This document shows positions 1-64,000 of a DNA stretch of 64,000 nucleotides, piece after piece; position 1 is the stretch's first letter, and every line of letters begins with the position of its first letter. A model generated the notes under the pieces. The model saw only the letters and a program-made list of their open reading frames with translations. It was not told the origin of the DNA and did not search any database. Source of the DNA: Armatimonadota bacterium (lineage in GTDB: Bacteria; Armatimonadota; Armatimonadia; Armatimonadales; Armatimonadaceae). The position numbers and the translations under genes are program-made. The DNA is taken from NCBI GenBank assembly GCA_031363095.1, contig JANLTX010000011.1:26575-90574 (forward strand), written 5' to 3'.

Positions 1-472
1 GGGCCTCGCTCTCGGGCAGCGGAGTCAGCTCCAGAACGCGCTCGCCTTCCAGTCGGGCCGGGGCAAGCGCTGTCACCAGAACCTGCCGCTCCGACTGCGG
101 CCCAACCAGCCGGGAGAGCCAGACCAGCGTGGCTTCATGATGCGCCGCAAGCGCCGCGTCCAGTCCATCCAGAAGAAGCAAACTGCCTCGGGGAAGCTTG
201 CTTGTCGCCCGGCTCAGAACCTCGGTGCTGGCGACGTTCCGGGCCGCGACGAGCCAGACCCCGCCCGGAAACGTCCCGGCGCTGGCGAGTCGGTCGGCGG
301 CGGCGAGGGCCAGCGCACTTTTCCCGACCCCCTCGGCTCCGGCACACGTAACGAGGCGCTGGACGCGCACGGTTCGCACCAGCGCCTCCAGCTCTCTCTC
401 CCGCCCCACCAGCCGGTCGGAAAACCGACGTAGCCGGTAGACAGCGGCCTCTCTCGCATCGTCCACCAACAC
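1..472 (-). CDS. P-loop NTPase (STAND/AAA-type, N-terminal part; 3' end lies outside the window)
   Basis: Not in the ORF track because it is open to the window edge. My minus-strand translation gives ...VLVDDAREAAVYRLRRFSDRLVGRERELEALVRTVRVQRLVTCAGAEGVGKSALALAAADRL..., with Walker A GAEGVGKS. An in-frame TAG lies just upstream, and GTG/TTG start candidates sit at 464-472. Confidence 0.6.
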   Translation of the reverse strand, partial: MLVDDAREAAVYRLRRFSDRLVGRERELEALVRTVRVQRLVTCAGAEGVGKSALALAAADRLASAGTFPGGVWLVAARNVASTEVLSRATSKLPRGSLLLLDGLDAALAAHHEATLVWLSRLVGPQSERQVLVTALAPARLEGERVLELTPLPESEA

Positions 473-493
473 TGCATCGTTATTGTAGCACGG

Positions 494-1339
494 CTACCAG
501 AATCGCGGCTCGACGTGCGAAAAACCCGTACACAATCTCCGTGCTTCGTCGCCCGGCCCCAGCACACACAGCGCCGTCGCGAGCGGGTCAGATGTCAGCC
601 CATCGAGGGCGCACACCCGCGCCTGAACAAATTTAGTGAGTCCGAGACCCATGCGCGGATCGACGATATGGGCGTAGCGCCGCCCGCCGATCTCCACAAA
701 CTGCTCATTGCTCCCCGACGTGCTCAGCGCCCGCTCGCTCAGAACCAGGACGCCCCGGTCTTTCTCTTCGATTCTCCAGTCGCCCCGGCCCGCTCGCAGG
801 TCGCCGCCCATTTCGAGCAAACAACGCCGAACTCCGTGACGGTTTAGAACAAGTAATGCCCGGTCCAATGCGTAGCCCTTGGCGATCCCGCCCGCATCCA
901 GCGCCATGCCAGGAACTAAAAGCCGGGCTGTTTTATTATTTCTGTCTAACTCTAACTTCTCCCAGCCCGTTTTCTCCAGCGCCGCTCTTAAAATCTCTCT
1001 TTGGGGAAGCTTGCCAGTTTTTCGACTCTCGCGCCAGAGCCGGGTGAGCGGCCCAACCGTGATGTCGAACGCTCCGCCCGATAGTTTTGAAACTTTCTGG
1101 GCACACTCTAAAACCCGGAAGAGATCGGGGCTGACCCGAACGGGCGGGCCGCCCGCGCTCGCCGAGAGCCTCGAAAGCTCCGAGCGAGGCCGCCAGTCCG
1201 AGAGAACATTCTCCAGCCGCTCGATCTCGTCGAAGGCCACCCGCGCCGTAGCGACGGCCTCCGTCTCGGAAGCGGCATACAGCACGATGCGGGCTTGACC
1301 GCCCATCTGAACCCGGCTATACTCGAAACGCAAATCCAT
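494..1339 (-). CDS. apbE: FAD:protein FMN transferase (ApbE family)
   Basis: ORF 494..1507 contains ApbE hallmarks (GGAFDITVGPLTRLW, ALDAGGIAKGYALD, RYAHIVDPRMG). I prefer the internal start MDLRFEYSRVQMGG (residue 57, nt 1339), which abuts the divergent gene at 1338. The start is uncertain and could be 1507. Confidence 0.8.
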   Translation of the reverse strand: MDLRFEYSRVQMGGQARIVLYAASETEAVATARVAFDEIERLENVLSDWRPRSELSRLSASAGGPPVRVSPDLFRVLECAQKVSKLSGGAFDITVGPLTRLWRESRKTGKLPQREILRAALEKTGWEKLELDRNNKTARLLVPGMALDAGGIAKGYALDRALLVLNRHGVRRCLLEMGGDLRAGRGDWRIEEKDRGVLVLSERALSTSGSNEQFVEIGGRRYAHIVDPRMGLGLTKFVQARVCALDGLTSDPLATALCVLGPGDEARRLCTGFSHVEPRFW

Positions 1340-2096
1340 GTTGATTCCGCTTCTTTGTACCCTGCTGCAAGCTCCCGCGCCGCCTGCCGCGTCTCCCCAG
1401 CCGTTCACGCTCACTCTCGAAGGCTTCGTCGGCAAGCTGGAGATGATCCCGCTTCCCGTGAAGTCCAGATCGGGCAAGACACTCTGGGTGAGCAAGACCG
1501 AGGTCACCTGGGAGTTCTACGATGTCTTCGCCTATCGCATGGACTTAACCGAAGAACAAAAAGCTCAGGGCGTCGATGCGAAGGCCCGTCCGTCGCGGCC
1601 CTACGGTGCGCCCGACCGGGGCTACGGCCACAACGGGTTTGCGGCGCTCTCCATTCAGTACGACGGAGCCGTGCGCTTCTGCGAGTGGCTGAGCAAAAAA
1701 ACGGGAAAAAACCTCCGGATGCCGACCGAGAGCGAGTGGGAGATGGCCTGTCGCGCCGGTGCGAAGAAGCCATTCAGCGCCAGAGAGATCGACGCGATGG
1801 CCTGGCACGAGGGGAACTCCGACGATGCCGCGCAGCCCGTGGCCTCGAAGAAGCCCAATGCCTGGGGGCTTTTCGACATGCTCGGCAACGCCTGGGAGTG
1901 GTGCAGCCCGGACAAACCCGGCGGGCAGCCCGCCGTGCGCGGCGGCTCGTTCCGCGACGAAGCCAAACTTTTAAACCCGACGTACCGCTCGCTCTATCAG
2001 GCCGAGTGGCAGACCGCCGACGCTCAGAGTCCCAAGTCAAAATGGTGGCTCTCCGACGGCCCGCACATCGGGTTTCGTATAGTCTGCGAGGAATGA
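1338..2096 (+). CDS. Formylglycine-generating-enzyme family protein (SUMF1/FGE-sulfatase domain), secreted
   Basis: Motifs RMPTESEWEMACRAG, NAWGLFDMLGNAWEWC and VRGGSF. The N-terminus is hydrophobic. Confidence 0.8.
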   Translation: MLIPLLCTLLQAPAPPAASPQPFTLTLEGFVGKLEMIPLPVKSRSGKTLWVSKTEVTWEFYDVFAYRMDLTEEQKAQGVDAKARPSRPYGAPDRGYGHNGFAALSIQYDGAVRFCEWLSKKTGKNLRMPTESEWEMACRAGAKKPFSAREIDAMAWHEGNSDDAAQPVASKKPNAWGLFDMLGNAWEWCSPDKPGGQPAVRGGSFRDEAKLLNPTYRSLYQAEWQTADAQSPKSKWWLSDGPHIGFRIVCEE

Positions 2097-2231
2097 CCCA
2101 TCCCCCGGCCCCTTCCCTTGCCTGATTCCGTCTCCGACGGGGCAAGGGAAGGGGAGTCAGAGGGGTTTACTCCCCTTCCTTTACGCCGACGAAGTCGGGA
2201 ATACGTGAGGGAAGGGGCCGGGGGATGGGTC
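2096..2231. repeat. Nested perfect palindromic element with a GGGAAGGGG/CCCCTTCCC core
   Basis: The 24-nt arm GACCCATCCCCCGGCCCCTTCCCT (2096-2119) has its exact reverse complement at 2208-2231. Inner perfect hairpins pair 2109-2122 with 2141-2154, and 2147-2157 with 2169-2179. Confidence 0.8.
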
Positions 2232-2260
2232 CGGATGGGTGAAAGAGAGGACAGAAAAAC

Positions 2261-3547
2261 TTGAACGAAGAAGTGGGTAACGAAGACGTTGACAGGACAT
2301 TGACGCGCCGTGAGTTTGCGGTCGGCGGCGTCGGGGCGGCGCTACTGGCAAGTGGGAACTATGCCTGGGCGCAAGGCTCGGGGACGATAAAGGTCGGGCT
2401 GATCGGCTGCGGCGGACGTGGCAACGGTGCGGTGCGAAACTGCGCTCAGGCCGATCCATCGATAGAGATCGTGGCCCTTGGCGACGTATTTGCGGACCGA
2501 CTGAGCGGCACCCGCGAGGGGCTGGCCAAAGACCTGGGCGCTCGCTACAAAGCCACTGATGCGACCTGCTTTGTGGGCTTCGACGCCTACCAGAAAGTGC
2601 TTTCAACCAACATCGATCTGGTGATTCTCGCGACCCCGCCCGGCTTCCGGCCCGGCCACTTCGCGGCGGCGATTGCAGCAGGCAAGCACGTTTTTATGGA
2701 AAAACCCGTCGCCGTGGACCCGGTCGGTATCCGCTCCGTGATCGCGACCAGCGAGATCGCGACCCAGAAGGGTCTCGCCGTGGTCTCGGGCACCCAGCGA
2801 CGGCACCAGGCGAACTATTTAGAGACCATGGCCCGGATTCACAAGGGGGAGATCGGGGAGATCGTCTCCGGCTCGGTCTACTGGAACCAGGGCGGCCTCT
2901 GGATGAACCAGCGCCAGCCCGAGTGGAGCGACATGGAGTGGCAGCTCAGAAACTGGCTCTACTTCACCTGGCTCTCCGGTGACCATATCGTCGAGCAGCA
3001 CGTTCACAACCTGGATGTCGCAAACTGGGCGCTGGGTGCCCACCCGGTGAAAGCCTACGGTATGGGCGGACGGCAGGTGCGCACCGACCCGGCCTACGGG
3101 CACGTCTTCGACCACTTTGCCATTGAGTACACCTACCCGAGCGGCGCACGTATCCAGAGCTTCTGCCGCCAGATCGACGGCACCGCGAGCCGGGTGAGCG
3201 AGTCGTTCACCGGAACAAAGGGCACCACCGACGGCGCAAGCTGGGTGATGCGCGGCAACAAGCGCTGGAAGTACGACAGTAAGACCAAAAAGCCGCTCGA
3301 TCCCTATGTGCAGGAGCATGTCGATCTAATTGCGTCCATTAAAGCCGGAAAGCCGCTCAACGAAGGCAAGCGCATCGCGGAATCGACGCTCACGGCCATT
3401 ATGGGGCGGCAAGCGGCCTACTCGGGCCAGGAGATTCAGTGGGACGCGCTCTTGAACTCGGACCTGAACCTGATGCCCACGACGCTGGAGATGGGTTCTC
3501 TTCCTGTCGCGCCCGTCGCCGTGCCCGGCAGAACCCGAGGGGTTTAA
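2261..3547 (+). CDS. Gfo/Idh/MocA family oxidoreductase with twin-arginine signal
   Basis: TAT-like TRREFAVGGVGAALLASGNYAWA, Rossmann motif KVGLIGCGGRGNG, and GKHVFMEKP. TTG start. Confidence 0.85.
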   Translation: MNEEVGNEDVDRTLTRREFAVGGVGAALLASGNYAWAQGSGTIKVGLIGCGGRGNGAVRNCAQADPSIEIVALGDVFADRLSGTREGLAKDLGARYKATDATCFVGFDAYQKVLSTNIDLVILATPPGFRPGHFAAAIAAGKHVFMEKPVAVDPVGIRSVIATSEIATQKGLAVVSGTQRRHQANYLETMARIHKGEIGEIVSGSVYWNQGGLWMNQRQPEWSDMEWQLRNWLYFTWLSGDHIVEQHVHNLDVANWALGAHPVKAYGMGGRQVRTDPAYGHVFDHFAIEYTYPSGARIQSFCRQIDGTASRVSESFTGTKGTTDGASWVMRGNKRWKYDSKTKKPLDPYVQEHVDLIASIKAGKPLNEGKRIAESTLTAIMGRQAAYSGQEIQWDALLNSDLNLMPTTLEMGSLPVAPVAVPGRTRGV

Positions 3548-3629
3548 AACCCATCTTTCCTGTTTCCAGGACCATAAAAGGTCCTGGTTCTAAAAACGAC
3601 CGCACGTTCATCGTGCCGGAGAACAATCC

Positions 3630-4538
3630 ATGGACCGAAAGACATTTTTAACCGCCGGGGCCACCGCCGTGGTCTCCCCGCTTGCGGGGACGGAAGGGGC
3701 CGCCGCGCTCGCCGCGCCGCAGAAGAAGTTCCAGCTCAAGTACGCGCCTCACTTCGGGATGTTCGGCAACTCCGCGCCGGGCGGACCAATCGAGGAACTA
3801 AAGTACATCGCCAATCAGGGCTTTATGGCCCTCGAAGACAACGGCATGAAAGGCCGCTCGGTCGAGGAGCAAACAAAAATCGGCGCGGAGATGGCCCGAT
3901 TGAATTTAGCCATGGGCGTCTTCGTCGTGAACCTGGACACGGCCTGGAGCACAACGCTCGCTTCGGGCAAAGAAGATAGCAAGAAAAAGTTCTTAGACGA
4001 GTGCAGAAGCTCGGTCGATGTCGCCAAAAGAGTCAACGCAAAATGGATGACCGTGGTCTGCGGGACGTTCGAGGAGCGCCTGGACATCGGCTACCAGACC
4101 GCCAATGTCGTGGACTGTCTCAGGGCCGCCGCCGAGATTTTTGAGCCGCACGGCCTGGTGATGGTTTTAGAGCCGCTCAACCCGCGCGATCACCCGAGAT
4201 TGTTTCTCTCCAAGATCGGGCAGGCGTTTGAGGTCTGCCGGGCCGTGAACTCGCCCTCGTGCAAGATTCTGTTTGACATGTACCACCAGCAGGTCACGGA
4301 GGGCAATCTCATCCCGAACATCGACCGGGCCTGGAGCGAGGTGGCGTATTTCCAGATCGGGGACAATCCGGGCCGCCAGGAGCCGACGACGGGCGAGGTG
4401 AACTGGCGCAATGTCTTCAAGCACATCGCTCGCAAGGGCTATCAGGGCGTCCTGGGCATGGAACACGGGACATCGGGGCGCGGCAAAGAAGGCGAAGCCC
4501 AGCTCATCGCCGCCTACCGCCAGTCCGACAGCTTCTAA
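3630..4538 (+). CDS. Sugar phosphate isomerase/epimerase (xylose-isomerase-like TIM barrel, hydroxypyruvate-isomerase-like), TAT/Sec exported
   Basis: N-terminus MDRKTFLTAGATAVVSPLAG. TIM-barrel family motifs VLEPLNP, ILFDMYH and GYQGVLGMEHG. Confidence 0.85.
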   Translation: MDRKTFLTAGATAVVSPLAGTEGAAALAAPQKKFQLKYAPHFGMFGNSAPGGPIEELKYIANQGFMALEDNGMKGRSVEEQTKIGAEMARLNLAMGVFVVNLDTAWSTTLASGKEDSKKKFLDECRSSVDVAKRVNAKWMTVVCGTFEERLDIGYQTANVVDCLRAAAEIFEPHGLVMVLEPLNPRDHPRLFLSKIGQAFEVCRAVNSPSCKILFDMYHQQVTEGNLIPNIDRAWSEVAYFQIGDNPGRQEPTTGEVNWRNVFKHIARKGYQGVLGMEHGTSGRGKEGEAQLIAAYRQSDSF

Positions 4539-4545
4539 ATTTAGA

Positions 4546-4581
4546 CAAGGCCCGGCAGAGTTTCTGCCGGACCTTGTTTTT
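4546..4581 (+). terminator. Rho-independent terminator after the isomerase gene
   Basis: CAAGGCCCGGCAG-loop-CTGCCGGACCTTG (one mismatch) followed by TTTTT, 8 nt after the stop codon. Confidence 0.7.
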
Positions 4582-4668
4582 GTATTTTAGCTCAGCCAGT
4601 CCAGCACGACGCTCTGAAACGCGTCCCAGAGTGCGGGGAAGCGGCTGACATTGGGCATGGTGCGTCGC

Positions 4669-4789
4669 AGTCCGGCATTAAAAATACCGGTCTTTTAGAG
4701 GCGCACCCTCCGGGGCGCGATAGCACCAACTCCTGCTCTCGCAGCCCGGAGGGCTGGTTCTAATAGGCCGGTATTTTTAATGCCGGACT
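4669..4789. repeat. ~120-bp element bounded by 22-bp perfect AT-rich inverted repeats (MITE-like or structured RNA)
   Basis: AGTCCGGCATTAAAAATACCGG (4669-4690) has its exact reverse complement at 4768-4789. An inner 9-bp stem is CCCTCCGGG/CCCGGAGGG. Confidence 0.7.
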
Positions 4790-4834
4790 CCGAGAACCAC
4801 CGACATAGCACATCGCTGTATACTCTTTCCCAGG

Positions 4835-5716
4835 ATGCACCGACGTAAGACATTTTTTCTGGCGCTACTCGCGCTGACGCTCCTCGGGACCGCGCGGGCC
4901 GCCGAGCCGCCTCTGACGCTTCCTCTCTACCCGCCGGGGTCGCCGACGCTCCAGGGACAGAACGAAAAAGAAATTCTCACGCCGCCCGACGCCAGGCCCG
5001 GCCAGTATTACAACATTAAAAATGTCCACAACCCGATCATCGAGGTTTACCTGCCGCCCAAAGAGAAAAATACCGGCACCCTGATTATCGTCGCGCCGGG
5101 CGGCGGACATCGAGAGCTGGGCTGGCCCAACGAGGGTGTCCAGATCGCGCAGTGGCTCAACGAAATGGGAGTCGGGGCGGCGGTTCTGAAGTACCGGCTG
5201 GCGTTCACGCCGGGGTACAAATACACGGTCGAGGGCGAGGCGCTCCAGGACACGCAGCGAGCGTTCCGAATGGTGCGCACCAACGCAAAAGCCTGGGGCG
5301 TCAACCCGAAGAAAGTCGGGATTCTGGGCTTCTCGGCGGGCGGCGCACTGGCGGCCCTGGTCCAGATGCGCAACGATCCTGGCAAACCGGGCGCAACCGA
5401 CCCGGTTGAGAAAGAGAGCTGTCGCCCGGACTTTGTCGGGCTGGTGTACGCAGGCTGGGCAAACATGAACTTCTCGATCCCGCCCGACGCAGGCCCGGCG
5501 TTTCTGACCAGCGCGGGCCTCGATGATGCGTTTCATGCCAAGCAGACGGTCGAATACTACAACTTGCTCTTCTCCGCCGGAGTCCCCGCCGAGCTGCACA
5601 TCTACGGCCACGGCGGGCACGCAGGAGCCATCAGCTCCCGCAATGGGATTCCGTTCGGCACCTGGCACGTGCGGTTCCAGGAGTGGCTCGCGGACCTGGG
5701 GCTGCTGAAAAAGTGA
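4835..5716 (+). CDS. Secreted alpha/beta-hydrolase (carbohydrate esterase/lipase-like)
   Basis: Signal peptide MHRRKTFFLALLALTLLGTARA, nucleophile elbow GFSAGG, oxyanion-type APGGGH, and C-terminal HIYGHGGHA. Confidence 0.8.
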   Translation: MHRRKTFFLALLALTLLGTARAAEPPLTLPLYPPGSPTLQGQNEKEILTPPDARPGQYYNIKNVHNPIIEVYLPPKEKNTGTLIIVAPGGGHRELGWPNEGVQIAQWLNEMGVGAAVLKYRLAFTPGYKYTVEGEALQDTQRAFRMVRTNAKAWGVNPKKVGILGFSAGGALAALVQMRNDPGKPGATDPVEKESCRPDFVGLVYAGWANMNFSIPPDAGPAFLTSAGLDDAFHAKQTVEYYNLLFSAGVPAELHIYGHGGHAGAISSRNGIPFGTWHVRFQEWLADLGLLKK

Positions 5717-8157
5717 GGGCGGTGGCGCTGCTCGCTCTGCTTCCCGTGGCGGGCCTCGCGCTCGCACCGGGACGCTCCGCGCCGCCCGCCCCATCGCCGT
5801 TCGATGCCCAGGTCGCGCCCTTTTTGAAGGCCCACTGCCTCGGCTGTCACACCAAAGGCTCCGCCAGCGCGGGGCTGGAGCTGGACAGCTTTCTAAAATC
5901 GGACTCTCTGGCACGAGACCCCGAGAGCTGGAAGCAGTTCGTCCACAAGATTCGCACCGGGCAGATGCCGCCCAGAGAGATGCCGCGCCCCGACGCTGTG
6001 CAGATAAAATCGGTCACGGGCTGGCTTGCGGGCGAGCTGGCGCGGCAGGAGCGGGAGATAAAGCCACAGGCGGGCCGGGCGACGGCACGGCGGCTGAACC
6101 GCGCCGAGTACAACAACACGGTAAAAGACTTGCTGGGCGTCGATCTGCGCCCCGCCGACGACTTCCCTCAGGACGACTCGGGCTATGGCTTCGACAACAT
6201 CGGCGATGCTCTCTCCGTCTCGCCGCCGCTGCTGGAAAAATATCTCACGGCAGCCGAAAAAGTCTCCCGCGCGGCGATCTTCGGGCCGGAGAGAGTCCCG
6301 CAAAGACTTACCGAGCTGCGCTCGCCCCGCAAGGACGCCCTACCGCTGACGCAAGTTCCCACGCAGTACGACGAAGACGGGCTGACGCTTCCCCAGGCAT
6401 TCCACACGACCTACCGGTTTCCGGTTGGCGGGAAATATCTTCTGAGCGCCGTTCTCAGCGGACTCCGGCCCGAGGGCTGCGAGCCGATGCAGCTTGCGCT
6501 CTGGCTCGACGGCAAAAAAGTCCAGCAGATTCGCTACCAGCCCGGCGGCGTGACCTCGTTCCCCGGCGGCCCGATGGAGGTCTACGGCCAGAAAGCGGCG
6601 TTCGCACGGCAGACTGTCTCGGCGGGCGATCACTGGCTCGCGGTCACAGTCGAAAAAATCTACGAAGGAATGCCCGTCAAGTTCGGCGGCCCGAATCCCT
6701 CGAAGATCGTCGTGCCCGAGCCGCCGCCGTTCGTTTTTCCGCCGCTGCCCGCCGATGCCACCCCCGAGCAGATCGCCCGGCGCAAAGAGTTCGAGAAGAA
6801 CCTGCCGGAGCTGCGTAAGAAGCAACAACAGGGTCTGATGGGCGGCGTAAAAATAGGCACGGTCGAGGTGGGCGGACCGTACGAGCAGCCGTCCGGCCCG
6901 CTCCCCGCCGCCCGCGCCCGGCTCTTTGTGGGAGAGGGCGCCCACGCGATTCTCGGCAACTTCGCCCGGCGCGCGTTCCGCCGGACGCTCACCCCGTCGG
7001 AGCTTGCCCCATATCTGGCGCTGTTCTCCGAGTCCCGCAAGGCGGGAGACAGCTTCGACGAATCAATCTGCGGGTCTGTTCAGGCAATTCTCGTCTCGCC
7101 GAACTTTCTGTTTCGGATCGAGAGAAAGCACGACGACTTCGAGCTGGCAACCCGGCTGAGCTACTTTCTCTGGAGCACCATGCCCGACGAAACTCTCTTG
7201 AAACTCGCCGAGACCGGGAAGCTGCGCGAGCCGGAGATTTTAAGAGCACAGCTGGAGAGAATGCGCAAAGACCCGCGCTCGGGCGCACTTGCGGCAAACT
7301 TCGCCGGGCAGTGGCTTGAACTCAGAAAATTAGAGTCGCTCCAGCGCGATTTAGAGAAGTTCCCGGCGTTCGATGAATATCTCAGAATGTCCATGCGCCA
7401 TGAAACCGAGCTATTTTTCAATGAGATTATACAAAGTGACCGCTCGATCTTAGATTTTCTCGATGGCGAGTTTACTTTTGTCAATGAGAAGCTGGCGAAG
7501 CACTACGGACTGGATAGTTTGAATATTCACGGGCCGAAATTTCAAAAAATCAGCCTGGCCGGGACGAATCGCTGCGGCGTGCTGACACAGGGAAGTATTT
7601 TAGCCGTCACGTCGTACTCGACTCGCACCAGCCCGGTCGTGCGCGGCAAGTGGATTCTCGACAACCTGCTCAACGCGCCGCCACCGCCACCGCCACCCGG
7701 AATCCCCGCACTCGACGAAACGAAAGTGCCCGACGGCGCATCGCTGCGGCAACAATTAGAAGAGCATCGGAAAAAACCGCTGTGTGCGTCGTGCCATGCC
7801 CGGCTCGATCCGCTGGGCTTCGGTTTAGAAAACTTCGACGCGCTGGGCCGCTGGCGCACCGTCGATGGGAAGACACCCGTGGAGGCATCGGGCACTCTTC
7901 CGGGCGGCAAGAACTTCGTCGGGCCGCGCCAGCTTGCGGGGATTCTGAAGCAGGACAAAGCCGCGTTCACCCGCGCCCTGACGACGAAATTACTCACCTA
8001 CGCACTCGGGCGCGGGCTGGAAAAATACGACCGACCGACCGTCGAGAAAATCGCCCAGACGGTTGAAAAAGAGAACTATCGCTTCTCGGTGCTGGTGCGC
8101 GAGATCGCGCTCAGCCTGCCGTTTCAGCAAACGCAGAAAGCAATGACGAAAAAATGA
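5683..8157 (+). CDS. DUF1592/DUF1588/DUF1585-type protein with N-terminal CxxCH (planctomycete PSD/PSCyt architecture)
   Basis: CLGCH heme-type motif near the N-terminus. Long conserved regions (RLSYFLWSTMPD, ANFAGQWL, CASCHARLDPLGFGLENFD) are typical of this family as I remember it. An alternative GTG start at 5713 forms a GTGA overlap with the upstream stop. Confidence 0.85.
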   Translation: MARGPGAAEKVRAVALLALLPVAGLALAPGRSAPPAPSPFDAQVAPFLKAHCLGCHTKGSASAGLELDSFLKSDSLARDPESWKQFVHKIRTGQMPPREMPRPDAVQIKSVTGWLAGELARQEREIKPQAGRATARRLNRAEYNNTVKDLLGVDLRPADDFPQDDSGYGFDNIGDALSVSPPLLEKYLTAAEKVSRAAIFGPERVPQRLTELRSPRKDALPLTQVPTQYDEDGLTLPQAFHTTYRFPVGGKYLLSAVLSGLRPEGCEPMQLALWLDGKKVQQIRYQPGGVTSFPGGPMEVYGQKAAFARQTVSAGDHWLAVTVEKIYEGMPVKFGGPNPSKIVVPEPPPFVFPPLPADATPEQIARRKEFEKNLPELRKKQQQGLMGGVKIGTVEVGGPYEQPSGPLPAARARLFVGEGAHAILGNFARRAFRRTLTPSELAPYLALFSESRKAGDSFDESICGSVQAILVSPNFLFRIERKHDDFELATRLSYFLWSTMPDETLLKLAETGKLREPEILRAQLERMRKDPRSGALAANFAGQWLELRKLESLQRDLEKFPAFDEYLRMSMRHETELFFNEIIQSDRSILDFLDGEFTFVNEKLAKHYGLDSLNIHGPKFQKISLAGTNRCGVLTQGSILAVTSYSTRTSPVVRGKWILDNLLNAPPPPPPPGIPALDETKVPDGASLRQQLEEHRKKPLCASCHARLDPLGFGLENFDALGRWRTVDGKTPVEASGTLPGGKNFVGPRQLAGILKQDKAAFTRALTTKLLTYALGRGLEKYDRPTVEKIAQTVEKENYRFSVLVREIALSLPFQQTQKAMTKK

Positions 8158-9509
8158 ACCTGATCCAGCGCCGGTCGCTCTCGCGCCGCACGATGCTTCA
8201 TGGCCTGGGCGTCGCACTCGGCCTGCCCGTCCTCGATGCGATGACGCCCGCTTTCGCCGAGCGCGGCCCGGCAGGAAAAGCCCCCGTACGCCTGGCGTTT
8301 GTGTACGTCCCCAACGGCATCATCATGCCCGCGTTCACCCCGAAGGCCGAGGGCTTGGACTACGAGCTGACCCGCGTTCTGAAGCCGCTCGAAGCCCTGC
8401 GAAAAGACTTCTTCGTGCTCTCGGGGCTTCGGGACCAGAACGGCGAGGCGGGGCCGGACGGTGCGGGCGACCACGCGCGGGCCGGGGCGTCGTACCTGAC
8501 CGGAGTTCGCCCGAAGAAGACCGCCGGTGCCGATATTCACGGCGGGATCTCTGCCGATCAGGTCGCGGCCCAGTTTTTAGGGCAGCGCACCCGGCTGGCG
8601 TCGCTGGAGCTGAGCTGCGACGACTCCCGCGTGGTGGGAAACTGCGACTCGGGCTACTCCTGCGCCTACTCCAACGCGATCTCCTGGCGCTCGCCATCCA
8701 CACCGATGCCGCCCGAGGTCAACCCGCGCCTGGTCTTCGAGCGATTGTTCGGTTCCATCGACCCGAGCCTGACGCCCGAGCAGCGCAAGCACCGATTGGT
8801 GAAGCGTCGAAGCATTCTCGATCTGGTCCACGCCGACACGAAGAAGCTGGCCCAGAGCCTCGGCGCGGCAGACCGGCGCAAGATCGACGAGTATCTCACG
8901 GCGGTTCGGGAGATCGAGAAGCGCATCGCGCTCGCCGAGTCTGAGGCGACGCCGACCTTGCCCCAGTTTGAGAAGCCCGCCGGGGTGCCCGTCGCGTTCG
9001 CCGACTACGCGAAGTTGATGTACGACCTGCAGGTTCTGGCGTTCCAGACCGACTCGACCCGAATCTCGACGCTCATGATGGGGCGCGAAGGCAGCAACCG
9101 GGTCTATCCGGAAGTGGGCGTCCCCGAGGCGCACCACTCGATCACGCATCACCGCAATCAGGCCGAGTGGATCGAGAAGGTCACCCGGATCAATGTCCAT
9201 CACGCCGAGCTGTTCGGGTATTTCCTGGCGAAACTGAAAGCCACTCCCGACGGCGACGGCTCGCTGCTGGATCACTCGATGGTGGTCTACGGGAGCGGCC
9301 TGAGCGACGGCAACCAGCACGAGCACTCCGACCTTCCCATTCTGGTCGCGGGCCGGGGCGACGGCAGCTTGAAACCGGGAAGCCACCTGCGCTTCGCGTC
9401 CGGGACGCCCCTGACGAACCTTTATTTGACGCTTCTGGACCGTGCGGGCGTCCGCCCCGAATCCATCGGCGACAGCACCGGCAAAGTCCAGCACCTCAGC
9501 GGCGTCTGA
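8154..9509 (+). CDS. DUF1552 domain protein (TAT signal), partner of DUF1592
   Basis: ATGA overlap with the upstream gene. N-terminus RRSLSRRTMLHGLGVALGLPVLDAM. Family-type motifs AFQTDSTRISTLM and HHSITHH. Confidence 0.85.
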   Translation: MNLIQRRSLSRRTMLHGLGVALGLPVLDAMTPAFAERGPAGKAPVRLAFVYVPNGIIMPAFTPKAEGLDYELTRVLKPLEALRKDFFVLSGLRDQNGEAGPDGAGDHARAGASYLTGVRPKKTAGADIHGGISADQVAAQFLGQRTRLASLELSCDDSRVVGNCDSGYSCAYSNAISWRSPSTPMPPEVNPRLVFERLFGSIDPSLTPEQRKHRLVKRRSILDLVHADTKKLAQSLGAADRRKIDEYLTAVREIEKRIALAESEATPTLPQFEKPAGVPVAFADYAKLMYDLQVLAFQTDSTRISTLMMGREGSNRVYPEVGVPEAHHSITHHRNQAEWIEKVTRINVHHAELFGYFLAKLKATPDGDGSLLDHSMVVYGSGLSDGNQHEHSDLPILVAGRGDGSLKPGSHLRFASGTPLTNLYLTLLDRAGVRPESIGDSTGKVQHLSGV

Positions 9510-9674
9510 GTGTCCCCCGGCCCCGTCTGATCCTCCTTCGTCGGGACGGGGAGCCAGATGGGGCCAACCCCTGCATGTCCCAATATGCTTACTCGCTATC
9601 CTAACCGAAGGGGAGCCTATTTGAGACGGCTGGACCTCTTCTCTGTCTGGCTTCGCCACTATCTCTACCGAATA

Positions 9675-9845
9675 GACGTTATGCCGATTTTGGCCGTGGA
9701 ATAAATTCCCGGCTGAGTAAGCGATTCGACCTGCGTCGAAACAGGACTGTTGATACTCATTGAGTATCGTTGAGCCTGTCCACGGAGGTGGACATTCTTA
9801 CCAAGCCGGGAATTTATTCCACGGAAATCAAATTGGCATGACGTC
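9675..9845. repeat. ~170-bp element with long-range inverted repeat (21-bp perfect AT-rich core) enclosing three small hairpins
   Basis: CCGTGGAATAAATTCCCGGCT (9694-9714) has its exact reverse complement at 9804-9824, and the arms extend imperfectly to 9675/9845. Internal stems are TTCGAC/GTCGAA, GATACTC/GAGTATC and GTCCAC/GTGGAC. Confidence 0.7.
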
Positions 9846-9891
9846 TAATAGGTGACTATCCGAGACAGATCGGTGCCCAGCCGACGGCTTT

Positions 9892-10545
9892 TCAGCGGCG
9901 TCTGAACCGGGCGGAGAGGATTCCGTAGCGCTCGGTGGGGTTGGCGTGGTCGAATAAAATTCCTCGGTGCAGGCTCTGATAAATATCTCCGAAGTTCTCG
10001 TCGCTCCAGACGGAGTACTCGAAGTGGCGCTCCTCGACGATCTGAAGCTCTGGTAGAAATTTCTTGACGATTTCCCAGGAAAACGCAGACGGTTCGAGCG
10101 TCGTTGGCTGACGGTGAATATCGGTAAGTAGCAAGAACTCTCCCTCCGGCGCGATCACACGGAGAATCTCGGGGATCACCCGGCTCAGGTCGTCCACGTG
10201 GTCCAGGGAGTTGAGCGAGCAGACGACCTCGAAGAAATTATCGGGAAAGGGAATCCGCTCGGCTCCACAGGCGACATACTCCATGGCGTGACGCTCCGTG
10301 CCCAGGTTTCGGTAGGCATCGGCGAGCGGGTCCAGCCCGACGCGCACCCCGGCCTCACTCGCCCACTCCAGGCTTCCGCGCGGGCCGCAGCCGATGTCCA
10401 GAATTTTTTTATTTTTATAAAACTCCCGTGCCAGACCAAAGTGCGCCGTGTAAAAATACTCGAAGTGATCGTTGCTCAAGACGCCCTGAAGTAAAACTCG
10501 GCTCTCCCAGAACGCCAGCTCAGCGGCCTCTTTCTCGGAGATCAC
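9892..10545 (-). CDS. Class I SAM-dependent methyltransferase
   Basis: Motif I ILDIGCGPRG and post-I/II pattern VVCSLNSLDHV. Confidence 0.8.
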   Translation of the reverse strand: MISEKEAAELAFWESRVLLQGVLSNDHFEYFYTAHFGLAREFYKNKKILDIGCGPRGSLEWASEAGVRVGLDPLADAYRNLGTERHAMEYVACGAERIPFPDNFFEVVCSLNSLDHVDDLSRVIPEILRVIAPEGEFLLLTDIHRQPTTLEPSAFSWEIVKKFLPELQIVEERHFEYSVWSDENFGDIYQSLHRGILFDHANPTERYGILSARFRRR

Positions 10546-11234
10546 GGGGTTTTCTCCCGGCGCAGGGCACTCTGAAGCCGCCCGAAGAGCGCCGTGAGCA
10601 GGCTGAGTTCGTGGCGGGTGAGATCGGTTCGTCGAAAGATATTTTTGAGTTTTCCCGGCACGGGTGCGGGCGAGCCAGGACGCACGAACCCGCTCTGCTC
10701 CATCACCGAGTCTAATAGAATATCAAAATTTATAAATTCTTGTTCTCTGGGCCAGTCTCCACTTTTAATTTCTAAATTTTGGTTTCGTGAAAGTTCATAG
10801 AGAACTAAAAGCACAGACTGAGCTAAGTTAAAACTCGGATACAGATCGCTTGATGGAATCCGCACGACAAATCGGCACTTCTCTAAATGCTCTTTTCGCA
10901 GATCATCGTCTTCGGGGCCAAAAACCAGTGCTGTTTTCTTATTAGAACGACTTTGCGCCCACTGAGGCAATGTCACGAACTGAGCCGGATTCTCGCCGGT
11001 GCGCAAAGCCACGCCGACGATCTCTTCGCAGTCTTCCACAGAATCCTCGAAGCGCTCGAAAATTCGGGCCGCGTCTAAAATTGTTTCCGCGTTGCGTGCC
11101 GTGACGCCCGCCTGCTCGCGGTCCCAGCCACGCGGGGCGACCAGCCGCAGCTCGGAGAAGCCCAGGTTCTGCATCGCGCGGGCGACGCTTCCGACGTTGC
11201 GGCTATCTTTCGGCTCGACGAGAACGACCTTCAT
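10542..11234 (-). CDS. SPOUT (TrmH/SpoU, TrmJ-like) RNA 2'-O-methyltransferase
   Basis: The internal start MKVVLVEPKDSRNVGSVARAM forms an ATGA overlap with the rhamnosidase stop. Motifs ALVFGPE and IPSSDLYPSFNLAQSV. The ORF-track extension to 11357 overlaps the upstream gene and is rejected. Confidence 0.8.
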   Translation of the reverse strand: MKVVLVEPKDSRNVGSVARAMQNLGFSELRLVAPRGWDREQAGVTARNAETILDAARIFERFEDSVEDCEEIVGVALRTGENPAQFVTLPQWAQSRSNKKTALVFGPEDDDLRKEHLEKCRFVVRIPSSDLYPSFNLAQSVLLVLYELSRNQNLEIKSGDWPREQEFINFDILLDSVMEQSGFVRPGSPAPVPGKLKNIFRRTDLTRHELSLLTALFGRLQSALRREKTP

Positions 11235-13768
11235 ATTCGGAGCTTGTGGACGCCGCTCTCCAGCGCCTGCGGCTTGCGGCCCGCAAGAGAGAGCGTGGCG
11301 ATGCAGCCGGGCGGAAGCTGAATCTCCAGCGCGATTTTTGCCCCGACACGCTTCCACGAGAGACGTATCGGGCCGCGCACCGAGTTATACGTCGCCCGCG
11401 CCCAGCTCAGACCGGCGGGAAACTGCGGGCGCAGCGCGACTCTATCGAAGCCCATAGCGTCTTTCTCTGGCTGGATTCCGGCCAGATGTGCGAAGAAAAA
11501 AGCCGAGATCGAGCCGAACATCGGGTGGTTGTGCGAGTAGGTGTTGTCGGAGAACTCCCAGTGCTCCCAGAGCGTGGTTGCGCCGCCCGCCAGCATCGCG
11601 CCCCAGCTCGGGACCGTTTTCTTCGTCGCCAGCGCGTAGGCGATGTCCGCCCGGCCTTCGCGGCAGAGCACGTCCAGCAAAAACTTCGTCCCGTAGATCC
11701 CGGTCGTCAGGTGCCCGCCGTGCTTTTCGAGGTCGGCCAGAAGTCGGGCGAGGGTTTTTGCCCGCTCTGCCTCGCTCAGGGGCGCGTACTCCAGCGCATA
11801 CGTCAGGCAGGTCTGGGTCTGGGGCGGCTCGGGTGCGCTTTTCTCCACGCGCGTCGCCCGCGCACGAAGCCTTCGGGCATCGGCGCTCTTGCCCAAACTC
11901 TCGGCGAGGCGTGCGCCGAGGCGCAGGCACTCGGCGTAGAGCCAGGTCAGGGTCGGCTCGGGCGGACTCTGCACCCGCGCTTCGTGGTCCGTGAGTCCGT
12001 CACGGACGGGGCCGTCGCCGTATTTTTTCTGTAGAAACTCCAGATGCGCAAGGCACGCTCCGTAGTTTTCTTCCGTTACGCGCTGGTCGCCGTGCCAGCG
12101 CCGCAGCTCGTCTAAAAGCAGCGGGTGCGCCAGGGGCCAGCCGACTCCGCAATAGTTCAGCCCGATGGACGGCGCGGTGTCGGGGAGTGCGCCGCCGGGC
12201 AGTGCGGCATCGGCGTAGTCGCGTGCGATCTTGGCGTAGAGCGTCGCCATGTCGAAGTTGTACAGAAACGCATCGCGAGTGGCCACGATGTCGCCGCCGT
12301 AGCCGAACTTCTCCCGGTGCGGGCAGTCCGACTGCACCGAGAACAAGTTGGAAAGAAACGTCCGGCGCGTCGCTTCCTGAATCTGATTGAGCAGCGGCTC
12401 CGAGCACTCGAACTCCCCGGCGCTCTCCACACTCGACGCAAGCCGCTCGGCCCAGACCTCGGGCTTTTTCTCGCACCCACTTATTTCGGCGTAACGAAAG
12501 CCCCGGAAAACGAACTTCGTCGAAACCGGGCTATTCTCGGCGTTCAAGAACGTATCTTCTTGAACCGCCGGGATACTTGGGCGGGCGCTTGTGGCGGTGG
12601 CTCCCTGGTCTTCTTTCTTGCCACCCTTGATCTGTCCGCAGACGCCCGTGAGCGGGTTGAGCGTGCCGTCCTTGTGAAGAAGCTCGCCGTAGCGCACCGT
12701 GATTTTTGCGCCCGATACACTCTCAAAGCCGATGCGCCCTGCGAAGTTGACCCCGAAGTCGGCCAGCCAGACGCCCGCTCGAAGCTCGGTGAGGGAAACG
12801 GGTTTCAGGCGCTCGATAGCTTTTATCGGCGGCTGCGACTCACACTGCAAAACGCCAACCGGCTCGGTCGCCAGCACTGCCCGGCGCGGCTCCGCGTTTT
12901 GCGCCGAAAAGTCCCAGACCTCACCTAAATAATTGTTCTGGAAGCGTAGCGCACTTTCTAAAGCAAGCCAGCTTTCGTCCGTAACAAAGGTTTGTTTCTT
13001 GCCGTCGCTTAAAATAACGTCGAGCTTTGCGATCAGCCGGGGGCGGCCCGTCGGCAGGCTTTCTGTCAGGATGACGCCACCGCCGAACATTTTTAGCGGT
13101 AGCGGACTCCACCAGCCTGCTGCGACCAGCGCCGTGAGCTGGTTCTCGCCCCGTTTCAAGAGCTTTGTAACATCGAGCGTCCGGTAATAAACGCGCCTGG
13201 AAAAATTCGTCCAGCCGGGTTCGAGCTGAGCGTCGCTGACGCTTGCTCCGTTGAGCCGGGCTTCAAAGTAGCCCAGGCCCGTGATGTAGAGCCGGGCGGA
13301 CTTCACCCCGCGCGGCAGGACGAAGTTTTTGGAGAACAGCGGCGCAGGATCGTCGGCGTAGGGGTCTTTCGGGGCGGGTCGCGACGAATCAGAGATCCAG
13401 CGGGCATCGTCCCAGTCGCGCTCCGAAAGCAGCCCGATCTCAAAAAACGCGGGGCGGCTCCAGGCGCTTACCAGGCCGCGCCCGTCCCAGGCTCGCACTT
13501 TCCAGAAGGCTCTCTGGCCGCTCTGAAGCTTCCGTCCCGCGTAGAGAATCCCGAGGCTCTCCGCACTCAGAACGCGCCCCGAGTCCCAGAGATCGCTGGA
13601 ATCGGGCGTCGTGCCCACCAGAACCTGATAGGCGCTCTGGCGTGCCCCGCTCTCGCGAGATCGAAGCTCCCAGGAAAGCCGGGGCGATTTTGCGTCTATT
13701 CCGAGCGGGTTTTCCCGATACTCGCAACGCAACCGAACGACGGAGATACTCATGCCAGGATTGTACAC
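11231..13768 (-). CDS. Alpha-L-rhamnosidase (GH78)
   Basis: The N-terminal pattern LRCEYRENPLGIDAKSPRLSWEL...RQSAYQVLV...LWDSGRV is characteristic of bacterial GH78. The size (845 aa) fits. The start may be MSISVV at 13753. Confidence 0.85.
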   Translation of the reverse strand: MYNPGMSISVVRLRCEYRENPLGIDAKSPRLSWELRSRESGARQSAYQVLVGTTPDSSDLWDSGRVLSAESLGILYAGRKLQSGQRAFWKVRAWDGRGLVSAWSRPAFFEIGLLSERDWDDARWISDSSRPAPKDPYADDPAPLFSKNFVLPRGVKSARLYITGLGYFEARLNGASVSDAQLEPGWTNFSRRVYYRTLDVTKLLKRGENQLTALVAAGWWSPLPLKMFGGGVILTESLPTGRPRLIAKLDVILSDGKKQTFVTDESWLALESALRFQNNYLGEVWDFSAQNAEPRRAVLATEPVGVLQCESQPPIKAIERLKPVSLTELRAGVWLADFGVNFAGRIGFESVSGAKITVRYGELLHKDGTLNPLTGVCGQIKGGKKEDQGATATSARPSIPAVQEDTFLNAENSPVSTKFVFRGFRYAEISGCEKKPEVWAERLASSVESAGEFECSEPLLNQIQEATRRTFLSNLFSVQSDCPHREKFGYGGDIVATRDAFLYNFDMATLYAKIARDYADAALPGGALPDTAPSIGLNYCGVGWPLAHPLLLDELRRWHGDQRVTEENYGACLAHLEFLQKKYGDGPVRDGLTDHEARVQSPPEPTLTWLYAECLRLGARLAESLGKSADARRLRARATRVEKSAPEPPQTQTCLTYALEYAPLSEAERAKTLARLLADLEKHGGHLTTGIYGTKFLLDVLCREGRADIAYALATKKTVPSWGAMLAGGATTLWEHWEFSDNTYSHNHPMFGSISAFFFAHLAGIQPEKDAMGFDRVALRPQFPAGLSWARATYNSVRGPIRLSWKRVGAKIALEIQLPPGCIATLSLAGRKPQALESGVHKLRI

Positions 13769-13824
13769 GACACCTTTCCGGGTATCTTCTATGCCAGGGA
13801 GTTTTTGGGTAAGAAAGAGAAATC

Positions 13825-14337
13825 ATGCGCGACGCTTATTTGAACGTTCTGGAGCTGGGTTACTACGAGGTGGGGTTTGCCTTCGAGGGACTGGCGGACG
13901 AAAACGTCTGGAAGCGCCCGGCACCAGGGCTTCTCTCCGTGGGCGAGCTGGCGGGGCATATCGCCTATGGGGAGGCCACACACCTTGCGGGAGAGTGCGG
14001 CAAGGAGGGCTACCCCGACCTGACGAAGTGCCGGGTGAGCGGCCTGCTCATCGATCACAGATTCGCCTATCTGCCAAGGACTCTGGATGCCCTGCCCTCG
14101 GAGGAGCACCGGGCGCTGTCCGGGGCGCAGGTTCTCGCCGAGCTACTTCGGGTCCATGCCGAGTCCGTCGCGGACTTCACAGCGCGCGACCTCGATCTGG
14201 ACCTGCCCCTGCCGGGCTGGCCGCCCGAGTGGACCGGCAAGAACGTCTTGCAGTACATGGCCTTTCATGTGGCCTATCACACCGGGCAGATGTTCACCGC
14301 GCGACATCTCCTGGGCGAGCCGACCCCGGACAACTGA
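13825..14337 (+). CDS. DinB-family (four-helix bundle) protein
   Basis: ELAGHIAYGEA and AFHVAYHTGQMF His-containing motifs, ~170 aa. Confidence 0.7.
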   Translation: MRDAYLNVLELGYYEVGFAFEGLADENVWKRPAPGLLSVGELAGHIAYGEATHLAGECGKEGYPDLTKCRVSGLLIDHRFAYLPRTLDALPSEEHRALSGAQVLAELLRVHAESVADFTARDLDLDLPLPGWPPEWTGKNVLQYMAFHVAYHTGQMFTARHLLGEPTPDN

Positions 14338-14339
14338 CC

Positions 14340-15173
14340 TCAGGCACGGGGGTGGGCGGCGCGGTAGGCGGCGCGGAGCCGGTCGGTGGAGACGTGGGTG
14401 TAGACCTGAGTCGTGGTGACTTTGGCGTGGCCGAGCAATTCTTGAATGGCCCGGATATCGGCCCCGCCCGAGAGAAGATGGGTCGCAAAGCTGTGCCGAA
14501 GCCAGTGCGGCGACGGCATCTGGCTGAGTCCAGCGCGGGCGGCGTTCTGTTTCACCAGGTTCCAGGCCGTCTGGCGGGTGATTCCAAAGACCAGCTCGTC
14601 GGGGCGGCGCTTTGTTCGCCCCAGGAAAACCTTGAGCGCCTCGCGAGCGGGCATGCCGAGCGGGACCAGTCGCTCACGTCCGCCCTTGCCCACGACCTTT
14701 ACCCGGCCTCGCGAGAGGTCCAGTGCCCCGACCGTAATCGTCGCCGCCTCAGAAACCCGCAGCCCCGATGCGTACAAAAGCTCCAAAAACGCCGCATCGC
14801 GCTTTCCGGCTTCGGTAGAAACATCGGGCGAGGCCAGCAGCCGGGCAACTTCTTCTGCCGAGAGAGTTCGAGGCAGCTTTCGCGTAGCTCGGGCTACGCC
14901 CTCGACCCTGGCAACCGGGTTTTCAGCCAGCTTCCCCTCGCGCACCAGCCACTTTGCGTAGGTAGACAGACACGCTTTCTTCCGGGCCAGCGACGAGCTT
15001 GCCAGCCCATCGGTTCGGAGTCGCGCCAGAAACGTCTCGACTCCCTCGGGCGTGAGTTCTAACTTCTGGGCAGCCCACTGCGCCAAATCTCGTCGATAGG
15101 CCATGACCGTGTTCTCCGAAAGGCCGCGCTCGGCAGAGAGAAAAACAAAGAACCCATCGTCGATCTCTGTCAT
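14340..15173 (-). CDS. Tyrosine site-specific recombinase (XerC/XerD-like)
   Basis: RHSFATHLL and LGHAKVTTTQVYTHV (catalytic Tyr). The N-terminal SAM-like domain is FLSAERGLSENTVMAYRRDL. The preferred start is MTEIDDG (15173). Confidence 0.85.
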   Translation of the reverse strand: MTEIDDGFFVFLSAERGLSENTVMAYRRDLAQWAAQKLELTPEGVETFLARLRTDGLASSSLARKKACLSTYAKWLVREGKLAENPVARVEGVARATRKLPRTLSAEEVARLLASPDVSTEAGKRDAAFLELLYASGLRVSEAATITVGALDLSRGRVKVVGKGGRERLVPLGMPAREALKVFLGRTKRRPDELVFGITRQTAWNLVKQNAARAGLSQMPSPHWLRHSFATHLLSGGADIRAIQELLGHAKVTTTQVYTHVSTDRLRAAYRAAHPRA

Positions 15174-15217
15174 AGAATAACCTGCAAACGGTATACTGGA
15201 GACAAGGAGAAAAGTCC

Positions 15218-15436
15218 ATGCCTCTAACACTCGACGAGCGACTCACGCACCTGGAAGAGGAGCTGGAACTGTTCAAGAAACGGCTTCCCGAGGTATCTAC
15301 AGAACCGGAAAACTGGCTGAATCAGATTTTCGGCAGTTTCAAAGACGACCCGATCTATGAAGAAGCGATGCGCCTCGGGCGAGACTTTCGTGACGCACAG
15401 CGCCCTGACGATACCCTGACCAATGTATCTTCTTGA
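15218..15436 (+). CDS. Putative antitoxin of the VapC-like toxin
   Basis: 72-aa ORF that overlaps the PIN gene start by 14 nt. No recognisable DNA-binding motif. The call rests on position only. Confidence 0.5.
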   Translation: MPLTLDERLTHLEEELELFKKRLPEVSTEPENWLNQIFGSFKDDPIYEEAMRLGRDFRDAQRPDDTLTNVSS

Positions 15437-15854
15437 CACAGATCATCTCAGCTTTCTGGATCGCGGTGGCAAGGAAGGCCAACAAATCCGTCAGCGTATT
15501 CTTATCGTTGGCGTGGAAAAAATTGCTGTCAGCGCCGTGAGCTATGAAGAACAGCTTCGTGGTTGGCTCGCCTACATGGGAGCCTCCAGCTCCATTGATG
15601 CCCAGGTTGTTGCCTACGAGCGACTCTTGAAGCACTTGAAAAACTACTGCGCCCTCACCGTCCTGCCTTTCGATAGCGCCGTCGCCGATGTCTTCCAGAA
15701 TCACTGGCTCCAGCGCCCACGGATCGGAACGATGGACTTGAAGATTGCGGCGACGGCTATCGCCACGAACCGAACGCTGCTCACCGCAAACTCTAAGGAT
15801 TTTTCCCGAGTCCCCGATCTGAACTTTGAAGACTGGACCCAATCCAAAACCTGA
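15423..15854 (+). CDS. vapC: PIN-domain ribonuclease toxin (VapC family)
   Basis: MYLLDTDHLSF (first acidic residue), SAVSYEE, DLKIAATAIA, LLTANSKDF. Confidence 0.85.
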   Translation: MYLLDTDHLSFLDRGGKEGQQIRQRILIVGVEKIAVSAVSYEEQLRGWLAYMGASSSIDAQVVAYERLLKHLKNYCALTVLPFDSAVADVFQNHWLQRPRIGTMDLKIAATAIATNRTLLTANSKDFSRVPDLNFEDWTQSKT

Positions 15855-15856
15855 CA

Positions 15857-17395
15857 TCATAGCAAGGAGCGTCTTGCCTCGCTCAGGCGGGTGTGGGCGA
15901 GGAGCAGAGAGTCGTGCTGAGTGTACAGCGCCTCCAGCTCGGCTTCCACGGCGGGCATGGAGAGCTTTTCGTTGTAGGCGGCTTCGGCAGCGGCCACTTG
16001 CTCGGTCAGCCAGGCAAGCAGCGGCTCGCGCTCGGCCTGACGTAGAAACTTGGGAAGTAGCTCCCGGTGCCGGGAGAGCTTTCCCGCCGTGTCGATCTTT
16101 GAGTTGAAAAGACGCGGCGGGGAGATCAGAAACGGGATTTTAGCGTCGTCCAGCCAGCGCTGTAGAAACGCCTCGCGGGAGACATCCAGAATCAGTTCGC
16201 GCCGCTCCCACTTTAGCGCCTGCTCGATCCGGGTCATCCGCGCCCGAACGATCTCTTGCTCGGCGGCAACGGTTTTCAGGGCATGTGTGAGTAAACTGCG
16301 CCACTCACCAGGGTCCAGTTTTCGGGACTTCCGGGCAGACTCCAGAGAGCGAAGCAGCTCGGCCCAGCGCGGGTCGAGCTTGAGATGCCGTGAGGCGATC
16401 TGATTGCGCCACCAGGGGAGAACTTCATCGGCGGCTCGCTCCCAGGACTCGACATCGGTCTCACGGGATCTTGCCAGGCGAGCCAGCGCCGTGAGCGAGA
16501 GCGAGGCTGCGGCGGGGGCGGGCAGCAGGACCGTTTCGGGTCCGTCCGTGAGAGATTTTTCCAGCGTCGTCAGAGCGGCCTGAAGCTCGGTGCCTTCGAT
16601 GGCATGCAGAGCGGCAAAAAGTGAAGAGCAGCCTGGACTCTCTAAATCGGATTTCGAGAACAAAAGCCGGTCCGGGTCACCGAAGCGATCCCAGAGCGTG
16701 GGATCACAGGAAAGGGCCAGGAGCGCCGTGCAAATCACCAGGCACGAGAACCGATCCAGCCCGACGCCAAAGTGCTTTTCAGACCGCGCCGGGTGCTGAT
16801 AGTTGGGATGTCCACGCTCGGGAGCGTCGGTTCCAGCAAGCTCCGGGACGAACATTCCATCGTAATCGACGAAGACCACTTTTTCGCCGGTTTCGTCCAG
16901 CAGCAGGTTGTCGTGCTGCCAGTCACCGTGGGCGATTCCCAGTCGCTCCAGCTCGGCGCGAACCGTCTCCAGCCGGGTTGCCAGTGCCCGCAGCCGGTCC
17001 GGTTTGCTGTGATTCTTCTCGACCCAGTGCCCCAGAGTCACGCCACGCGCCCAGCCCATCGCGACCAGTGGCTCCCACACGCCTCCAACACGGACGCCGC
17101 GCTCGTGAAACTGAAACGCGACGAACCGCTCCGGAAGTTTCTCCAGATGGGAGTCGATCAGGGCGTAGCGCAGGGCACGGGGAAGCTGGCCGGGGCGCTC
17201 GGATGTCGTGAAGCAGCGAAGCGCCCACTCCTGCCCGGTGCGATCTGTCAGCCGAAAAACCACAGCAAAGCGACCGGTGTAGGTCACTGGCAACCTGAGT
17301 CGGTCCAGCCGAATCGTTCCTGCCGACAGCCGACGATCTCCCAGCACGGTCTGCGGGTTTTGAATCGCCTCACGGTAGGCAACGGCATCGGGCAC
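15857..17395 (-). CDS. Atypical protein-kinase-like protein with long C-terminal coiled-coil region
   Basis: Catalytic-loop-like IAHGDWQHDNLLL and DFG-like VFVDYDG. The N-terminus is YREAIQNP...GRFAVVFRL. The beta3 position reads ALRCF (Arg where Lys is expected). Confidence 0.7.
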   Translation of the reverse strand: MPDAVAYREAIQNPQTVLGDRRLSAGTIRLDRLRLPVTYTGRFAVVFRLTDRTGQEWALRCFTTSERPGQLPRALRYALIDSHLEKLPERFVAFQFHERGVRVGGVWEPLVAMGWARGVTLGHWVEKNHSKPDRLRALATRLETVRAELERLGIAHGDWQHDNLLLDETGEKVVFVDYDGMFVPELAGTDAPERGHPNYQHPARSEKHFGVGLDRFSCLVICTALLALSCDPTLWDRFGDPDRLLFSKSDLESPGCSSLFAALHAIEGTELQAALTTLEKSLTDGPETVLLPAPAAASLSLTALARLARSRETDVESWERAADEVLPWWRNQIASRHLKLDPRWAELLRSLESARKSRKLDPGEWRSLLTHALKTVAAEQEIVRARMTRIEQALKWERRELILDVSREAFLQRWLDDAKIPFLISPPRLFNSKIDTAGKLSRHRELLPKFLRQAEREPLLAWLTEQVAAAEAAYNEKLSMPAVEAELEALYTQHDSLLLAHTRLSEARRSLL

Positions 17396-17432
17396 GGAGG
17401 TTTTGACACGCCCAGCGTCGAAAAGTCGCAGT

Positions 17433-17861
17433 CTATCCGCCGGGCGGATGAAGGCCCGCCAGGGAAAGCAGCCGACGTAGCCCCAGAAGCTCCGGGCGAT
17501 TGAGATTCAGCCGGGAGATCGTCGCGCGTCCGGTCGGTGTCCGGCCTTCCAGCGTCTGCCTATCTTCTCTCCAGGCAAAGTGATCGTTCCAAACATCGTT
17601 TCGTGGATGGAAAAGCGACACACGCTCTCCCGTCACAACATCTTCCGCATCGACGGCGATGCCCTTGGAGCCGTTGCAGCCGCCACAAGCCCACGCCAGA
17701 TTCTCAACGGTGTCCGTTCCGTGCAGTTTGCCAGGAACGATGTGCTCGACAGTAAATGGAGCCGGGGAGATATCATCCGGACAGAGGCAATACTCGCAGC
17801 GACCTCCGGCTCGCTCTCGAACTGCCTGGCGAACAGCGGGCTGTTTTCGGGCTTCAGGCAT
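17433..17861 (-). CDS. HNH endonuclease
   Basis: CEYCLCP...FTVEHIVPGKLHGTDTVENLAWACGGCNGSKG. Confidence 0.85.
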   Translation of the reverse strand: MPEARKQPAVRQAVRERAGGRCEYCLCPDDISPAPFTVEHIVPGKLHGTDTVENLAWACGGCNGSKGIAVDAEDVVTGERVSLFHPRNDVWNDHFAWREDRQTLEGRTPTGRATISRLNLNRPELLGLRRLLSLAGLHPPGG

Positions 17862-18294
17862 GGGGGTGATGACGGATTCCGAGAGCCTGCATCAGCGCCG
17901 GAAAGTGCATGCCACGTTTCTGGGCAAGCTCTTCCAGAAGCTCCAGCCGCCGGACGTTCCAGGTTTCGGTTTTCTCGATAAGCGCCAGAAACTCGGTGCG
18001 CTCCGTGCCGTCGAGTTCCCGGCCCGCCAGTTGATGGTAGCGCCGCCAGAACGCGGGAGATAGCTCCTTGTTGAGTACGTCGAGCCGGGCCTGCTCCTCG
18101 GCGCTCAGACGTACCTCGGTGTTCACTCGCTCACGCTCCGCCATCTGGCGCAAGGCAAGACCGATGATCCGAGACTTGTTGAGTCCTAACTTCCTGCCCA
18201 GAAGCGCAATAAGCCGCTCTTCATCGGTGTCAGGTCGATAGGTGACGATAGCACGTGTGCTTGGCATACCAGAGTGATTGTACCAGATAGTCAA
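17854..18294 (-). CDS. Small RHH (CopG/Arc-like) domain protein, coupled to the HNH gene
   Basis: The stop overlaps the HNH start by 8 nt. IVTYRPDTDEERLIALLGRKLGLNKSRIIGLALRQMAE resembles a ribbon-helix-helix. The start may be MPSTRA (18267). Confidence 0.55.
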   Translation of the reverse strand: MTIWYNHSGMPSTRAIVTYRPDTDEERLIALLGRKLGLNKSRIIGLALRQMAERERVNTEVRLSAEEQARLDVLNKELSPAFWRRYHQLAGRELDGTERTEFLALIEKTETWNVRRLELLEELAQKRGMHFPALMQALGIRHHPHA

Positions 18295-18336
18295 AGTGCT
18301 ATCACCTGACTGTATCAGAAGGGAAATTTAGGGCAG

Positions 18337-19374
18337 ATGCCGAAAGTAAAGTCCATGAGCAAGACGTACAAAATTGGGGTGGCGAAGCTGGTCCACGACC
18401 ACGTGTGGGGCGAGCTGGACGCCTGGATAAAAACCGGGCGGGTGGAGATCGTCGCGCTGGGCGAGCCGAGCGAGCGATTAAGAAATCGCTTTGCCGAGAA
18501 GTTTCCCGAGGCCCGGCGCTACGATTCGTGGGAGGCGATGCTTCAGAGCGAAAACGAGCTGGATATTGTCCAGATCGCTGCCGAGAACTCGCTCCACGCA
18601 GACATCACCGAAGCAGCGGCGGCAAAGAACTGCCACGTGATCACCGAGAAACCCATGGCGGCGACGCTCGACCAGGCCAATCGAATGGTTGCCGCGTGCA
18701 AAAAAGCGGGTGTCCAGCTCTTGGTCAACTGGCCGACCGCCTGGTCGCCGTCGTTTCAGGAAATGGAGCGCGTGATTCTCTCCGGCGAGATCGGGACTCT
18801 GCGCTACTTCAAGTACCGCTCGGCCCACAACGGCCCCAAAGAGATCGGGTGCGACGAGTCGTTCTGGAGCTGGCTCTACGACGAAGAAAAGAACGGCGCG
18901 GGCGCGTTCATGGACTACTGCTGCTACGGAGCCGCAATGATGGCCCGCTTTCTGGGCCTTCCCGAGAAAGTTCTCGGAATGCGGGCGGTACTCGCCAAAG
19001 ACTACCCGATCCCCGACGACAACGCGATTATCAGCGCCTGGTACAAAGGTGCACACTGCGTCGCGGAGGCAAGCTGGACCCAGACCACGGGCTACGTCAA
19101 CGGAAACCCGTATGCGTACGGCTCCGAAGGTGCGATTGCACTCCAGAACGGCAAGGTCCATCTCTTAAAGCCCGGAAAATCTATTGAAATCTACGATCCG
19201 CCTGCTCTGGAAGCCCCGAAGCGTAGCGGACCGGAGTATCTGATTCACTGCATTGAGACGGGCGAGGCTATCGAAGGAACCTGCTCGGCCCACGTCTCGC
19301 GCGACGCCCAGGAAATTCTCGAAGCGGGCTTGCGTGCCGCAAAGACCGAGACCGTTCAGCACCTGCCCGTATGA
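18337..19374 (+). CDS. Gfo/Idh/MocA family oxidoreductase (cytoplasmic)
   Basis: Rossmann N-terminus YKIGVAKLVHDHVWG, CHVITEKPMA, and a typical C-terminal alpha/beta domain. Confidence 0.85.
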   Translation: MPKVKSMSKTYKIGVAKLVHDHVWGELDAWIKTGRVEIVALGEPSERLRNRFAEKFPEARRYDSWEAMLQSENELDIVQIAAENSLHADITEAAAAKNCHVITEKPMAATLDQANRMVAACKKAGVQLLVNWPTAWSPSFQEMERVILSGEIGTLRYFKYRSAHNGPKEIGCDESFWSWLYDEEKNGAGAFMDYCCYGAAMMARFLGLPEKVLGMRAVLAKDYPIPDDNAIISAWYKGAHCVAEASWTQTTGYVNGNPYAYGSEGAIALQNGKVHLLKPGKSIEIYDPPALEAPKRSGPEYLIHCIETGEAIEGTCSAHVSRDAQEILEAGLRAAKTETVQHLPV

Positions 19375-19507
19375 ACACGGGGGGCTAAGGGCTTCGCCCC
19401 GAAGTCCTTCGGACATAACCGACACTCGAAACGTCCGCAGGACCTTGTGGCGCGAAGCGCCTTTAGCCACCGATGTTCATATCGGCGGTTCACCGAATTG
19501 AAGAAAC

Positions 19508-20449
19508 ATGACCGATACCGAGTTTTTAGCGGCGTGTGGCCGCCTGGAAGAGAACTTAGGCCGGGTGATCCGGGGCAAGAGCGAGAGTCTGCGGCTCTTG
19601 CTGATCGCCCTGCTCTCCGGCGGGCACGTGCTGCTCGAAGACGTCCCCGGAACCGGCAAGACGACGCTTGCAAAAGCACTCGCGCGCTCCATCGACGGCG
19701 ACTTTCGGCGAATCCAGTTCACGCCGGACCTGCTGCCTGCCGACATCACCGGATCGAGCTTTTACAAGCCCGCCGAGGGAGTGTTCGAGTTTCGGCCCGG
19801 CCCGGTCTTCACCCATGTTCTGCTGGGCGACGAGATCAACCGGACCAGCCCGCGCACGCAGTCGGCGCTGCTCGAAGTGATGAGCGAGGGACAGGTGACG
19901 GTCGAGGGGGTGCGCCGGACGCTGCCGCAGCCGTTCTTTGTGATCGCCACCCAGAACCCGAGCGAGTATCACGGCACCTACCCGCTCCCCGAGGCTCAGT
20001 TGGATCGGTTCGCGGTTCGGCTGAACCTGGGCTATCCGAGCCACGACGAAGAATTAGGGATTCTCTACGACCAGAACGACTCCCACCCGCTCGATGCCCT
20101 GGAGTCCGTGCTGACCATCGCCGACGTGCTCGCGCTCCAGGGCATGGTGAAGTCCGTGACCGTAGACAGGAGCGTCGCCGAGTATCTCTTGCGGCTCGTC
20201 GCCAGCACCCGCACCGACACGCGCCTGCGAACCGGGCTTTCTCCGCGCGGCTCACTCATGCTCTACCGGACGGCTCAGGCGCGTGCCCGCACCGAGGGGC
20301 GCGATTTTGTCACGCCGGAAGATGTCCGTGCACTGGCGATCCCGGTGCTCGCGCACCGCATGCAGCTCGACAACAAAGCCAAGTACGCGGGCCAGAGCGC
20401 TGAAAGCATTCTCCAGGAAACGCTGGACTCCACGCCCGTCCCCCGGTAA
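19508..20449 (+). CDS. MoxR-family AAA+ ATPase
   Basis: GHVLLEDVPGTGKTTLAKALARSI, RIQFTPDLLPADITG, LLGDEINRTSPRTQSALLEVM. Confidence 0.9.
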   Translation: MTDTEFLAACGRLEENLGRVIRGKSESLRLLLIALLSGGHVLLEDVPGTGKTTLAKALARSIDGDFRRIQFTPDLLPADITGSSFYKPAEGVFEFRPGPVFTHVLLGDEINRTSPRTQSALLEVMSEGQVTVEGVRRTLPQPFFVIATQNPSEYHGTYPLPEAQLDRFAVRLNLGYPSHDEELGILYDQNDSHPLDALESVLTIADVLALQGMVKSVTVDRSVAEYLLRLVASTRTDTRLRTGLSPRGSLMLYRTAQARARTEGRDFVTPEDVRALAIPVLAHRMQLDNKAKYAGQSAESILQETLDSTPVPR

Positions 20450-20458
20450 ACTCAAGCC

Positions 20459-22183
20459 GTGCGACCTCTTCTACTGACCCTGCTTCTTCTGCTTCTCCCC
20501 CTTCCCTCGGCCCCGCGAAGCGGGAAAAAGCCCGAGGGAAGGGGGCCGGGGGGATGGGTCGTCTATCTGTTTCTCGCGAGCGACTGCCCCATCGCCGGGC
20601 GCTACGGCCCGCGCCTGCGAGCGCTATCGGAGACGTACACAAAACGTGGCGTCCAGTTCGTCGCGGTCTTTCCCAACGAGCGCGAGACGAGCGAAAGTGT
20701 AGGGCGCTGGCTAAAAGACCGCAAGCTCACCGGCCTGACGCCAAGCCGCAACGCCGATTTGGTGAAAAAGTTCGGCGCAACCCACACCCCGGAAGCGATT
20801 CTCGTGGACGCCCATGGCAAGAAGCTCTATTCAGGCCGCCTCGACAACGCCGACGACCCGGCGAAAGTCACCCGAAAAGACCTTTCTCTGGCCCTCGATG
20901 CCGTACTTTCGGGCCACAAAATGACCAACGCTCACACCCAGCCCTTCGGCTGCCTGTTGACTCCCCCATTACTGGGGGCAGGGGGGCAAAATGCAGGAAA
21001 CGGGCGTTTCATTACAGCAATTCTCGAAAAACACTGCGTTGGGTGCCATAAAAAAGGCGAGGTCGGACCGATGCCGCTCGATGACTATAAAACTGTGGTT
21101 GGTTTTGCGCAGAAAATCAAAGAGCAGACCCAGTCAAAGCGCATGCCGCCCTGGAAAGCCGACTCGTCCGGCGAGTTCCACGACGAACACAAGCTCACCG
21201 ACGCCGAAATTCTGGCGATTGCAACATGGGCAAAGTCCCCCGCCCCCTCTGTTTCCCCTTCCCTCCCCTCGGCGAAAGTCGATCTCCCCATTATTGGGGC
21301 CGGGGGAAGCTGGCACCTCGGAACGCCCGACGAGGTCTTCACGATGCCCGCGTACGACGTGCCGGACAACGGCAAAGACATCTACCGCTGCTTTGTGATT
21401 CCTGCGGGCAGCCCCGATCAAGGCCGCTGGGTGAAGGGAATCGAGTTTCAGCCGGGCAACCGGGCGATAGTCCATCACGCGTCGGTTTTTATCGATCTGT
21501 CGGGTGTCGGGAAGAAGCTGGACGACGACGCGCCCGGCCCCGGCTACACGAACCCGACTCCCGGCAACGGCCCCGGTTTCAACGAAGCGTACTCGGTGCT
21601 CGGCGGCTGGACTCCCGGACACCTGCCCCGCAAGCTGCCATCGGGCGTGGCGATTTTCTTGCCGAAAGGGGCGCAGCTAATTTTAGAAGTCCACTATCAC
21701 CTGACGGGAAAGCCTGAGAAAGACCAGACACGCTTCGGGCTGCACCTCGCCCGCGAGCCTATCGACAAGCGCATGCACCTGGGCGGAGTCGGAACCCAGT
21801 CGTTCTCGATTCCCCCCGGCGCAAAGAATTATTTAGTCGAAGCGACTCTCCCGACCGAGAAAGACATCACAATTCTCTCGATCACGCCGCACATGCACGA
21901 GCGCGGCACCCGAATGGTCGCGTTCGCCGAACTGCCGAGCGGCGAGCGAAAGAAACTGATCGATGTCCCGCGCTGGGACTTTCAGTGGCAGCCAAGCTAT
22001 CGGTTCAAAGAGCCTGTGAAGCTTCCCAAGGGCACGCAGGTGACGGTTCAGGGGTATTTCAACAACCCGACCGACAAGCCGCTCACCTGGGGCGAGAGCA
22101 CGAAAGACGAGATGTGCGTGCTATTCTCCGCCTACACCCGCGACGACGAACATCTCTTAGACGAACCCGTAATTATTCGTTAG
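20459..22183 (+). CDS. Secreted three-module protein: redoxin/thioredoxin-fold + CxxCH cytochrome-c-like + copper type II ascorbate-dependent monooxygenase-like C-terminal domain
   Basis: Signal peptide MRPLLLTLLLLLLPLPSA. Redoxin-like VVYLFLASDCPIAGRY...THTPEAILVD. Heme-type CVGCH...MPPWKAD. PHM/DBH-like HHASVF, EVHYH, HMHERGTRM and KDEMCVLF. Confidence 0.75.
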   Translation: MRPLLLTLLLLLLPLPSAPRSGKKPEGRGPGGWVVYLFLASDCPIAGRYGPRLRALSETYTKRGVQFVAVFPNERETSESVGRWLKDRKLTGLTPSRNADLVKKFGATHTPEAILVDAHGKKLYSGRLDNADDPAKVTRKDLSLALDAVLSGHKMTNAHTQPFGCLLTPPLLGAGGQNAGNGRFITAILEKHCVGCHKKGEVGPMPLDDYKTVVGFAQKIKEQTQSKRMPPWKADSSGEFHDEHKLTDAEILAIATWAKSPAPSVSPSLPSAKVDLPIIGAGGSWHLGTPDEVFTMPAYDVPDNGKDIYRCFVIPAGSPDQGRWVKGIEFQPGNRAIVHHASVFIDLSGVGKKLDDDAPGPGYTNPTPGNGPGFNEAYSVLGGWTPGHLPRKLPSGVAIFLPKGAQLILEVHYHLTGKPEKDQTRFGLHLAREPIDKRMHLGGVGTQSFSIPPGAKNYLVEATLPTEKDITILSITPHMHERGTRMVAFAELPSGERKKLIDVPRWDFQWQPSYRFKEPVKLPKGTQVTVQGYFNNPTDKPLTWGESTKDEMCVLFSAYTRDDEHLLDEPVIIR

Positions 22184-22354
22184 CAGGTTTAAAACTGCCT
22201 TCATCAGGGAAGACTGGTCTGTGGACTCAACGCCCCGTGCTTCGGGGCAATCGTTACGACGGGACAGAAATCTATGAAAAACGATCTTTCTCTGGCCGCA
22301 CTCGTCCTTCAGGGCATCAATGCGGTACTCGCCACAACTCCCGACGACTCCCAC

Positions 22355-23233
22355 TCAGACGGAGTCGCCCTCGCAACCGGCCCGCTTCCGGAACGCCTCG
22401 ATGATCTTCTGGGTGACGGAGCCGGGCTTGCCTGAGCCGATAGCCCGCTCATCCAAAATACAACCGGGAATCACCTCGGCGGCGGTGCCGGTGAGAAAAC
22501 ACTCGTCGGCACAGTAGAGGTCGAAGAGGGTCAGATTTTCCTCGCGGACGGAGATCCCGAGCTGCTCGGCGCACTCCATCGCGACCTGACGCGTGACGCC
22601 TTTCAGACACCCCGCCGATGGCGGCGGCGTGAGAATCAGGCCGTCTTTCACGATAAACACGTTGTCGCCCGTGGCCTCCGCGACGTAGCCCAGGTGATTC
22701 AGCATGATCCCCTCGCCCGCCCCGACCCGGTTTGCCTCCATCTTGGCTAAGATATTATTGATGTACTTTCCCGTGCATTTAATACGCGGATTGATGGCAT
22801 CGGGGCTGGGTACGCGGGTTGCACAGGTAATCATGGTCAGCCCGTTGTCATAAAATTCTTTTGGATAAAGCGCAAGCTGACGCGTTGCAATAATATAATT
22901 AGGTTTCTGGTCGATATGGCTCGGGTCCAGGCCCAAACCGGTTCCGCGAGAGAGATTCACTCGGATATAGCCTTCGTGGTGGTTGTTTTTAGAGCATGTT
23001 TCCAAAATAGCCGTGCGCGCCCGGTCGTACGAAAGTGTGCTCATGTCGAAACCCAGCGCCCGTGCGCCGTCGAAGAGCCGCCTCAGATGCGGATCAAGCC
23101 GAAAGACTTTTCCGTTGTAGACCCGAACTCCCTCAAACAGTCCATCGCCATAGAGATAGGCATGGTCGAAGATAGAAACTGTCGCCTGCTCTTTGGGAAC
23201 GAACTCGCCGTCGATATAGACCACTTCAGACAT
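22355..23233 (-). CDS. ilvE: Branched-chain amino acid aminotransferase (fold type IV)
   Basis: MSEVVYIDGEFVPKEQATVSIFDHAYLYGDGLFEGVRVYNGKVFRLDPHLRRL. The catalytic Lys context is KCTGKYINNILA. The ORF-track N-terminal extension to 23362 is rejected. Confidence 0.9.
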   Translation of the reverse strand: MSEVVYIDGEFVPKEQATVSIFDHAYLYGDGLFEGVRVYNGKVFRLDPHLRRLFDGARALGFDMSTLSYDRARTAILETCSKNNHHEGYIRVNLSRGTGLGLDPSHIDQKPNYIIATRQLALYPKEFYDNGLTMITCATRVPSPDAINPRIKCTGKYINNILAKMEANRVGAGEGIMLNHLGYVAEATGDNVFIVKDGLILTPPPSAGCLKGVTRQVAMECAEQLGISVREENLTLFDLYCADECFLTGTAAEVIPGCILDERAIGSGKPGSVTQKIIEAFRKRAGCEGDSV

Positions 23234-23300
23234 TCTTCGATTATACCGCCCGGAAACCGCCCCTACGAACAGGGGCGTCTGGGCGAGCAAGCTCGACGAA

Positions 23301-23344
23301 GTCGCTCCGCGACAAATCCAATGTTCGGTGTGTCGCGGAGCGAC
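23301..23344. other. Perfect 14-bp stem hairpin in the divergent intergenic region
   Basis: GTCGCTCCGCGACA (23301-23314) pairs with TGTCGCGGAGCGAC (23331-23344), with a 16-nt loop. Confidence 0.7.
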
Positions 23345-23373
23345 TTCGTAGCCGAGGCACAAGGCTCCCTAGA

Positions 23374-23418
23374 CGCCCACGTCCCTGTGGGCGGGACGGC
23401 CCACGTCCCTGTGGGCGG
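23374..23418. repeat. Tandem duplicated hairpin motif (2 x CCCACGTCCCTGTGGGCGG)
   Basis: CGCCCACGTCCCTGTGGGCGG at 23374-23394 and GGCCCACGTCCCTGTGGGCGG at 23398-23418. Each is self-complementary (CCCAC/GTGGG) and they lie 15 nt upstream of the 23434 gene. Confidence 0.75.
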
Positions 23419-23433
23419 ATTATCGGAGGTACA

Positions 23434-24450
23434 ATGCCCGCAATGAAAACCTTTGCTTTCGTCGGGTGCGGACACATCCATACGCCCGGCTTCATCCACA
23501 ACATCAACCGCCGCAAAGACTCGGTGCGAGTGAAGTCCGTCTGGGACCACGACCTGGCGCGTGCTGAGCTGCGCGCAGGCGAGCTTGCGGGCAGCGCCGT
23601 CGAGGCCGATCTGGAGAAAATCTGCTCGGACCCGGAGATTACCGCTGCGATTGTCTGCTCCGAGACGAACCTCCACGAAAAACTGGTCGGGCCACTGGTG
23701 AGCGCTGGAAAACATGTCTTCGTCGAGAAACCGCTGGGCTTCACCGGCGCAGACGCCCGAGCGATGGCCGAGGCTATCGAAGACCAAGGGCTTTTATTCT
23801 CCACGGGCTACTTCAGCCGGGGCGATGCCAGGCTTAGATTCGTCAAAAAGCAGATCGACGCCGGGGCTTTTGGAAAAATTACCCGCGCAAGAATGAGCAA
23901 CTGCCACGACGGCGCACTCGGCGGCTGGTTCGACGGCGAGTGGCGCTGGATGGCCGATCCCGTGCAGTCGGGCTGTGGCGGCTTTGGCGATCTCGGGACG
24001 CACTCGCTGGATATTTTATTGTGGTACTTCGGCGAGGTAGAGCGCTGCACCGCCCAGCTCGATCCGGGAACCGCGCGCTACACAGGCTGCGACGAAACGG
24101 GCGAGGGGCTGATTCGCTTCAAAAGCGGCGTCATCGCGACGCTGGCCGCAGGCTGGGACGATGTCGCCGACCCGGTTCGGCTACTGATTTCTGGCACGGA
24201 AGGCCACGCGATGATCGTGAGTGATCGGCTCTACTTTCAGAGCAAGCACGTGCCCGGCATGGACGGCTCTCAGCCGCTGAGAAACGCCGAGATCGGCTCG
24301 GGCGCGTCCGCTGGCCTCGACGCCTGGATCGAGCGCGTCTGCGGCAACGACAGCCCCGAACTGGTCGGTGCAAGAGAAGCCGCGTACCGCTCCGTGGTCA
24401 TGGAAGCGCTGTACACCGGCGCAAAAACCGGTGCGTGGGTCACGCCGTAG
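23434..24450 (+). CDS. Gfo/Idh/MocA family oxidoreductase
   Basis: GGAGGT Shine-Dalgarno 4 nt upstream. FAFVGCGHIHTPGF and GKHVFVEKP. Confidence 0.85.
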   Translation: MPAMKTFAFVGCGHIHTPGFIHNINRRKDSVRVKSVWDHDLARAELRAGELAGSAVEADLEKICSDPEITAAIVCSETNLHEKLVGPLVSAGKHVFVEKPLGFTGADARAMAEAIEDQGLLFSTGYFSRGDARLRFVKKQIDAGAFGKITRARMSNCHDGALGGWFDGEWRWMADPVQSGCGGFGDLGTHSLDILLWYFGEVERCTAQLDPGTARYTGCDETGEGLIRFKSGVIATLAAGWDDVADPVRLLISGTEGHAMIVSDRLYFQSKHVPGMDGSQPLRNAEIGSGASAGLDAWIERVCGNDSPELVGAREAAYRSVVMEALYTGAKTGAWVTP

Positions 24451-24558
24451 CAGCGGGCAGGTAAACCAGCCCGCTGCACGAGACAAGCACCCTGAAGGGC
24501 GCTACAAACCGAACCCATTTGCAGGGGGCTTCAGCCTCCTTGGGTTTATGCAGCGGGT

Positions 24559-24930
24559 TCATTTATGGACCCGCGTTTCCAGGTCGGCGCGGGTGAGAGT
24601 GCCTTTGTAGATCGCTCCGGCGACGAGCGGGAATACGTCGATTTGCTTGCGCTTCACCAGCGCAAGCGTCTCCTCGACGCTCCACTCGGGTCGGGCGACG
24701 ACGCGGCTCGGGTGGGTGTACGGCCCGACCGCGAGCGTCGAGAGATCGGCTCCGGCGGGAATTAAACCTGGCTCCAGCGCGGCCTCGCTGAGAACGCCCT
24801 GATACATGCCGTCGCCCACCAGCACGACCAATTTCAGCGGCTCGGCGCTGAGAAGCGCGATGGCTTCCTCTAAACTCTCGGAGGGCGCAACGACGGGAAC
24901 CTCGCGCAGAGGCAAATCGGATAGGGTCAT
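24559..24930 (-). CDS. CBS-pair domain protein
   Basis: Two CBS-like repeats (PVVAPSESLEEAIALL...VLVGDGMYQGVLSEAAL, and SVEETLALVKRKQIDVFPLVAGAIYKGTLTRADL). Confidence 0.7.
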   Translation of the reverse strand: MTLSDLPLREVPVVAPSESLEEAIALLSAEPLKLVVLVGDGMYQGVLSEAALEPGLIPAGADLSTLAVGPYTHPSRVVARPEWSVEETLALVKRKQIDVFPLVAGAIYKGTLTRADLETRVHK

Positions 24931-24937
24931 GGCGTCG

Positions 24938-26152
24938 CTATTCTACCGCAGGGGGCAGGTCGTGGCCCATTCGGGTGCGCTTGGTCTCCAAGTACCGAAC
25001 GTTGTGTGGGTTCGGCGTGGTCGGAAGCGGCACGCGCTCAACAACTTCGAGATCAAATCCCTGAAGGCCATCGCGTTTTTCGGGGTTATTGGTCATAAGT
25101 TTTAGTTTTTTCAGACCAAGGTCCACTAAAATCTGCGCCCCGATGCCATAGTCTCTGGAATCTGACTTGAAACCGAGCATCAAGTTGGCATCGAGCGTAT
25201 CGGCACCCTGGTCTTGCAGCGCATAGGCTCGCATCTTGTTGACCAGCCCGATTCCCCGGCCTTCTTGCTCGATATAAAGCAAGACGCCGCGCCCGGCGTC
25301 GGCGATTTTCTCCAGAGCGAGCTGAAGCTGATCGCCACAGTCGCAGCGTAGACTTCCCAGCAAGTCGCCCGTGACACACGAGCTATGGATGCGGCAGAGC
25401 GTCGGCTCCTTCGGGTCGATCTCGCCCATCACCAGCGCCAGATACTCGTTGTCGTCCACCTCGCTGACGTAGGCATGCGCGACGAACTCGCCGTACTTCG
25501 TGGGCAGCCTTGGAGCCGCAAGCTTTCGGATTAATTTCTCGCTTCTTCGGCGATAGCGAATCAGATCGGCAATCGTTGCCAGCTTCAGGTCCAGCTCCTT
25601 GGCAAGCGCGATCAGCGCGGGCAGGCGCAGCATCTCGCCGTCGTCGCCCATGATCTCGGAGATCACCCCGACCGGCTCCAGTCCCGCGAGCCGACACAGA
25701 TCGACCGAGGCTTCCGTGTGGCCGGGGCGCTTCAAGACGCCGCCTTTTCGGGCCAGAAGCGGGCTGACATGGCCGGGCCGATTGAAGTCCGAGGGCTTCG
25801 CGCTCGGATCCGCCAGAAGCTGAATGGTCCGCGCCCGATCAAACGCCGACGAACCCGTGGACGTTCCGACGCGGGCATCGACAGCCACATGGAACGCGGT
25901 TTTTAGAACCTCGGTGTTGTCGGCAGCCTGCGGGGGAATGTTCAGTGCATCGAGGCGCTCGGCGGGCATCGGAACCGTGATGATCCCACTTGCACGACGA
26001 TTGACAAACGTCACGAACTCGGGCGTCGCGAACTGCGCCGCCATCACAAAGTCGCCCTCGTTCTCCCGGTCTTCATCATCGACCAGAATAATTAATTTTC
26101 CGGCTCTTAAATCGTCTAAAACGTCTTCGATACGTGCAAAAGAAAAACTCAC
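24938..26152 (-). CDS. ribBA: Bifunctional 3,4-dihydroxy-2-butanone-4-phosphate synthase / GTP cyclohydrolase II
   Basis: LVDDEDRENEGDFVMAA (RibB) and RIHSSCVTGDLLGSLRCDCGDQL (RibA zinc site). Confidence 0.95.
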   Translation of the reverse strand: MSFSFARIEDVLDDLRAGKLIILVDDEDRENEGDFVMAAQFATPEFVTFVNRRASGIITVPMPAERLDALNIPPQAADNTEVLKTAFHVAVDARVGTSTGSSAFDRARTIQLLADPSAKPSDFNRPGHVSPLLARKGGVLKRPGHTEASVDLCRLAGLEPVGVISEIMGDDGEMLRLPALIALAKELDLKLATIADLIRYRRRSEKLIRKLAAPRLPTKYGEFVAHAYVSEVDDNEYLALVMGEIDPKEPTLCRIHSSCVTGDLLGSLRCDCGDQLQLALEKIADAGRGVLLYIEQEGRGIGLVNKMRAYALQDQGADTLDANLMLGFKSDSRDYGIGAQILVDLGLKKLKLMTNNPEKRDGLQGFDLEVVERVPLPTTPNPHNVRYLETKRTRMGHDLPPAVE

Positions 26153-26811
26153 TCGGAGATGCTCCAGAGAGTTTCCCAGACATCCGGGCCGGGCAGCGGC
26201 TCTTCCCAGAGCCAGGCCGAGCGCAGAGTCAGCCTCGGAATTACTTCACAGTGATAGATTCCCTCGGAGTCCAGCGGCACCCGGCGGTAAAACCCGGTGT
26301 CGTCCAGACGCCAGAACTGAGCGCTCCGTGCTTCGGGGTCGATAATCCAGTACTCCCGCACGCCTGCCGCTTGATATTCCAGAAACTTCACGTCCCGATC
26401 TCGCTCTATACTCTCCGGTGAGACAATTTCCACACACAAATCGGCAGGACCTTCGACGCAGGTATCTTTCAGACGGTCTAAATTCTCAGGTGCGACATAC
26501 AATAAGTCAGGTTCTCGTCCATAGCGTGGCCGTTGAGTTGTTTTCATCGACACTGAAGAAGTAAACAAAACTCCCGTGCTATTTTCGCGACGCAGCCACC
26601 AGCGCAGAATTTCGTAGAGTAGCTGAATTAGCGACTGATGTACCAACTTGACAGGCATGTACTCTCCATGGGGATTTCGGTGGACAAAAATGACTTTCCC
26701 ATCTTCGAGTTCGGTCTGTTCTTCCTGGCACATTGCCCAGGCGAGCCATTCTTCGAACGTATCGAAGTAAATCTCCGGGAGAGTGTCGGTCTTTTCGAGA
26801 GTGTCTACCAT
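26149..26811 (-). CDS. Uma2-family (DUF820) restriction-endonuclease-like protein
   Basis: PDLLYVAPE, DLCVEIVSPES and REYWIIDPEARSAQFWRLD. Overlaps ribE (7 nt) and ribBA (4 nt). Confidence 0.85.
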   Translation of the reverse strand: MVDTLEKTDTLPEIYFDTFEEWLAWAMCQEEQTELEDGKVIFVHRNPHGEYMPVKLVHQSLIQLLYEILRWWLRRENSTGVLFTSSVSMKTTQRPRYGREPDLLYVAPENLDRLKDTCVEGPADLCVEIVSPESIERDRDVKFLEYQAAGVREYWIIDPEARSAQFWRLDDTGFYRRVPLDSEGIYHCEVIPRLTLRSAWLWEEPLPGPDVWETLWSISE

Positions 26812-27518
26812 CGCTCGGAGTCCGTTTCGGTTGCGGTGGCAGTAGCAACATAACCGGAGCGAGCCAATAAATCCATGGTGACGCCCTCGGGCCGACGAGC
26901 ATAGCCGGGAATATCGCCGCCTTGAGAGATATAGCCGCCTAACATTTTTTCGACGTACTTGCCGATAATATCGGTTTCTATATTTACCGTATCTCCCGCC
27001 CGACGATCTTTCAGAGTCGTGTTTTCCCAGGTATGGGGAATAATGGAAACCGCAAAGGTTTTTTCGGCGGAATCAGCAACCGTAAGAGAGATCCCATCGA
27101 CCGTGACGGAGCCTTTAGTGACGACGTAGCGCATGAGTTCGGGGCTGACTTCGACATAGACCCACCAGGAGTCGCCCACAGGCCGAATCGACGCGATCTT
27201 CCCCACGCCATCGACATGGCCCTGAACCAGGTGTCCGCCGAGGCGCTGCCCGACCGAAACCGCGCGCTCCAGGTTCACGGAGTCCCCGGTGCGGAGCGAC
27301 TCCAGCCCGGTCTTTCGCAGGGTCTCCCAGACAGCCTCGAAGCTCAGGTGCGGCGGGCGAATCTCGACGACGGTCAGACAGACCCCATTGATCGCGACCG
27401 AGTCACCAAGGGCGACGTCCTCGGCGATGGGTCCGGCGGCGAGGGTCAGCCGAACCGACTTGCTCCCGCTCTCGATCCCCGAAATCTTCCCGACCGCCTC
27501 GATAATGCCTGTGAACAT
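26805..27518 (-). CDS. ribE: Riboflavin synthase alpha subunit
   Basis: MFTGIIEAVGKI, GDSVAINGVCLTV and the repeated VTVDGISLTV. There is a ~30-aa C-terminal extension relative to what I expect. Confidence 0.9.
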   Translation of the reverse strand: MFTGIIEAVGKISGIESGSKSVRLTLAAGPIAEDVALGDSVAINGVCLTVVEIRPPHLSFEAVWETLRKTGLESLRTGDSVNLERAVSVGQRLGGHLVQGHVDGVGKIASIRPVGDSWWVYVEVSPELMRYVVTKGSVTVDGISLTVADSAEKTFAVSIIPHTWENTTLKDRRAGDTVNIETDIIGKYVEKMLGGYISQGGDIPGYARRPEGVTMDLLARSGYVATATATETDSERW

Positions 27519-28718
27519 CTATTGCCCGACCTCTCCGAAAATAGCGATGTCTTCACCATACCGCCGGGTGCGCACTCTCGTCAAGCGAACGCTTTCGGGC
27601 AGCCCGGCTCCGTCGATGGGCGTCGGGGCGTCGCTTCCGCCTAAAATTGTCGGCGCGACGAAGAAAACGACTCGATCCACCAGCCCCGCCTCCCAGAAAG
27701 ATGCCGCCAGCGCCCCGCCGCTTTCGAGAAGAACGTCCAGCAAGCCCCGTGCCGCCAGCGCCTTGAGCGCCTCCCGCACGTCGGGCCTGCCGCGCGAGTC
27801 GGGCGGGACGGTGAGAGTCTGTCCCCCGAAGCGCTCCGCTTTCGCCCCCGTGCCGCACGGGGGATCGGGGGTAACCCAAAGCGTGCCGGGGCGACAGATT
27901 CTTGCGTCGGGCGGGGTACGGAGCCGGGAATCGAACACAACGACGACGGGGTTGTGGCCGCGTCGGTTGCCAGGAAGCCGCGTGGTGAGGAGCGGATCGT
28001 CGGCCAGAATCGTTCCGACCCCGACGACAATCGCATCGACGCGATCTCGGAGTCGATGAACAGCGGCGCGGGCTTCCGAACCGGTGAGCGCCGTCGGTGC
28101 GTCTCGGGTGGAAGAAATCTTGCCGTCGAGCGAGAGCGCAGCTTTGTGCGTCACTCGGGGAAGCCCGGTGCGCTGGTGCTTGAGAAACGCGCCATGCGCC
28201 TCCTCCGCTTTCTTCGCGAGAAGCCCGACCTCGACGGTGATTCCTGCCGCGCGGAGAGCTTCAAAGCCCTGGCCGCTCACCAGCGGGTTCGGATCGGCGA
28301 CGCAGCAAACCACTCGTGCGATTCCCGCCTCGATGATTCGCTCGGTGCACGGCACTCGCGTCGAGCCGTCGGGCCTTTGAGTGTGGCAGCACGGCTCCAG
28401 CGTCACGTAGAGCGTCGCGCCCCGTGCCCGTGCGCCTGCGCGGTCCAGCGCCTCGCCCTCCGCATGTAGCCCGACGCCAGGCCGGGAGCGGGTCCAGCCC
28501 TCGCCCACAATCTCCCCAGAATCCACAACCACCGCCCCGACACACGGGTTCGGATGCGTCCGCGCCCGGTTCGTCAAAGCGAGCGCCCGACGGAGAAATC
28601 GGATATCGCCGCCATCTCCCCGAGTGCTTCGTTCGTTCCTCACTTCGCCTCGCCCCTCTTCCCAGGTCGCTCGTTCCTCGCTGGAAGAGGGGTCAGAAGA
28701 GTTCTCGTTTCCCGTCAT
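27519..28718 (-). CDS. ribD: Bifunctional riboflavin biosynthesis deaminase/reductase
   Basis: HPNPCVGAVVV, HAEGEAL and LEPCCH (deaminase), plus a C-terminal reductase domain. The preferred start MTGNENS at 28718 forms ATGA with the upstream stop. Confidence 0.9.
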   Translation of the reverse strand: MTGNENSSDPSSSEERATWEEGRGEVRNERSTRGDGGDIRFLRRALALTNRARTHPNPCVGAVVVDSGEIVGEGWTRSRPGVGLHAEGEALDRAGARARGATLYVTLEPCCHTQRPDGSTRVPCTERIIEAGIARVVCCVADPNPLVSGQGFEALRAAGITVEVGLLAKKAEEAHGAFLKHQRTGLPRVTHKAALSLDGKISSTRDAPTALTGSEARAAVHRLRDRVDAIVVGVGTILADDPLLTTRLPGNRRGHNPVVVVFDSRLRTPPDARICRPGTLWVTPDPPCGTGAKAERFGGQTLTVPPDSRGRPDVREALKALAARGLLDVLLESGGALAASFWEAGLVDRVVFFVAPTILGGSDAPTPIDGAGLPESVRLTRVRTRRYGEDIAIFGEVGQ

Positions 28719-31003
28719 TGCGCCCGTGCCTCGGGCGGGAGCAGCGTCTCCAGAATCTTCCGCTCCTCGATGGGTAGCTTCAAAAGTGCCTTTCGATTCC
28801 GCGTCTTCTTCCACTCCACCGCCGCCGAAAGCAGCCGAATCGGAATCTCCAGCGCCTTCTTGCCCTCGCTATTCGCCTTCCACGCTTCCAACCAAACTTC
28901 AGCCGCTTCGTCCGTTATGCTCGGTTCAAAAAGAATCGGAATCGCCCGAACCATTCCCTGTCCAAAGTTCTCCAGTTGCCCATTTTCCTCAAAAATAGCC
29001 AGAACTGCCCTAACTCGTTCTTTCCAAAAACTTGAATCCTTCTGCTCTCTCATCAAAATCCGACAAACAGCAAAACAATCTTCTTGATAATCCACATCTT
29101 TCGGTTTCGCAGAAGAATTTCCAAGCTCATTGAATGCTTTTTTCCATGAAATTTCTGATTTTTCCCATAATCTCATACTAAAATAAGCTACAGCGCGACT
29201 GAATTTTGGATATGAGTCTTTTGGATCGAGTTCCAGAGCGCGGTCATACGACTCCAGAGCCTCGGGATAACGAGAGAGATTATACAAAGTATATCCACGA
29301 TTGTTCCAGGCAATTGTATCTTTTGGATCGAGTTCCAGAGCGCGTTCATACGATTCCAGAGCCTCAGAATAACGAGAGAGATTATACAAAGTATATCCAC
29401 GATTGTTCCAGGCAATTGTATCTTTTGGATCGAGTTCCAGAGTGCGGTCATACGATTCCAGAGCCTCGGAATAACGAGAGAGACTGTTCAAAGTATTTCC
29501 ACGGTTGTTCCAGGCATATACATTCTTTGGATCGAGTTCCAGAGCGCGGTCATACGACTCCAGAGCCTCAGAATAACGAGAGAGTTCGTTGAGGCAGTAG
29601 GCTTTTTGAAAAAAATCGTTTGCTGTTGCTTCGATACCGCGTTTTCGGAGGACTTTCTCATACGCTTCCAGGGCTTTTTCGTGGTCGCCGCCCCAGCGTT
29701 CCATGTCTGCCTGGTGTGCCAGGCGCTTTGCTTCAGAGAGGTATTGCTGTTTCAGGTTGAGGGCGCGAGTGAGATAGCCATGTGAGCCGGAATCAGCCTC
29801 AGTTTCCAGGCGATGGCGTAGCTCGGATTCGGTGTTCCAGCCGACGAGAAACTCCAGAAGCGTGGGTAAATATTGGTCCTGGGCGGCGCGAGTTTCCAGA
29901 ACTAACCGCAACATGGGTTCTGAGAGTTCGTAGTAAGACTCACGTCCGGCGCGTTCAGGACGGATATAGCGATCTTCGGTGATTCGGCTAAGCTGAGCCG
30001 AGACAGTGTTCGGCTCTAAGAAACAGTCGGCGGCGATCTCTTTGACGGAGACTGGCTCGCGATGCAAAGCGATAGCTTCCACAATCGCCCGTTCCTGGTC
30101 GGAGAGCGTGCCGTCTTTCATCTTCGACTGATAGTAGGGCGTAAGCTGGTCGATAAGCTTGCGGAACGCGACGGTCAGATCGTCGAGCGGGGAGTCGGTC
30201 AGAACGTCGGAGAAGAGGAACCACAGGCGCGGATGACCGCCTGCCATATGCTCAACAGCACGGAGCTTGGGCAGGGCGTCCTCGGCCCGAAGCCGGGCGA
30301 CCAGCACGTCGGCCATCGTCGGGTGCCGCTTCGCCAGCCGAATCAGAAGCTCGCGGCCCTGGACGGCGTCGAGGTCTTTGAGGTGCGTGACTTCGAAAAA
30401 ACCGTAGAACGGGGCGGCGTGCTTGACGAGGCTGTGCGAGAGGCTCGGAGTCGTGACGAGAAGCAGGGTCTGCTGCTGGGTTTGGAGGAACGCACGCAGT
30501 CCGCGCTGCCCGGCGTCTTTGAGCTGCTTCAGGATGTCGTCGAAGTTCTCGGCGAGCAGAACCAGGGTTTTGTCACCGAGCCACTCATCCAGGATTCTCT
30601 CGGCGCGGGGCTGGGCGTCTTTCACGGACAGGCCGCGCAGGTCGCTCACGGCTTTTTTCAGGGCGGCGTCGGCGTAGGTGTCGGCCAGAACGTCGAGGGT
30701 GCGGCGCAGGAGATGAAAGAAGGACAGAAGCCCGTACTCTTCCTCGCTCAGTCGGGCAAAACGCGCGGTTTGGCTCAGCGCTTCGTCGGCGCGCAGGCGG
30801 TTGTAGAGAACGCTGAGCAGATGCGTTTTTCCCATCCCGCGCGGCCCGACGATCAGCGCATGGCGCTTGACGCCGCGCTTTGTGCTATCGGCCACCGCTT
30901 TTTCCAGCCTTCGTGCGATCTCCTCGCGAGCGACGAAAAGCTCCTCCAAAGTCTCAGGGGCCATCTGGCGGGGTGAAAACGCAGAGAGAAACTCGCTTGC
31001 CAT
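28715..31003 (-). CDS. ORC/Cdc6-like AAA ATPase + winged-helix + TPR-repeat protein (STAND-like architecture)
   Basis: Walker A IVGPRGMGKTHLL and Walker B-like LVLLAENFDD. wHTH-like ERAIVEAIALHREPVSVKEIAA. Followed by >=6 TPRs (YSEALESYDRALELDPKD...). The preferred start MASEFLS at 31003 lies 1 nt after the upstream TAA, with GGAGG upstream. Confidence 0.75.
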   Translation of the reverse strand: MASEFLSAFSPRQMAPETLEELFVAREEIARRLEKAVADSTKRGVKRHALIVGPRGMGKTHLLSVLYNRLRADEALSQTARFARLSEEEYGLLSFFHLLRRTLDVLADTYADAALKKAVSDLRGLSVKDAQPRAERILDEWLGDKTLVLLAENFDDILKQLKDAGQRGLRAFLQTQQQTLLLVTTPSLSHSLVKHAAPFYGFFEVTHLKDLDAVQGRELLIRLAKRHPTMADVLVARLRAEDALPKLRAVEHMAGGHPRLWFLFSDVLTDSPLDDLTVAFRKLIDQLTPYYQSKMKDGTLSDQERAIVEAIALHREPVSVKEIAADCFLEPNTVSAQLSRITEDRYIRPERAGRESYYELSEPMLRLVLETRAAQDQYLPTLLEFLVGWNTESELRHRLETEADSGSHGYLTRALNLKQQYLSEAKRLAHQADMERWGGDHEKALEAYEKVLRKRGIEATANDFFQKAYCLNELSRYSEALESYDRALELDPKNVYAWNNRGNTLNSLSRYSEALESYDRTLELDPKDTIAWNNRGYTLYNLSRYSEALESYERALELDPKDTIAWNNRGYTLYNLSRYPEALESYDRALELDPKDSYPKFSRAVAYFSMRLWEKSEISWKKAFNELGNSSAKPKDVDYQEDCFAVCRILMREQKDSSFWKERVRAVLAIFEENGQLENFGQGMVRAIPILFEPSITDEAAEVWLEAWKANSEGKKALEIPIRLLSAAVEWKKTRNRKALLKLPIEERKILETLLPPEARAQ
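29205..29590 (-). repeat. Four tandem ~102-bp near-identical DNA repeats encoding TPR units
   Basis: Unit TTTTGGATCGAGTTCCAGAGCGCGGTCATACGA(C/T)TCCAGAGCCTC... recurs with only a few substitutions per unit. The region is lower in GC than its flanks. Confidence 0.85.
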
Positions 31004-31004
31004 G

Positions 31005-32135
31005 TTACCCAAGCCTCCGAAGCAAGAGCCAGACGCGGCGGATGAAGCCATAGCGAAACACAAATCGCCCGGCTTCGTCGTAGCGAATATAGAGATCGTC
31101 TTCGAGAAGCTTCAGCGTAGACTCCAGCGCGTCGGGGTCGGCTCCGGGCAGGCGACTCGAAAGCTCGGCGAGCGTCAGAGCTTCGTCGCGGGCGAGTGCA
31201 TCGAGTAGCGCACGGGCGAGGGCGCGGCGATTCGGAGCGTAGTACGTCTCGATGCGCTTGTTGTAAAAATCCAGCTCAATTGCGCTGGTTGCATCGGTTG
31301 CCAGGTAGCGTACCGCACGATTTACGCCCTCTTCATCTAAAGAAAAACCTTCGCTCTTGAGCGCCCGAACAATCTCACGAATGTAAAAGGGCAGGCCATC
31401 CGTGGTCGTTGCGATGCAGCCAGTTAGTACACTGGAGCTTTCAAGACCTTCTCCCATCAGCCAGGACTCCGCAAGAATCTTTGCATCCGTCGGCGAGAGC
31501 GGTGGAAGTGCCCTGCGAACCATATCACTTACAGGCTGATTCGCATAGCCTTTCTCGCGCAAGTCAGATAAAACGTGATGTAAGCCAATAGAGCCAGTGA
31601 CAACGAAGCGGATTTTCCCTTCACGCTTCCCATAAACTTGATCCAGCTTACGCAGTGTATTTAAAATCTCACGACGGTCCGATTCAGGCATATTCTGGAG
31701 CATCATCGGAACTTCATCCAGAAAAAACACGACACGAGAATAGTTTTTCTGCTCGCACAATCCCTGCATCACGCGCTCCAGAAGCGTCTGCCAGCTCGCT
31801 TCGGCTCGGGGTATTTTTACACCAGCAGCTTCTGCACCACCAAGTAGCTTTTTCAGCCCGCGCACTTCTTCGCCTGCGTGTCGGGACAGAGGCAGGTATT
31901 CGGCAGATCTATCATAGATTGCCTGGGCGAGGGCATCCGGAGTGTGGGTGGCTTCCAGTTCAAAGAAAAACGCAAGAGTGCCACCTGGAGCTTCCCGCGC
32001 CATCTCCTCAATAACAGTGGTCTTCCCGACACGACGCTCGCCGAGCAGGTAGACACTCTTCTCCTCCAACAGCTCCCAGAGTTCTTTGATAAACTCGCTT
32101 CGTCCAAATGCTCCGTACATAGAGGCATTATACAT
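31005..32135 (-). CDS. AAA ATPase (archaeal-ATPase/PF01637-like) with C-terminal winged-helix
   Basis: Walker A LLGERRVGKTTVI and Walker B VVFFLDEVP. The C-terminus LTLAELSSRL...LEDDLYIRYDE is wHTH-like. Confidence 0.75.
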   Translation of the reverse strand: MYNASMYGAFGRSEFIKELWELLEEKSVYLLGERRVGKTTVIEEMAREAPGGTLAFFFELEATHTPDALAQAIYDRSAEYLPLSRHAGEEVRGLKKLLGGAEAAGVKIPRAEASWQTLLERVMQGLCEQKNYSRVVFFLDEVPMMLQNMPESDRREILNTLRKLDQVYGKREGKIRFVVTGSIGLHHVLSDLREKGYANQPVSDMVRRALPPLSPTDAKILAESWLMGEGLESSSVLTGCIATTTDGLPFYIREIVRALKSEGFSLDEEGVNRAVRYLATDATSAIELDFYNKRIETYYAPNRRALARALLDALARDEALTLAELSSRLPGADPDALESTLKLLEDDLYIRYDEAGRFVFRYGFIRRVWLLLRRLG

Positions 32136-32171
32136 CCAACAAATTTGTCGTGCAACAAATTTGCTGGATGT

Positions 32172-32552
32172 TCATTCGTCGCCGGATTTGTTGCGGACAG
32201 CGGCGACCGTTTCGTCGATGAGCTTGTTCAGCTCGCCCCGGCGCTCTTTTCGAATCACAGAGTAGGACTCCAGCGCGTCGAGCAGCGCGACGCACGACAG
32301 AGAGAGCGTCACCAGCACGCACGAGAGAATCAGGGAGAGATAGCGGATCGCGCCGACCTTGTTGCCGCGCCCGACGACCATTCCTGCGGCGAACCAGCCG
32401 AGCGCAAAGAGAACCAGCAAAAGGCCCAGCCCGGCCAGCCGGAAGCGCCATGAGCGATCTGAAAGTGCCCCGAAGCGCCTCGGCCAGCCCAGAACGAGGT
32501 AGGTCAGGGTTCCTAAAAACCCGAGAGTCAGAAATAGTTGAAGCACGCTCAT
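32172..32552 (-). CDS. Small integral membrane protein (3-4 predicted TM helices)
   Basis: The internal start MSVLQLFLTLGFLGTLTYLVLGW forms ATGA with the rpe stop. The upstream part of ORF 32172..32930 is an Arg-rich alternate frame of rpe and is rejected. Confidence 0.5.
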   Translation of the reverse strand: MSVLQLFLTLGFLGTLTYLVLGWPRRFGALSDRSWRFRLAGLGLLLVLFALGWFAAGMVVGRGNKVGAIRYLSLILSCVLVTLSLSCVALLDALESYSVIRKERRGELNKLIDETVAAVRNKSGDE

Positions 32553-33211
32553 GAAATCACGTCTTTCAGCGCCGCAAGTCCGCCTGCAATGCCGCCCGGA
32601 TGCCCGAAGACAAACGAGCCAGAAACCAGAATGTCCGCGCCGCTCCGAACCAGCTCTGGGGCGGTTTTCGCATCGACGCCGCCGTCCACGGAGATCAGGA
32701 AGCTCGCTCCCGACTCGGCCCGGAGTGCGGCAAGCTCCGAAACTTTCTTTGCGGCCTGCGGCAAGAAGCTCTGGCCGCCGAAGCCCGGATTGACCGTCAT
32801 CACCAGCACCAGGTCTAAATCTCCGAGCACATAACGTAGAGAGTCCAGTCCGGTTGCGGGGTTGAGCGCGACGCCCGCTTTCATCCCGGCAGCACGAATC
32901 GCCGAGAGCGTCCGCTGAAGATGCAGACAAGCCTCAGCGTGGACCGTGAGCGCGTTCACTCCGGCCTCGGCCATCGGCGCGATGAAGTCGTCGGGGCGGG
33001 AGACCATGAGATGCGCATCGAACACCAGCTCGGGTGCGTGAGAGCGTAGCGCCCGGATCAGCCCGGCTCCGAACGTGAGGTTCGGGACGAAGTGCCCGTC
33101 CATCACGTCCAAGTGCAGATAGGGTGCCCCGGCGAGGGCGCACTCCCGCACCTGCTCGCCGAGGCGCGAAAAATCCGCCGCCAGCAGCGAGGGCGCAAGG
33201 AGCGGGGCCAT
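32549..33211 (-). CDS. rpe: Ribulose-phosphate 3-epimerase
   Basis: LHLDVMDGHFVPNLTFG, MTVNPGFGGQSF, VDGGV. The preferred start is MAPLLAPS (33211). Confidence 0.9.
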   Translation of the reverse strand: MAPLLAPSLLAADFSRLGEQVRECALAGAPYLHLDVMDGHFVPNLTFGAGLIRALRSHAPELVFDAHLMVSRPDDFIAPMAEAGVNALTVHAEACLHLQRTLSAIRAAGMKAGVALNPATGLDSLRYVLGDLDLVLVMTVNPGFGGQSFLPQAAKKVSELAALRAESGASFLISVDGGVDAKTAPELVRSGADILVSGSFVFGHPGGIAGGLAALKDVIS

Positions 33212-33212
33212 C

Positions 33213-34985
33213 TTAGAGGTCCGCGACACCCTTCAGCTCGTCGTTGTCGTAGAGCCGGATCGCGCCTTTGCCCGAGACCACGACCGTGACCTGGACAGGA
33301 TCGCCCGACTCGTGCTGGGTGTCGTACTCGGTCCGCTTGCCGTCGGCGTCGGTGACATCGATCCGAATGCGGTGGATCTTGCCGTCGCGCGGGACCACGT
33401 ACGGCTCTTTGGGAACGCTGTACGAGTGGGTCGCGCTCCGGGCTGGCTCCGGCGGCGTTTTCGGCTCTGGCTCGTTACTGGAAACCGGTGGCGCTTCAAT
33501 CGGCTCCGGGGTCGGGTCGGGGGTCGGCTCAGGAGTGGGTTCGGGCGTCGGCTCCTCGCCCTTGGAGACGACCAGGTTGACCTGCGCTCCCTTGGGGCGG
33601 CGCTCGTTGGCCGACGGTTCTTGATCTAAGACATTCCCCTTGACCATGAAGTCGTAGCGGTACGTCACCGGCCCCATCCGAAGGCCCGCCCGGTCCAGCT
33701 CTTTCTTGGCACGCTCCAGCGCCATCTCGGTCACGCTGGGAACGACGACCGTCACCGGCCCGAGCGAGATCCCGACGGCAAGCTTGGTGCCTTCTTTGAC
33801 CTTCATTCCGGCCTGATCGCGCTGCATGTAGATCGTCCCGGCGGGAAAGTTGACCTGGTTCTTCTTTTCGTACTCGACGACATCGAACTTCGCCTTGTGC
33901 CCGAGCGTCTCGGCTTCCTCGATGCTCTTGCCGATCAGGTTCGGAACGACCACGTCGCCGGGCGGCACCATGATCTTCATGATCATCGAGACCAGGTACC
34001 AGGCGAGGACGCCGAGTCCGAGTAGCATCAGCAGGTTGAAGCTGGCAAACCAGCGTCCGATCCCTGGCTTTTGGCGGGAAGATTTCACGTTTGTCTGTTC
34101 CTCATGGGCAGGCTCTGGCATCGCGCCGGGAAGCGTCGGGCGGGAGACCCGGCGACGCGGAGTGCCTTTCGCGACAGGTGCAGGCTCACTCTCGTCCAGT
34201 GGCGACCACGAGAGAGAGGTTCCTTTTTGTAGCGCATCCTGGACGGTACGCAGATCGCTTGCCAGCGACTCGGCGGTTTCGTAGCCGCCAGAGAGCGCTT
34301 TCACTGTAATTCCTTCGAGCGCACGCGGGACCGCCTGATTGCGTTTCTTCGGCGAGATCCACCCGCCCGAGCTGCCTTCGGGCTGGGCACGCTCACCCGT
34401 CAGCATCGGATAGAGCAGCTCGCCCACCCGCCGCAGGTCGTTTCCCATCGACGCGTCTCTTGCCTCGCCGAAGCCGGTGAGCCGGGGCAGGGTGTCGCTG
34501 GCCATCCAGATTCGCTCGGGCGTCAGGTCGCCGTGCGCGACGCCCTGGCGGTGCGCGTAGGTAAGCGCCTCGGCAACTCCCAGCGCGATCTCCGTCGCCA
34601 CGTTGAGGGAGAACGGAGCGCCCCGCTTCAGCCGCTCCCGGAGGTCCAGCCCCCGGACGAACTCCTCGGTCAGGCCGCAGAGTCCGCGCTCCGGATCGCT
34701 CACCGGCTCGTAGGTCCGAACGATATTCGGGTGCTGAAGCCCCAGCGCCGTCGTCCAGCCCTCGGTCAGACGCTCTTCCAGCGTCTCGCGGTCGGGTAGC
34801 TCGCCACGCAACAGCTTGATGGCGACGATCCGGTTCTGTTGCTGGTCCCGCGCACGAAACAGCCACAACAGAGGGGTCTCGCCCAGGGTTTCGAGGATCT
34901 CGTAGCGGTCCGCAACAACCTGGTTGATCCAGGCTCGCCCCAGGCCCGCTCCCGTCTCGACCTCGCTTCGGCTTTCTTCCGCCAC
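33213..34985 (-). CDS. PASTA-domain membrane protein with degenerate Ser/Thr kinase domain (predicted pseudokinase)
   Basis: Kinase-like N-domain (VAIKLL retained; HGDLTPER in place of HRDxKxxN; GFG in place of DFG; glycine loop absent). TM helix FNLLMLLGLGVLAWYLVSMI. Two PASTA-like repeats, a PEPTPEPTPEPTPDPTPEP linker and a small C-terminal domain. Confidence 0.8.
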   Translation of the reverse strand: MAEESRSEVETGAGLGRAWINQVVADRYEILETLGETPLLWLFRARDQQQNRIVAIKLLRGELPDRETLEERLTEGWTTALGLQHPNIVRTYEPVSDPERGLCGLTEEFVRGLDLRERLKRGAPFSLNVATEIALGVAEALTYAHRQGVAHGDLTPERIWMASDTLPRLTGFGEARDASMGNDLRRVGELLYPMLTGERAQPEGSSGGWISPKKRNQAVPRALEGITVKALSGGYETAESLASDLRTVQDALQKGTSLSWSPLDESEPAPVAKGTPRRRVSRPTLPGAMPEPAHEEQTNVKSSRQKPGIGRWFASFNLLMLLGLGVLAWYLVSMIMKIMVPPGDVVVPNLIGKSIEEAETLGHKAKFDVVEYEKKNQVNFPAGTIYMQRDQAGMKVKEGTKLAVGISLGPVTVVVPSVTEMALERAKKELDRAGLRMGPVTYRYDFMVKGNVLDQEPSANERRPKGAQVNLVVSKGEEPTPEPTPEPTPDPTPEPIEAPPVSSNEPEPKTPPEPARSATHSYSVPKEPYVVPRDGKIHRIRIDVTDADGKRTEYDTQHESGDPVQVTVVVSGKGAIRLYDNDELKGVADL

Positions 34986-34987
34986 GC

Positions 34988-36061
34988 TTACTTCCCCTCC
35001 CGGCGCTGCCGTGCCAACCCCGCCACAACGACCGCCTCCGTCACGTCTTGCAGGGAGACGCTGCCCAGCCCCTGCGCCAGCACGTAGCGCGCGACTCCCC
35101 CTGCCGCTTTCTTATCACGGCGAGTCAGTTCTATCAAAGCCGCATCGTCGATGTCTTCCGGCAGATTCACCGGCAGCCCGACCGCTGTCAGCACCGTGCG
35201 AAGCCTGGCCGTCACGTCGGGTGGCGTCACGCCTGCTTCTTCTCCGATGAGCGCCGCCGAGACCATTCCGATGGCAATCGCCTCGCCGTGCTTGTAGCGC
35301 CGGTAGTTCGTCGCGCCTTCGAGCGCATGCCCGATGGTGTGACCGAAGTTCAAGATCGCTCTCAGGCCGCTCTCCTCACGCTCGTCGCCGCCCACGACCT
35401 CGGCTTTGATGGCGCACGAGCGCTCGATCATCGCCTCCCAGTCGTCGCTCAGGGCTGTCTCCAGAAGCGTCGGCTCGCGGATCACGCCATACTTGATGAC
35501 CTCGGAAAGCCCGCTTCGACGCTCGCGCACGGGCAGCGTCGAGAGCGTCCGGGTGTCGGCCAGAACCAGGCGCGGCTGGTAGAACGCTCCGACCAGGTTC
35601 TTTCCCTCACGGAAGTCCACACCGGTCTTGCCTCCCACCGACGAATCCACCATAGCAAGAAGCGTCGTCGGCACCTGCACGTAGTCGAGTCCTCGGAGAT
35701 AGGTCGCCGCCACGAACCCGACCATGTCTCCCACGACCCCGCCGCCCAGCGCGACCAGCAGGGTTTTCCGGTCGATTCCCGGCAGATTATACAGCCGCTC
35801 GTAGAGCCGCGCTATCGCAGGTAGCTGCTTGTGGCGCTCCCCGGCGGGGTATGAGATCACAGAGACATCGAGACCGGCGGCTTGAAGCGAGAAAAGCAGC
35901 GGCTCGCTCCAGTGACGAGCAATCGGCGGCTGAGTGATTACCACGACCCGTTTCGAGCGGGCCACAGCGGAGATCCTCGCCCCGGCACTGCCCAGAACAT
36001 CGGGGCCGATCTGAATCTCGTAGCTTCGGTCCTGGGGCAGGGAAACGTGTAATTTTCTCAC
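34988..36061 (-). CDS. aroB: 3-dehydroquinate synthase
   Basis: LGGGVVGDMVGFVAATYLRG, DSSVGGKTGV, GHTIGHALE. Confidence 0.95.
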   Translation of the reverse strand: MRKLHVSLPQDRSYEIQIGPDVLGSAGARISAVARSKRVVVITQPPIARHWSEPLLFSLQAAGLDVSVISYPAGERHKQLPAIARLYERLYNLPGIDRKTLLVALGGGVVGDMVGFVAATYLRGLDYVQVPTTLLAMVDSSVGGKTGVDFREGKNLVGAFYQPRLVLADTRTLSTLPVRERRSGLSEVIKYGVIREPTLLETALSDDWEAMIERSCAIKAEVVGGDEREESGLRAILNFGHTIGHALEGATNYRRYKHGEAIAIGMVSAALIGEEAGVTPPDVTARLRTVLTAVGLPVNLPEDIDDAALIELTRRDKKAAGGVARYVLAQGLGSVSLQDVTEAVVVAGLARQRREGK

Positions 36062-36591
36062 AAAACGCTCCCTCCCAGGCGGCGGACGATCTCGCTCGCC
36101 ACGGTTGCCGGGGGGCGATCCGAGGTATCGACGACCATCTCGGCGAGGCGCTGGTAGAGCGGACCGCGCTCGCTCATCAGCCGGAGCACGCGCGTCAGGG
36201 GTTCTTCGTCGCCGCCACCCTCGGCCAGCAGGGGCCGCCCGGACGCCCGCTTGATCGTCCGCCGCACGACGATCTCCGGGCGCGCCGTCAGCCAGACAAC
36301 CCGCCCGGCTTCCCGCAGGGCCGAGGCGTTGTCCTCGCGCAGGGGCACTCCGCCCCCCGTGGAAATCACCTGGCGCTCTCCGGCGCAGACACCGAGAACG
36401 ACCTGGCTCTCGCGCTCCCGAAACGCAGCCTCGCCATCGGTGGCGAATATCTCCGGGATGCTTCGTCCCTCGATTCGGGTGAGCAAAGCATCGGTATCGA
36501 CGAGCTTCCAGCCAAGCTGGCGCGCGACCAGGCGGCCTACGGTTGTCTTTCCTGACCCCATGAACCCGATGAGAACGACGTTGCGGGACAT
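36058..36591 (-). CDS. aroK: Shikimate kinase
   Basis: VVLIGFMGSGKTTVGR, ISTGGG. ATGA-type overlap with aroB. Confidence 0.9.
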   Translation of the reverse strand: MSRNVVLIGFMGSGKTTVGRLVARQLGWKLVDTDALLTRIEGRSIPEIFATDGEAAFRERESQVVLGVCAGERQVISTGGGVPLREDNASALREAGRVVWLTARPEIVVRRTIKRASGRPLLAEGGGDEEPLTRVLRLMSERGPLYQRLAEMVVDTSDRPPATVASEIVRRLGGSVL

Positions 36592-36611
36592 AGTGTCATT
36601 GTATCGCGACA

Positions 36612-36647
36612 GAAAAAAACCGGGGCGGAAGCTCCGCCCCGGTTTTG
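36612..36647 (-). terminator. Rho-independent (bidirectional-looking) terminator downstream of pilQ
   Basis: CCGGGGCGG-AAGCT-CCGCCCCGG flanked by A7 on the plus strand (U-tract on the minus strand) and TTTT. It lies 20 nt after the pilQ stop. Confidence 0.75.
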
Positions 36648-36666
36648 TGGGAGAACCCGAGTGCGT

Positions 36667-38343
36667 CTACAGGGAGACGCGGGTCGCTCCGGGATTGTCC
36701 GGGTCCACGATGGTCGGCGTGATGAAGATAAGAATCTCCGAGCCGCGCGAGGTCTTGGACTTCTGCTGGAAGAGTCGCCCGACGATAGGCAGGCTGCTGA
36801 GCAGCGGCACCCGGTCGTCGGTCTCACTCACCTGCCGGTTGATGAAGCCCCCCACCACCATCGTCTCGCCGTTGCGCAGCCGCCGGAACGCGTTGACGGA
36901 CTGGGTTTTGTTGGTCGAGGTTGGCAGGCCATTGGCACCGATAGTGACAGTCTGAGTGCTCAGCGACGGTGCCACCTGCATGCTGATCGTATTGTCGCCA
37001 TTGATGTGCGGCAGGATCTGAAGCTGCTGGAACGCCGGGATCACCACCTGAATCGGCTGCGGGATGGTTCCAAACTGGGTGACGATCTGCGACGTGATGA
37101 ACGTCGTGGTGACGTCCGAGACGCTGATGCTTCCCAGGGTATTGTTCGCCGTGCTGATAATAGGAGCCTGAAGAATGTTGTTCGTGGACTTTGTCAGCGC
37201 GGCCCGCATGTTCGCCACGGCGTTGCCGGAGCTGTAGGCCATGTAGACAGTCGGGTTACCTGCGCCACTGGGCGGGACGAACACGTCCAGGTTGTTAGCC
37301 GGAGCAAAGTGCCAGTCCACACCGAACGAGTCGGTATCGTTGATGTCCACGGTCACGAACTCGGCCTTGACGATCACTTCCTGAGGCGCTTTGTCGAGCA
37401 GCTTGATGAGCTGTCGAAGCTGCTGCACCGCATCGGCGTCGCTGGACTGGACGATCAGTGTGTTGTCGGCATCGTTGGCGATGATGTTGTCGATGCCATC
37501 GGGGCGAAGCGCACCCGGCTGACCCGCTCCACCGGCTCCACCCGCACCGCCAGGACCACCGGCTCCACCACCGAAGCCGCCCTGACCGCCACCGAAGCCA
37601 CCCTGACCGCCGCCGCGTCCACCGCCGAAGCCGCCGCCACCGCCGCCGAAGCCACCACCACGCTGACCGGCGCTCTCGGCGGTATGCTCCGCGTTACCCT
37701 GCACCGTCGGTGGAGTCACTCCCGCTGCTGCTGCCTTGAGCAGAAGATCTGCATTGACACCACCGTTGAAGTAGCTCTTGGGCATGAGATCCTGCGCCAG
37801 ATCCTGCGCAAGGCGCTTGGCCATCGTGTCTAAGCCGCCCTGGCCGTCCAGAAGTCGCTTGAGATCGGTCGCCGGGTAGTACATCAGCTTGATCGAGAAG
37901 TACTGCCCCGAGGCTTTCTTCTTGGGCGGAGCCACGACCACAGCCTCATCGGCGGGCCTGGCAGTCGGGATCGGCTTGACCTCAGGAGCAGGCGGAGTCG
38001 GCTCCGACCCCTTGGGACGAATGTAGAAAATTCCGTCCTCATCCTTGACGATAGCTCCGCCAAGCTGAGCCACGATCTGAAGGGCCTTGCGGATCGGGAT
38101 TCGATCCAGTTTGGCCGTCACCAGGCGATACTCCCCCGGCTCGACGACGATGCTCTTGATGCCCGCTTGCTGGGTGATGCCCGCGATCACTGACTGAAGC
38201 CGCGCATCGCGCAGATCCAGCGTAATCAGCGAATCATCGTTGCGTTCCTGCGCCAGCGCAGCCGGAACGGCCAACCAGACGGGTGCTGAGAGTGCCAGGA
38301 GAGCGAGAACGCTCCCACCTCGCATCCGATTTTGCATATACAT
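36667..38343 (-). CDS. pilQ: Type IV pilus secretin PilQ with internal glycine-rich insertion
   Basis: Signal peptide. N0-like ITLDLRDARLQSVI... The secretin core ends VPLLSSLPIVGRLF...SEILIFITPTIV. The insertion is GGGFGGGGGGFGGGRGGGQGGFGGGQGGFGGGAGGPGGAGGAGGAG. Confidence 0.9.
   Translation of the reverse strand: MYMQNRMRGGSVLALLALSAPVWLAVPAALAQERNDDSLITLDLRDARLQSVIAGITQQAGIKSIVVEPGEYRLVTAKLDRIPIRKALQIVAQLGGAIVKDEDGIFYIRPKGSEPTPPAPEVKPIPTARPADEAVVVAPPKKKASGQYFSIKLMYYPATDLKRLLDGQGGLDTMAKRLAQDLAQDLMPKSYFNGGVNADLLLKAAAAGVTPPTVQGNAEHTAESAGQRGGGFGGGGGGFGGGRGGGQGGFGGGQGGFGGGAGGPGGAGGAGGAGQPGALRPDGIDNIIANDADNTLIVQSSDADAVQQLRQLIKLLDKAPQEVIVKAEFVTVDINDTDSFGVDWHFAPANNLDVFVPPSGAGNPTVYMAYSSGNAVANMRAALTKSTNNILQAPIISTANNTLGSISVSDVTTTFITSQIVTQFGTIPQPIQVVIPAFQQLQILPHINGDNTISMQVAPSLSTQTVTIGANGLPTSTNKTQSVNAFRRLRNGETMVVGGFINRQVSETDDRVPLLSSLPIVGRLFQQKSKTSRGSEILIFITPTIVDPDNPGATRVSL
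37514..37663 (-). repeat. GGC/GCC-rich tract encoding the PilQ glycine-rich insertion
   Basis: Runs of CCGCC/GCCACC on the plus strand, translating to a G/F/Q low-complexity segment. Confidence 0.8.
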
Positions 38344-38439
38344 ATCCTCTCCAAACTACCTGAAAAGCTGTCAAGAGAGAGATCGGGACTACCTCCGATG
38401 AGCGACAGCCCGATCTCTCCCACACTTACTTACCGTGGC

Positions 38440-39204
38440 TTAGAAGCCGCGTCCGCCGCCGAAGCCGCCGCCGCCAAAGCCGCCGCCGCCGCCACCGAGG
38501 CCGCCGCCGCCGCCAAAGCCGCCACCGCCTCCACCGAGGCCGCCGCCACCGCCACCGAAGCCACCGCCACCGCCGCCGAAGCCGCCGCCACCCAGGCCGC
38601 CGCCACCGCCACCGAAGCCGCCGCCACCCAGGCCGCCGCCACCGCCACCGAAGCCGCCACCACCACCGCCAAGGCCGCCGCCACCGCCGCCGATACCGCC
38701 ACCCATCTGCTGCTGGCGCTGGAACGGACGAAGGAACAGGAACGGACCGATCAGCTGCTGAAGGTCCATCGCATCGATGTACGTCAACGGAATGATGTCC
38801 GGCGGGCGGCGCTGAGGCTCATCCACCTCGGGAGCCGAGTCCAGACCGCTCGTGGTCGGCGGAATCATCGGGCGAGGCTTCACGATGTACACACCGTTCT
38901 CTTTGGTGTACGTCAAAGGAATCGTCGCGGTTCGCATGATCAGCTTGAGTGCGTTCTCAAACGGCTGATCGCGAATCTTCAGCGTCACGAAGCCGCTCAC
39001 CAGCGGATCGATGGTGTACTGTACGTTCGCGCTGTTGAAGATCTGCTCCAAAGCGCTCTTGATCTGCGCATCCCGAAGCTCAACCGTCACAGGGGGCGGC
39101 TCCTGCGCCCGTGCTACTCCGGGTGCGACAACCAGCGTTGTCACCGAGAGCGCCGCAGCCAGAAGCATTGTCCTTTTAATCATGAATGTTCCTTGCTTTC
39201 TCAA
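38440..39204 (-). CDS. Secreted paralog of the PilQ N-terminal module (N0-like domain + start of N1) ending in a ~90-aa glycine-rich tail
   Basis: Signal peptide. VTVELRDAQIKSALEQIF...FVTLKIRDQPFENALKLIM parallels PilQ ITLDLRDARLQSVIAGIT...LVTAKLDRIPIRKALQIVA. IIPLTYIDAMDLQQLI parallels FSIKLMYYPATDLKRLL. It then ends in (GGGGGFGGGGGGL)n. Confidence 0.65.
   Translation of the reverse strand: MRKQGTFMIKRTMLLAAALSVTTLVVAPGVARAQEPPPVTVELRDAQIKSALEQIFNSANVQYTIDPLVSGFVTLKIRDQPFENALKLIMRTATIPLTYTKENGVYIVKPRPMIPPTTSGLDSAPEVDEPQRRPPDIIPLTYIDAMDLQQLIGPFLFLRPFQRQQQMGGGIGGGGGGLGGGGGGFGGGGGGLGGGGFGGGGGGLGGGGFGGGGGGFGGGGGGLGGGGGGFGGGGGLGGGGGGFGGGGFGGGRGF
38443..38706 (-). repeat. Long GCC/GCCGCC tract encoding the GGGFGGGGL tail
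   Basis: About 260 nt of near-periodic GCCGCC/ACCGCC. The other frames give the poly-Ala shadow ORFs in the track. Confidence 0.85.
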
Positions 39205-39219
39205 GCTTTCTCAAAAAGT

Positions 39220-40116
39220 CTAAGCACCGGCGGCACCACCAGCGCCACCCTTGCCGCCCATCGCAGGGCCGCCACCGCCGCCGAAGCCACCCGCGCTCGG
39301 GCCGCCACCAAAGCCACCACCGCCGAACCCGCCGCCGCCACCGAGCTGGCCGCGCATGGCATCCAGCACCGCCGGGGAGAGTCCGCTCAGCTTGACCTCG
39401 ACCGTCCGGCCATCGTCGGCGCGTAGCACCAGTCGATCCATCGCTATCGAGTCCACAGTCAGGTCCGCGATTCCCGGAACGCCGCTGGGAACCTTCGCCC
39501 CCGGCGCGATGATCCGGGTGTCCGAGCTGGGCGACTCGCCCGTCTCTAAAATTGCCGTGATCGCCCCATTGTACAGCACCCCCGCCACGCGGCGCGGCAC
39601 CGGAGGCAGCGGCAGCATGTTCTCAACACCCCCCGGCCCATCAATAGGAACATCTTTGGGGAACGCCGCCAGCCGCATCGGGGCCGCCAGCGTGTACGCG
39701 TCAGGCTCGGTGACTATCAGCCGATAGAACGAAACGAACGGATCGCCACGGAACTTGCTCACCGCTCCGACACGGATCGGTGCAGGCTTGGCCGCGCCGC
39801 CTGCGGCGGCGTCCATCGGGTTCGGTGCGGCTCCCCCGCCCGCTACTACGCCGGGCATTCCTTCGGGCGCAGCGTCAAACGAGCTTTGAACCTTCGGCGG
39901 GGCCTTGGCAACTGCCATGCCGCCACCCGCCGGGCCGACCGGGAGCGTCGGGGCTGTCGGGACCGTCCCCGGTCCCGCAGGAGATTGGACCGTCGGGTCG
40001 CCCGCCGCCGGGGCTTCCGGAAGGGGTGGAGCCGCAGGCTCGCTACTCGGGCATCCAGCGATCAGCCCTGCCGAGAGCGCCAGAGCGCCCAGCCATACAC
40101 TGTGTTTTTTGTTCAT
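39220..40116 (-). CDS. pilP: PilP-like pilus assembly lipoprotein with glycine-rich C-terminal tail
   Basis: Lipobox LSAGLIAGC, RGDPF motif, C-terminal beta-domain pattern RVAGVLYNGAITAILETG...LVLRADDGRTVEVKL, and tail GGGGGFGGGGFGGGPSAGGFGGGGGPAMGGKGGAGGAAGA. Confidence 0.7.
   Translation of the reverse strand: MNKKHSVWLGALALSAGLIAGCPSSEPAAPPLPEAPAAGDPTVQSPAGPGTVPTAPTLPVGPAGGGMAVAKAPPKVQSSFDAAPEGMPGVVAGGGAAPNPMDAAAGGAAKPAPIRVGAVSKFRGDPFVSFYRLIVTEPDAYTLAAPMRLAAFPKDVPIDGPGGVENMLPLPPVPRRVAGVLYNGAITAILETGESPSSDTRIIAPGAKVPSGVPGIADLTVDSIAMDRLVLRADDGRTVEVKLSGLSPAVLDAMRGQLGGGGGFGGGGFGGGPSAGGFGGGGGPAMGGKGGAGGAAGA
39223..39345 (-). repeat. GC-repeat tract encoding the PilP glycine-rich tail
   Basis: GCCACC/GCCGCC runs at the 3' end of the gene. 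Confidence 0.8.
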
Positions 40117-40125
40117 ACTGAAAAC

Positions 40126-40935
40126 CTATTGCCCCCGTGCATCGGCCATGCCCGCCGCCTGAGGCCCGCCTGCCTGGCCGCCACCAGCGCCATAACCGCC
40201 GCCACCGCCGCCGCCACCGTAGCCGCCGCCACCGGGAGGACCACCCACGCCGCCACCGCCGCCCATCATGCCGCCCGCACCCGAGCCACCCGCCCAGGGG
40301 AAGGCAGGACCGGGCTTCTCGGTGTTCTGCGCGAAGATATAAGCCGTCACGGTGTACGAGGCTTCGAGCTGCGGAGACTGCCCCGCGAGGCTCAGCCCAT
40401 CCACCATGACCAGGCGGTTGAAGTTGTTCCAGCGCCGCACGTGCCGCATGATGTTGGGGAAGGTACCCCGTACCCGGACATTGCCCAGCGTGAAAATATA
40501 GGGCTGCGGCTTGTTCACCTGGTTCGGGTCTTCCGGCGGCGGCGGGAGCGAGAAGCTCTTCTGGACAATCGTCACCGACTTGTCCGCCGTGACGAACTTG
40601 TCCACCGACGGCCCGAGGCGCTGAATCTGCTCCGTCCAGAGCTGCTGAGTCGCTCCCCAGAGATCCGACATATTGATGCGCGGCATCAACGAGCGATCAT
40701 AGGTCGCCCAGTCTGCCTGTGCCGCCAGTTTGTCTGAAGCGACTTTCTTCTCACGGGTCTTTTCGCCCGGCATCTTCGCCGCTTCCTGCTCACGCCCGTC
40801 GCGACGGGCTTCCTGTGTCGCCGTCTCGTCCATCGAGGGCTTGACCAAACCAAAAAAGATACCGGCTGCAAACATCAGCGAGAGAACCCCGGAGATGATC
40901 CAGGCCACCCCGGCTGTGATTTTAGGAGATTTCAT
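40126..40935 (-). CDS. pilO: PilO-like pilus assembly protein with glycine-rich C-terminal tail
   Basis: N-terminal TM helix, coiled-coil segment, and ferredoxin-like end GTFPNIMRHVRRWNNFNRLVMVDGLSL...YTVTAYIF. Tail GGMMGGGGGVGGPPGGGGYGGGGGGGGYGAGGGQAGGPQAAGMADARGQ. Confidence 0.75.
   Translation of the reverse strand: MKSPKITAGVAWIISGVLSLMFAAGIFFGLVKPSMDETATQEARRDGREQEAAKMPGEKTREKKVASDKLAAQADWATYDRSLMPRINMSDLWGATQQLWTEQIQRLGPSVDKFVTADKSVTIVQKSFSLPPPPEDPNQVNKPQPYIFTLGNVRVRGTFPNIMRHVRRWNNFNRLVMVDGLSLAGQSPQLEASYTVTAYIFAQNTEKPGPAFPWAGGSGAGGMMGGGGGVGGPPGGGGYGGGGGGGGYGAGGGQAGGPQAAGMADARGQ
40129..40300 (-). repeat. GC-repeat tract encoding the PilO tail; near-duplicate of 40947-41110
   Basis: By-eye alignment to the pilN 3' end shows a high level of nucleotide identity over ~150 nt. 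Confidence 0.8.
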
Positions 40936-40943
40936 ACGTTAAA

Positions 40944-41711
40944 CTATTGCCCCTTCGCCTCGTCCATGCCCGCCGCCGACGGACCACCCGCCTGGCCGCC
41001 ACCAGCGCCATAGCCGCCGCCACCGCCGTAGCCGCCACCACCGCCACCGGGAGGACCACCCACGCCACCGCCACCACCGCCCGCTCCACCGACGGAGCTA
41101 CCGCCGCCAGGAGGCGCAGGTGCCGCCACGGAGTTGGTTAGCTGCGCGACGACATCGATGTCGAAGCCCGCTGCGTTGGGATCGGCTTGCTGGCCAGGAC
41201 CAATCGTCTGGTTGGTCTTGGTGTTGGGCCAGCCATAGATTCCCTTCCAGCCGACTGCTTTGACGTCCGGGTTGGCCGACATCGCCAGGTAGTAGTTCGC
41301 GGCGTCGGAGAGCTTTTTCACCCGACCTTTGATGGCAAGCGTGTCGCCCTGAACCGTCATCGAGTTGTACTCGACGCGCGGGTCGGTGTAGCGTGCCGCT
41401 TGCTCGAAGATGCGAGGACGAAGCCCGTTGTACCAGCGGACCTGCTTGACGAAGTTGACCTTGGCCTTCAGCGGCGCAATCGTCGCTTCTTCAGCGTCGT
41501 TCTTGCTACGAAGCGTCTCGACCTCGGTGGCGCGGCGGTCGGCATCCGCCGCTTCGTCCGCCATCTTCACCTCGGCAGGTTTGACCTGGAAGAAGTGGTA
41601 GCCCAGCATCGCCCCAACGACTGCCGTCAGCAGTGCGATTGCCAGGACGTAGTGAGTCGTTCGCTTTTTTTGCTCACCGAGGTAAGCAGGTAGTAGGTTT
41701 ACTCGAAGCAT
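40944..41711 (-). CDS. pilN: PilN (fimbrial assembly) protein with glycine-rich C-terminal tail
   Basis: MLRVNLLPAYL followed by a TM helix. Tail GGGSSVGGAGGGGGGVGGPPGGGGGGYGGGGGYGAGGGQAGGPSAAGMDEAKGQ. Confidence 0.85.
   Translation of the reverse strand: MLRVNLLPAYLGEQKKRTTHYVLAIALLTAVVGAMLGYHFFQVKPAEVKMADEAADADRRATEVETLRSKNDAEEATIAPLKAKVNFVKQVRWYNGLRPRIFEQAARYTDPRVEYNSMTVQGDTLAIKGRVKKLSDAANYYLAMSANPDVKAVGWKGIYGWPNTKTNQTIGPGQQADPNAAGFDIDVVAQLTNSVAAPAPPGGGSSVGGAGGGGGGVGGPPGGGGGGYGGGGGYGAGGGQAGGPSAAGMDEAKGQ
40947..41110 (-). repeat. GC-repeat tract encoding the PilN tail
   Basis: See 40129-40300. Confidence 0.8.
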
Positions 41712-41762
41712 TGTCGATTACGCTCTCTCTGAATAGTCACGCCCAACCTATTGGAACGTCGA

Positions 41763-41787
41763 GGGGCCATTTTCCTTCAATGGCCCC
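41763..41787 (-). other. Intercistronic hairpin between pilM and pilN
   Basis: GGGGCCAT-loop-ATGGCCCC, 8-bp perfect stem, 10 nt downstream of the pilM stop. Confidence 0.6.
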
Positions 41788-41797
41788 GAAACTTTTC

Positions 41798-43219
41798 TCA
41801 GCGACCCGCCCCCAGCACGGCATCGCGCGTCGCGAGTCCCATGGCGACGGCCAGCGCGGGAGCCATCTGCGCCCGTGCATCCAGCGAGACCTGACGCGCC
41901 GTGACGTTGACCCCGGCGAAGGGATCGGCCACCACCGCCGTCAACCCGGTCTGGTACTGAACATAGTCCGCCAGCCCCGGAATCGAGGCAGAACCGCCGC
42001 AGAGCAGCACCTGATCGATATTCTCGGTCGGGTAGCGCGACTTGAAGTAGTCTATCGAGCGCTGGAGCTCCATGACGAACTCGCCCAGCACCGGACTCAG
42101 CGCGTAGAAAACTTCTTTCTGGCGGGTCGTCCGGGGGTCTTCAGGCACGGGAGCGGTCTCGGGTGCCAGGGCCGCCACAGGAGCCGCCTCGGCAGGCGCA
42201 CCGGGCGTATCGAAGGGATTGTCGTAGGAAATATCAAACGGGTTGTCGCCCGCAGGCACCTCTCCGCCTCCGCCTTCTCCGCCGCTGTAGAGCGAGGGCG
42301 GCAGGGGCGCGGCCAGATCGACATCGAACGGGCTGGAGATACCCGCATCGGTCGGCGCACTCCCGAAGATTCCGCCGCCGTCCGTCGGCTGGTTGACCAG
42401 ATCCATGAAGATCTTGCCGTTCTGCTTTTTTTCGTCCTCGGCGGCGTCCATGGGAAGCCCGAGTCGGTCGGCGACGGCCTGGGTGAAGTTGTCTCCGCCC
42501 AGCGGGATCGTACGCGGGAAGCGCAGAGTCGCCTGCTTGAAGATCCCGACATCGGTCATCGATGCCCCGAGGTTGACCACGACGACGTTCTTGTCTTTGA
42601 GGCCCTGGCTCGACAGGTTGATCAGCGCCCGCCCGACGGCAAGCGGCTCGACATCGATGGCAACCGGAGTCAGACCCGCCGCCTTGAGCGTCTCCAGATG
42701 CGCAAAGACCATGTCGCGCTGGGCGCAGGCAAGCAGAACCTCCATGTTGGGGTTGGCTTCGTCTGCGTCCACCGCCGGGTCGTCGATCTTCTGATAGCTC
42801 ATCTCGACATCGGTCGCGGAGAACGGGATGTGGCGCTCCACTTCCCACTTCATGGTCTCCGCAAGCTCTGAGAGACTCATCTTGGGAACTTCGATGACGC
42901 GAACGACGACCGCCGCAGCGCCCGAAGCCGCTGAGACGCACTTGCCGCGCGCCTTGACGCCGGACTTATTGAGCAGCGCCTTGATCGCCGCACCGAGTGT
43001 CTTGGGGTCAGACACGACGCCCTGGGAGATCGTCCCGAGCGGGGTCTTGTCGATCCCGAATGCAGTGACACGCAGGCCACTGCCCGACCCTGTCACTTCG
43101 ACGACCTTGATCGTCTGAGACCCGATGTCCAGCCCAACGAACGACCCGCCACTGGGCCTGGGAGCGCGGACTGCTACCGCCTTGGGCTGAGGTGAGGGCT
43201 TTGTCTTGCCACCTGGCAT
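41798..43219 (-). CDS. pilM: PilM (actin-like type IV pilus assembly protein) with ~90-aa acidic/Pro-rich insertion
   Basis: FVGLDIGSQTIKVVEV, VVVNLGASMTDV, VLLCGGSASIPGLADYV. The preferred start MPGGKTKP at 43219 is preceded by GGAAGGTGG. Confidence 0.9.
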   Translation of the reverse strand: MPGGKTKPSPQPKAVAVRAPRPSGGSFVGLDIGSQTIKVVEVTGSGSGLRVTAFGIDKTPLGTISQGVVSDPKTLGAAIKALLNKSGVKARGKCVSAASGAAAVVVRVIEVPKMSLSELAETMKWEVERHIPFSATDVEMSYQKIDDPAVDADEANPNMEVLLACAQRDMVFAHLETLKAAGLTPVAIDVEPLAVGRALINLSSQGLKDKNVVVVNLGASMTDVGIFKQATLRFPRTIPLGGDNFTQAVADRLGLPMDAAEDEKKQNGKIFMDLVNQPTDGGGIFGSAPTDAGISSPFDVDLAAPLPPSLYSGGEGGGGEVPAGDNPFDISYDNPFDTPGAPAEAAPVAALAPETAPVPEDPRTTRQKEVFYALSPVLGEFVMELQRSIDYFKSRYPTENIDQVLLCGGSASIPGLADYVQYQTGLTAVVADPFAGVNVTARQVSLDARAQMAPALAVAMGLATRDAVLGAGR

Positions 43220-43284
43220 GCTGCCACCTTCCTTACCATGAAGTGGGCCATTGTAACACGCCCACAAAATCCGTGTCAAGCACG

Positions 43285-43314
43285 AAGGCCGCCCGCACTT
43301 CTGCGGGCGGCCTT
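43285..43314 (-). other. Strong hairpin between the giant gene and pilM
   Basis: AAGGCCGCCCGCA-CTTC-TGCGGGCGGCCTT, perfect 13-bp stem. There is no good U-tract on the minus strand. Confidence 0.65.
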
Positions 43315-43342
43315 TTGCCTTGTCAAACGATGCCGAACGGCG

Positions 43343-46300
43343 CTACGGTGCCTGTGACTCGAAGCGCGGAGCCAGGCTCTGCCAGAACAGATCGTAGCCT
43401 CGCGGCAGGGCATTCAACTGGTTCGGCCCGCCGATCACCCGCCCGGTACGCTCCCTCGGCGACGCCCAGAACATCCACATCTTGCCCGACTGAAGCTGCG
43501 GATCCGTGATCGCTCCTGTCACCAAATCGACAGGCGCGGGCCCGTTGGGTCGAACCGGCAACGGTGGCGCGAACAGATCGACGAATCCGAAGACCTGGCC
43601 TTCGTTGACCGACTTGGTCAGCGAGAGCGCCGACGGTCCGACCTGGCCCTCAATCGTCGGTGGCTGCTCCTCGATCATCCCCAGCCGGGTCTGCGGAACC
43701 GCCGGGTTTGCCGGAGTTCCAAACGCTCCCACGCGGTTCGTCCCCGTCGCCGGAGTGTAGATCGAGATGGCACCTCGGATCGGCAGCCCTTCGTAGAACG
43801 GATCGACGAAGATCTTTCCGGTCTTGATATCGACGTCGAACGCCACGGGCGTCCAGGCACCGAGCTGGACCTCGACAGTCACCCCGGCCAGCGCCGAGTT
43901 GAGCGTCACGAGATCGCGTGCTCCCAGCCCCAGAGTCTCGTTCTGGCCCAGAAGCGGGTTGCCCAGGTTGTCCAACGTCACCTTCAGGTCGATCCCGACG
44001 CGCCGGACGCTGCTGTAGAGTTCACTTCCCTTTTTGTCCGCAAGCTCTTTGCGCCAGAGCAGCCAGTGCCGTCCGGTGAAGACAGCGCCCAGAGGTCGCC
44101 GCAGGATGCTGTTGAAGCTGTTTCCGTTGGTGGTCTGAGCCGCTGTCCGCAGATCGGTGAAGGCGATGCTTCCCGTGTCCGCCGCGCCGTCCGGGGTGAG
44201 CCGGTACGCCTGCGGCTGGTAGGTCGCCAGAACCCGATCTGCGACTCCCGCCACTTTGACGCTGGTCGGAACGTCCACACCACGGAACCGGACGATGCCC
44301 GCCGAGGTGTCCACCAGAACCTGCAGAATGCCCGTGGGCCGCTGAATGTTCTGGAAGAGCGTCTGGCTCGCACTGTCCCACTGCCAGTTCGCCGCGACCG
44401 TCGTGACCGGAGGCCCGGCCTTGTAAGCAATCGTCACGACAGGTGCCGTGGGCACGGTCAGGTCGCGGTTCCAGGCGATGTGCCGGGAACGGTAGGCCGA
44501 CTCTCGCCCGAACTTCTCCAGCTCCTCGCCCGTGATTACAGGCAACGCCACCGGAACGAGCCGGGCGTTGAGACCCGCACCCGTCATCCGGAAGCGCGAC
44601 AGGAACAGATCCGGAGTCGAGGTGCTGCGCAGAACGCCTGTGTAGTAGACATCCAGCACCGGGACATTGCCATTGCCCACCGTCGCCAGCCGCCGGACGA
44701 CGGCGCTCGGCTCGGAGGCCGAGGCGATGGCTCCAGGAAGCTCCAGCGCCCGCTCCACCCGCCGCTGCGTGCTCAGATTGCCCGCATCCGGCGTCGCGGT
44801 CGGAGTTCCATTGGCATTGGCTGGAGTCGGGACGTAGTACAGCCCCCACTTGCCCGCCGGTCCGCCGTAGTACAGCGCCAGAGTCGTGCTCGTGCTCGGC
44901 TCGTAGGCTGCCCGCACCCCGTAGCGGCGCAGGTTCGGGTCGGCGTTCACCACGAGCGGCGCGACGCCCCCCGGCTGACCATCCGCTCCGAGCGGCGCGT
45001 ACAGGATCGTGTCGGTCGAGCTGCCGCCCGCGTTCGGGGTTGAGTTGATCCAAAGCAGGGTCGCCGCACTTGAGGTCGGCAGAACCTGCATCGCAAACGG
45101 AGACAGGTTCGACTGAAGCCCGGCCACCGTGCTGATCTCCACCGGCGTCGAGAACCAGCGTCCCTGCGCCGCCAGCGGATTGTTTACCGGAACCGCTGTC
45201 GCCGGGTTCGACGCCGACTGCCAGGTTCCGAGCGTCGCGTTCCACAGAAGCCGACTGAAGTAGAGCTTGTAGCTTCCCCCTGCTTCCGAGCGGACGAAGT
45301 AGACGTTGAGCGAGCCGTCGGCTCCCCGGTAGGCGGTCGGCGAGAGCGCCGAGGCAGGCCGGTTCGCCGTGGTGAGCGGGTTGATGATCGTCTCGCTCAG
45401 CGGGAACGTGTCCACGCCGGGCAACAGGCCGCTGAAGACCGTCGCAAGCGACGTATCGAGCAGCGGATTGTTCAGCGCAAAGTCGGGAATCTGGCCCGTC
45501 AGCGGCGCTTCTGAAACCTGGAGGCGCAGATCGACCGCCGGGCTGGTGTGTGGCTGATAGACCCAGTTCGGGTTGGCCCCACCCGTGTAGTTCTGCATCC
45601 GAAGCACGTTCCGGTCCGGAACCATCGGGTCAGATGTTCGGATGGGAAGGGTTCCCGGAGTCGGGTTGGATGCCCCCTGCGTGTTGAACCCGCCGTAGGT
45701 CGGGCCTGCCGTCGTCATCGCTCCACCGTTGAGAATCGGAACCGCGTTGTAGCCGCCGTTGGGCGTGTCGAGGTTCTCGAAGACCGCGAGCATCGGGGGT
45801 GCGCCGCTTACGTTGGACGCCGTGCTTTCGTAGATACCCGACGGTGTCCCGAGCGGCACCGCGACGCCGACCTTGACAGGCGTCGCCGTCACTCCGGCGA
45901 GCGTGTCGCTGCGCGGAAGGTCGGGCAGGCCGAGCACCGAAGGCGTCGAGTTGCCCGTCAGCGGTTTCTTGAGGGTGTGCCGTCCGTTGAACGGAGCGTA
46001 GAACCGTGCATAGTCTACCGGCGTGACCAGTGTCTGGACATGTGTCGTCCAGGCCGCGTCCAGGTCGGCATCGAGCGACGTGACGACGTGCGGCATGAGG
46101 TTCGCCGTCTGAAGCGACGCCAGCGGGTCGGCTCCCACCGAGAGAATCCCGAACTTGTCGTCCACGGCGCTGGACTTCAACCCGAAGTAGTAGAAATTCT
46201 GTCCACTCCCGAAGTTGCCCGAGCCAGGAAGCGTGGGCGGAGCCTCCACTTTCTGCGACGACCGCAGGTTCCACAGGTTGACGTTGCCCGTGTTGAACAC

Positions 46301-49300
46301 GGTCATCGGCTTGAAGTAGCTGGCATCGTAGGGCGTCTTGCCCGCAGCACCAAGCGGATTGAGCGGACCGGGGACGAACCCGGATGCGAACGCGCCGGGA
46401 GTCTGGCCGTAGCCAAGCAGACTGTTCTCCATCCCGAGGCCCTGCGGCAGTCGCCCCAGGTCCACCAGTGTGGGCTTGCTGTCGGTGGTATTGCTGGAGC
46501 CAAGCCCGAGGTCAACCGGGACACCTGCCCAGACCTCGACCTCGCGGTACGGCTCGTTGTTGTCCCGAATCCCGTTGTTGTTCGTGTCCACCCAGACCTC
46601 GGCCAGCGATGTGTACCCGTAGGGCGCGATGGTCGCGTTGCCGGTGGGAACTCCCGTGACCGGATTGATCGACTGGAGCGAGCGCGGCGCGTTGGCGATA
46701 GCCCCGGCAGGTGCCATGATGCTACTCTTGCGCGGAAGCTGGAGCGGCCCCGAGATTCCCCCGGTGAACGCGCCATCATCCGTCGAAGGCTGCTTGTATG
46801 TGGACGTGAGCGAGTGCATCGCCGCGAGGTTCGCGGGCTGATGCTGCGGAATCCGCACGGTCAGCGAGGCCGCGAACTGATTGAGCGCCAGCAGCGCATT
46901 GGTGTCGGCCAGCCCCACAATAGGATTGATAGCACCACGCTGGTTAGCAGCGATGTTCAACTGGCCGTTGGGGATCTGCCCGCCGCCCTTGGTCAAGTCC
47001 TGACCGCCCAGCATCACCGAGACGTTCTGCGAGCCGCTGGAGCTGGTCGTGGTGCCCGGAATGTCCGGATAGTCCACGCTCGACCCGAGGTTCTGGGTCG
47101 CCTCCGACGGATCGACGGGTCGCCACGGCGCGTAGGCCGAGGCCGCCGTGGGCCGAGACTCCCAGGGAAGCGGGTTGATGACGCCATCGCGTCCCATCCC
47201 TGTCGGGGTCAGGCGCGGGTTCGCCGTGTCTTCATCCGAGTTCGGGATCACGGTCGGCCACCAGCGCCAGTTCAGGTCACGGATAACCTTGACGCGGATG
47301 TTGTCCAGCCCGGCCTGAGCGCTTCGGTTCACAATGCGCAGGTTTTTCTGATTCGGCGCGATGTCCGAGCTGGCGCTGCGCCCGTGCTGGCCGTAGCCCA
47401 GGCCCACCGCAACCGGGACGTAGAACGTCGGGTCGTTCGCCCCGTTTTCATCTTTGAGAACTTTCTCAAAGTTCGGGTTCAGATTTCCCATGGAGTCGTA
47501 GCGGTTCAGCTCGACACGCGTGATCTGGTTGCCGTTGGCGAGCGCCTGGCTGAACTCGTAGCTTGCCCGGTCGGGGTCGCGGGTGCCGTTGCTGGCTCCC
47601 ACATCGGCCACCGCGCTGGCAGCGTCGCCCGGCCCCCCGGCTCCCGTGGCCGTCCGGAACGGCCCGATGCCGTTCATCAGCTTACCTTCAGCGTTCTCGA
47701 CGACTGCGGGGATGTTGCCCGTGGTCTGGACCAGATGGCCCTGAACCCCGAGCGGGTTGGCGACGAACAGGTCCGGCTCGACATTGTCACGCTGCGAGAG
47801 CGCATCGATGCCCGAGTTGCGGCTGATCGGCACGACGCCCGGATAGGGCGGCAGGCCCAGGTGGACGATGTTCGAGCCACCGGCCACCGAGACATGGAGC
47901 TTCTGCCCCGGCGTCTGCCCGGAGATGTTAATTTCGTAGAACGCGACACCCAGGCGGCTCGGGTGTGAGTTCGCTGAGAGCGTCCCCGCGCCGTAGTCCG
48001 GAACGTACGGATACGTAACGACCGTCCCGGCGGATGTCGGCAGATTGACGGTAGTCGTTCCGTTTTTGCCCGAGATCACCAGGTTCACCTGGAACGAAGG
48101 GGGCGGCGCAGGCGGGTTCGCCGGAATCGGGAAACCGGTGGTGGGATCGGTGATGTAGCTCGGCGCGACCACGGGGACATCCCAGATCACGACGTAGGCT
48201 TTCTGGCCCCACTCGTAGAGGTTCTTCTTGCCCTTCGCCGCACGCGACAGAACGTCGAGCGTCACGCCGCCATCGGCAGGAAGCGGAAGGCCCGGATCGC
48301 GGCGCGGTCTGCGAGGCGTCCCGGCATTAGCCGCCGCCTGGAGCGCGACGAAGTCCGCCTGGTCGAAGATATCGACCTTGGTGAACGGAACGCCATCGCG
48401 ATTCAGTGCAATCGGGACGTTGCGCGGACGACCGAAGCCGTTGCGCTCGCCCGACGGGAAGACCGGCGTGATCTCGTACAGAACGCCCAGAGTGCTTCCG
48501 ACGTACAGCCAGGCGACGCGGTGCCCAGCCGGGTTGACGTTGTCGAAATCGTCGCTGCGAACCCCGCCGCTGGCGACCAGAGCCACCGCACGCTCGGCGT
48601 CCGAGACGGGACGCTCTGGCGTGAAGGCCGGGTTGCCAATTCCGGTGTAGCCCGGCAGGCGGTACTTGCCCGCCTCGTTGTTGTTGCCCGGAGGCAGCGT
48701 CGGGTCGAGAGTCGTCGCGTAGGTTTTGTCGTAGAACAAGCCGTTCAGGTCGAGCGGGAAGCCGCTCTGCCCGGTGTGCTCGTCGGCCAGGAGCGGCGCG
48801 GGCACCGCAGCCGGGTTTCCTTCAAACAAGGGCCGGGGCCGGAAGTGAGGCCGGGGCGCATCGTTGTGGAGCGATGCCTGCGCCGCAGGCTCCAATTCGG
48901 GATAGTAGGCGAAGTCCACCGACGGATCGGCACCGTTCTTGGCACGCCAGGCGAGCCGCCGCGCCGTGAAGTCGGTGTCCAGGCTCTCGTGGTAGGCATT
49001 GGTGAACGAGACCACACCCGTGCCCGGTCCGCCCAGCCCAAACAGGCTCAGATGAATGACGTGCTCGGGGTTCAGGCGATCCAGGCTCCCCTCGACTACT
49101 GCCCAGCCCAGGGTCGAGCTGCCGTCTTCCCCTTCGATGTTGGCGCTGATCTCGTAGAGCGAGCCGCTCTGGCTGTCCGAGCCGTGGGTCGTCACCCAGA
49201 GAACCGGGTACTGATACGCCGTATTTTCCAGGTTCGCCGCCGGAGTGATCGTCGGATCGAGGAACGCACCACGCGTCGTGGTGAGCGGATCGTCGATGTC

Positions 49301-52300
49301 CTGGTTGACGTAGCGCGCTGTCAGGTCCGTGGTCGGTAAGACCGGGACGACAAGCGTCATGTTGTAGTAGAAGTTGGTGATGTTCCCCAGAACGTTGGTA
49401 ACCACCGGAGCATCGTCCGTGGGCAGAAGCGGGACGCTCGGATGCGCCGCGTTCACCTGTGGCCCCACGGTCGCCGGAACCGTCGGCAGTCCGTCAGCGG
49501 CTACCTTGGCGGTCGGGTTGTTGCGGTTCTGTAGCGGCCCGCCCGTGATCGTGATGCTCTCGACCGCTGTCGGGTCGTTGTCGAGGTTCAGAGCACGAGC
49601 CAGAATCCGGTTGAACGCAAAGGCGTCTTTCCCGCCGACGCGTAGCATCGGATTGACCGGGTTTGCGGGATCGTTCGGGTTCAGAAGGTCGCGCAGACCG
49701 GCATCGGCCACGTTCCCTGTCCAGAGCGGGCCGGGAATCACCGTGTCGGTCGGGAGCGCCTGCTCCTGCGGCTGGCCGCTGTCGCGGTAGCGCACCAGAA
49801 GCCCGGTGTCTTCGTCGATGTCAATCGCGTAGAGCCGCCCCTTGCCGCCGACCGCGCCGCCGCCGACGTAGAGAGTCGGGACCGGCCTTCGCGCCGGAGC
49901 CGCCGGACTGGCCGCCGTCGAGGGCGCGTTGCGCTGCTGGATAATCGGACGCCCGAAAGCATCGTACTGATCGTAGACCGGTCGATAGATCCACGACGGC
50001 GTCGCGCGGCTCAGCGTCCCGCCCAGAAGCGGATTGACCCACTGATCCAGCGCAAGGCCCGCGATGCGCGAGTTGGCTGCCGGAGCCGCAGCCGCAAACG
50101 GCGTCGAGGTACCGATGGCCACCTGGGGCGTCGGGTTGGTCAGAAAGTCGCGCCGATCCCCAATCTGATCTAAAAGAAGAAGCCGTCCAGTCGTGCTACC
50201 CGGATCGTTGACCGAGACCGCGACGTAGCGCCGAATCCCTGAGAGCCGGGTATCGTCCGGGTCGAGGTACGGGAAATCGACCAGCGAGACGCCGCCTTCG
50301 ATGGGTGCAAAGCCCGCCTGACGACTCGCCAGTCGGTTCGCCCCGAACACAGACGAGAAGTCCGGGTCTTCGAACTCGAATTTCTGGGTCAACTGGGTGT
50401 TCTGGTACGTATTGGGGAACGCCCAGCGCGGACGAAGCGTCCCTTCCAGGCGCTCGGCATCGACCACGCCGTTCCCATCGAGGTCGGTGGCGACCTGGAC
50501 GTTGTGGAACCAGCGGTCGTCGTTGAGGGCCGCCGCCGAGTTGGGCGCAGGAGCTGCGGCGACCGGGTCGCCGGGCGTCCCGTCGAAGACCATATTGGTC
50601 TCGTGGTTGCCGCGCGTGACCGGCCCCTGCCAGTCCAGACAATAAACTCGCCCCTCACCGCTCGTGACGTAGACGCCCTTGCTGCCCAGGCCCGCGATGC
50701 GCGGGTGCGCCCAGCTCGAAACGGCAGGCGTCGCATTGATCGCGCCGCCCTGGCCACCGGCCAGCGTTCTAAACCACCACTTCAGCTCGCCGCGATGGTC
50801 GTTCGCTTCGGTAGCATCGATGTAGGCAATCGCTCGAAGAGTAGCCGTCGGGTTGATGAGCTGCTCGCCCTTGCGGAAGCCAAGCGGGAGCGGCTTGCCC
50901 GTGCCGTCCACGCCGCTTGCTCGCGCCCGCGCATCGAGGGCGTACAGAACGCCGTTCTGGTTGCCCACGAACAGGCGCGGCTCTTGCGTCGCTGTGTTCA
51001 GAAGTCCGTCGTCGTCGGGGCGCTCCCAGGCGATGGTCGGCGAGGACGCCGCGTAGCCTGCGGGAACAGGAATCTCGGTCTTGAGACGCTTGCTGTACTC
51101 CTGGAATGTCTCCGGGTTTGCTCCCGTGGTTATGCGCGGGTGCGACTTCGGCTCGAAGACCCACAAAACGTTGGTCGTTCCATTGCGGAAGTTGCCCAGC
51201 TTCGTCGTGTCGGCGGCGTGCTCGAAGTAGCGGTTGTCGTTGTTCCCGAACGGGTCGAGCGCCAGAAGAGTCCCGTTGGGTAGCGCGACGAACGCCACGG
51301 GCATCTGAATCGCCTGGCGGATCGGCACTCCCGGTTTCGAGTAGCGCTCCGGAGCGGAGTCGGCGACGCCCACCATGTTGGTGTTGGTCGCGTCGTAGGT
51401 CGGCACCTGTGCGGTTCCAAAGACGCTGATCCCTGGAACGACGGTCACAGAAGCATGCGCCCCACCGGAGAAGTCGCCGCGTAGAAAAATCTCGTTGTCC
51501 TGGATCGCGCCGTCGGGGTTGCCCTCGGCACCGCCATCGAACGAGATCACATTGGCGATCTGATAGACCACATCATTGGGAGGATTACTGAAGTTATCGG
51601 TTCCGATTCTGGGGTTGCGCGGCCCGCCTGGCAGGTGCGTGCGGTCAGGGAAACGCCAGATCACGGTGCGGGTCGCCGAGTCGAGGCAATAAATGCTCGT
51701 CACCGGAATCGTCCGGGTCGCGTCCACTGCGCTGGGCAGGAAGTCCGTGCGGACCACCAGCACCTGAGCGTTCGAGAAGAACGGAATCTGGTCGGGTCCG
51801 TTGCGATATGCCTGATGGTTCTCCGCGTTCACCTGATTGGTTCGGACGCCCGCCGTGGTGCGCGGATCGATCAAAGAAAGCGGAGCCTGGAACAGGACGC
51901 TCGGGTTTGCCCGGTCGCCGTTGTTGACATCGAAGGCCGGATCGCGCGGATTATTGGCAAAATCGAACGAGTCGTTGGGATGCGCGGTGCCTGTCCCGGT
52001 GACCATCGGGTTGGTTGCGTAGTTCGTCCCGGCAGCGGGCTGCTGGATCGGAATTCCCGGAGGCAGCGCCCCGGTGTCTGTCTTGCGTCCCCCGTGCGGC
52101 CCGACCATCGTCGGGGCGGCGTAGTACGCAAACGCATGCTGGTCGAACTCCACCAGATCGGCCACGACAACTTCACCGGCCTGCGGATTGGTGTGCGTCG
52201 TCACCAGCTGAACCGAAGCGCGGGCCGTAACCCCAACCGTCGGGCCGCCGCCTATCGTCGGAGCACCTGTGTAGGAACGCTCGGTCACCATCGGGAAGTA

Positions 52301-53155
52301 GGCCCGGCTGCCGTCGTCGGTGTTGGTCAGATAAAACTCACCACCGACCTCCTGAGAGATCGTGTAGATCTTGGTTTTAGTGACAAACTGTCCTGGCACG
52401 AGCGCCCCCGACGCGTCTCGGAACGGCTCGTGGTACGTCACCGTGTAGCGGGCGTCCTCGATGCGCTTCTCGACCTGAGGAATCGTCGGGTCGGGATCGG
52501 GAATATGAATTTTTATCGCAAAGCGCCGGAACTCACCGGCGCGCCCCGCGACGCGCGGGTACCAGACGAAGCGCCGGGCCGGAGCCGTGGGCGCGGTCGC
52601 CGGAGCGCAGTGATACTGGGCGTCCACGCCGCCGGGCGTGTTCGCGCCCGTCGAAGGCCCGGTCTTGGCGATCCAGGCCGGATCGAACCCGACCACTGCC
52701 GTCGTCAGGGGCGAGATCGGCGTTCCGGGAGCCAGCGGAAGCGCGACGGCGGGAAGCTGGTCGTCGGCAATCGCAGACGGAAAGAGCGCGTCGGAGAAGA
52801 CCTGCCCGCCCATGTCGAAGTAGGTGCCGTTGTGAGCGAACTGCGTGTCCCCTCCCTGCGTAGCCTGCGGGTACGGCCAGACATCCGGCTGAACCGAGGC
52901 ATCCGGGGAGAAGCCCATGCGGGAGTAGGGAACCTGCCGCGCCGTCGCGTTCCCCTGGGTGATTCCCAGCAGATGGTCCCCGCTCATCCGTCCTCGCTGG
53001 CGGGTGTCCCCCTTGGCGGAAGGAGCCGGGTTCAGCGCCGACTGGCGATGGGTGGCACCGGGCTTGGGCAGGTGGTCGGTCTGAGCCCAGGCAAGCCCAG
53101 GAAGGACCGCCAGAAGCGCAGCCATGCACGTCGATGTACGCAACAGAGACATCAT
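43343..53155 (-). CDS. Giant (~3270 aa) secreted protein, beta-propeller/PilY1-like motifs, function unknown
   Basis: Preferred start MMSLLRTSTCMAALLAVLPGLAWA (signal peptide) at 53155. PQQ/BamB-like strand motifs (NGVLYALDA, GRVYCLDWQG, GRLYAIDID). EF-hand-like loops DLDGNGVVDAE and DTNNNGIRDNNE. Uninterrupted ORF of ~9.8 kb. Confidence 0.8.
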   Translation of the reverse strand: MMSLLRTSTCMAALLAVLPGLAWAQTDHLPKPGATHRQSALNPAPSAKGDTRQRGRMSGDHLLGITQGNATARQVPYSRMGFSPDASVQPDVWPYPQATQGGDTQFAHNGTYFDMGGQVFSDALFPSAIADDQLPAVALPLAPGTPISPLTTAVVGFDPAWIAKTGPSTGANTPGGVDAQYHCAPATAPTAPARRFVWYPRVAGRAGEFRRFAIKIHIPDPDPTIPQVEKRIEDARYTVTYHEPFRDASGALVPGQFVTKTKIYTISQEVGGEFYLTNTDDGSRAYFPMVTERSYTGAPTIGGGPTVGVTARASVQLVTTHTNPQAGEVVVADLVEFDQHAFAYYAAPTMVGPHGGRKTDTGALPPGIPIQQPAAGTNYATNPMVTGTGTAHPNDSFDFANNPRDPAFDVNNGDRANPSVLFQAPLSLIDPRTTAGVRTNQVNAENHQAYRNGPDQIPFFSNAQVLVVRTDFLPSAVDATRTIPVTSIYCLDSATRTVIWRFPDRTHLPGGPRNPRIGTDNFSNPPNDVVYQIANVISFDGGAEGNPDGAIQDNEIFLRGDFSGGAHASVTVVPGISVFGTAQVPTYDATNTNMVGVADSAPERYSKPGVPIRQAIQMPVAFVALPNGTLLALDPFGNNDNRYFEHAADTTKLGNFRNGTTNVLWVFEPKSHPRITTGANPETFQEYSKRLKTEIPVPAGYAASSPTIAWERPDDDGLLNTATQEPRLFVGNQNGVLYALDARARASGVDGTGKPLPLGFRKGEQLINPTATLRAIAYIDATEANDHRGELKWWFRTLAGGQGGAINATPAVSSWAHPRIAGLGSKGVYVTSGEGRVYCLDWQGPVTRGNHETNMVFDGTPGDPVAAAPAPNSAAALNDDRWFHNVQVATDLDGNGVVDAERLEGTLRPRWAFPNTYQNTQLTQKFEFEDPDFSSVFGANRLASRQAGFAPIEGGVSLVDFPYLDPDDTRLSGIRRYVAVSVNDPGSTTGRLLLLDQIGDRRDFLTNPTPQVAIGTSTPFAAAAPAANSRIAGLALDQWVNPLLGGTLSRATPSWIYRPVYDQYDAFGRPIIQQRNAPSTAASPAAPARRPVPTLYVGGGAVGGKGRLYAIDIDEDTGLLVRYRDSGQPQEQALPTDTVIPGPLWTGNVADAGLRDLLNPNDPANPVNPMLRVGGKDAFAFNRILARALNLDNDPTAVESITITGGPLQNRNNPTAKVAADGLPTVPATVGPQVNAAHPSVPLLPTDDAPVVTNVLGNITNFYYNMTLVVPVLPTTDLTARYVNQDIDDPLTTTRGAFLDPTITPAANLENTAYQYPVLWVTTHGSDSQSGSLYEISANIEGEDGSSTLGWAVVEGSLDRLNPEHVIHLSLFGLGGPGTGVVSFTNAYHESLDTDFTARRLAWRAKNGADPSVDFAYYPELEPAAQASLHNDAPRPHFRPRPLFEGNPAAVPAPLLADEHTGQSGFPLDLNGLFYDKTYATTLDPTLPPGNNNEAGKYRLPGYTGIGNPAFTPERPVSDAERAVALVASGGVRSDDFDNVNPAGHRVAWLYVGSTLGVLYEITPVFPSGERNGFGRPRNVPIALNRDGVPFTKVDIFDQADFVALQAAANAGTPRRPRRDPGLPLPADGGVTLDVLSRAAKGKKNLYEWGQKAYVVIWDVPVVAPSYITDPTTGFPIPANPPAPPPSFQVNLVISGKNGTTTVNLPTSAGTVVTYPYVPDYGAGTLSANSHPSRLGVAFYEINISGQTPGQKLHVSVAGGSNIVHLGLPPYPGVVPISRNSGIDALSQRDNVEPDLFVANPLGVQGHLVQTTGNIPAVVENAEGKLMNGIGPFRTATGAGGPGDAASAVADVGASNGTRDPDRASYEFSQALANGNQITRVELNRYDSMGNLNPNFEKVLKDENGANDPTFYVPVAVGLGYGQHGRSASSDIAPNQKNLRIVNRSAQAGLDNIRVKVIRDLNWRWWPTVIPNSDEDTANPRLTPTGMGRDGVINPLPWESRPTAASAYAPWRPVDPSEATQNLGSSVDYPDIPGTTTSSSGSQNVSVMLGGQDLTKGGGQIPNGQLNIAANQRGAINPIVGLADTNALLALNQFAASLTVRIPQHQPANLAAMHSLTSTYKQPSTDDGAFTGGISGPLQLPRKSSIMAPAGAIANAPRSLQSINPVTGVPTGNATIAPYGYTSLAEVWVDTNNNGIRDNNEPYREVEVWAGVPVDLGLGSSNTTDSKPTLVDLGRLPQGLGMENSLLGYGQTPGAFASGFVPGPLNPLGAAGKTPYDASYFKPMTVFNTGNVNLWNLRSSQKVEAPPTLPGSGNFGSGQNFYYFGLKSSAVDDKFGILSVGADPLASLQTANLMPHVVTSLDADLDAAWTTHVQTLVTPVDYARFYAPFNGRHTLKKPLTGNSTPSVLGLPDLPRSDTLAGVTATPVKVGVAVPLGTPSGIYESTASNVSGAPPMLAVFENLDTPNGGYNAVPILNGGAMTTAGPTYGGFNTQGASNPTPGTLPIRTSDPMVPDRNVLRMQNYTGGANPNWVYQPHTSPAVDLRLQVSEAPLTGQIPDFALNNPLLDTSLATVFSGLLPGVDTFPLSETIINPLTTANRPASALSPTAYRGADGSLNVYFVRSEAGGSYKLYFSRLLWNATLGTWQSASNPATAVPVNNPLAAQGRWFSTPVEISTVAGLQSNLSPFAMQVLPTSSAATLLWINSTPNAGGSSTDTILYAPLGADGQPGGVAPLVVNADPNLRRYGVRAAYEPSTSTTLALYYGGPAGKWGLYYVPTPANANGTPTATPDAGNLSTQRRVERALELPGAIASASEPSAVVRRLATVGNGNVPVLDVYYTGVLRSTSTPDLFLSRFRMTGAGLNARLVPVALPVITGEELEKFGRESAYRSRHIAWNRDLTVPTAPVVTIAYKAGPPVTTVAANWQWDSASQTLFQNIQRPTGILQVLVDTSAGIVRFRGVDVPTSVKVAGVADRVLATYQPQAYRLTPDGAADTGSIAFTDLRTAAQTTNGNSFNSILRRPLGAVFTGRHWLLWRKELADKKGSELYSSVRRVGIDLKVTLDNLGNPLLGQNETLGLGARDLVTLNSALAGVTVEVQLGAWTPVAFDVDIKTGKIFVDPFYEGLPIRGAISIYTPATGTNRVGAFGTPANPAVPQTRLGMIEEQPPTIEGQVGPSALSLTKSVNEGQVFGFVDLFAPPLPVRPNGPAPVDLVTGAITDPQLQSGKMWMFWASPRERTGRVIGGPNQLNALPRGYDLFWQSLAPRFESQAP

Positions 53156-53202
53156 AAATCGGCTTTCAAATTCCTTCGTCGCACGCTTAATCACGAAATG
53201 GT

Positions 53203-56200
53203 TTACAGACGGTCCGCGAAGAGTGGTTGTTCCAGCGGATGCGTCGCGGACGCAGCCCCCATTCTCTGGGTGACCGTAGCGCGGCGCGGTGCCGCACTCG
53301 GAACCTTCACACTCCACGACGGCGTCGCGAAGTTCCCAAATCTCGGCTGCTCCGGCACACCGGGAAGTTGCACGAAGCGCAGACCGCCCGTCACCTCCAG
53401 AACCTCGCCCCGGAACTTGCCGTCCTCGAACAGACCCGATGGCCCACTTGCTGCGTTGGCGATGAGAATGTTCCCGTTCGGCAGACGCTGCGCCGACACC
53501 GGGTGGAACTTCGGTAGCTCCATTGGATCGATAGCATCGGCTGTGGGAGCGGCCTGGGAAACTCTCAGTCTATTGATCCGGTCGTAGTCGGCTTTGTTCA
53601 TGAACCAGGTTGCGACCAGAACTCCGCCCGCGTCTTTTTCCAGCTGGTAGACCCCGTTGGCGTCGCAGATCAGGTAGATCACCCGGATGCCGTTCGGTCC
53701 CGTCCCTCCGCGCAGGGTGAGCTGCTGGAAGAACGTCGGGCGGGTGACATGATACAGATAGTCCGCAGTCACTGTATCCGTAGCCCCTGTCATCGGATTC
53801 GTGATCTCCGTCCCGGCTTTGAACGTGAACGACTCGACGACCTGAGCGACCAGCCCGTTGGTGGCAGGCTCGTCCGTGGCGGGCACCAGCGGCCACGGAT
53901 AGCCCGACTGGATCGGGAAACCGCTCACAGGCCAGGCTCCCAGCGGCAGAACGGCTCCCGTCGTGGCGTTTCTCAGCACAAAGAGCGTGTTGAGAGGCCG
54001 GTAGTCGAGCTTGACTATCGAGCCGCCGGTGAAGTCCGCCGAGGCCGACCCACCCGACGCCGTGGCGTTGTCGATCACCGCGATGAGCTGCGGGATGCCC
54101 GAGACGTTCCCCTCGGTGACGTAGGTTCGCTGGACGCTCTTGAAGCTGAACTTGCGTCCCTGCTTCGAGTAGGTCTTGGACGACCACACGACGACTTTCT
54201 CGCCATTGGGCCGAATCCTGCCCTGATTGTCGCGGTAGTCCACGACCTCGATCACCCGGAAGTTGCCCGAGTCGGCGATCAGGTAGTGCTCTTCGTAGCC
54301 CTGCACCGGCAGGTTGAACGGGTCCGCCGGGTCGAAGGTCGGCTGGACATAGAGCTGGACATCCGTCGGGTTGTTGAGCGACTTCGGATCGGTCGGCTCT
54401 AAAACGTTGTACGGATCGTTGAGCCGGTTTATTTCCTGACGAATCGCGGCGGCACGCGTGGCCCGGACGATCCGTCCGTTGCCGGTGTCGGCGATGAGAT
54501 AGTCGTTGCTGGAGAGCCGCCGCGCGACACTGGGCCGGGTCAGGCCGCGCCGCTCCGTAACGGTCCGCGCCAGGTCCGGCGGGGGTGGCTGGGTGGGATC
54601 GAAGATCGGCTGTGCGCCGCCGACGGTCTTCGAGTCCACGGTTCCGTCCATCGCCCAGAGCGGCGTGCCGTCGCCGCCGACCTCGATGATGCGGTTGCTG
54701 TCGGCGATCAGCGTCGTCGAGTTCTCGTAGGCGAACGTCCCGCGCCAGTCTGTAGCGGGCGCTCCAGGAGACAGCGTGTTGGCGACCAGAATATCCGGGC
54801 CTGCCGTGATCGCCGCCACCGAAGGAACCGCGCCGTCGCCGAGCCGTTGCACCCAGCGGACATGGTTGACGGCCACGTTGATCGGGGTGCCACCGGGCAG
54901 ACGGGTCAGCGAGTCGAAGACATTGCGAACGGCCTCGCCCGCGCGGACATCCGGGTCGGTCGCCGCCGGGTCGCTGTCCACGGCGACAATGCCAGACTGC
55001 GTCGGAATGTAGATCATGTCGCCTACCCGGCTCGCGGCCCCGGTCGGAGTGACGGGCAGAGCGTAGTACCAGAGCAGCGGGTTGTAGTCCTGCGGCAGCG
55101 ACGCAGTGTCGGCCACATCGTTGACGCCATTGTTGATCGTCTGAAGCCGGGCCGACGGCGAGATGACCTCGGTGATCGGCTGGGTTCCGCCCTGCGGCGT
55201 GTACGACACGACGAAGCTCTGGCTGGACGAGAACCGCCCGCCCTGAGAGACCATGTTTCGGATCGTGATCCGCCCGGCGTCGGCGTCGCCATCGAGCACG
55301 GCGTTGGAGACATTGTTGTTGCCGTTGTTCGGGCTGAGCGTCGCCGTGATCGTCCGGACGGGGTTTGTGGCGTCGCCCGGATGGGTCATACCATTGGCCT
55401 GCGCGATCTGAACCGGCGCGTTCGGGTTGTACGGCTTGATGCGAAGCGTCACGTCGCGGTCGGCATCGAACGCCGCCAGAATCGTGAAGTTCCCGCCTGC
55501 CGTTCCCCGGAACAACTGGTAGGCCACTCCCGTTTCCGACGCGATGATCGGCGGGCCGACCGGCGTGACCTCAACAAACGGAACCACCGAGTTCTCTGGA
55601 AGAACGCCTGCACTGCTCCCTGGCCCCAGCGGACTGAAGCCGCTGAACGGGAAACGGAACGTCGCTCGCTCGATCACGGTGCGGGTCTGACCGTTGACCT
55701 CGAACTCCATCGGAACGGCGATGTTGCCGACGTTCTCCAGGACGGTAAACGACTGACGAAGCTTGGTCGCGCCGATGCCGAACTGCTCACGTGCTCCAAG
55801 AAAGACAGACTTGGTCTGACCCGATCCCGATGCGCCGGAGCTGGCGCGGGCGGCGAAGAACTGGATGTCGTCGGGGCCGAGTGCGGTGGTTTCCAGGCCA
55901 CCCATGTAGTCACTGATTAAAAGGGCAGGGCCGTTGCCGCTGGGCCGCGAGCCATCGCTGCCCGCCGCCAGACCCGGCGGGACGCCAGGGCCGGGACCGA
56001 CCGGGACATACAGCAGGTCGTAGTCCACCGAGACGATCAGCGGCGTTCCCGGCGGCGGCGGATTGTTCGCGCCGTCGCGCACCTGAACCAGGCCCGCGTC
56101 GGTAACCGCGTTATTGGTGTAGAGCAGACTCTCGATACCCGCTTCCATGTTGGCACGGTTGTCGTAGACCCGCGCCTTGGGACGAATGAAGTACGGCAGC

Positions 56201-58230
56201 GGGTTGGCGACCGTGTTGGCGACCCAGACCGCGTTGGCTCCGACCGCGACCCGCGTGTTGTAGTCGCCCGGTGCCGACGGATTCTCGATGACCTCGTGGC
56301 GGGTTCCCAGCCAGAACGGAAGTATTTTGGCGATATTGTTGCCGGTATTGCTGTCTTCGGTAATCACCGGAACATAGAGCATGATGTCGCTTGTGTTGCC
56401 GCCGGAGCGCGCACCGACGTTGCCCGAGTTGCGGTTCCCTCCCGACAGATCGTCGAGGCGAACCACGCCGAGCGTCGGTGAGCCGGTTGGCGTGACATCC
56501 TTGGGAGTGATGGCGACATCTATCGAAGTCCAGAGCGAGACCATCGCGTTGGCCTCAATGCAGCGCACGACGCCATCGGGCTGAACCACATAGACCCGGT
56601 TCTCATGGAACACCGGAGCGGGCGCAGGTCCCTTACTGTTATTTGGATCAGAGATAAGACTGGGGGGATCGCTGGCGAGTTTGCACTGCGTGTAGGTTGC
56701 CGGGCTTCCTTTGAGAATTACGGGGTTTCCGGCAGCGATATTGAGCGGCAGCGGGTTGCCTGCGTTGTCGGTGGGCAGCGCATCGAGCTTGATCAGCGAG
56801 CCGTCGCCCGTGGTCACGAAGATGTAGTCGCGGTACGAGCCGCCCCCCTGGAAGACCGTCCCGAGCACCGGGCTGGACGGCTGGCGATTCGACGGATTCG
56901 GGATCGGTGCGGAGCGCCAGACTTCGTCGTACGGAGCGCCGAACGCGAGGTCCGGGACGCCCTGATCGCCCCGATTGAACGAGGGCTTGGCGTTGTAGCA
57001 GCGCACCGTGAGCTGGCCGTTGCTGTCGATTCCAGAGACATAGACCCTGTCGCGAGCCACAAGCGGCGCACTGGCCGAGTTCACCTTCGCGTCGGTCGGA
57101 GTCCCGGCCTGGGTGAAATCAAACGCGGTCGTCAGCGGGGCGCGCAGGCTCTCCCCCGACGTTCCGACACGGCGGTTGTTCCGGCGATAGGTATTGTTGG
57201 CCGCGCCAAGCTGGGTCAGGTTGTAGAGAAAGAGCAGGTCTTCCTCGTGGGCACGCTCCAGCCGAGCGCCGCGCATATAGGCTCCCGAGTTCGGGCCGGA
57301 CGCGACGTTGTTATAGGTTCCGCCCACATAGTCGTTGATCGCGCAGCCCGTGTCTCCACAGGTAGCGACCACTGTCCCGGAGCCGTAGCTGGCCGTCGCG
57401 ATGTAGGGCAGACCGCCGCCCACCCCGAGGTTCCCGACGACATTGGTCAGGATGCTCGGGTTCGGAGCCTGCGAGACATCCATGCCCGTTACCGGATCGA
57501 TAGCTGCCAGAGCGCGGTCACGGTAGTCGGTGTACTCGCCCAGCAGCGCAATCTGTGGCAAGCTCAAGCGGTACGGCGCGTTGAGCAACGCATGGCCTGG
57601 CTGGAAGACAACCGGAGTGCCGCTTCCCACCGCGCCCCGGCTGCCCTGAAACTGAAGCTGCTCCAGAAAGAACGGCCCCTGGGCGCTCATCCGCATCCCG
57701 CCGCAGTCGTCGAGCCAGAGCAGGCCGCCCGCGTCCACTAACTTGCGCAGCTTCTCGCGGTCCGCCGGAGAGAACTTCAGAAGCCGGTGTGTCGTGAGTA
57801 GCAGCGCGTCGAACTGGATCAAATCAGCCACAGCGGTCTTGCTGAGCGAGACTTCCCAGTAGGCCGCCATGTCCTTGGTGATGTTCGCGCCAAGCTGGTA
57901 CGGATTGTTGGGGTCGCGTGCGGTCCAGCGCGTCAGAACGTCCTGAGTGACGGTGCGCGGGGCGAGCGGGTTGACGAACTCCCAGCCCAGCGGCTTGACA
58001 TCTTTTCGCTGGTCAGCGATCTGGAAGACGTACGGATCGGGGTTCTCCGGCCCGGCAGCCAGCGTCGTGGGAGTGCTGTTGTCGATGGTCGAATCGACCA
58101 GCAGAATCCCCACCCGCAGGGTTCGCTTGCCGCTGGCGTAGGTCACCGCATCGGCAGACGCGGCGCGTGGCAACGCGGTCAGCAGCATCGCTGCTACGAG
58201 CAAAGTCAGAGTTCGGAGCTTTTCACGCAT
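53203..58230 (-). CDS. Giant (1675 aa) secreted protein with NHL-like propeller repeats, function unknown
   Basis: Signal peptide MREKLRTLTLLVAAMLLTALPRAASA. The N-terminal segment FDALLLTTHRLLKFSPADREKLRKLVDAGGLLWLDDCGG resembles a GATase1-like/DUF4159 motif (from memory). NHL-like YLIADTGNGRIVRA and YLIADSGNFRVIEV. Confidence 0.8.
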   Translation of the reverse strand: MREKLRTLTLLVAAMLLTALPRAASADAVTYASGKRTLRVGILLVDSTIDNSTPTTLAAGPENPDPYVFQIADQRKDVKPLGWEFVNPLAPRTVTQDVLTRWTARDPNNPYQLGANITKDMAAYWEVSLSKTAVADLIQFDALLLTTHRLLKFSPADREKLRKLVDAGGLLWLDDCGGMRMSAQGPFFLEQLQFQGSRGAVGSGTPVVFQPGHALLNAPYRLSLPQIALLGEYTDYRDRALAAIDPVTGMDVSQAPNPSILTNVVGNLGVGGGLPYIATASYGSGTVVATCGDTGCAINDYVGGTYNNVASGPNSGAYMRGARLERAHEEDLLFLYNLTQLGAANNTYRRNNRRVGTSGESLRAPLTTAFDFTQAGTPTDAKVNSASAPLVARDRVYVSGIDSNGQLTVRCYNAKPSFNRGDQGVPDLAFGAPYDEVWRSAPIPNPSNRQPSSPVLGTVFQGGGSYRDYIFVTTGDGSLIKLDALPTDNAGNPLPLNIAAGNPVILKGSPATYTQCKLASDPPSLISDPNNSKGPAPAPVFHENRVYVVQPDGVVRCIEANAMVSLWTSIDVAITPKDVTPTGSPTLGVVRLDDLSGGNRNSGNVGARSGGNTSDIMLYVPVITEDSNTGNNIAKILPFWLGTRHEVIENPSAPGDYNTRVAVGANAVWVANTVANPLPYFIRPKARVYDNRANMEAGIESLLYTNNAVTDAGLVQVRDGANNPPPPGTPLIVSVDYDLLYVPVGPGPGVPPGLAAGSDGSRPSGNGPALLISDYMGGLETTALGPDDIQFFAARASSGASGSGQTKSVFLGAREQFGIGATKLRQSFTVLENVGNIAVPMEFEVNGQTRTVIERATFRFPFSGFSPLGPGSSAGVLPENSVVPFVEVTPVGPPIIASETGVAYQLFRGTAGGNFTILAAFDADRDVTLRIKPYNPNAPVQIAQANGMTHPGDATNPVRTITATLSPNNGNNNVSNAVLDGDADAGRITIRNMVSQGGRFSSSQSFVVSYTPQGGTQPITEVISPSARLQTINNGVNDVADTASLPQDYNPLLWYYALPVTPTGAASRVGDMIYIPTQSGIVAVDSDPAATDPDVRAGEAVRNVFDSLTRLPGGTPINVAVNHVRWVQRLGDGAVPSVAAITAGPDILVANTLSPGAPATDWRGTFAYENSTTLIADSNRIIEVGGDGTPLWAMDGTVDSKTVGGAQPIFDPTQPPPPDLARTVTERRGLTRPSVARRLSSNDYLIADTGNGRIVRATRAAAIRQEINRLNDPYNVLEPTDPKSLNNPTDVQLYVQPTFDPADPFNLPVQGYEEHYLIADSGNFRVIEVVDYRDNQGRIRPNGEKVVVWSSKTYSKQGRKFSFKSVQRTYVTEGNVSGIPQLIAVIDNATASGGSASADFTGGSIVKLDYRPLNTLFVLRNATTGAVLPLGAWPVSGFPIQSGYPWPLVPATDEPATNGLVAQVVESFTFKAGTEITNPMTGATDTVTADYLYHVTRPTFFQQLTLRGGTGPNGIRVIYLICDANGVYQLEKDAGGVLVATWFMNKADYDRINRLRVSQAAPTADAIDPMELPKFHPVSAQRLPNGNILIANAASGPSGLFEDGKFRGEVLEVTGGLRFVQLPGVPEQPRFGNFATPSWSVKVPSAAPRRATVTQRMGAASATHPLEQPLFADRL

Positions 58231-58245
58231 ATCCGTTGTTACTTC

Positions 58246-61200
58246 CTACCGCGTTCTCTCGCCGGAGTAGATCATTCCCGGCGCGACGGGCAACCGGGGG
58301 GCGGCGGGGAGCACCCGCCCATAGGTATCGGCTCGCAGAGGGCTGCCGTCCGCCGCGTAGGGCAGCAGGAGCCGGTCGTCGAACGAGTAGACGATCCCCG
58401 CGCCACGGTCCAGCGGCCCCGCCAGGCGGGGCGTCGGCACCGGAAGCGCCTCGCCGCTCAGCTGCGGCCCGTGCACCGTCGGGAGCGTCCCGAGGGCGTC
58501 GTTCTGCGCCGGGTAGCTCGGGGCGCTCGGCAAGCCCATCGAACCCTGGTAGCGCGGCACCCAGCCCCATTTTTCCAGCCATGCGCCTTGATCGCCGATC
58601 TCGGCGGGGAGATTCTCGCTGATCGCTCCGAAGAACGTCAGCCGAATGTCCTGCGGCTCGCCGTGGAACGGATAGCGCGGATGAATCCGTCCCCGGTCCG
58701 TGGGCAGCACCAGCGCGTTCTCACCGTCGCGCCGGAGCGTCGGGGTGACGGTCTGGGCGTCGCCGACCATGTAGCGCTGATACGTGTCGTTGGGGTTCGG
58801 GTTGAGCCACGGCCCCGGAATGATAAAGAACGAGCCTTCCTGAGCGTACATCAGGGCTTCGACGCGAACATCGAGCGGCGCGATCCCGAGGCGGCTGAAC
58901 ACGTAGTCCGAGGTCGAGTTGGGCCGATCATAGAGAATCTTGCCCCGGTTGTCCTGGCCCAGCGTCGCGGGGGCCGTGAACGGAACGCCGTTGTTCGGGA
59001 AGAGCGTAGCGCTCGGCACCTGGAACACATCGTTCTGCCAGGCTCCCGCGCCCGCCGATCCGTTGTTGACGCTGTAGCTCGGCGTGATTGGATTGTCTAT
59101 CCCCGGCCCGCTCTGGTTCATTGTCAGAATAATGTTCGCGCTGTCTGGCCCGGCCTTGTCGGGCGCGTGCCGGACAAAGAACCGCTGGCCGAAGCCCGGT
59201 GGAGCGACGATGTAGCCCGGCACGACGAAGTTAATAATTCGTCCGTTGGCGTCATAGACATCCACCGGCGCGTTGGCGAACTGGTAGGTGAACTGGCTCT
59301 GCGCCGGGTCTGCGTTCAGAAGCGCCGGGCCTTCCAGCGGCGCTATCGACGCAGGCGCTTGCCGAACGTCACCGGGCTTCAGGAACTGGGTCGTGTTGAC
59401 CGTGATGTACTCGCGAGCCAGCAGGGCAATCGTCGAGCGACCGCGCACCCGCGCGGCGTCCAGGCTGGCATCGTTCGCGTCGAGGTTGTCGCGCAGCAAG
59501 CTACCATCGACGTAGATCGTCCCGCCGGAGACAACGGTGAGATGACGCAGGAAGTAGGCGGCTGTCTCGGCATCTCGCCCTCCGATGACGCCCCGCACCC
59601 GGATGTTTCCTTCGGCGAAGATCGTGAAGTCGCCCTGGAACGCGTTGGCGCTGCCCGTGATCGGGTCGGCGGGGTAGCCTTCCCAGCGGAAGTCGCTTCC
59701 ATTGAGATCGAGCGCTGTCGGGGCGTTGAAGATCCCCTGCCAGGGCGCGTAGTCCGCTGCCCCGATATTGGCCTGCGGCCCACGCGAGTAGCGAAGGATC
59801 GTCTGCTGGTTGCCCAATCGGTTGCCGTTGCGCGGATCGCGGAACATGTAGGGCCGCTGCGCTTCGAGGGGCCGGGTGACCGTCCGCTCGATAATCATGT
59901 ACCGGGGCGTGAACGTGATCGTCACGCCGGGCGGCTCGTACTTGAAGCCCGTCAGCCAGTTGGTCGTCCCACCGGGCGTCAGCCAGTCCACGCGCGGCGA
60001 GTAGGCATCCGCCAGCGCCGACGAGGGTCGGTTGACCTCGCCGGTGTTGGAGAGATACATCCCCGCTCCCCAGCCGAGCGCTCCCGGAAAGTCGTTGCCC
60101 AGCGCCGTGATCGACCCGATGGGGTTCGCCAGCGTGTGGCGAGCGTCGAGCGGCGCGGCGTTCTGGGTGAGAGCGCGGTAGCGGGTCAAGTCAATGGTCG
60201 GAACCGACTGCCGCGCGACATGCCGCAGGTTCGCGCCGGGCGTCCCGACTCCTGCCGCGTTGTCGCGCACCAGCCCGCCGAGCAGGTTGAACGACGCCGA
60301 GCCGCTCGGAAAGACATTGGGATTCGCAGCGGGTGGAATCGAGCCGGTCGCGCCGATGTTGGTCACCCAGGTTCGTCCCGGATTGAGCTGAGCCTGAGTC
60401 TCTTCGGCATCATCGATAGGTGCCTGCGGCGTGTTGGGCAGAACTCCGGCGTTGTCGGCGACGTTCGCCAGCGAGATCAGCCCGGCCACTTCGAGGGCGT
60501 CGTTGCGGCGCGGGTCTAAAAACAGGTAGTTCGGGCCGTAGAACTTCAGCGGGGCGTTGGAGCGAATCGGGCCGTAGTAGACACTGGCGATGTCGCGCAG
60601 GCGCGGCTCGACGGCCTCGATACCCGTGTCGGGGCGAGCGGCGGGCGTTCCGAGCGGGGCGTCTTTTACCTGAAGAATCGAACCCAGCCCGGCGGTCGTC
60701 GGGCTGCCGTCTTTGTTCGTAATATAACGGACATATTCGTTCAGGCCAATCGACTTGTAGCCGAACTTGTCGTAGAGCAGTGCTTTGGACTGGCTGCGAG
60801 CGTAGGTCGTCGGGTCGCCCGTCACGACGATCCCTGCGCGGCCCACGGCCTCCAGCTTGATGTACTTCTTCGTCGGGTCTGCGGCAGTGCAGACGCCCTG
60901 CACGGGAGTCTCGCCGGAGCGGCAGACACGCTCACCGGCCTCGAAGCCCCCGCTTCGGTTCGCATCGTCCCAGAGATCGCCCGGCTGACTGCCCGCACCG
61001 GAGTAGGGCCGATACGGGAGATAGTTCACCCGGACCAGCGCACGCCCACCGAGGTTGCCCACAGTCGGGTCGTCGCCGCCGAAGTTGACGCGGGTGAAGC
61101 CGCACGGCTCCTCCGGGTCGATGATCGACGGATCGTTGCAGCCGCGCAGCCAGTCGAAGTCCGGGTCGTTGGGATCGATGGGACCGACCGCGATGTCGGG

Positions 61201-61449
61201 CCGGGGTCGCCAGTCCGCGCCTTCGGGCGACTCGGAGAGCTGCCGGTCCAGATACTCCAGGCCCGCCGTGGCGAACTTGGTCGAGGCCGTCTGCTTGGCA
61301 TTGGTGCGGGAGGCTCGCAGGTTGTTGATGACAATCGCGATAAAGATCCCGCCCAGAAAGAGCAAGAGAAAGAGCACGCTGATAGCAACCGTCAGCGACT
61401 GGGCGGCCTCGCGGCGACGTCGAACTTTGTGGATCATGGCTGGCGTCAT
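58246..61449 (-). CDS. Large (~1070 aa) PilX_N-like membrane-anchored pilus-associated protein
   Basis: N-terminal single hydrophobic helix LTVAISVLFLLLFLGGIFIAIVINNL followed by TASTKFATAGLEYLDRQL (PilX N-terminal-like). The start is uncertain (61449, 61482 or 61566). Confidence 0.7.
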   Translation of the reverse strand: MTPAMIHKVRRRREAAQSLTVAISVLFLLLFLGGIFIAIVINNLRASRTNAKQTASTKFATAGLEYLDRQLSESPEGADWRPRPDIAVGPIDPNDPDFDWLRGCNDPSIIDPEEPCGFTRVNFGGDDPTVGNLGGRALVRVNYLPYRPYSGAGSQPGDLWDDANRSGGFEAGERVCRSGETPVQGVCTAADPTKKYIKLEAVGRAGIVVTGDPTTYARSQSKALLYDKFGYKSIGLNEYVRYITNKDGSPTTAGLGSILQVKDAPLGTPAARPDTGIEAVEPRLRDIASVYYGPIRSNAPLKFYGPNYLFLDPRRNDALEVAGLISLANVADNAGVLPNTPQAPIDDAEETQAQLNPGRTWVTNIGATGSIPPAANPNVFPSGSASFNLLGGLVRDNAAGVGTPGANLRHVARQSVPTIDLTRYRALTQNAAPLDARHTLANPIGSITALGNDFPGALGWGAGMYLSNTGEVNRPSSALADAYSPRVDWLTPGGTTNWLTGFKYEPPGVTITFTPRYMIIERTVTRPLEAQRPYMFRDPRNGNRLGNQQTILRYSRGPQANIGAADYAPWQGIFNAPTALDLNGSDFRWEGYPADPITGSANAFQGDFTIFAEGNIRVRGVIGGRDAETAAYFLRHLTVVSGGTIYVDGSLLRDNLDANDASLDAARVRGRSTIALLAREYITVNTTQFLKPGDVRQAPASIAPLEGPALLNADPAQSQFTYQFANAPVDVYDANGRIINFVVPGYIVAPPGFGQRFFVRHAPDKAGPDSANIILTMNQSGPGIDNPITPSYSVNNGSAGAGAWQNDVFQVPSATLFPNNGVPFTAPATLGQDNRGKILYDRPNSTSDYVFSRLGIAPLDVRVEALMYAQEGSFFIIPGPWLNPNPNDTYQRYMVGDAQTVTPTLRRDGENALVLPTDRGRIHPRYPFHGEPQDIRLTFFGAISENLPAEIGDQGAWLEKWGWVPRYQGSMGLPSAPSYPAQNDALGTLPTVHGPQLSGEALPVPTPRLAGPLDRGAGIVYSFDDRLLLPYAADGSPLRADTYGRVLPAAPRLPVAPGMIYSGERTR

Positions 61450-61468
61450 TTCCTGAACTCTCTTCTCG

Positions 61469-63598
61469 TTAGCGGACAGCATTGCCCACACGAACCTTGT
61501 CGGAAAACTGAATCGTCTGCGGAACCGGGGCGTTTGAGTCGTGGACCCGCGCTCCGATCTGGACATTGAGCAGCGAGCGGGTCGAGTAGTCTAATTTCAC
61601 CACGTCGCCCTCCGGCTTGAAGTCTCCGGTGGCGGCACGCTGGTCGGCGGCGTTCAGCGGATAGCCCTGAGTGTCTCGGGCGAAGTTGTTCTGCCAAAGA
61701 TAGCTCACCCGAAGCTCGCGCGGCTGGGCCAGGCTCGCGGGCAAACCGGGCGTGTTGGGGTCAGGGAGCGCCGGGGTTCCGGCACCGAGCAGGCCGTTGC
61801 CGATGTCAATTTTCTCTCCGGCGTCGAACCAGATCAGGGCGCGGTTGGGCTGGAAGAACTGGCTCAGAACATAGTTGCGCTGACCGTTCACCGGCGCATA
61901 GGGCAGCGCTGCGTTCCCGGCAAGCCCGGCGAAGCTTTTTGCCAGAAGCGTGGTTCCCACGGTTTCGTTGATCCGGTTGTAAGGCAGAAGCTGCGCCGTG
62001 GCGGACATCGGCATCTCCGGCCCCAGCACCTGCTCGGTGCCCGGCGCGATCATCACGCCGCCTGCATCGAGCACCGCGCCCGTGCCGTCGGTGTTCCCGA
62101 AGACTCGGAGCGGCGAGGGAAAGCCCGCGCCCAGCCCTGCGATGGGAGTGAGGGTGTCGGCGTAGTAGCGCTCGGTCCCACCCGTCGCCGCCAGGAGATC
62201 GATCCCCCAGAGGCCCTGATCGGGGCGGACCCCGAGAGCGCCCGCACGCGAATCAAGCGTGTTGATGCGCAGCACGGTCGGGACCAGCTCGCCGAAGTTG
62301 GCATCCGGGTAGACGCTCGGGTTCATCGGGATCACTGCGCCGCCGCTTGCCGGAGCGAAGAGCGGAACGCCCCCGGTGGTTCCGGCGAGCGGCGGGAAGC
62401 CGGTCTCGACGCGGCCACGCAGGGCATCGACGGAGAACGTGAGCCGGGGCGTCTTGACGAAAATCTTGCCGCTGACTGCCGAGAGCGACGTGAAGACCTC
62501 GTTCTGGAGCGTCGCGAGCTTGCCGCTACTGCTTGCCAGTCGGACGCGCGGCCTCGCCGGGTTCACCGTATTATCCATCTCGACGACGAACTGGGCGCTT
62601 CCTTCATTCGTACCTGAGTTGCGGGTGGTGGAGCGGAAGAACGTGACGGTGAATGGAAGAGTCCACTGTCCGTGCTGCGCCGAGTAGAGCGTTGGGGGTG
62701 CGCCGGGCGTCTCCGCGTTGCCCGCCGTCAGCGAGCCGGGCGTCGCGGTGTCGCCGGGCACTGCCGACGGCGCGAAGTAGGCCAGCGTCTGGAACGGCAG
62801 GTCGGTGATCAGCTCGCGGCTGCTATCGCGTCGCCAGGCAAGCATGTCGAGGCGCGGCCCCGAGATCACCGCACTGACCTTGCGCTTCCAGTTCTCCGCG
62901 AACGGTCGTCCGTTGGGCGCGACGTTGGTATTGTAGAAGAAGTTCGGATCGTTGAACCGTCCCGCCAGCGTGGAATCCTCGCCAAGCGGCGTGGGAACGA
63001 TCAAGTCCGGATCGTCCATTTTAAACTCGGCGCGGTAGAGAAGCACGGGGTTGAAGTCGGTGTCTTCCCCGCGAAACTCGTAGCGGTTGCCATAGAGCTT
63101 GGCGTTGTCGGCCAGCCCCAAGAAGTTCCGCACGACGCGCGTCCCCGGCGCGAGCGGGAACGTGATGTGGTTCCCTGTCAGCGGCTTGCCGGTCGTCGGG
63201 TCGATGGTGCCGCCAGGAGTTCCCTGGCTGTCGGGCAGAATATAGTCGAGCTTTGCAAATAGAATTCGCGGACGGTTCGTCGGCCCCCCATCGAAGTTGA
63301 TCGTCCGGTTCAGCGGAATCACCACGGCGGTTGTCGTATTGTCGAAGACGAACGTTGCCTGAGACAGCTCGCGGCTGATCCGCTCGACGCCGTTTCGAGC
63401 GGCGTCCTGCGCCGTCGCCTGGCTCTGCACCCGGTTGGTGATCTGCTGGGCATAGAACAGCGGATAGAGCAGCAACCCCAGCAGGATCGTAGAGATCGCG
63501 ATCACCACCAGAAGCTCCACCAGCGTAAAGGCGCGTTTGGCCGCTCGTCGCATGCTTGTTCTTTCTATTCTCGAACTCATCGAACTCTTTGCACTCAT
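61469..63598 (-). CDS. Large (694-709 aa) prepilin-type N-terminal cleavage/methylation-domain protein
   Basis: MRRAAKRAFTLVELLVVIAISTILLGLLLYP (class III signal peptide with Glu+5, and Ala rather than Gly at -1). The M1 start forms ATGA with the upstream stop, and the classical short leader would start at 63553. Confidence 0.8.
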   Translation of the reverse strand: MSAKSSMSSRIERTSMRRAAKRAFTLVELLVVIAISTILLGLLLYPLFYAQQITNRVQSQATAQDAARNGVERISRELSQATFVFDNTTTAVVIPLNRTINFDGGPTNRPRILFAKLDYILPDSQGTPGGTIDPTTGKPLTGNHITFPLAPGTRVVRNFLGLADNAKLYGNRYEFRGEDTDFNPVLLYRAEFKMDDPDLIVPTPLGEDSTLAGRFNDPNFFYNTNVAPNGRPFAENWKRKVSAVISGPRLDMLAWRRDSSRELITDLPFQTLAYFAPSAVPGDTATPGSLTAGNAETPGAPPTLYSAQHGQWTLPFTVTFFRSTTRNSGTNEGSAQFVVEMDNTVNPARPRVRLASSSGKLATLQNEVFTSLSAVSGKIFVKTPRLTFSVDALRGRVETGFPPLAGTTGGVPLFAPASGGAVIPMNPSVYPDANFGELVPTVLRINTLDSRAGALGVRPDQGLWGIDLLAATGGTERYYADTLTPIAGLGAGFPSPLRVFGNTDGTGAVLDAGGVMIAPGTEQVLGPEMPMSATAQLLPYNRINETVGTTLLAKSFAGLAGNAALPYAPVNGQRNYVLSQFFQPNRALIWFDAGEKIDIGNGLLGAGTPALPDPNTPGLPASLAQPRELRVSYLWQNNFARDTQGYPLNAADQRAATGDFKPEGDVVKLDYSTRSLLNVQIGARVHDSNAPVPQTIQFSDKVRVGNAVR

Positions 63599-64000
63599 TG
63601 AAGCTGCCTCTGTGTCAGTTCGCTGTCCATGTCCTGGATTCTCCAGCGTGCCTTGCGCGAGACCTGATCTTTCCAGATCACCCGGCTCTTGATCGAGACT
63701 CCCTTGATCGTCCCGACGACCCGCCAGGGCCTGGTGATGTCGCGGCCCGGCATGAACTTCGTCACGTCGGTTGCGACGAACTTCCAGTCGGTCACCCCGC
63801 TGGGCATGTGGTTCTGCTGGGTCGTCGGCACATTGGGCAGCTCCAGCTCGGTCCCCAGGGTGAACTGCGCCGCCGGAGTCCGCACCAGGCTTCCCGTGCC
63901 GTCTGTGTATTCGAAGACTGCCGTGGCCGATTTGTTCAGTTCGCAGTCATTAAAGATCAGATACTCGACTCCCGACTGGGTGAGGTAGCTGAAGTTGCCC
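63595..64000 (-). CDS. C-terminal part of an upstream gene of the same operon (5' end outside the window), function unknown
   Basis: The reading frame of ORF 63595..63885 stays open to nt 64000 in my translation (GNFSYLTQSGVEYLIFNDCELNKSATAVFEYTDGTGSLVRTPAAQF...). Its stop overlaps the next gene start. Confidence 0.6.
   Translation of the reverse strand, partial: GNFSYLTQSGVEYLIFNDCELNKSATAVFEYTDGTGSLVRTPAAQFTLGTELELPNVPTTQQNHMPSGVTDWKFVATDVTKFMPGRDITRPWRVVGTIKGVSIKSRVIWKDQVSRKARWRIQDMDSELTQRQLQ

Follow-up and report, generated by a model that had tools for sequence, protein, structure and literature searches.

The question raised by this locus was why the products of five consecutive type IV pilus genes should all carry long glycine-rich segments, and what such segments could do in the assembled machine. 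The window, meaning the whole 64-kb stretch of DNA that was analysed, encodes on its minus strand pilM-pilN-pilO-pilP-(N0-only PilQ paralog, "PilQn")-pilQ-aroK-aroB in this order. The locus is an operon for the alignment proteins and secretin of a type IVa pilus, from an Armatimonas-like bacterium (Armatimonadota), and all six open reading frames from pilM to pilQ are intact:

pilM, 41798..43279, minus strand: 493 aa, cytoplasmic actin-like alignment protein
pilN, 40944..41711, minus strand: 255 aa, N-terminal MLRVNLLP motif, one transmembrane helix, periplasmic core
pilO, 40126..40935, minus strand: 269 aa, transmembrane helix, coiled coil, ferredoxin-like core (aa 122-200)
pilP, 39220..40116, minus strand: 298 aa lipoprotein, lipobox LIAGC, Pro/Ala-rich linker, beta-domain (aa ~175-242)
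PilQn gene, 38440..39204, minus strand: 254 aa, signal peptide, N0 (STN) domain, first N1 strand-helix, then a Gly tail
pilQ, 36667..38343, minus strand: 558 aa secretin, signal peptide, N0, split N1, secretin domain

Gene identities

Direct matches to Pfam or NCBIfam were limited to PilM (Pfam PilM_2, E = 1.9e-57; TIGR01175, 7.8e-68), PilQ and the STN/N0 domain of PilQn; PilN, PilO and PilP gave none. The names of these three proteins had been given by synteny alone; profile or fold matches now support them. Myxococcus xanthus PilN (PDB 3jc8, chain 3jc8_Na) was matched at E = 1.6e-7 with a profile of PilN orthologs. For the AlphaFold2 model of PilO, the best-ranked folds in the PDB were the PilO structures 3jc8_Oa, 2rjz and 5uvr (Foldseek probability 1.00), and weak matches to Pfam PilO and T2SSM were obtained among the PilO orthologs. 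The beta-domain of PilP was modelled by AlphaFold2 with a pLDDT of 81-91 and its top fold match was the homology-region (HR) domain of GspC, 3oss_C (probability 1.00, rmsd 2.5 Å, target-normalised TM-score 0.78).

PilQ was matched by Pfam Secretin at E = 5.4e-29 and by TIGR02515 and TIGR02517, and an AMIN domain was not found in it with Pfam or NCBIfam. With its tail removed, PilQn scored 30.1 bits against Pfam STN (cutoff 28.4). It matches positions 3-117 of the TIGR02515 model and is 25% identical to the N-terminus of PilQ (E = 0.01), and looks like an N-terminal PilQ paralog that is truncated within the N1 insertion. PilM contains no Gly-rich module; a separate acidic, Pro-rich insertion with repeated NPF motifs was found in this protein.

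Position and composition of the glycine-rich segments

Gly-rich tails on PilN, PilO, PilP and PilQn and a Gly-rich insertion in PilQ had been noticed from the sequence alone, and were confirmed in the five consecutive genes at the following exact coordinates:

PilN C-terminal tail, 40950..41108, minus strand: aa 202-254, 60% Gly, with Tyr/Val/Pro/Ala
PilO C-terminal tail, 40132..40290, minus strand: aa 209/216-268, 55-60% Gly
PilP C-terminal tail, 39226..39345, minus strand: aa 258-297, core 69% Gly, with Phe/Pro/Ala
PilQn tail, 38443..38706, minus strand: aa 167-254, 88 aa, ~85% Gly, Phe or Leu every 5-7 residues
PilQ insertion, 37513..37833, minus strand: 107 aa (aa 171-277), in the helix 1-strand 2 loop of N1
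Gly core of the PilQ insertion, 37516..37662, minus strand: aa 228-276, 49 aa, 74% Gly (GGGFGGGGGGFGGGRGGGQGGFGGG...)

The tails of PilN, PilO and PilP thus range from 40 to 53 aa and from 55 to 70% Gly, and the PilQn tail terminates in GGGRGF. Signal peptides, a lipobox and transmembrane helices of N-in orientation lead us to infer that all of the segments are located on periplasmic parts of the proteins. The PilQ insertion had been assigned to the "first N1-like domain". The site was correct: with the insertion present, Secretin_N gave a partial, sub-threshold match of 21.6 bits over profile positions 25-68, and deletion of aa 171-277 restored an above-threshold match of 34.8 bits over positions 4-68 of 69. 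The word "first" was misleading, because PilQ has a single N1, which adjoins the secretin domain and is equivalent to N3. An insertion is present at the equivalent PilQ site in all aligned homologs.

The whole 64-kb window was scanned in six frames for stretches with at least 13 Gly per 25 residues, and this threshold was reached at these five places only. Gly-rich stretches were likewise not found outside the operon in ~385 kb of related loci and their flanks with the same GC content, bar three borderline cases; these are not repeats of this kind, and two of them come from reading a kinase Thr/Pro linker in the antisense frame.

The cores consist of 66% Gly, 0% Lys, 0.6% Asp+Glu and 12.4% hydrophobic residues. 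Isolated Phe, Leu, Ile, Met and Tyr are evenly spaced at about every 6 positions, and only 5.0% of hydrophobics have their next hydrophobic neighbour at a distance of 2 residues or less, as against 27.9 ± 2.0% after shuffling (0 of 500 shuffles were as low). The resemblance to cohesive disordered domains that the sequence-only reading had noted holds for this sticker-spacer make-up. The segments are probably disordered. The pLDDT in the AlphaFold2 models was 31-39 for the PilO tail and below 50 for the PilP tail, as expected for disorder, although low pLDDT is weak evidence, especially with shallow alignments.

At the DNA level, ~95% of the Gly codons in the tails are GGC or GGT, the two being interleaved; GGG and GGA, which make up 27% and 17% of background Gly codons, are nearly missing. 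The DNA repeats in the tails are imperfect (60-80% matches), including a 36-nt repeat of 6.4 copies with 79% match in the PilQn tail.

Conservation across Armatimonadota

The same operon, modules included, is found in genomes assembled from metagenomes of Armatimonadaceae, Capsulimonadales and Chthonomonadales and in the closed genome of an isolate, Capsulimonas corticalis (AP025739.1), with a common architecture in about 30 independent assemblies. The insert was present in all of the 120 best PilQ matches, in a search biased to Gly-rich words. When an exhaustive search was made with a Gly-free C-terminal PilQ query, a Gly-rich insert was found in 95 of 122 full-length secretin relatives; the remaining 27 (~22%) had other inserts, rich in Asn/Ser/Thr/Gln/Pro. 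The insert core has a median length of 43 aa (interquartile range 36-50 aa). A tail was present in 7/7 PilO homologs retrieved with a tail-less query and in all PilQn orthologs, where the semi-conserved ending GGGR[GN]F is common. Most PilP homologs have Gly/Pro/Met tails and two clusters have none, and the PilN tails of some lineages (L016, L018 and L022) are Ala/Pro/Thr-rich. Modules are thus retained at five specific sites across the phylum in the face of PilQ divergence to about 31% identity; Gly-richness, however, is not universal. The residues that accompany Gly differ by lineage (Phe/Leu, Met or Tyr/Pro), and indels within the segments separate even 99%-identical proteins (558 vs 554 aa), and so fast a change of length is consistent with a relaxed constraint on exact sequence.

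The two outgroup secretin loci compared (Planctomycetota and Bryobacterales) had no Gly-rich segments, in line with the earlier statement that canonical PilN, PilO, PilP and PilQ proteins are not known to have such tails. Gly-rich segments on every periplasmic ring component were acquired and kept in the Armatimonadota lineage, and since they are conserved across the phylum they are not slippage products of one genome.

Tails of different proteins resemble each other within a genome. At 86% DNA identity, the tails of PilN and PilO in this window point to conversion. When PilN tails from five genomes were compared, each scored 12-33 against the PilO tail of the same genome and ≤8 against orthologous PilN tails. 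In Capsulimonas, GGYPG repeats are common to the PilN, PilO and PilP tails and GGGF repeats to PilQn and PilQ. Gene conversion alone, a neutral explanation, could be sufficient for the matching tails.

Possible roles of the segments

A published description of Gly-rich modules on this machine was not found. Our tentative suggestion, made with less than even confidence, is that the segments, cohesive, disordered and arrayed on rings, together make up a mesh or a plug within the conduit through the periplasm. PilN, PilO, PilP, PilQn and PilQ would stack as rings of 12-15 copies each, which would bring roughly 3,000-3,700 Gly-rich core residues into a very small volume. Weak association through the spaced hydrophobic residues would give a flexible mesh, with the PilQ loops as a soft plug or constriction immediately beneath the gate; lower in the periplasm, the cage would be filled or lined by the tails of PilN, PilO, PilP and PilQn. 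Jointly the segments would seal the conduit when the pilus is absent and act as a compliant gasket round the moving fibre. Cells could plausibly need such a plug: antibiotics leak through unplugged secretins of type IV pili.

The nearest structural parallel by site is the variable loop of secretin N3 domains (residues 217-267 of InvG, from type III secretion; pIV), which occupies the same topological position between helix 1 and strand 2 of the N domain adjoining the secretin barrel (PMC6155069). In solved structures of InvG this loop is disordered, and it was proposed as the basis of a periplasmic constriction (PMC6155069), and in the phage secretin pIV the disordered N3 loop points to the pore centre (10.1101/2021.07.20.453082). 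The PilQ loop differs in being 107 aa long, in containing a 74% Gly core of about 50 aa, and in having similar modules on four partner proteins. A counterpoint to placement in the lumen is that the equivalent loop of needle-bound InvG is partly ordered and threads outwards between N3 and N1 (PMC6155069).

The segments might instead be elastic tethers, spacers or cell-wall anchors, that is, entropic springs or flexible linkers with which the rings would bridge the periplasm, adjust to it or insert into peptidoglycan. Such a role, which we consider possible if rather doubtful, would replace the missing AMIN peptidoglycan-binding domains and could buffer large pilus-retraction forces. The lack of AMIN in PilQ is consistent with it, as are the Capsulimonas GGYPG/GPGG-type repeats, which resemble elastomeric motifs, and the semi-conserved end of the PilQn tail, a possible docking end. 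In the wide periplasm of Thermus, the PilP counterpart PilW is described as a flexible protein rich in Gly and Pro (PMC13039148). Of the five modules, however, four are free C-terminal tails past the last folded domain and, PilQn excepted, have no conserved terminal motif, and so do not tether one fixed element to another. In addition, PilP already has its separate N-terminal Pro/Ala-rich spacer, and no peptidoglycan-binding motif was detected with Pfam. Rigid layers of ordered glycine structures, formed on assembly as polyglycine-II/polyproline-II helix bundles or beta-rich rings, are improbable. Runs of 4-6 Gly are broken by single hydrophobics at regular spacing, and the Gly-Met tails of GroEL have been reported as polyproline-II helices (PMC12571646), but AlphaFold2 gave no confident structure for the tails, and exact sequence, repeat unit and length vary between lineages with frequent indels.

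Largely neutral low-complexity expansion is unlikely. By this account GC-rich slippage and gene conversion inflate tolerant loops and termini, and the products are retained as harmless. The tandem-repeat signatures, the indels between close strains, the identity of the PilN and PilO tails in DNA, the drift of the dominant partner residues and the loss of Gly-richness or of a whole tail in some lineages would all follow. It accounts poorly for retention at five specific sites across the phylum, the lack of such stretches elsewhere at equal GC, the narrow core length, the strict exclusion of charge with even spacing of hydrophobics, and the use of interleaved GGC/GGT with avoidance of GGG/GGA where amplification of one codon unit would be expected. 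A sequencing, assembly or frame error behind the Gly tracts, a danger raised by the sequence-only reading itself, is a negligible prospect. Many metagenome-assembled contigs do end inside the PilQn tail, which marks the region as hard to assemble, but the five frames run through the tracts and reach stop codons soon after, the folded domains on either side of the PilQ insert share a frame, and the architecture is repeated in the independent assemblies and the closed isolate genome.

A mesh or plug of this kind would be a built-in counterpart of SlkA/SlkB of Pseudomonas aeruginosa, which fill the vestibule of PilQ beneath its gate and so preserve the barrier of the outer membrane up to the docking of the inner-membrane complex (PMC13392014). 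These are mostly restricted to gamma-proteobacteria, and other plug types are expected elsewhere by the same authors (PMC13392014). They are separate periplasmic proteins, whereas the candidate plug is part of the machine subunits and has no homology to Slk; PilQn may be an accessory. The (GGM)n tails of GroEL are disordered Gly-Met tails, one per ring subunit, gathered in a central cavity (PMC4379175, PMC11978752), and literal GGM/GGGM repeats occur in PilQ, PilQn, PilN and PilO of several relatives. GroEL is, however, a single cytoplasmic protein with tails of about 13 residues, whereas the pilus segments are predicted to be periplasmic, are 40-90 residues long, are spread over five proteins and in this window use Phe/Leu/Tyr instead of Met. 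In composition the segments resemble FG-nucleoporins, whose uncharged, ring-anchored, disordered segments carry regularly spaced Phe/hydrophobic stickers in a conduit. The spacers are poly-Gly here and Ser/Thr/Asn/Gln-rich in FG-nucleoporins, and the pilus segments are much shorter; the pilus machine moves a rigid fibre and the nuclear pore soluble cargo.

Lineage-specific low-complexity segments occur in other periplasmic pilus components, such as the small basic repeats of Neisseria PilQ. The Gly/Pro-rich region of Thermus PilW is a flexible segment of this type (PMC13039148). Both are confined to single proteins, as linkers or basic repeats, in contrast to poly-Gly on five ring components. 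The "glycine loops" of keratin and loricrin are also quasi-repeats in which a Gly run follows a single aromatic or aliphatic residue; the likeness is compositional only, these proteins being eukaryotic, cytoplasmic and unrelated. A weak match to Pfam Keratin_2_head was obtained at E = 0.025, below threshold.

Glycine-rich segments and the proteins that carry them

Six closely packed ORFs were located on the minus strand at 36667-43279; aroK, aroB, a gene for a PASTA-domain Ser/Thr kinase and rpe come after them. The five Gly-rich segments described in the sequence-only reading were all present, and when the whole 64 kb was scanned in six frames, at least 13 Gly per 25 residues occurred in these five places only.

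Features of the operon (all minus strand; aa, residue numbers in each protein)
PilM, 41798-43279: first ORF, actin-like; PF11104 E=1.9e-57, TIGR01175 229 bits (cutoff 133)
PilN: C-terminal tail, aa 202-254, 60% Gly
PilO: C-terminal tail, aa 216-268, about 60% Gly
PilP: C-terminal tail, aa 258-297, core 69% Gly
PilQn, 38440-39204: 254-aa PilQ paralog; tail, aa 167-254, core 85% Gly, with Phe or Leu every 5-7 residues and the end GGGRGF
PilQ: last of the six ORFs, secretin (PF00263 E=5.4e-29, also TIGR02515/TIGR02517); core, aa 228-276, 74% Gly, inside a 107-aa insertion at aa 171-277

All five segments are predicted to be periplasmic, as PilQ and PilQn have signal peptides, PilP a lipobox, and PilN and PilO one N-in transmembrane helix each. 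The Gly-rich cores total 250 residues per five-protein set. Rings of these machines contain 12-15 copies, which would give about 3,000-3,700 Gly-rich residues.

The names PilN, PilO and PilP had originally been assigned from gene order only and are now backed by profile and fold evidence. As single sequences, ORFs 2-4 gave no Pfam or NCBIfam match at E<=0.1; the Gly tracts defeat standard Pfam naming of these three proteins in the phylum. PilN has one transmembrane helix, a periplasmic core and an INLLP-type N-terminal motif (MLRVNLLPAY), of which Leu-Arg and Leu-x-Pro were invariant in an alignment of ten orthologs. A profile of PilN orthologs matched Myxococcus xanthus PilN (PDB 3jc8) with E=1.6e-7. 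Profiles of PilO and PilP found nothing among PDB sequences, and fold searches were therefore used instead.

The AlphaFold2 model of PilO, built from a shallow alignment of 7 sequences, was of moderate confidence (mean pLDDT 54.9). Besides a transmembrane helix and further long helices it contained a core, at aa 122-200 (pLDDT 70-86), of the order strand-helix-strand-helix-strand-strand, a secondary structure corresponding to the transmembrane helix, coiled coil and ferredoxin-like core of PilO. The best four PDB matches in Foldseek were all PilO (3jc8_Oa, 2rjz_B, 5uvr and 2rjz_A; probability 1.00). By sequence the relationship was weak, with PF04350 matched at E=0.28 by the window protein and weak Pfam PilO and T2SSM matches from orthologs. 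PilP carries the lipobox LIAGC and a confidently modeled beta-domain (AlphaFold2, pLDDT 81-91), whose best fold match was the GspC HR domain in complex with GspD (3oss_C, TM-score 0.78 on target, rmsd 2.5 Å, probability 1.00); the small size of the domain accounts for the modest E-value of 0.019. Profile searches gave no sequence-level family match. PilP thus has the features of a lipoprotein with a GspC HR-type beta-domain, which would bind secretin N0.

PilQ has a C-terminal secretin domain with N0 and N1-type domains ahead of it. In the intact protein, Secretin_N was matched partially and below threshold (21.6 bits, profile positions 25-68); after removal of aa 171-277 the match rose above threshold, to 34.8 bits, and covered the full profile (positions 4-68 of 69). 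The insertion therefore splits the single N1 domain of PilQ between helix 1 and strand 2, and corresponds to the 'variable loop' of the secretin N3 domain as defined previously (PMC6155069). AMIN domains, typical of proteobacterial type IVa pilus secretins, gave no match in PilQ at E<=0.1. The resulting architecture of N0, split N1 and secretin is minimal and resembles that of phage pIV.

The machine is a recognisable type IVa pilus PilMNOPQ alignment and secretin system, and its nearest database relatives bear the names Armatimonas or Armatimonadaceae. The gene order pilM-N-O-P-Qn-Q-(x)-aroK-aroB was kept in related loci wherever the contig was long enough, and pilQ-aroK-aroB-kinase-rpe synteny was also kept in Capsulimonas.

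PilQn, the product of the fifth ORF, matched an STN/N0 domain in Pfam/NCBIfam. It is similar to the N-terminus of PilQ (signal peptide, N0 and the first N1 strand-helix), ends inside the Gly-rich insertion and looks like a truncated duplicate of that region. It could form an extra N0 ring, vie with PilQ for PilP or serve as a plug. Its end is semi-conserved as GGGR[G/N]F in Armatimonadaceae-level relatives, and is GGGGY[IL]P in Chthonomonas and GGGGFR in Capsulimonas. An outer-membrane beta-signal, a motif of alternating hydrophobic residues, was rejected for this C-terminus as GGGRGF has no such alternation. Plus-strand ORFs opposite pilQ, PilQn and pilP could mislead an ORF caller; those at 36661-37833 (390 aa) and 38332-39426 (364 aa) were rejected as genes, being Ala/Thr/Pro/Arg-rich mirror images of the Gly tracts on the coding strand.

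Conservation and composition of the segments

Thirty related loci from species-representative genomes were collected with a 7-sequence PilQ alignment. The sequence-only reading had allowed that the tails might be absent from close orthologs; these loci were found to have modules of the same kinds. The closed genome (AP025739.1) of the cultured Capsulimonas corticalis likewise contained both the operon and its modules. The PilQ insert was found at the same place in 120/120 best homologs, from a search whose candidates were chosen by shared words and were biased to GGGFG-type words. Because of this bias an exhaustive HMMER search was performed with the Gly-free C-terminal 275 residues only, from which the best 150 cluster representatives were taken (122 full length). 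A Gly-rich insert was located just upstream of a conserved L-x-P-x-G-[IV] motif in 95 of the 122 full-length representatives (78%); the remaining 27 had mostly Asn/Ser/Thr/Gln/Pro-rich low-complexity inserts at the same place. With tail-less queries, the PilO tail was found in 7/7 homologs and the PilP tail in most, being absent from two clusters (P0288 and P0289). Outgroup secretin loci from Planctomycetota and Bryobacterales (n=2) had no such Gly-rich segment.

Within the fetched loci, which total about 385 kb, no Gly-rich stretch lay outside this operon bar three borderline cases, two of which were the antisense frame of a kinase PEPTPEPTP linker. The PASTA-domain Ser/Thr kinase of the window (33213-34985, minus strand) has a PEPTPEPTPDPTPEP linker, and its antisense frame imitates a Gly-rich peptide (GSGVGSGVGSG); the equivalent frame in related loci is the source of those two matches. 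Many metagenome-assembled contigs (loci L003-L009, L013, L017 and L019) start in the Gly tail of PilQn, some 200 nt upstream of pilQ. Short-read assembly evidently breaks at this repeat, with the practical consequence that Armatimonadota assemblies frequently split the operon.

Pooled PilQ cores contained 66% Gly, 6.8% Gln, 5.6% Phe, 2.2% Arg, 0.6% Asp+Glu and 0% Lys, and were of narrow length (median 43 aa, interquartile range 36.5-50). Hydrophobic and aromatic residues made up 12.4% of the pooled cores and were evenly spaced, with a modal spacing of 5-7; pairs no more than 2 residues apart accounted for 5.0%, against 27.9 +/- 2.0% in shuffled sequences (0/500 as low). The hydrophobic partner differed by lineage: the window has Phe/Leu, several Armatimonadaceae have Met (literal GGM repeats) and Capsulimonas has Tyr/Pro. 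In the window tails about 95% of Gly codons were GGC or GGT; GGG and GGA, which supply 27% and 17% of background Gly codons, were almost absent. The DNA repeats of the tails were imperfect (60-80% matches), unlike the recent expansion of one unit.

Tails were matched within genomes. The window PilN and PilO tails share 86% DNA identity, whereas the folded parts of the two proteins could not be aligned. Local scores of the PilN tail, in five genomes, were 12-33 against the PilO tail of the same genome and 8 or less against orthologous PilN tails. In Capsulimonas, GGYPG repeats were common to the PilN, PilO and PilP tails and GGGF repeats to PilQn and PilQ. Gene conversion is the obvious mechanism of this matching; selection for like-with-like interaction may or may not add to it.

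Several known classes of Gly-rich sequence were rejected. An RGG/GAR nucleic-acid-binding (DNA-binding) domain does not fit the low Arg content of the cores, the window PilQ core having one Arg. A collagen-like triple helix was rejected on the lack of strict Gly-X-Y or a 3-residue period, on runs of 4-7 Gly and on the lack of a Pfam/NCBIfam match. The pattern of a glycine-zipper (GxxxG) membrane segment was absent, with no Pfam/NCBIfam match, and GlyGly-CTERM sorting signals gave no Pfam/NCBIfam match and no transmembrane segment follows the tails.

A candidate plug in the periplasmic conduit

The loop between helix 1 and strand 2 of the N domain below the secretin barrel is a known site of variable insertion (PMC6155069). 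In InvG, a secretin of type III secretion, this loop (residues 217-267) is disordered in most structures and has been proposed to explain the periplasmic constriction of the closed state; with the needle present it is partly ordered and threads outwards (PMC6155069). The phage secretin pIV has a disordered N3 loop directed into the pore (10.1101/2021.07.20.453082). Type IV pilus secretins without a plugged vestibule leak antibiotics, and in Pseudomonas aeruginosa the vestibule is plugged by separate proteins, SlkA and SlkB, which are mostly restricted to gamma-proteobacteria (PMC13392014). Such dedicated plug proteins were first described in 2026, in Pseudomonas, and their authors expected other kinds of plug in other phyla (PMC13392014). 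In GroEL, Gly-Met tails of the ring subunits gather in the central cavity (PMC4379175, PMC11978752).

From the InvG and pIV loops, the leakiness of secretins and the GroEL tails, we infer an arrangement in which 12-15 PilQ loops would form a soft constriction or plug beneath the gate and the PilN, PilO, PilP and PilQn tails would fill or line the lower cage, the mesh being held together by weak contacts among the spaced hydrophobic residues. The segments may be FG-nucleoporin-like, a type with repeated Phe-Gly motifs in uncharged, disordered surroundings: GF/FG motifs, even hydrophobic spacing and near-zero charge are present, the spacers are poly-Gly, and many relatives use Leu, Ile, Met or Tyr as the hydrophobic residue. 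GGM/GGGM repeats, which may be comparable to the (GGM)n tails of GroEL ring subunits, were present in relatives (P0014-P0022, L006, L010, L011 and L014); the window has GGGF, GGGL and GGY.

That the Gly-rich segments form a cohesive mesh or plug in the periplasmic conduit is tentatively favored, at a little under an even chance. A further step, in which the five modules jointly constitute an FG-nucleoporin-like or GroEL-tail-like disordered phase, serving as gasket and self-sealing permeability barrier, through which the pilus is pushed and in which tail 'flavours' are matched by selection for like-with-like cohesion, is considered unlikely. Elastic tethers or cell-wall anchors acting in place of the missing AMIN domains are conceivable if somewhat doubtful: Thermus PilW is Gly/Pro-rich and flexible (PMC13039148) and the GGGR[GN]F end of PilQn is semi-conserved, yet four modules end freely and have no conserved motif at the terminus. 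Tolerated, neutral low complexity would agree with indels between near-identical strains, with gene conversion and with the lineages that lack Gly-richness; it is made distinctly unlikely by retention at specific sites across a phylum, restriction to this operon, the rules of composition and spacing and the codon pattern.

An ordered polyglycine-II-type structure has a precedent in GroEL tails, reported as polyproline-II helices (PMC12571646), but is improbable here as AlphaFold2 gave no confident structure in the PilO and PilP tails. That prediction fits the disorder proposed in the sequence-only reading; the gel or condensate proposed with it is speculative. Assembly or frame error, raised at the same stage, is contradicted by about 30 independent assemblies and one closed genome and can practically be dismissed.

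A secretin channel makes a large hole in the outer membrane, and these segments bear on how such channels are kept tight and how stacked periplasmic rings keep their alignment around a fast-moving fibre; the PilQ segment lies in the loop proposed as the channel constriction of other secretins. Gly-rich modules on pilus proteins of Armatimonadota were not found described in the literature, of which coverage was partial, so that this absence is no proof. The present system differs in having Gly-rich, probably disordered segments on each of the five periplasmic ring components, the additional N0-only paralog PilQn and a minimal secretin without AMIN domains. Uncharged Gly-rich segments on every periplasmic ring subunit throughout a phylum are a testable candidate for alternative plugging, and it is their coordinated pattern that is expected to surprise specialists. 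With a cohesive mesh, the bacterial periplasm would join the nuclear pore and the chaperonin cavity as a place where cohesive disordered barriers operate; a joint disordered phase, if true, would be the first disordered-segment barrier described in a bacterial trans-envelope nanomachine.

PilM and the large upstream genes

PilM has an acidic, Pro-rich and probably disordered insertion of ~90 aa (aa ~300-390) with NPF[D/A/G] motifs. This cytoplasmic low-complexity region is quite unlike the periplasmic Gly-rich modules in composition and was also present in related loci L002, L014, L016, L018, L022 and L031. The window has two copies of the NPF motif and relatives as many as 6, with none in Chthonomonas; it may serve as a short linear motif for docking.

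Immediately upstream of pilM, and on its strand, four very large genes occupy 43343-63598 (minus strand) and may encode pilus-associated giant proteins. The product of the gene at 61469-63598 (minus strand) is 709 aa long and has a prepilin N-methylation motif; the others encode proteins of 1106 aa, 1675 aa (with DUF4159) and 3324 aa (with a Sec signal peptide). The 3324-aa protein had no Pfam match, and homologs with 35-36% identity over >1000 aa were located upstream of pilM in L002 and L016.

Follow-up and report, generated by a model that had tools for sequence, protein, structure and literature searches.

What is the block of very large genes that lies directly upstream of pilM in this Armatimonadota bacterium, and what would its products build? 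An earlier note on the locus had read it as a greatly enlarged minor-pilin/PilY1-like module and as a candidate for an undescribed system. Within the window (the whole stretch of DNA analyzed, 64,000 nucleotides), the consecutive minus-strand ORFs claimed ahead of pilM were all present, and the tight junctions between them were reproduced, with gaps of 41 nt (A-B), 15 nt (C-D), and 47 nt (D-E) and a 14-nt overlap (B-C). The minus strand carries a partial gene A, the complete genes B to E, and then pilM, three small genes, an STN-domain gene, pilQ, aroK, and aroB. The block starts outside the window: a contig (L079) that is 100% identical to positions 48246-64000 and reaches 2496 nt further upstream added the complete gene A and a further pilin gene, G1. 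The features referred to below are the following.

Gene G1, upstream of A and outside the window: first gene of the block, a DUF1559-type pilin of ~300 aa.
Gene A, 3' end, 63595-64000, minus strand: PilV-like giant pilin; the full gene (649 aa) continues past the window.
Gene B, 61469-63553, minus strand: prepilin-type protein of 694 aa, placed where PilW/GspJ would be.
Gene C, 58246-61482, minus strand: 1078-aa pilin-like protein without Glu5, in a PilX/GspK-type cap position.
Gene D, 53203-58230, minus strand: Sec-exported protein of 1675 aa with DUF4159 (GATase1/GIFT-like), then PQQ-like and NHL-like beta-propellers.
Gene E, 43343-53155, minus strand: 3270-aa protein with a signal peptide and a PQQ-type propeller profile match.
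Terminator-like hairpin, 43285-43314, minus strand: perfect 13-bp GC-rich stem, 29 nt past the E stop codon.
Predicted sigma-70 promoter, 43250-43279, minus strand: TTGACA-18-TACAAT with TG, ahead of pilM.
pilM, 41798-43219, minus strand: Pfam PilM_2, E = 1.9e-57.
pilN-, pilO-, and pilP-position genes, 40944-41711, 40126-40935, and 39220-40116, minus strand: assigned by position and N-terminal features.
STN-domain gene, 38440-39204, minus strand: STN, E = 2e-6; separate from pilQ.
pilQ, 36667-38343, minus strand: Secretin, E = 5.4e-29.
Predicted strong terminator, 36616-36646, by the pilQ gene.

Judged by their full-length homologs (23-75% identity, dozens of genomes), the block genes are real and not chance ORFs. 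Long plus-strand ORFs over the block (e.g. 45548-47968) were dismissed as antisense shadows in 64% G+C DNA because homologs exist for the minus-strand products only. The longest ORF of B (61469-63598) gives the 709-aa protein with a prepilin signal that had been reported previously. The signal held up, scoring 26.5 bits against the Pfam N_methyl (PF07963) cut-off of 21.2, but the length gave way to 694 aa: an exact-sequence database look-up returned no match to the 709-aa form, and the product of the likely start at 63553 is on record exactly. For E, an N-terminal extension to the 3324-aa ORF is unlikely, and 3270 aa was taken; C matches a database protein exactly. The "hypothetical" genes of the cassette total ~7,700 codons in each genome.

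The order G1-A-B-C-D-E is kept in ~40 Armatimonadota genome loci, which span four orders (Armatimonadia, Chthonomonadales, Fimbriimonadales, and Capsulimonadales), with homologs of 600-730 aa for A, 650-820 aa for B, 1000-1120 aa for C, 1500-1760 aa for D, and 2100-3330 aa for E. The genome scan, which used a close set of D relatives rather than the diverse 26-member alignment, found one cassette locus per genome bin, although this count is not rigorous. The proposed linkage of the giant genes to pilM extends beyond the source genome and is frequent but not invariable: pilM directly follows E in the window and in 19 other distinct loci and is absent there in 8 of the 28 informative places, in all of which the cassette remains intact. 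This adjacency persists in the four orders at protein identities down to ~25%, and genes in the pilN, pilO, and pilP positions likewise lie downstream of pilM in loci L003 and L004.

As for the pilMNOPQ cluster itself, Pfam confirmed the identities of pilM and pilQ (E values above), and, for the STN-domain gene and pilQ, a match to the N-terminal part of TIGR02515 (PilQ) came out at E = 1.5e-9. The three proteins in the pilN, pilO, and pilP positions had no Pfam or NCBIfam match, and PDB searches with them gave noise; they are assigned from position, a single N-terminal membrane helix, a "VNLLP" motif (PilN type), and a LIAGC lipobox (PilP type). A TTG "start" of pilM at 43279 is the -35 hexamer of the predicted promoter, so that the pilM start is likely the ATG at 43219. 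This promoter matches the consensus at 11 of 12 positions and, among 13 related loci, the interval between E and pilM contains an 11/12-match promoter in 9 and a 10/12-match promoter in 3 more. The hairpin after E (91-nt fold, MFE -45.8 kcal/mol, z = -4.15) also has counterparts, as strong hairpins occur 3' of E in nearly all related loci, many then followed by T-runs. Upstream of G1, a consistent promoter was not found. The hairpin after E and the promoter before pilM suggest separate transcription: the block probably forms one transcription unit, and pilM-Q another that is under a promoter of its own. The conserved terminator and promoter weaken the view of the block and pilM-Q as a single operon but leave the functional link unbroken.

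The eight loci without pilM after E and the separate transcription signals would also be consistent with a coincidental adjacency, in which the block is an independent surface-adhesin operon using another export route. We regard this as highly improbable because type IV pilin signals, found on 4 of the 6 proteins, are of use only with a prepilin peptidase and a type IV filament machine, and because of the persistence of pilM adjacency across the four orders at such low identities.

The pilin signals were found in the first four proteins. G1, A, and B have canonical prepilin signals with a G/A cleavage site, a hydrophobic helix, and Glu5 (the N terminus of A reads QYG↓TSLVEVLIVMVILLIGIF), and for each of the four proteins the N-terminal motif is kept in at least 30 homologs. 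In all homologs listed, G1, A, and B have Glu5, whereas C has Val or Ala at this position. In the A family, 37 of 38 members match TIGR02523 (PilV), at the N terminus only and below the cut-off (30.7 versus 52.2 bits), compared with a single member matching GspI. The B motif (G/A)FTLVELLVVIA, with Glu5, is common to homologs phylum-wide, and the N termini of B-family members match HpsC (24/37, best E = 9.4e-12) and Verru_Chthon protein C (30/37), all below the cut-offs; a PilW or GspJ match was not found for the B family in the search that gave these matches. In PDB profile searches, solved pilins match A and B at the N-terminal helix only, and no pilin-fold match by sequence was obtained for the globular regions of the three giant pilins A, B, and C. 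The window contains no pilD gene.

C begins with GQ↓SL(I/T)VA..VLFLLLF, kept in homologs, with no Glu at +5. The absence of Glu5 is the hallmark of the PilX/GspK cap subunit, for which the very tip is the only possible position. The AlphaFold model (pLDDT 86.9, pTM 0.90) shows a helix at residues 4-73 followed by mostly beta structure. Thus, the PilX_N-like anchor helix claimed for C survives as a motif and a confidently modeled helix, but not as a family assignment: C had no Pfam, NCBIfam, or PDB sequence match, the PilX_N and GspK models included. Foldseek returned weak CBM-type jelly-roll matches and, at lower probability, tailspike beta-helix matches, and pilins, among them GspK, PilX, and ComZ, were absent from the best 50. 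The C family comprises 811 clusters at 50% identity. Profile-profile comparison showed that A, B, and C have the N-terminal helix alone in common and that D and E have PQQ blades alone in common, so the giant parts are not simple duplications.

Oversized tip pilins that stand in for PilY1 or act in addition to it have been described elsewhere. The Thermus thermophilus tip pilin ComZ has a large beta-rich domain grafted on a GspK-like pilin fold (PMC6561018). Like ComZ with PilA2, C is a tip-position pilin with a large beta-rich part encoded among minor pilins; unlike ComZ (~60 kDa), it is ~118 kDa, and the ComZ locus is without D- or E-like proteins. Cyanobacterial PilX_EPS/HpsA-like cap pilins exceed 1280 aa and are a proposed replacement for PilY1 (bioRxiv 10.64898/2026.02.12.705559). 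In this family (IPR049774), a large beta-solenoid interrupts the pilin fold. The cassette shares with the cyanobacterial hps set Terrabacteria-type minor pilins, a huge cap pilin, and the N-terminal similarity of B to HpsC, and it could be the counterpart of that set (pilA9-12). Its pilins would then link the pilus to the secretion or recognition of extracellular polysaccharide in gliding-type movement, and C would be an HpsA-like subunit. The absence of PilY1 from cyanobacteria and the CBM-type jelly-roll matches of C would fit such a role. Nonetheless, we consider it very unlikely: the HpsC matches are limited to the generic pilin N terminus, none of 37 C-family members matched any HpsA model in NCBIfam at E <= 0.1, and neither the block nor its immediate surroundings, in the window and related loci, contain genes for glycosyltransferases or polysaccharide export. 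The two sets also differ in that the PilV-like A and B are giant too in Armatimonadota and that the cassette adds two giant non-pilins. The uncharacterized Verru_Chthon cassette A-D of Verrucomicrobia (TIGR02600, TIGR02598, TIGR02599, TIGR02596) similarly combines prepilin-type proteins with a very large protein, and matches were found from the B family to its proteins C and D, from five A-family members to protein B, and, weakly, from one C-family member to protein A. However, these matches cover the N-terminal pilin segment only and fall far under the cut-offs (for B, 29.9 versus 256.5 bits over residues 8-68), and phylum, sizes, and gene number differ.

The remaining two proteins, D and E, had been described as Sec-exported, with propeller-type motifs and EF-hand-like Ca loops. 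Signal peptides were read by eye in the window (...PRAASA↓DA in D; ...GLAWA↓Q in E) and in all homologs. The propeller motifs were confirmed in both proteins. For D, the PDB profile matches were PQQ dehydrogenases and BamB, residues 476-1675 gave an all-beta AlphaFold model (pLDDT 83.5), and Foldseek matched this model to tandem-propeller proteins; for E, the PDB profile match was to PQQ-type propellers (E = 1.5e-42). Among 26 D relatives, 24 contain DUF4159, 12 contain PQQ_2, and 5 contain NHL. In a Pfam scan of 15 members of the E family, Golvesin_C was found in 7 and PQQ-type propellers in 5, together with Ig-like domains. Residues 1100-1500 of E are a variable insert, and the C-terminal 1200 aa, used as query, recovered only 12 proteins, mostly fragments from split gene calls. 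The EF-hand-like loops were borne out in part, as sequence motifs: E has two of the DxDxNG type (residues 891 and 2190) and D of the window has none, although a DLDGDGN.DDG loop is present in many D relatives.

The likeness of D and E to PilY1 fared less well. Like PilY1/PilC, both carry a Sec (SPI) signal peptide and are very large, and D directly follows the cap pilin C. However, the signature propeller of PilY1 (PF05567/IPR008707) matched neither protein at E <= 0.1 and none of their relatives (26 for D, 15 for E) at E <= 0.01, and PilY1 did not appear in the 50 best Foldseek matches obtained with the model of D. This rules out D and E as true PilY1/PilC homologs at the family level. PilC binds PilK by a disordered C-terminal plug (bioRxiv 10.64898/2026.09.18.752573). 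A comparable role for the tail of D, which ends in a motif (LLEQPxFADR) kept phylum-wide, is unsupported, as the last residues form an ordered strand in the AlphaFold monomer model (pLDDT ~92). With no signature domain, no PilY1 among the best Foldseek matches, and no evident free plug, the likeness is one of gene position and broad architecture only.

Instead of tip proteins, D and E could be structural or assembly parts of the machine that spans the envelope, for example periplasmic scaffolds or secretin-assembly factors of the BamB type, with the filament made of G1, A, B, and C only. Resemblance of the D propellers to BamB and PQQ scaffolds, the lack of the PilY1 domain and of an evident free plug tail, and the single cassette locus per genome bin (with the caveat on that count) all point in this direction. 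We nevertheless think it quite unlikely that D and E are machine parts: their lengths, the variable insert of E, and the CBM/Ig-type modules are typical of surface adhesins, their genes belong to the pilin operon and not to the pilM-Q unit, and the cassette is intact where pilM is elsewhere.

Overall, our preferred reading, to which we assign a probability of about 0.6, is that the block G1-A-B-C-D-E represents, in greatly enlarged form, the module that supplies the core minor pilins and the tip of the Armatimonadota type IVa pilus. The proposal of a minor-pilin-type module is upheld by four pilin-like genes in fimU/pilV/pilW/pilX order followed by large Sec-exported non-pilins. In Pseudomonas, Neisseria, and Myxococcus, the fimU-pilVWXY1E and pilHIJK-pilC genes encode the core minor-pilin and PilY1 priming/tip complex (PMC7541494, bioRxiv 10.64898/2026.09.18.752573). 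Like fimU-pilVWXY1E, the cassette has four tandem pilin genes, the last without Glu5, with a PilV-matching N terminus in A, and large propeller proteins directly follow, with a presumed role in priming and tip display. It differs in the length of A, B, and C, at 650-1100 aa against roughly 150-300 aa, consistent with the several-fold enlargement noticed earlier, in having two non-pilins where fimU-pilVWXY1E has one of about 1000-1500 aa, and in its usual place directly upstream of pilMNOPQ. The CBM-type folds in C and the Golvesin_C and Ig-like domains in E relatives suit adhesins, and the cassette most likely provides the type IV pilus with an outsized adhesive tip. In such a scheme, prepilin peptidase would process G1, A, B, and C, and on the PilMNOP platform the four pilins would form a priming complex with C as cap. 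After Sec export to the periplasm, D and/or E would dock on this complex at the place taken by PilY1 in proteobacteria. The major pilin polymerizing beneath would then push the complex out through PilQ, domain by domain, to yield a ~0.8 MDa pilus-tip complex that may bind surfaces or polysaccharides.

Several observations run counter to a tip module. The nearest folds to D are generic tandem propellers, its tail is ordered in the model, unlike the plug of PilC, and beside these are to be set the missing PilY1 domain, the lack of pilin-fold matches for the globular regions of A, B, and C, the Foldseek result for C, the eight loci without pilM, the separate transcription signals, and the grouping of some Armatimonadetes systems with type II secretion systems in a phylogeny (Denise et al. 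2019). To our knowledge, there is no precedent for a 350-kDa protein passing a secretin.

The same gene order can be read in another way. G1-A-B-C equals gspH-I-J-K, likewise with a last member without Glu5, and could form the pseudopilus tip of a T2SS-like machine, with D and E as cargo secreted to the medium or the cell surface. T2SS substrates are often encoded beside their machine, and D and E, as multi-domain proteins exported by Sec, resemble adhesins or enzyme scaffolds. Further, some Armatimonadetes systems have been placed with type II secretion systems by phylogeny (Denise et al. 2019). This alternative seems unlikely to us, given that the neighboring platform is of the PilM/PilN type and not GspL/M/C, that the A family favors PilV over GspI, that fimbriae are reported on Fimbriimonas strain Gsoil 348, and that pseudopilins are small, with no evident reason for heads of 600-1000 aa on a periplasmic piston.

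Returning to the enlarged tip module, calling it an undescribed system was an overstatement, as giant PilX-type tip pilins are known from the cyanobacterial HpsA-like proteins and Thermus ComZ. It is best read as an enlarged variant of the minor-pilin module for priming and tip display, with non-PilY1 tip proteins; no description of the cassette was found in the literature searched. It is possible, and we suggest it only tentatively, that D and E belong to a new class of tip proteins independent of PilY1 and that, with the three giant pilins, they form by far the largest type IV pilus tip known. If so, a ~0.8 MDa tip, including its 350-kDa subunit, would need to thread through the PilQ secretin, which would imply either that the secretin gate is unusual or that the pilus is a tip-heavy, non-retractile surface organelle specific to Armatimonadota. 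The preferred tip-module reading, if right, would mean that most of the priming set, beyond the cap pilin, could expand into large modular adhesins and that unrelated propeller proteins could fill the role of PilY1, with a bearing on the docking of tip complexes and on the size of load that a secretin lets through.

Armatimonadota are widespread in soil, freshwater, and hot springs, but few have been cultured and very little is on record about their cell biology. The cultured species Fimbriimonas ginsengisoli and Chthonomonas calidirosea appear to carry the cassette, which makes direct testing of the tip-module idea possible. F. ginsengisoli, in which a close relative of the cassette was found (locus L077), is fimbriated in strain Gsoil 348, the genome of which has pilB, pilC, pilD, pilM, pilQ, and pilT (PMC4072686).

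In the ORF list, minus-strand genes formed an unbroken run from window position 64000 down to ~35000. This bore out the claim that at least five consecutive minus-strand ORFs lie here, and their translations showed the features that had been described for them; the ORFs of the earlier note stood, and only exact starts and lengths needed small corrections, giving the following gene models.

Cassette genes within the window and their junctions
Gene B, likely start 63553, minus strand: 694 aa, exact product on record
Gene C, 58246-61482, minus strand: 1078 aa, identical to a database protein
Gene D, 53203-58230, minus strand: 1675 aa
Gene E, start 53155 (MMSLLRTS...), minus strand: 3270 aa, start as in the closest ortholog
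Junctions: A-B, 41-nt gap; B-C, 14-nt overlap; C-D, 15-nt gap; D-E, 47-nt gap

An exact-sequence database look-up found no record of the 709-aa form of B. The ORF cut off by the edge of the window was complete, as gene A (649 aa), on the public contig L079, which is 100% identical to window 48246-64000 and extends 2.5 kb beyond it. Upstream of A on this contig lies G1, a ~300-aa pilin whose counterparts in relatives carry N_methyl and a DUF1559/SBP_bac_10 domain. Because the genes upstream of G1 in related loci vary among genomes and lie on the opposite strand, and A and G1 are both present on L079, we take the unit to be G1-A-B-C-D-E, ~7,700 codons in all. In several Chthonomonadales and unplaced genomes, the DUF1559-type G1 is tandemly duplicated before A (first 2.7 kb of each of L037, L039, L040, L044, L046, and L070). 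Further, two assemblies have E split into at least two ORFs (L003/L013, 5437-13963; L004, 3875-14566), which could reflect frameshifts in long-read or hybrid assemblies or real decay.

The check on synteny in related genomes that the earlier note had proposed came out clearly: by tblastn with all window proteins, gene order was identical in ~40 loci, wherever the flank was long enough. Named homologs of D and C came from Armatimonas, Armatimonadaceae, Capsulimonadales, Fimbriimonas, and "Armatimonadota bacterium," and when one genome per species was scanned, 74 loci emerged, spread over Armatimonadia, Chthonomonadales, Fimbriimonadales, and Capsulimonadales; one belongs to a Chthonomonas calidirosea MAG and another to a bin carrying the label Fimbriimonas ginsengisoli Gsoil 348. 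Protein sizes were near constant (A, 600-730 aa; B, 650-820; C, 1000-1120; D, 1500-1760; E, 2100-3330), and a profile search with C against 1.84 billion representatives recovered 811 clusters at 50% identity, the best 150 of which were all 900-1200 aa or fragments. The cassette genes are real and under selection, not high-GC ORF artefacts. A single contig of the scan labelled Sedimentisphaerales (Planctomycetota), DATKWR010000502.1, also carried C, D, and E homologs; it is probably a misbinned Armatimonadota contig rather than a case of transfer.

The four pilin-like proteins have conserved N termini, with Gly or Ala at the cleavage site in G1, A, and B.

N-terminal motifs of the pilin-like proteins (Glu5, Glu at position 5 of the mature pilin)
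G1: (G/A)FTLIELL; Glu5 present; conserved phylum-wide
A: (G/A)xSL(I/V)E(V/I)LVV; Glu5 present; conserved phylum-wide
B: (G/A)FTLVELLVVIA; Glu5 present; conserved phylum-wide
C: GQ-SLxVAxxVLFLLLF; Glu5 absent; conserved phylum-wide

A pilin helix lacking Glu5 is, from published work on GspK and PilX, the mark of a cap subunit. B passed the Pfam N_methyl threshold, in agreement with the prepilin-type signal attributed to it previously, and 37 of 38 members of the A family matched the PilV model at the N terminus. The N termini of the B family matched HpsC and proteins C and D of the Verru_Chthon cassette, always below family cut-offs; that the genes form an Hps-like set coupled to polysaccharide is very unlikely in our estimation. 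Profile-profile comparison found the helix to be the sole part common to the A, B, and C families, and past ~60 residues none of the three matched a Pfam, NCBIfam, or PDB sequence. An AlphaFold2 model of C on a 69-sequence alignment (pLDDT 86.9, pTM 0.90) combines an N-terminal helix of 70 residues with a large, mainly beta body. Its Foldseek matches in the PDB were weak, domain-level resemblances to carbohydrate-binding jelly rolls (CBM36, CBM22, and CBM35) and Cry toxin domain III and, at low probability, tailspike beta-helices; GspK, PilX, and ComZ were not among them.

D and E begin with Sec-type signal peptides, as claimed earlier, and so do all of their homologs. D has an N-terminal DUF4159 domain, present in 24 of 26 relatives, a GATase1/GIFT-like fold with a weak match to IFT52, after which come PQQ/BamB-like and NHL-like propellers; the model of residues 476-1675 is all-beta (pLDDT 83.5) and by Foldseek resembles the tandem-propeller proteins DDB1, Utp21, Sro7, and BamB. 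E contains a PQQ-type propeller (matching designed and natural PQQ propellers at E = 1.5e-42), a variable insert at approximately residues 1100-1500, and a C-terminal region of PD40-like repeats (FWxSTRxGTxDLYY, a consensus read by eye); among its relatives, 7 of 15 have Golvesin_C, and Ig-like domains are scattered. Propellers had thus been correctly proposed for both proteins, whereas EF-hand-like loops, proposed alongside them, occur in E (two) and not in the window D. Most D homologs have an acidic loop of calcium-binding type (DLDGDGN.DDG.PDL; alignments A1/A2 of the D family), which the window D has lost, with NRGDQGVPDL in its place at residues ~416-436. The proposed PilY1-like identity of D and E fell at the family level, as the signature propeller that defines PilY1/PilC (PF05567) was found in neither family (the window proteins, 26 D relatives, and 15 E relatives). 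PilC attaches to the cap pilin by its 12 C-terminal residues, a stretch that is disordered as long as PilC is free (2026 preprint, bioRxiv 10.64898/2026.09.18.752573). D might use a plug of this kind: it has a C-terminal motif, LLEQPxFADR, kept across the phylum, although in the monomer model this is an ordered, confident strand. That D and E are parts of the machine or of its assembly, not tip proteins, appears unlikely.

Downstream of E follow pilM (PilM_2, E = 1.9e-57), three small genes, a gene for a separate STN-domain protein, pilQ (secretin match, E = 5.4e-29), aroK, and aroB. The proteins in the pilN, pilO, and pilP positions (window 39220-41711) matched no Pfam, NCBIfam, or PDB entry; the first has a VNLLP N terminus of PilN type and the last a lipobox of PilP type. 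The earlier note placed the giant genes directly upstream of pilM. They are so placed in the window and at 19 further distinct loci, which represent all four orders, but 8 loci extending at least 700 nt past E (several Chthonomonadaceae, one Capsulimonadaceae, and two unplaced bins) have other genes in pilM's place. Linkage to pilM is thus old and strong without being obligatory; mere coincidence as the cause of the neighbourhood is exceedingly improbable.

A perfect, terminator-like 13-bp GC hairpin lies 29 nt past the E stop codon (z = -4.15), followed, before pilM, by a near-consensus sigma-70 promoter, TTGACA-18-TACAAT (window 43250-43314, minus strand); the TTG at 43279, which looks like the start of the long pilM ORF, is the -35 box. 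Of 13 related loci, 9 had this promoter, with 11/12 matches, in the E-pilM spacer, and spacers of distant relatives (L003, L004, L038, L049, L050, L054, L058, and L075) contained a hairpin and TTGACA-17/18-TAnAAT. Nearly every locus, also where pilM is missing, has a strong hairpin after E, in many cases with a T-run, and a strong terminator lies downstream of pilQ. Together, these sequence signals indicate that the cassette and pilM-Q are most likely adjacent but separate transcription units.

The fimU-pilV-pilW-pilX order with a cap lacking Glu5, two exported propeller proteins in the place of PilY1, and the usual adjacency to a T4aP platform and secretin agree with the model of minor-pilin priming and tip assembly worked out in Myxococcus, Pseudomonas, and Neisseria (PMC7541494). 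We therefore favour an enlarged form of such priming and tip assembly, with a probability of roughly 0.6. The four pilins, C topmost, would nucleate the filament on PilMNOP; D and/or E would dock onto them in the periplasm; and polymerisation of the major pilin would drive the whole assembly out via PilQ, where it may act as a very large adhesive tip. A type IV pilus would have to carry a load of ~0.8 MDa at its tip and bring it through the secretin. The weakest step is that D and E are located at the tip. The CBM-like, Ig-like, and propeller modules point to glycans or surfaces as binding targets, and an attachment role fits Fimbriimonas ginsengisoli, which is reported to be fimbriated and non-motile and to have pilB/C/D/M/Q and six pilT genes (PMC4072686). 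Some Armatimonadetes systems have been placed phylogenetically with T2SS (Denise et al. 2019), from which one might read the pilins as a T2SS-like pseudopilus with D and E as its cargo; however, the neighbouring platform is PilM-type and A is PilV-type, and we consider this fairly unlikely.

The cassette is a real, conserved, enlarged version of a known type of system. It would probably work in the manner of the fimU-pilVWX-pilY1 module, but D and E lack the feature that defines PilY1. Oversized cap pilins have their nearest parallels in cyanobacterial PilX/HpsA-like proteins and in Thermus ComZ, to neither of which C is detectably related in sequence. Verrucomicrobia have an uncharacterised cassette, Verru_Chthon, that is perhaps a similar module, although N-terminal helices alone match. 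New are the giant size also of the pilins in the PilV and PilW positions, the two huge non-PilY1 partners, and the phylum-wide arrangement, usually adjoining pilMNOPQ. The literature searched contained no description of the cassette, which is apparently undescribed; the "undescribed system" of the earlier note holds to that extent, with the proviso that it enlarges a known minor-pilin/tip module.

Several further observations concern pilM-Q and the genes beyond it. In the PilP-position protein there is a long linker rich in Pro, Ala, and Gly. The secretin is apparently split into a 254-aa secreted protein (38440-39204) with the STN/PilQ N-terminal part (TIGR02515 positions 3-117) and a 558-aa PilQ with the secretin core (36667-38343), a two-gene layout also found in L003 and L004. 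Between pilQ and aroK lies a strong intrinsic terminator (36616-36646). The pilQ-aroK-aroB neighbourhood, familiar from Proteobacteria, is kept in Armatimonadota (window 34988-38343; L003, 19551-23084; L004, 19687-24397, with aroC inserted). A PASTA kinase gene lies at 33213-34985, and the same kinase follows aroB in L003. Between it and the rib genes are two adjacent ATPase genes (28715-32135), encoding a 782-aa AAA_16 and TPR (STAND-like) protein and a 376-aa AAA_22 protein. The riboflavin gene run itself contains a gene for a Uma2-family putative endonuclease (26149-26811), flanked by ribBA (24938-26152) and a lumazine-binding riboflavin synthase gene (26805-27518), with ribD at 27519-28814.

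Follow-up and report, generated by a model that had tools for sequence, protein, structure and literature searches.

Gene organization of the locus

The window (the whole 64,000-nt stretch of DNA analysed here) carries the gene for a 3270-aa protein, hereafter the giant protein, which is the last and largest member of a six-gene operon on a single strand (Table 1). The operon encodes, in order, proteins of 325, 659, 709, 1106, 1675, and 3270 aa, i.e., 7744 residues in total; the genes for the first two, both pilin-like, sit just past the window end. The 325-aa protein matches N_methyl and DUF1559 and is GspG-like, while the 659-aa protein has a PilV N-terminus (E 1.9e-9); these two and the 709-aa protein carry Glu5. 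Intergenic gaps range from -4 to 47 nt where the starts are clear; the 1106-aa gene, taken from its nominal start, shares ~98 nt with the 709-aa gene. The operon follows the order fimU-pilV-pilW-pilX-pilY1, in which the giant protein occupies the PilY1 position.

Beyond the giant gene lies a pilMNOPQ set followed by aroK and aroB, which we take to be a T4aP-type arrangement. A sigma-70-like promoter (11/12; 43250-43279) and a hairpin separate the giant gene from pilM, and the hairpin may mark the operon end. Wherever a locus has sufficient flanking sequence, the genes appear in the order 709-1106-1675-giant, and distant families (G138, G073) preserve this order as well. The giant gene is found within ~0.2-1.5 kb of a variant pilM in more than 20 genomes from many families, and roughly one in two close relatives carries the module away from pilMNOPQ. 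In the genome, 8 ATPase and 6 secretin matches reveal several type IV filament systems, so the partner machine of the module is not certain.

Table 1. Features of the locus, with coordinates in the window and residues numbered from the ATG at 53155.
Feature	Coordinates	Strand	Remarks
aroK and aroB	34988-36591		after pilQ
pilM (variant), pilN, pilO, pilP, PilQ-N paralog, pilQ secretin	36667..43279	minus	downstream of the giant gene
GC-rich hairpin	43285..43314	minus	directly after the giant stop; without a clear U-tract
Giant-protein CDS	43343..53155	minus	ATG at 53155; 3270 aa plus stop; full-length homologs
Near-C-terminal block GYDLFWQSLAPRFE, residues 3253-3266	43358..43399	minus	family consensus GYD[LIV][FY][WY]Q[TS][LI]AP.F[EQD]
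C-terminal core, ~residues 2155-3240 (~1100 residues)	43436..46693	minus	phylum-wide; conserved across Armatimonadota
Predicted C-terminal 5/6-bladed beta-propeller, then beta-sandwich, ~residues 2600-3180	43616..45358	minus	AF2, Foldseek
DTNNNGIRDNNE loop, residues 2190-2201	46553..46588	minus	low-confidence hairpin between two predicted strands
Predicted PQQ/BamB-type beta-propeller with long inserts, ~residues 463-1130	49766..51769	minus	AF2, Foldseek, profile
DLDGNGVVDAE loop, residues 891-901	50453..50485	minus	lineage-specific insert; low-confidence model loop
Canonical EF-hand-type loop, residues 540-555	51491..51538	minus	family consensus D-x-N-x-D/N-G-x-I-x-D-D-E
Sec-type signal peptide, residues 1-24	53084..53155	minus	MMSLLRTSTCMAALLAVLPGLAWA followed by Q; predicted cleavage between AWA and Q, read by eye
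1675-aa secreted protein	53203..58230	minus	Sec signal, DUF4159, weak PQQ/NHL matches; tail ...EQPLFADRL-COOH
PilX-like pilin-type protein, at most 1106 aa	58246..61566	minus	N-terminal hydrophobic helix without Glu at +5; without Pfam match
709-aa prepilin-type protein	61469..63598	minus	N_methyl, FTLVE

The giant protein and its family

The reading frame (43343..53317, minus strand) is open and uninterrupted, and the gene is real, since ~25 full-length Armatimonadota homologs with 31-62% identity conserve it at the protein level, evenly along the whole length; this disposes of a spurious ORF in GC-rich DNA. The public gene call (P0002) places the start 10 residues downstream, giving 3260 aa. 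The mature protein, from residue 26, comprises 3245 aa (343.9 kDa, pI 5.55), and the composition is 10.7% A, 9.8% G, 9.5% P, 8.4% T, and 6.1% N, with only four Cys, one of which lies inside the signal peptide. A sequence-only reading of the same DNA had described a single uninterrupted ORF of ~9.8 kb encoding a 3270-aa secreted protein with a signal peptide, rich in P, G, T, N, and A and almost free of Cys; the frame and the homologs bear out the ORF, the composition agrees, and the N-terminus, inspected by eye, reads as a Sec signal.

The N-terminal sequence contains neither a class III (prepilin) signal nor a lipobox, and the giant protein does not qualify as a type IV pilin, having no N_methyl match and a Sec signal instead of a Glu5 helix. 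No TM-like segment was found after the signal peptide, the C-terminus included, nor was a membrane anchor or an outer-membrane beta-barrel signature, and no tandem DNA repeats were detected in the gene. Pfam and NCBIfam searches returned nothing usable, the sole line being glutaredoxin-like (E 0.056). Free of repeats and with a mass of 344 kDa, the giant protein is all-beta and, as its N-terminus reads, exported by Sec. Several known classes of large secreted proteins were considered and rejected: a repeat-array adhesin, as tandem repeats are missing; an RTX, cadherin or dockerin-like Ca-repeat protein, as only isolated loops are present; and a substrate of T9SS, PEP-CTERM or LPXTG sorting, as there is neither an NCBIfam match nor a C-terminal TM-like stretch.

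The C-terminal core is present in 89 of 151 Armatimonadota genomes, and the propeller segment in 15 of the 151; the giant and 1675-aa families are both absent from families f5, f10, and f25, and PilM occurs in all 151 genomes. A profile of the core matched 507 clusters among 1.84 billion proteins, 431 of them at E <= 1e-10. The best 150 of these 507 matches are members of the giant family or fragments thereof, and in the complete matches listed, proteins of 2000-3800 aa end with the core at the C-terminus. A Golvesin_C domain is present in some relatives. Conservation of the giant protein is among the highest over its last 20 residues, and the tail that follows the GYDLFWQSLAPRFE block is variable; by analogy with the tails of PilC/PilY proteins, the block is a candidate docking element. 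Profile alignment (hhalign) of the giant family with its positional equivalent in G032 is weak but plausible (probability 62%, E 7.6e-5), and that with the equivalent in G056 is a degenerate 2-column alignment. Paralogy between the giant protein and its 1675-aa neighbour was not found by BLASTP (best E 0.37).

Predicted domain architecture

AF2 models were built for 1200 residues each, with residues 25-439 and 1640-2070 left out. The alignments used for folding were shallow (23-28 rows), as a metagenome scan added only 7 loci. In each 1200-residue model, ~40% of the residues have pLDDT < 50, and residues 1131-1639 and 2071-2599 are poorly modelled.

In the PQQ-type region, the block-mean pLDDT is mostly 65-90, with short low-confidence loops, and Foldseek relates this model to PQQ (quinoprotein) dehydrogenases and WD40 propellers. 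The family profile retrieved v31Bagel8 (E 1.9e-15) and 3hxj (E 0.0085) from the PDB. Among the 14 family members scanned and distant orthologs, some pass the Pfam cut-offs (PQQ_2, 6.4e-12; Beta-prop_ACSF4, 1.7e-12); the giant protein itself falls under all Pfam cut-offs for PQQ propellers. This propeller lies in the variable N-terminal third and is strongly conserved only inside its own family. Four strand motifs and two acidic loops had been singled out from the letters alone, together with a PQQ/BamB-like propeller around the motifs, to be checked by structure prediction and Foldseek. All six are where they had been reported, and the check does predict a propeller fold around three of the four motifs: GVLYALDA (735-742), RVYCLDW (836-842), and RLYAIDID (1107-1114) fall in predicted strands of the PQQ-type propeller, an assignment on which AF2, Foldseek, and the profile agree, whereas GVLYEITP (1557-1564) lies outside it. 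As in the eight-bladed PQQ/BamB propellers (PQQ_2, PQQ, 3hxj, and the Bagel/Cake designs), the blade motifs read G-x-[LV]-Y-[AC]-[LI]-D ... W-x-F; however, the blades of the giant protein are broken by long inserts, and the likeness is one of fold and repeat class, not of function.

The C-terminal propeller region was modelled with a block-mean pLDDT of mostly 65-93, and Foldseek matched it with probability 1.0 to 7bwb (2.1e-7), 1yrz, 2fhr, Neu2, and NanI. The propeller-then-sandwich architecture predicted for this region is shared with the five-bladed GH32/GH43 and six-bladed sialidase propellers, but identity in the fold matches is only 8-12%. Asp-box, FRIP, WMNDP, and other catalytic signatures are absent from the giant protein and all ~25 homologs, and no sequence match to a glycosidase family was obtained in Pfam, NCBIfam or the PDB. 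On the predicted model, the likeness to GH32, GH43, and sialidases is one of fold class only.

Calcium-type loops

An EF-hand pattern (ligands at positions 1, 3, 5, and 12; Gly at 6) is found at residues 2190-2201 and 891-901 of the giant protein and at 540-551 in most orthologs. The sites in the giant protein stand in a beta context, without flanking helices. The pattern D.[DN].[DN]G..D occurs twice in the giant protein, as compared with a mean of 0.0135 in 20,000 composition-preserving shuffles, of which a fraction of 0.0001 reach two. In the 2190 loop, ~400 residues ahead of the C-terminal propeller, D2190 is invariant and G2195 and E2201 are nearly so; the giant protein reads DTNNNGIRD, and its orthologs DxNGDGxxD or DxNGNGxxD. 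The calcium motif of PilY1 type is Dx[DN]xDGxxD (PMC11331964), and several orthologs fit it at this loop. The 891-901 loop is found only in the giant protein and its closest, 65%-identical relative (L031). Of the two DxDxNG loops initially proposed, both are in place; that at 2190-2201 proved conserved, and that at 891-901 lineage-specific. The 540-555 loop, which the sequence-only reading did not list, is interrupted by a 4-residue insert (DGGAEGNPDGAIQDNE) in the giant protein and its two closest relatives. From these sequence patterns, we infer that the loops of the giant protein may bind calcium.

Possible roles of the giant protein

We propose that the giant protein is the terminal, non-pilin part, and the adhesin, of a tip or priming complex of type IV pili that is oversized and typical of Armatimonadota, a reading to which we give about an even chance. 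The protein would be exported to the periplasm by Sec and would there join a complex built on the four pilin-like proteins, three with Glu5 and one a Glu5-less PilX-like cap, which the 1675-aa secreted protein would also join. The C-terminal ~1100 residues, comprising the propeller, the sandwich, and the conserved block, would hold it in the complex, while the variable N-terminal two thirds, with the PQQ-type propeller, an EF-type loop, and further beta domains, would face outward in an adhesive or ligand-sensing role. Pilus location, C-terminal docking, and adhesion are what we infer from the operon layout, the conserved synteny, a PilY1-like conservation pattern, the Sec signal without a pilin helix, TM segment or known sorting domain, the conserved 540 and 2190 loops, and the lack of a canonical PilY1 match in the genome and in 151 genomes of the phylum, all of which support the tip reading. 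It is weakened by the lack of PilY1 homology, the absence of a W-R-E-hydrophobic tail, the size of the protein, the hairpin and promoter, the frequent unlinking from pilMNOPQ, the presence of several type IV filament systems in the genome, and the more PilY-like tail of the 1675-aa neighbour. To our knowledge, no pilus tip component shown to cross a secretin comes near the size of a 344-kDa protein in a 7744-residue module.

That size makes passage through the secretin hard to picture, which would suit an envelope-resident accessory instead, i.e., a periplasmic or outer-membrane plug, cap or scaffold at the secretin that never leaves the cell on a fibre. The adjoining pilMNOPQ set is consistent with such a part, and in P. 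aeruginosa, the minor pilins together with PilY1 are reported to shape how the machine is built in its non-piliated state (PMC11525922). However, a membrane anchor, a lipobox, and an outer-membrane beta-barrel signature are absent, the variable N-terminal two thirds resemble an exposed, fast-evolving surface rather than a machine part, and the module and pilMNOPQ are often not linked; we regard this explanation as quite unlikely. Unlikely, too, is that the protein is a cargo or surface-displayed exoprotein, lectin-like and glycan-binding or else glycan-degrading, which a pilus- or T2SS-like machine exports without its being part of the tip. The Foldseek matches to GH32 fructofuranosidases, GH43 xylosidases, and sialidases at probability 1.0, the Sec signal without a pilin helix, the Golvesin_C domain of some relatives, and the GspG-like first gene of the operon all point in this direction, as does the Fimbriimonas annotation, which lists a T2SS and numerous genes of PulG type (PMC4072686). 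Against it stand the missing glycosidase matches in Pfam, NCBIfam, and PDB sequences, the absence of Asp-box, FRIP, and GH32 motifs across ~25 homologs, and the presumed T4aP-type arrangement of pilMNOPQ-aroK-aroB; moreover, T2SS cargo is not normally fixed in a minor-pseudopilin operon across a whole phylum.

The sequence-only reading had regarded the protein as a possible oversized PilY1 analog, with a role inferred from the C-terminal propeller of P. aeruginosa PilY1, whose EF-hand-like Ca site governs pilus extension and retraction. The analogy stands as far as the minor-pilin operon position beside pilMNOPQ is concerned: the protein lies next to core minor pilins, has a Sec signal, and is not a pilin. 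The PQQ-type propeller, however, is in the variable N-terminal third and not a conserved C-terminal domain as in PilY1, and homology was not recovered by Pfam, PDB profile or Foldseek. PF05567 (T4P_PilY1) gave no match in the giant protein at E <= 0.1, in 14 family members at E <= 0.01 or in a six-frame search of its own genome at E <= 1; nor did it match in 151 Armatimonadota genomes, a weak negative, as no control genome matched at E <= 0.001. No PilY1 chain was retrieved when the family profiles were compared with all PDB sequences at E <= 10, and PilY1 is outside the top 50 Foldseek matches for both models. A true but extremely diverged PilC/PilY1 family member, for which the shared operon position, a PQQ-superfamily propeller, and a Dx[DN]x[DN]GxxD loop (PMC11331964) could be cited, is therefore very improbable; its conserved C-terminal propeller is of another fold class, and the best 150 of the 507 core-profile matches are all giant-family members or fragments. 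PilC/PilY proteins dock to PilX via C-terminal tails with W, then R, E, and hydrophobics in the last ~10 residues (PMC13711793), whereas the GYDLFWQSLAPRFE block lies 4-20 residues from the end and has another pattern. The strictly terminal conserved tail of the 1675-aa neighbour is more PilY-like, and as a stand-in for PilY1 this neighbour suits equally well or better. The giant protein may thus be a PilY1 analog by position, not a demonstrable homolog; on the tip-complex reading, it would work like PilC/PilY1 without detectable kinship, which we hold with middling confidence.

Significance

Knowledge of pilus tips is mostly proteobacterial, with PilY1/PilC capping the fibre, mediating adhesion, and sensing surfaces. 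Armatimonadota, which inhabit soils and fresh waters, appear as a whole phylum to be without PilY1; at the corresponding place in the operon they keep a constant group of very large proteins that lack annotation. Should these proteins be located on the pilus, they would set a new upper bound for display by a type IV machine, represent a second, independent solution to capping and adhesion, and provide a function for ~500 orphan giant-protein clusters. Such a system has a candidate dock in the conserved core and tail at the C-terminus and a candidate ligand-binding head in the variable propeller, in addition to the two Ca-type loops that are conserved. More speculatively, and with considerable doubt, four oversized pilins and two giant propeller proteins might form a ~7,700-residue Armatimonadota tip complex whose non-pilin parts are unrelated to PilY1, with the giant protein as a 'grappling head' that recognises glycans in a Ca-dependent manner and is anchored through its conserved C-terminal propeller. 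If so, a ~0.8-MDa complex would pass, or assemble outside, the secretin by a route not known from any studied type IV pilus.

Comparison with known systems

The closest counterpart by organization is PilC/PilY1 (PF05567; 3HX6), which is likewise large, Sec-exported, and non-pilin, is encoded after pilV/pilW/pilX-type genes, and contains a beta-propeller. Both have a conserved C-terminal part with a strongly conserved C-terminal end and a variable N-terminal part, and a loop of the giant protein with the pattern Dx[DN]x[DN]GxxD resembles the Ca motif of PilY1. In contrast to PilY1, the giant protein is three times larger and is accompanied by a second giant of 1675 aa; its PQQ-type propeller is N-terminal and variable, its C-terminal propeller belongs to the 5/6-bladed GH32/GH43/sialidase class, and the two share neither sequence or profile similarity nor a specific fold match.

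In lineages other than Proteobacteria, the PilY1 cap role has been suggested to fall to different bulky proteins, and Thermus thermophilus ComZ and the beta-solenoid PilX of cyanobacteria (PMC13759059) offer a precedent for an oversized component of the minor-pilin set acting as a cap without PilY1. ComZ and PilX are pilins with an inserted solenoid, whereas the giant protein has neither a pilin helix nor a predicted solenoid; unlike in those systems, the pilins of its operon are themselves oversized, at 325-1106 aa.

The giant gene and its operon

The gene for the 3270-aa protein that ends the pilus-type operon (the giant) is real and conserved. In agreement with the sequence-only reading, it forms a single open frame with a signal peptide-like N-terminus and a Cys-poor composition rich in A (10.7%), G (9.8%), P (9.5%), T (8.4%) and N (6.1%), with four Cys only. 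The public gene call (P0002) is 3260 aa long and starts ten residues downstream. Judged by eye, the N-terminus (MMSLLRTSTCMAALLAVLPGLAWA, then Q) resembles a Sec signal peptide, and no prepilin motif, lipobox or TM-like stretch after the signal was found by sequence inspection. The mature protein has a computed mass of 343.9 kDa and a pI of 5.55, and a search of its DNA for tandem repeats found none. Long antisense frames lie over the gene; coding DNA of 65% GC is expected to contain them, and they are not counted as genes.

The giant is the last of six tightly spaced same-strand genes, which encode 7744 residues in total. Three of the four pilin-like proteins, read from operon genes 3 and 4 and from locus L022, carry Glu at +5. 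The absence of this Glu is expected of a terminal PilX/GspK-type subunit (PMC13759059), and the ~1100-aa pilin-like protein fits such a cap subunit by its sequence; as listed, its gene overlaps the preceding one by ~98 nt, so the true start is probably later. Downstream of the giant, just past a hairpin, a sigma-70-like promoter begins precisely where the pilM ORF has its nominal TTG start; the real start is probably further downstream, as the Pfam match covers pilM only from residue 49. The promoter is followed by pilM, pilN, pilO, pilP, a PilQ-N paralog, pilQ, aroK and aroB. pilMNOPQ may be a separate transcription unit.

Features of the operon and related loci (window positions unless a locus or contig is named)
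Feature	Position	Strand	Description
Operon gene 1			325 aa; N_methyl + DUF1559; GspG-like N-terminus (E 1e-11); FTLIE
Operon gene 2			659 aa; N_methyl; PilV N-terminus (E 1.9e-9); TSLVE
Operon gene 3	61469-63598		709 aa; N_methyl; FTLVE
Operon gene 4	58246-61566		up to 1106 aa; pilin-like hydrophobic helix; no Glu at +5 (SLTVA...)
Operon gene 5	53203-58230	-	1675 aa; Sec signal; DUF4159; weak PQQ + NHL
C-terminal tail of gene 5	53203-53235	-	terminal motif
Operon gene 6 (giant)	53317 to 43343	-	open frame; ATG at 53155 gives 3270 residues
Antisense frames in giant gene	45548-47968 and others	+	up to 806 aa
Hairpin	43285-43314		GC-rich; downstream of giant
Promoter	43279-43250	-	sigma-70-like, 11/12; TTGACA, 18 nt, TACAAT, with TG
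Locus with +5 evidence	L022 2170-5139
Slot-filling gene, G056 (f16)	L040 1528-8148
Slot-filling gene, G032 (f21)	L041 7255-13128
Slot-filling gene, G092 (f36)	L042 1891-7095
Ortholog with Golvesin_C, G138	L036 4457-11038
Second pilM, window's own genome	contig C7 24424-25470		canonical

Domain architecture and Ca-type loops

Pfam and NCBIfam scans of the giant itself found nothing. The PQQ-type propeller that had been proposed is nevertheless predicted by profile matches, AlphaFold2 and Foldseek. The profile of residues 440-1639 matches in the PDB designed PQQ-type propellers (v31Bagel8, E 1.9e-15; "cell surface protein", 8e-8) and the natural PQQ-like propeller 3hxj (E 0.0085), and distant orthologs pass Pfam PQQ_2 (6.4e-12), PQQ, Beta-prop_ACSF4 (1.7e-12) and Golvesin_C (3.4e-17). 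The last of these lies ahead of the PQQ blades in some orthologs (P0023 and that of G138 among them) and maps roughly to giant residues 508-605, an insert with an EF-type loop at 540, although the mapping is uncertain at 26% identity.

AlphaFold2 models were built for one 1200-residue piece (28-row alignment) and for the C-terminal 1200 residues; residues 25-439 and 1640-2070 lie outside them, and residues 1131-1639 and 2071-2599 are poorly modelled. In the first model, residues ~463-1130 form an all-beta region predicted moderately to well (pTM 0.69), the rest being poor. Foldseek against the PDB returned only propellers for it (E 5e-5 to 1e-2), including Lgl2/Sro7, Lis1, the quinohaemoprotein alcohol dehydrogenase 1kb0 and the methanol dehydrogenases 4tqo and 1w6s. 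The four strand motifs and two acidic loops lie exactly where the sequence-only reading had placed them; predicted strands coincide with GVLYALDA, RVYCLDW and RLYAIDID, and GVLYEITP falls in the poorly modelled part, where blade matches are insignificant. The second model is confident for residues ~2600-3180 only, where a beta-sandwich comes after five or six blades of four strands each.

The pattern D.[DN].[DN]G..D occurs twice in the giant against 0.0135 expected by composition, and at least two occurrences arose in 0.0001 of 20,000 shuffles. Of the two putative Ca-type loops, conservation holds for one. In the loop 2190-2201, D2190 is invariant and G2195 and E2201 nearly so in the homolog alignment, and ortholog versions (DANGNGIWD, DINGDGRFD, DSDNDGLYD, etc.) lie between two conserved strands. 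The loop 891-901 is a lineage-specific insert, common only to the giant and a 65%-identical relative (DLDNNGVFNSE) and absent from all others aligned. A third, previously unreported loop of canonical 12-residue pattern (e.g., DKNGDGYISDDE) is conserved at aligned position 540; in the giant and its two closest relatives it carries a four-residue insert. Extra Dx[DN]x[DN]G loops occur sporadically at aligned positions 475, 919, 1683, 1816 and 2068, in single lineages and always in variable inserts, within which such loops, the 891 loop of the giant included, seem to come and go.

Distribution across Armatimonadota

Among 5.8 billion proteins searched, 24 homologs of 2159-3737 aa were found, nearly all aligned over their full length at 31-62% identity; those named are Armatimonas sp. 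Twenty-one loci in reference genomes and seven in metagenomes are all from Armatimonadota (Armatimonadaceae, Armatimonadia, Capsulimonadales). The genome of the window gave no 16S match, and these relatives are what places it in Armatimonadota, probably Armatimonadaceae. Identity is ~22-58% in every 50-residue bin, and this even conservation indicates a multi-domain protein and excludes a low-complexity spacer.

The profile of the C-terminal core (the last ~1100 residues) has a match in 89 of 151 genomes sampled from Armatimonadota (61 of 98 genera). A family nearly always has it in all its genomes or in none, and the matching open frames of complete genes are ~2050-3820 aa long. Against 1.84 billion cluster representatives, it matched only 507 proteins (431 at E <= 1e-10), and every full-length match among those listed formed the C-terminal end of a protein of 2000-3800 aa. 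Strong conservation of the propeller segment is confined to its own family (five genomes), with weak conservation in ten more genomes (15/151). Thus, the C-terminal ~1100 residues are conserved and the N-terminal two thirds variable.

All relatives with sufficient flanking sequence keep the 709-1106-1675-giant order; about half of the close ones have pilMNOPQ next, and the others unrelated genes. More than 20 genomes, spread over many families, have a variant pilM within ~0.2-1.5 kb of the giant, and distant families repeat the entire layout (G138: 1021, 1545 and 2193 aa, then pilM; G073: 571 (N_methyl), 906, 1437 and 2170 aa, then pilM). Of the 151 genomes, 111 contain the 1675-aa family, in most cases adjacent to the giant. 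Families f5, f10 and f25 lack both, and PilM is present in all 151 genomes. In G056, G032 and G092 the core is undetected, yet a 1734-2206-aa gene fills the slot between a 1675-type gene and a pilM variant; the C-terminal propeller of the giant can be aligned weakly to one of the three (probability 62%, E 7.6e-5).

Proposed function and comparison with PilY1

These analyses show the giant to be a Sec-exported, non-pilin, two-propeller protein whose gene keeps the last place in a minor-pilin-type operon across the phylum. The most likely reading, to which we give about an even chance, places it in an oversized tip or priming complex. It would be held there through the conserved C-terminal core, and the variable N-terminal propeller region could serve as an adhesive or sensing head, perhaps Ca-dependent. 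The size of the giant is a real difficulty for a tip model. The genome holds eight T2SSE-type ATPase and six secretin matches (contigs C7, C14, C47, C82, C84, C86, C106 and C143), with no ATPase match on the window's contig; these several type IV filament systems and the second, canonical pilM on another contig weaken the tip or priming reading. On C7, that pilM forms a compact second system with a secretin and an ATPase. We consider it rather improbable that the giant is instead an envelope-resident accessory of the pilus machine.

An exported glycan-binding or glycan-degrading protein is unlikely, if slightly less so. The C-terminal model matches GH32 fructofuranosidases (7bwb, 2.1e-7), GH43 xylosidase (1yrz), trypanosomal and human sialidases, NanI and measles haemagglutinin with Foldseek probability 1.0, but the likeness is of fold only (8-12% identity); the C-terminal profile matched no PDB sequence, and Asp-box, FRIP and WMNDP motifs are absent from all homologs examined. 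That the giant is a very diverged true PilY1 is highly improbable. The suggested similarity to the PilY1 C-terminal domain was not found: PF05567 had no match in the giant, 14 relatives or the genome at E <= 1, no PilY1 chain was among the PDB matches of the family profiles at E <= 10, and PilY1 was absent from the top 50 Foldseek matches of both models. No canonical PilY1 was found across the phylum, the lack of PF05567 matches in the 151 genomes being a weak negative since no control genome matched either.

A literature search found no description of giant-type proteins, and the paper on the Fimbriimonas genome goes no further than a count of pilin-like genes (PMC4072686); the giant and its system are uncharacterised and surprising in scale. 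The analogy with PilY1 keeps its support from operon position only. In several orthologs, the 2190 loop fits the PilY1 Ca motif Dx[DN]xDGxxD (PMC11331964). The last ten residues of PilC/PilY hold a W-R-E-hydrophobic tail (PMC13711793), which the giant lacks; its own strongly conserved block, GYD[LIV][FY][WY]Q[TS][LI]AP.F[EQD], is followed closely by a variable end. In the 1675-aa neighbour, by contrast, the conserved tail is strictly terminal, ...QxMG(7-9 aa)L[LI]EQP[L]F[AG]DR[LQR]-COOH; it is phylum-wide and kept even in distant families (VIPVFADRR, IEQPSFADRR). This tail recalls the PilC/PilY docking tail by position and differs from it in sequence; because it is strictly terminal and phylum-wide, the neighbour is by this measure a better PilY1 stand-in than the giant.
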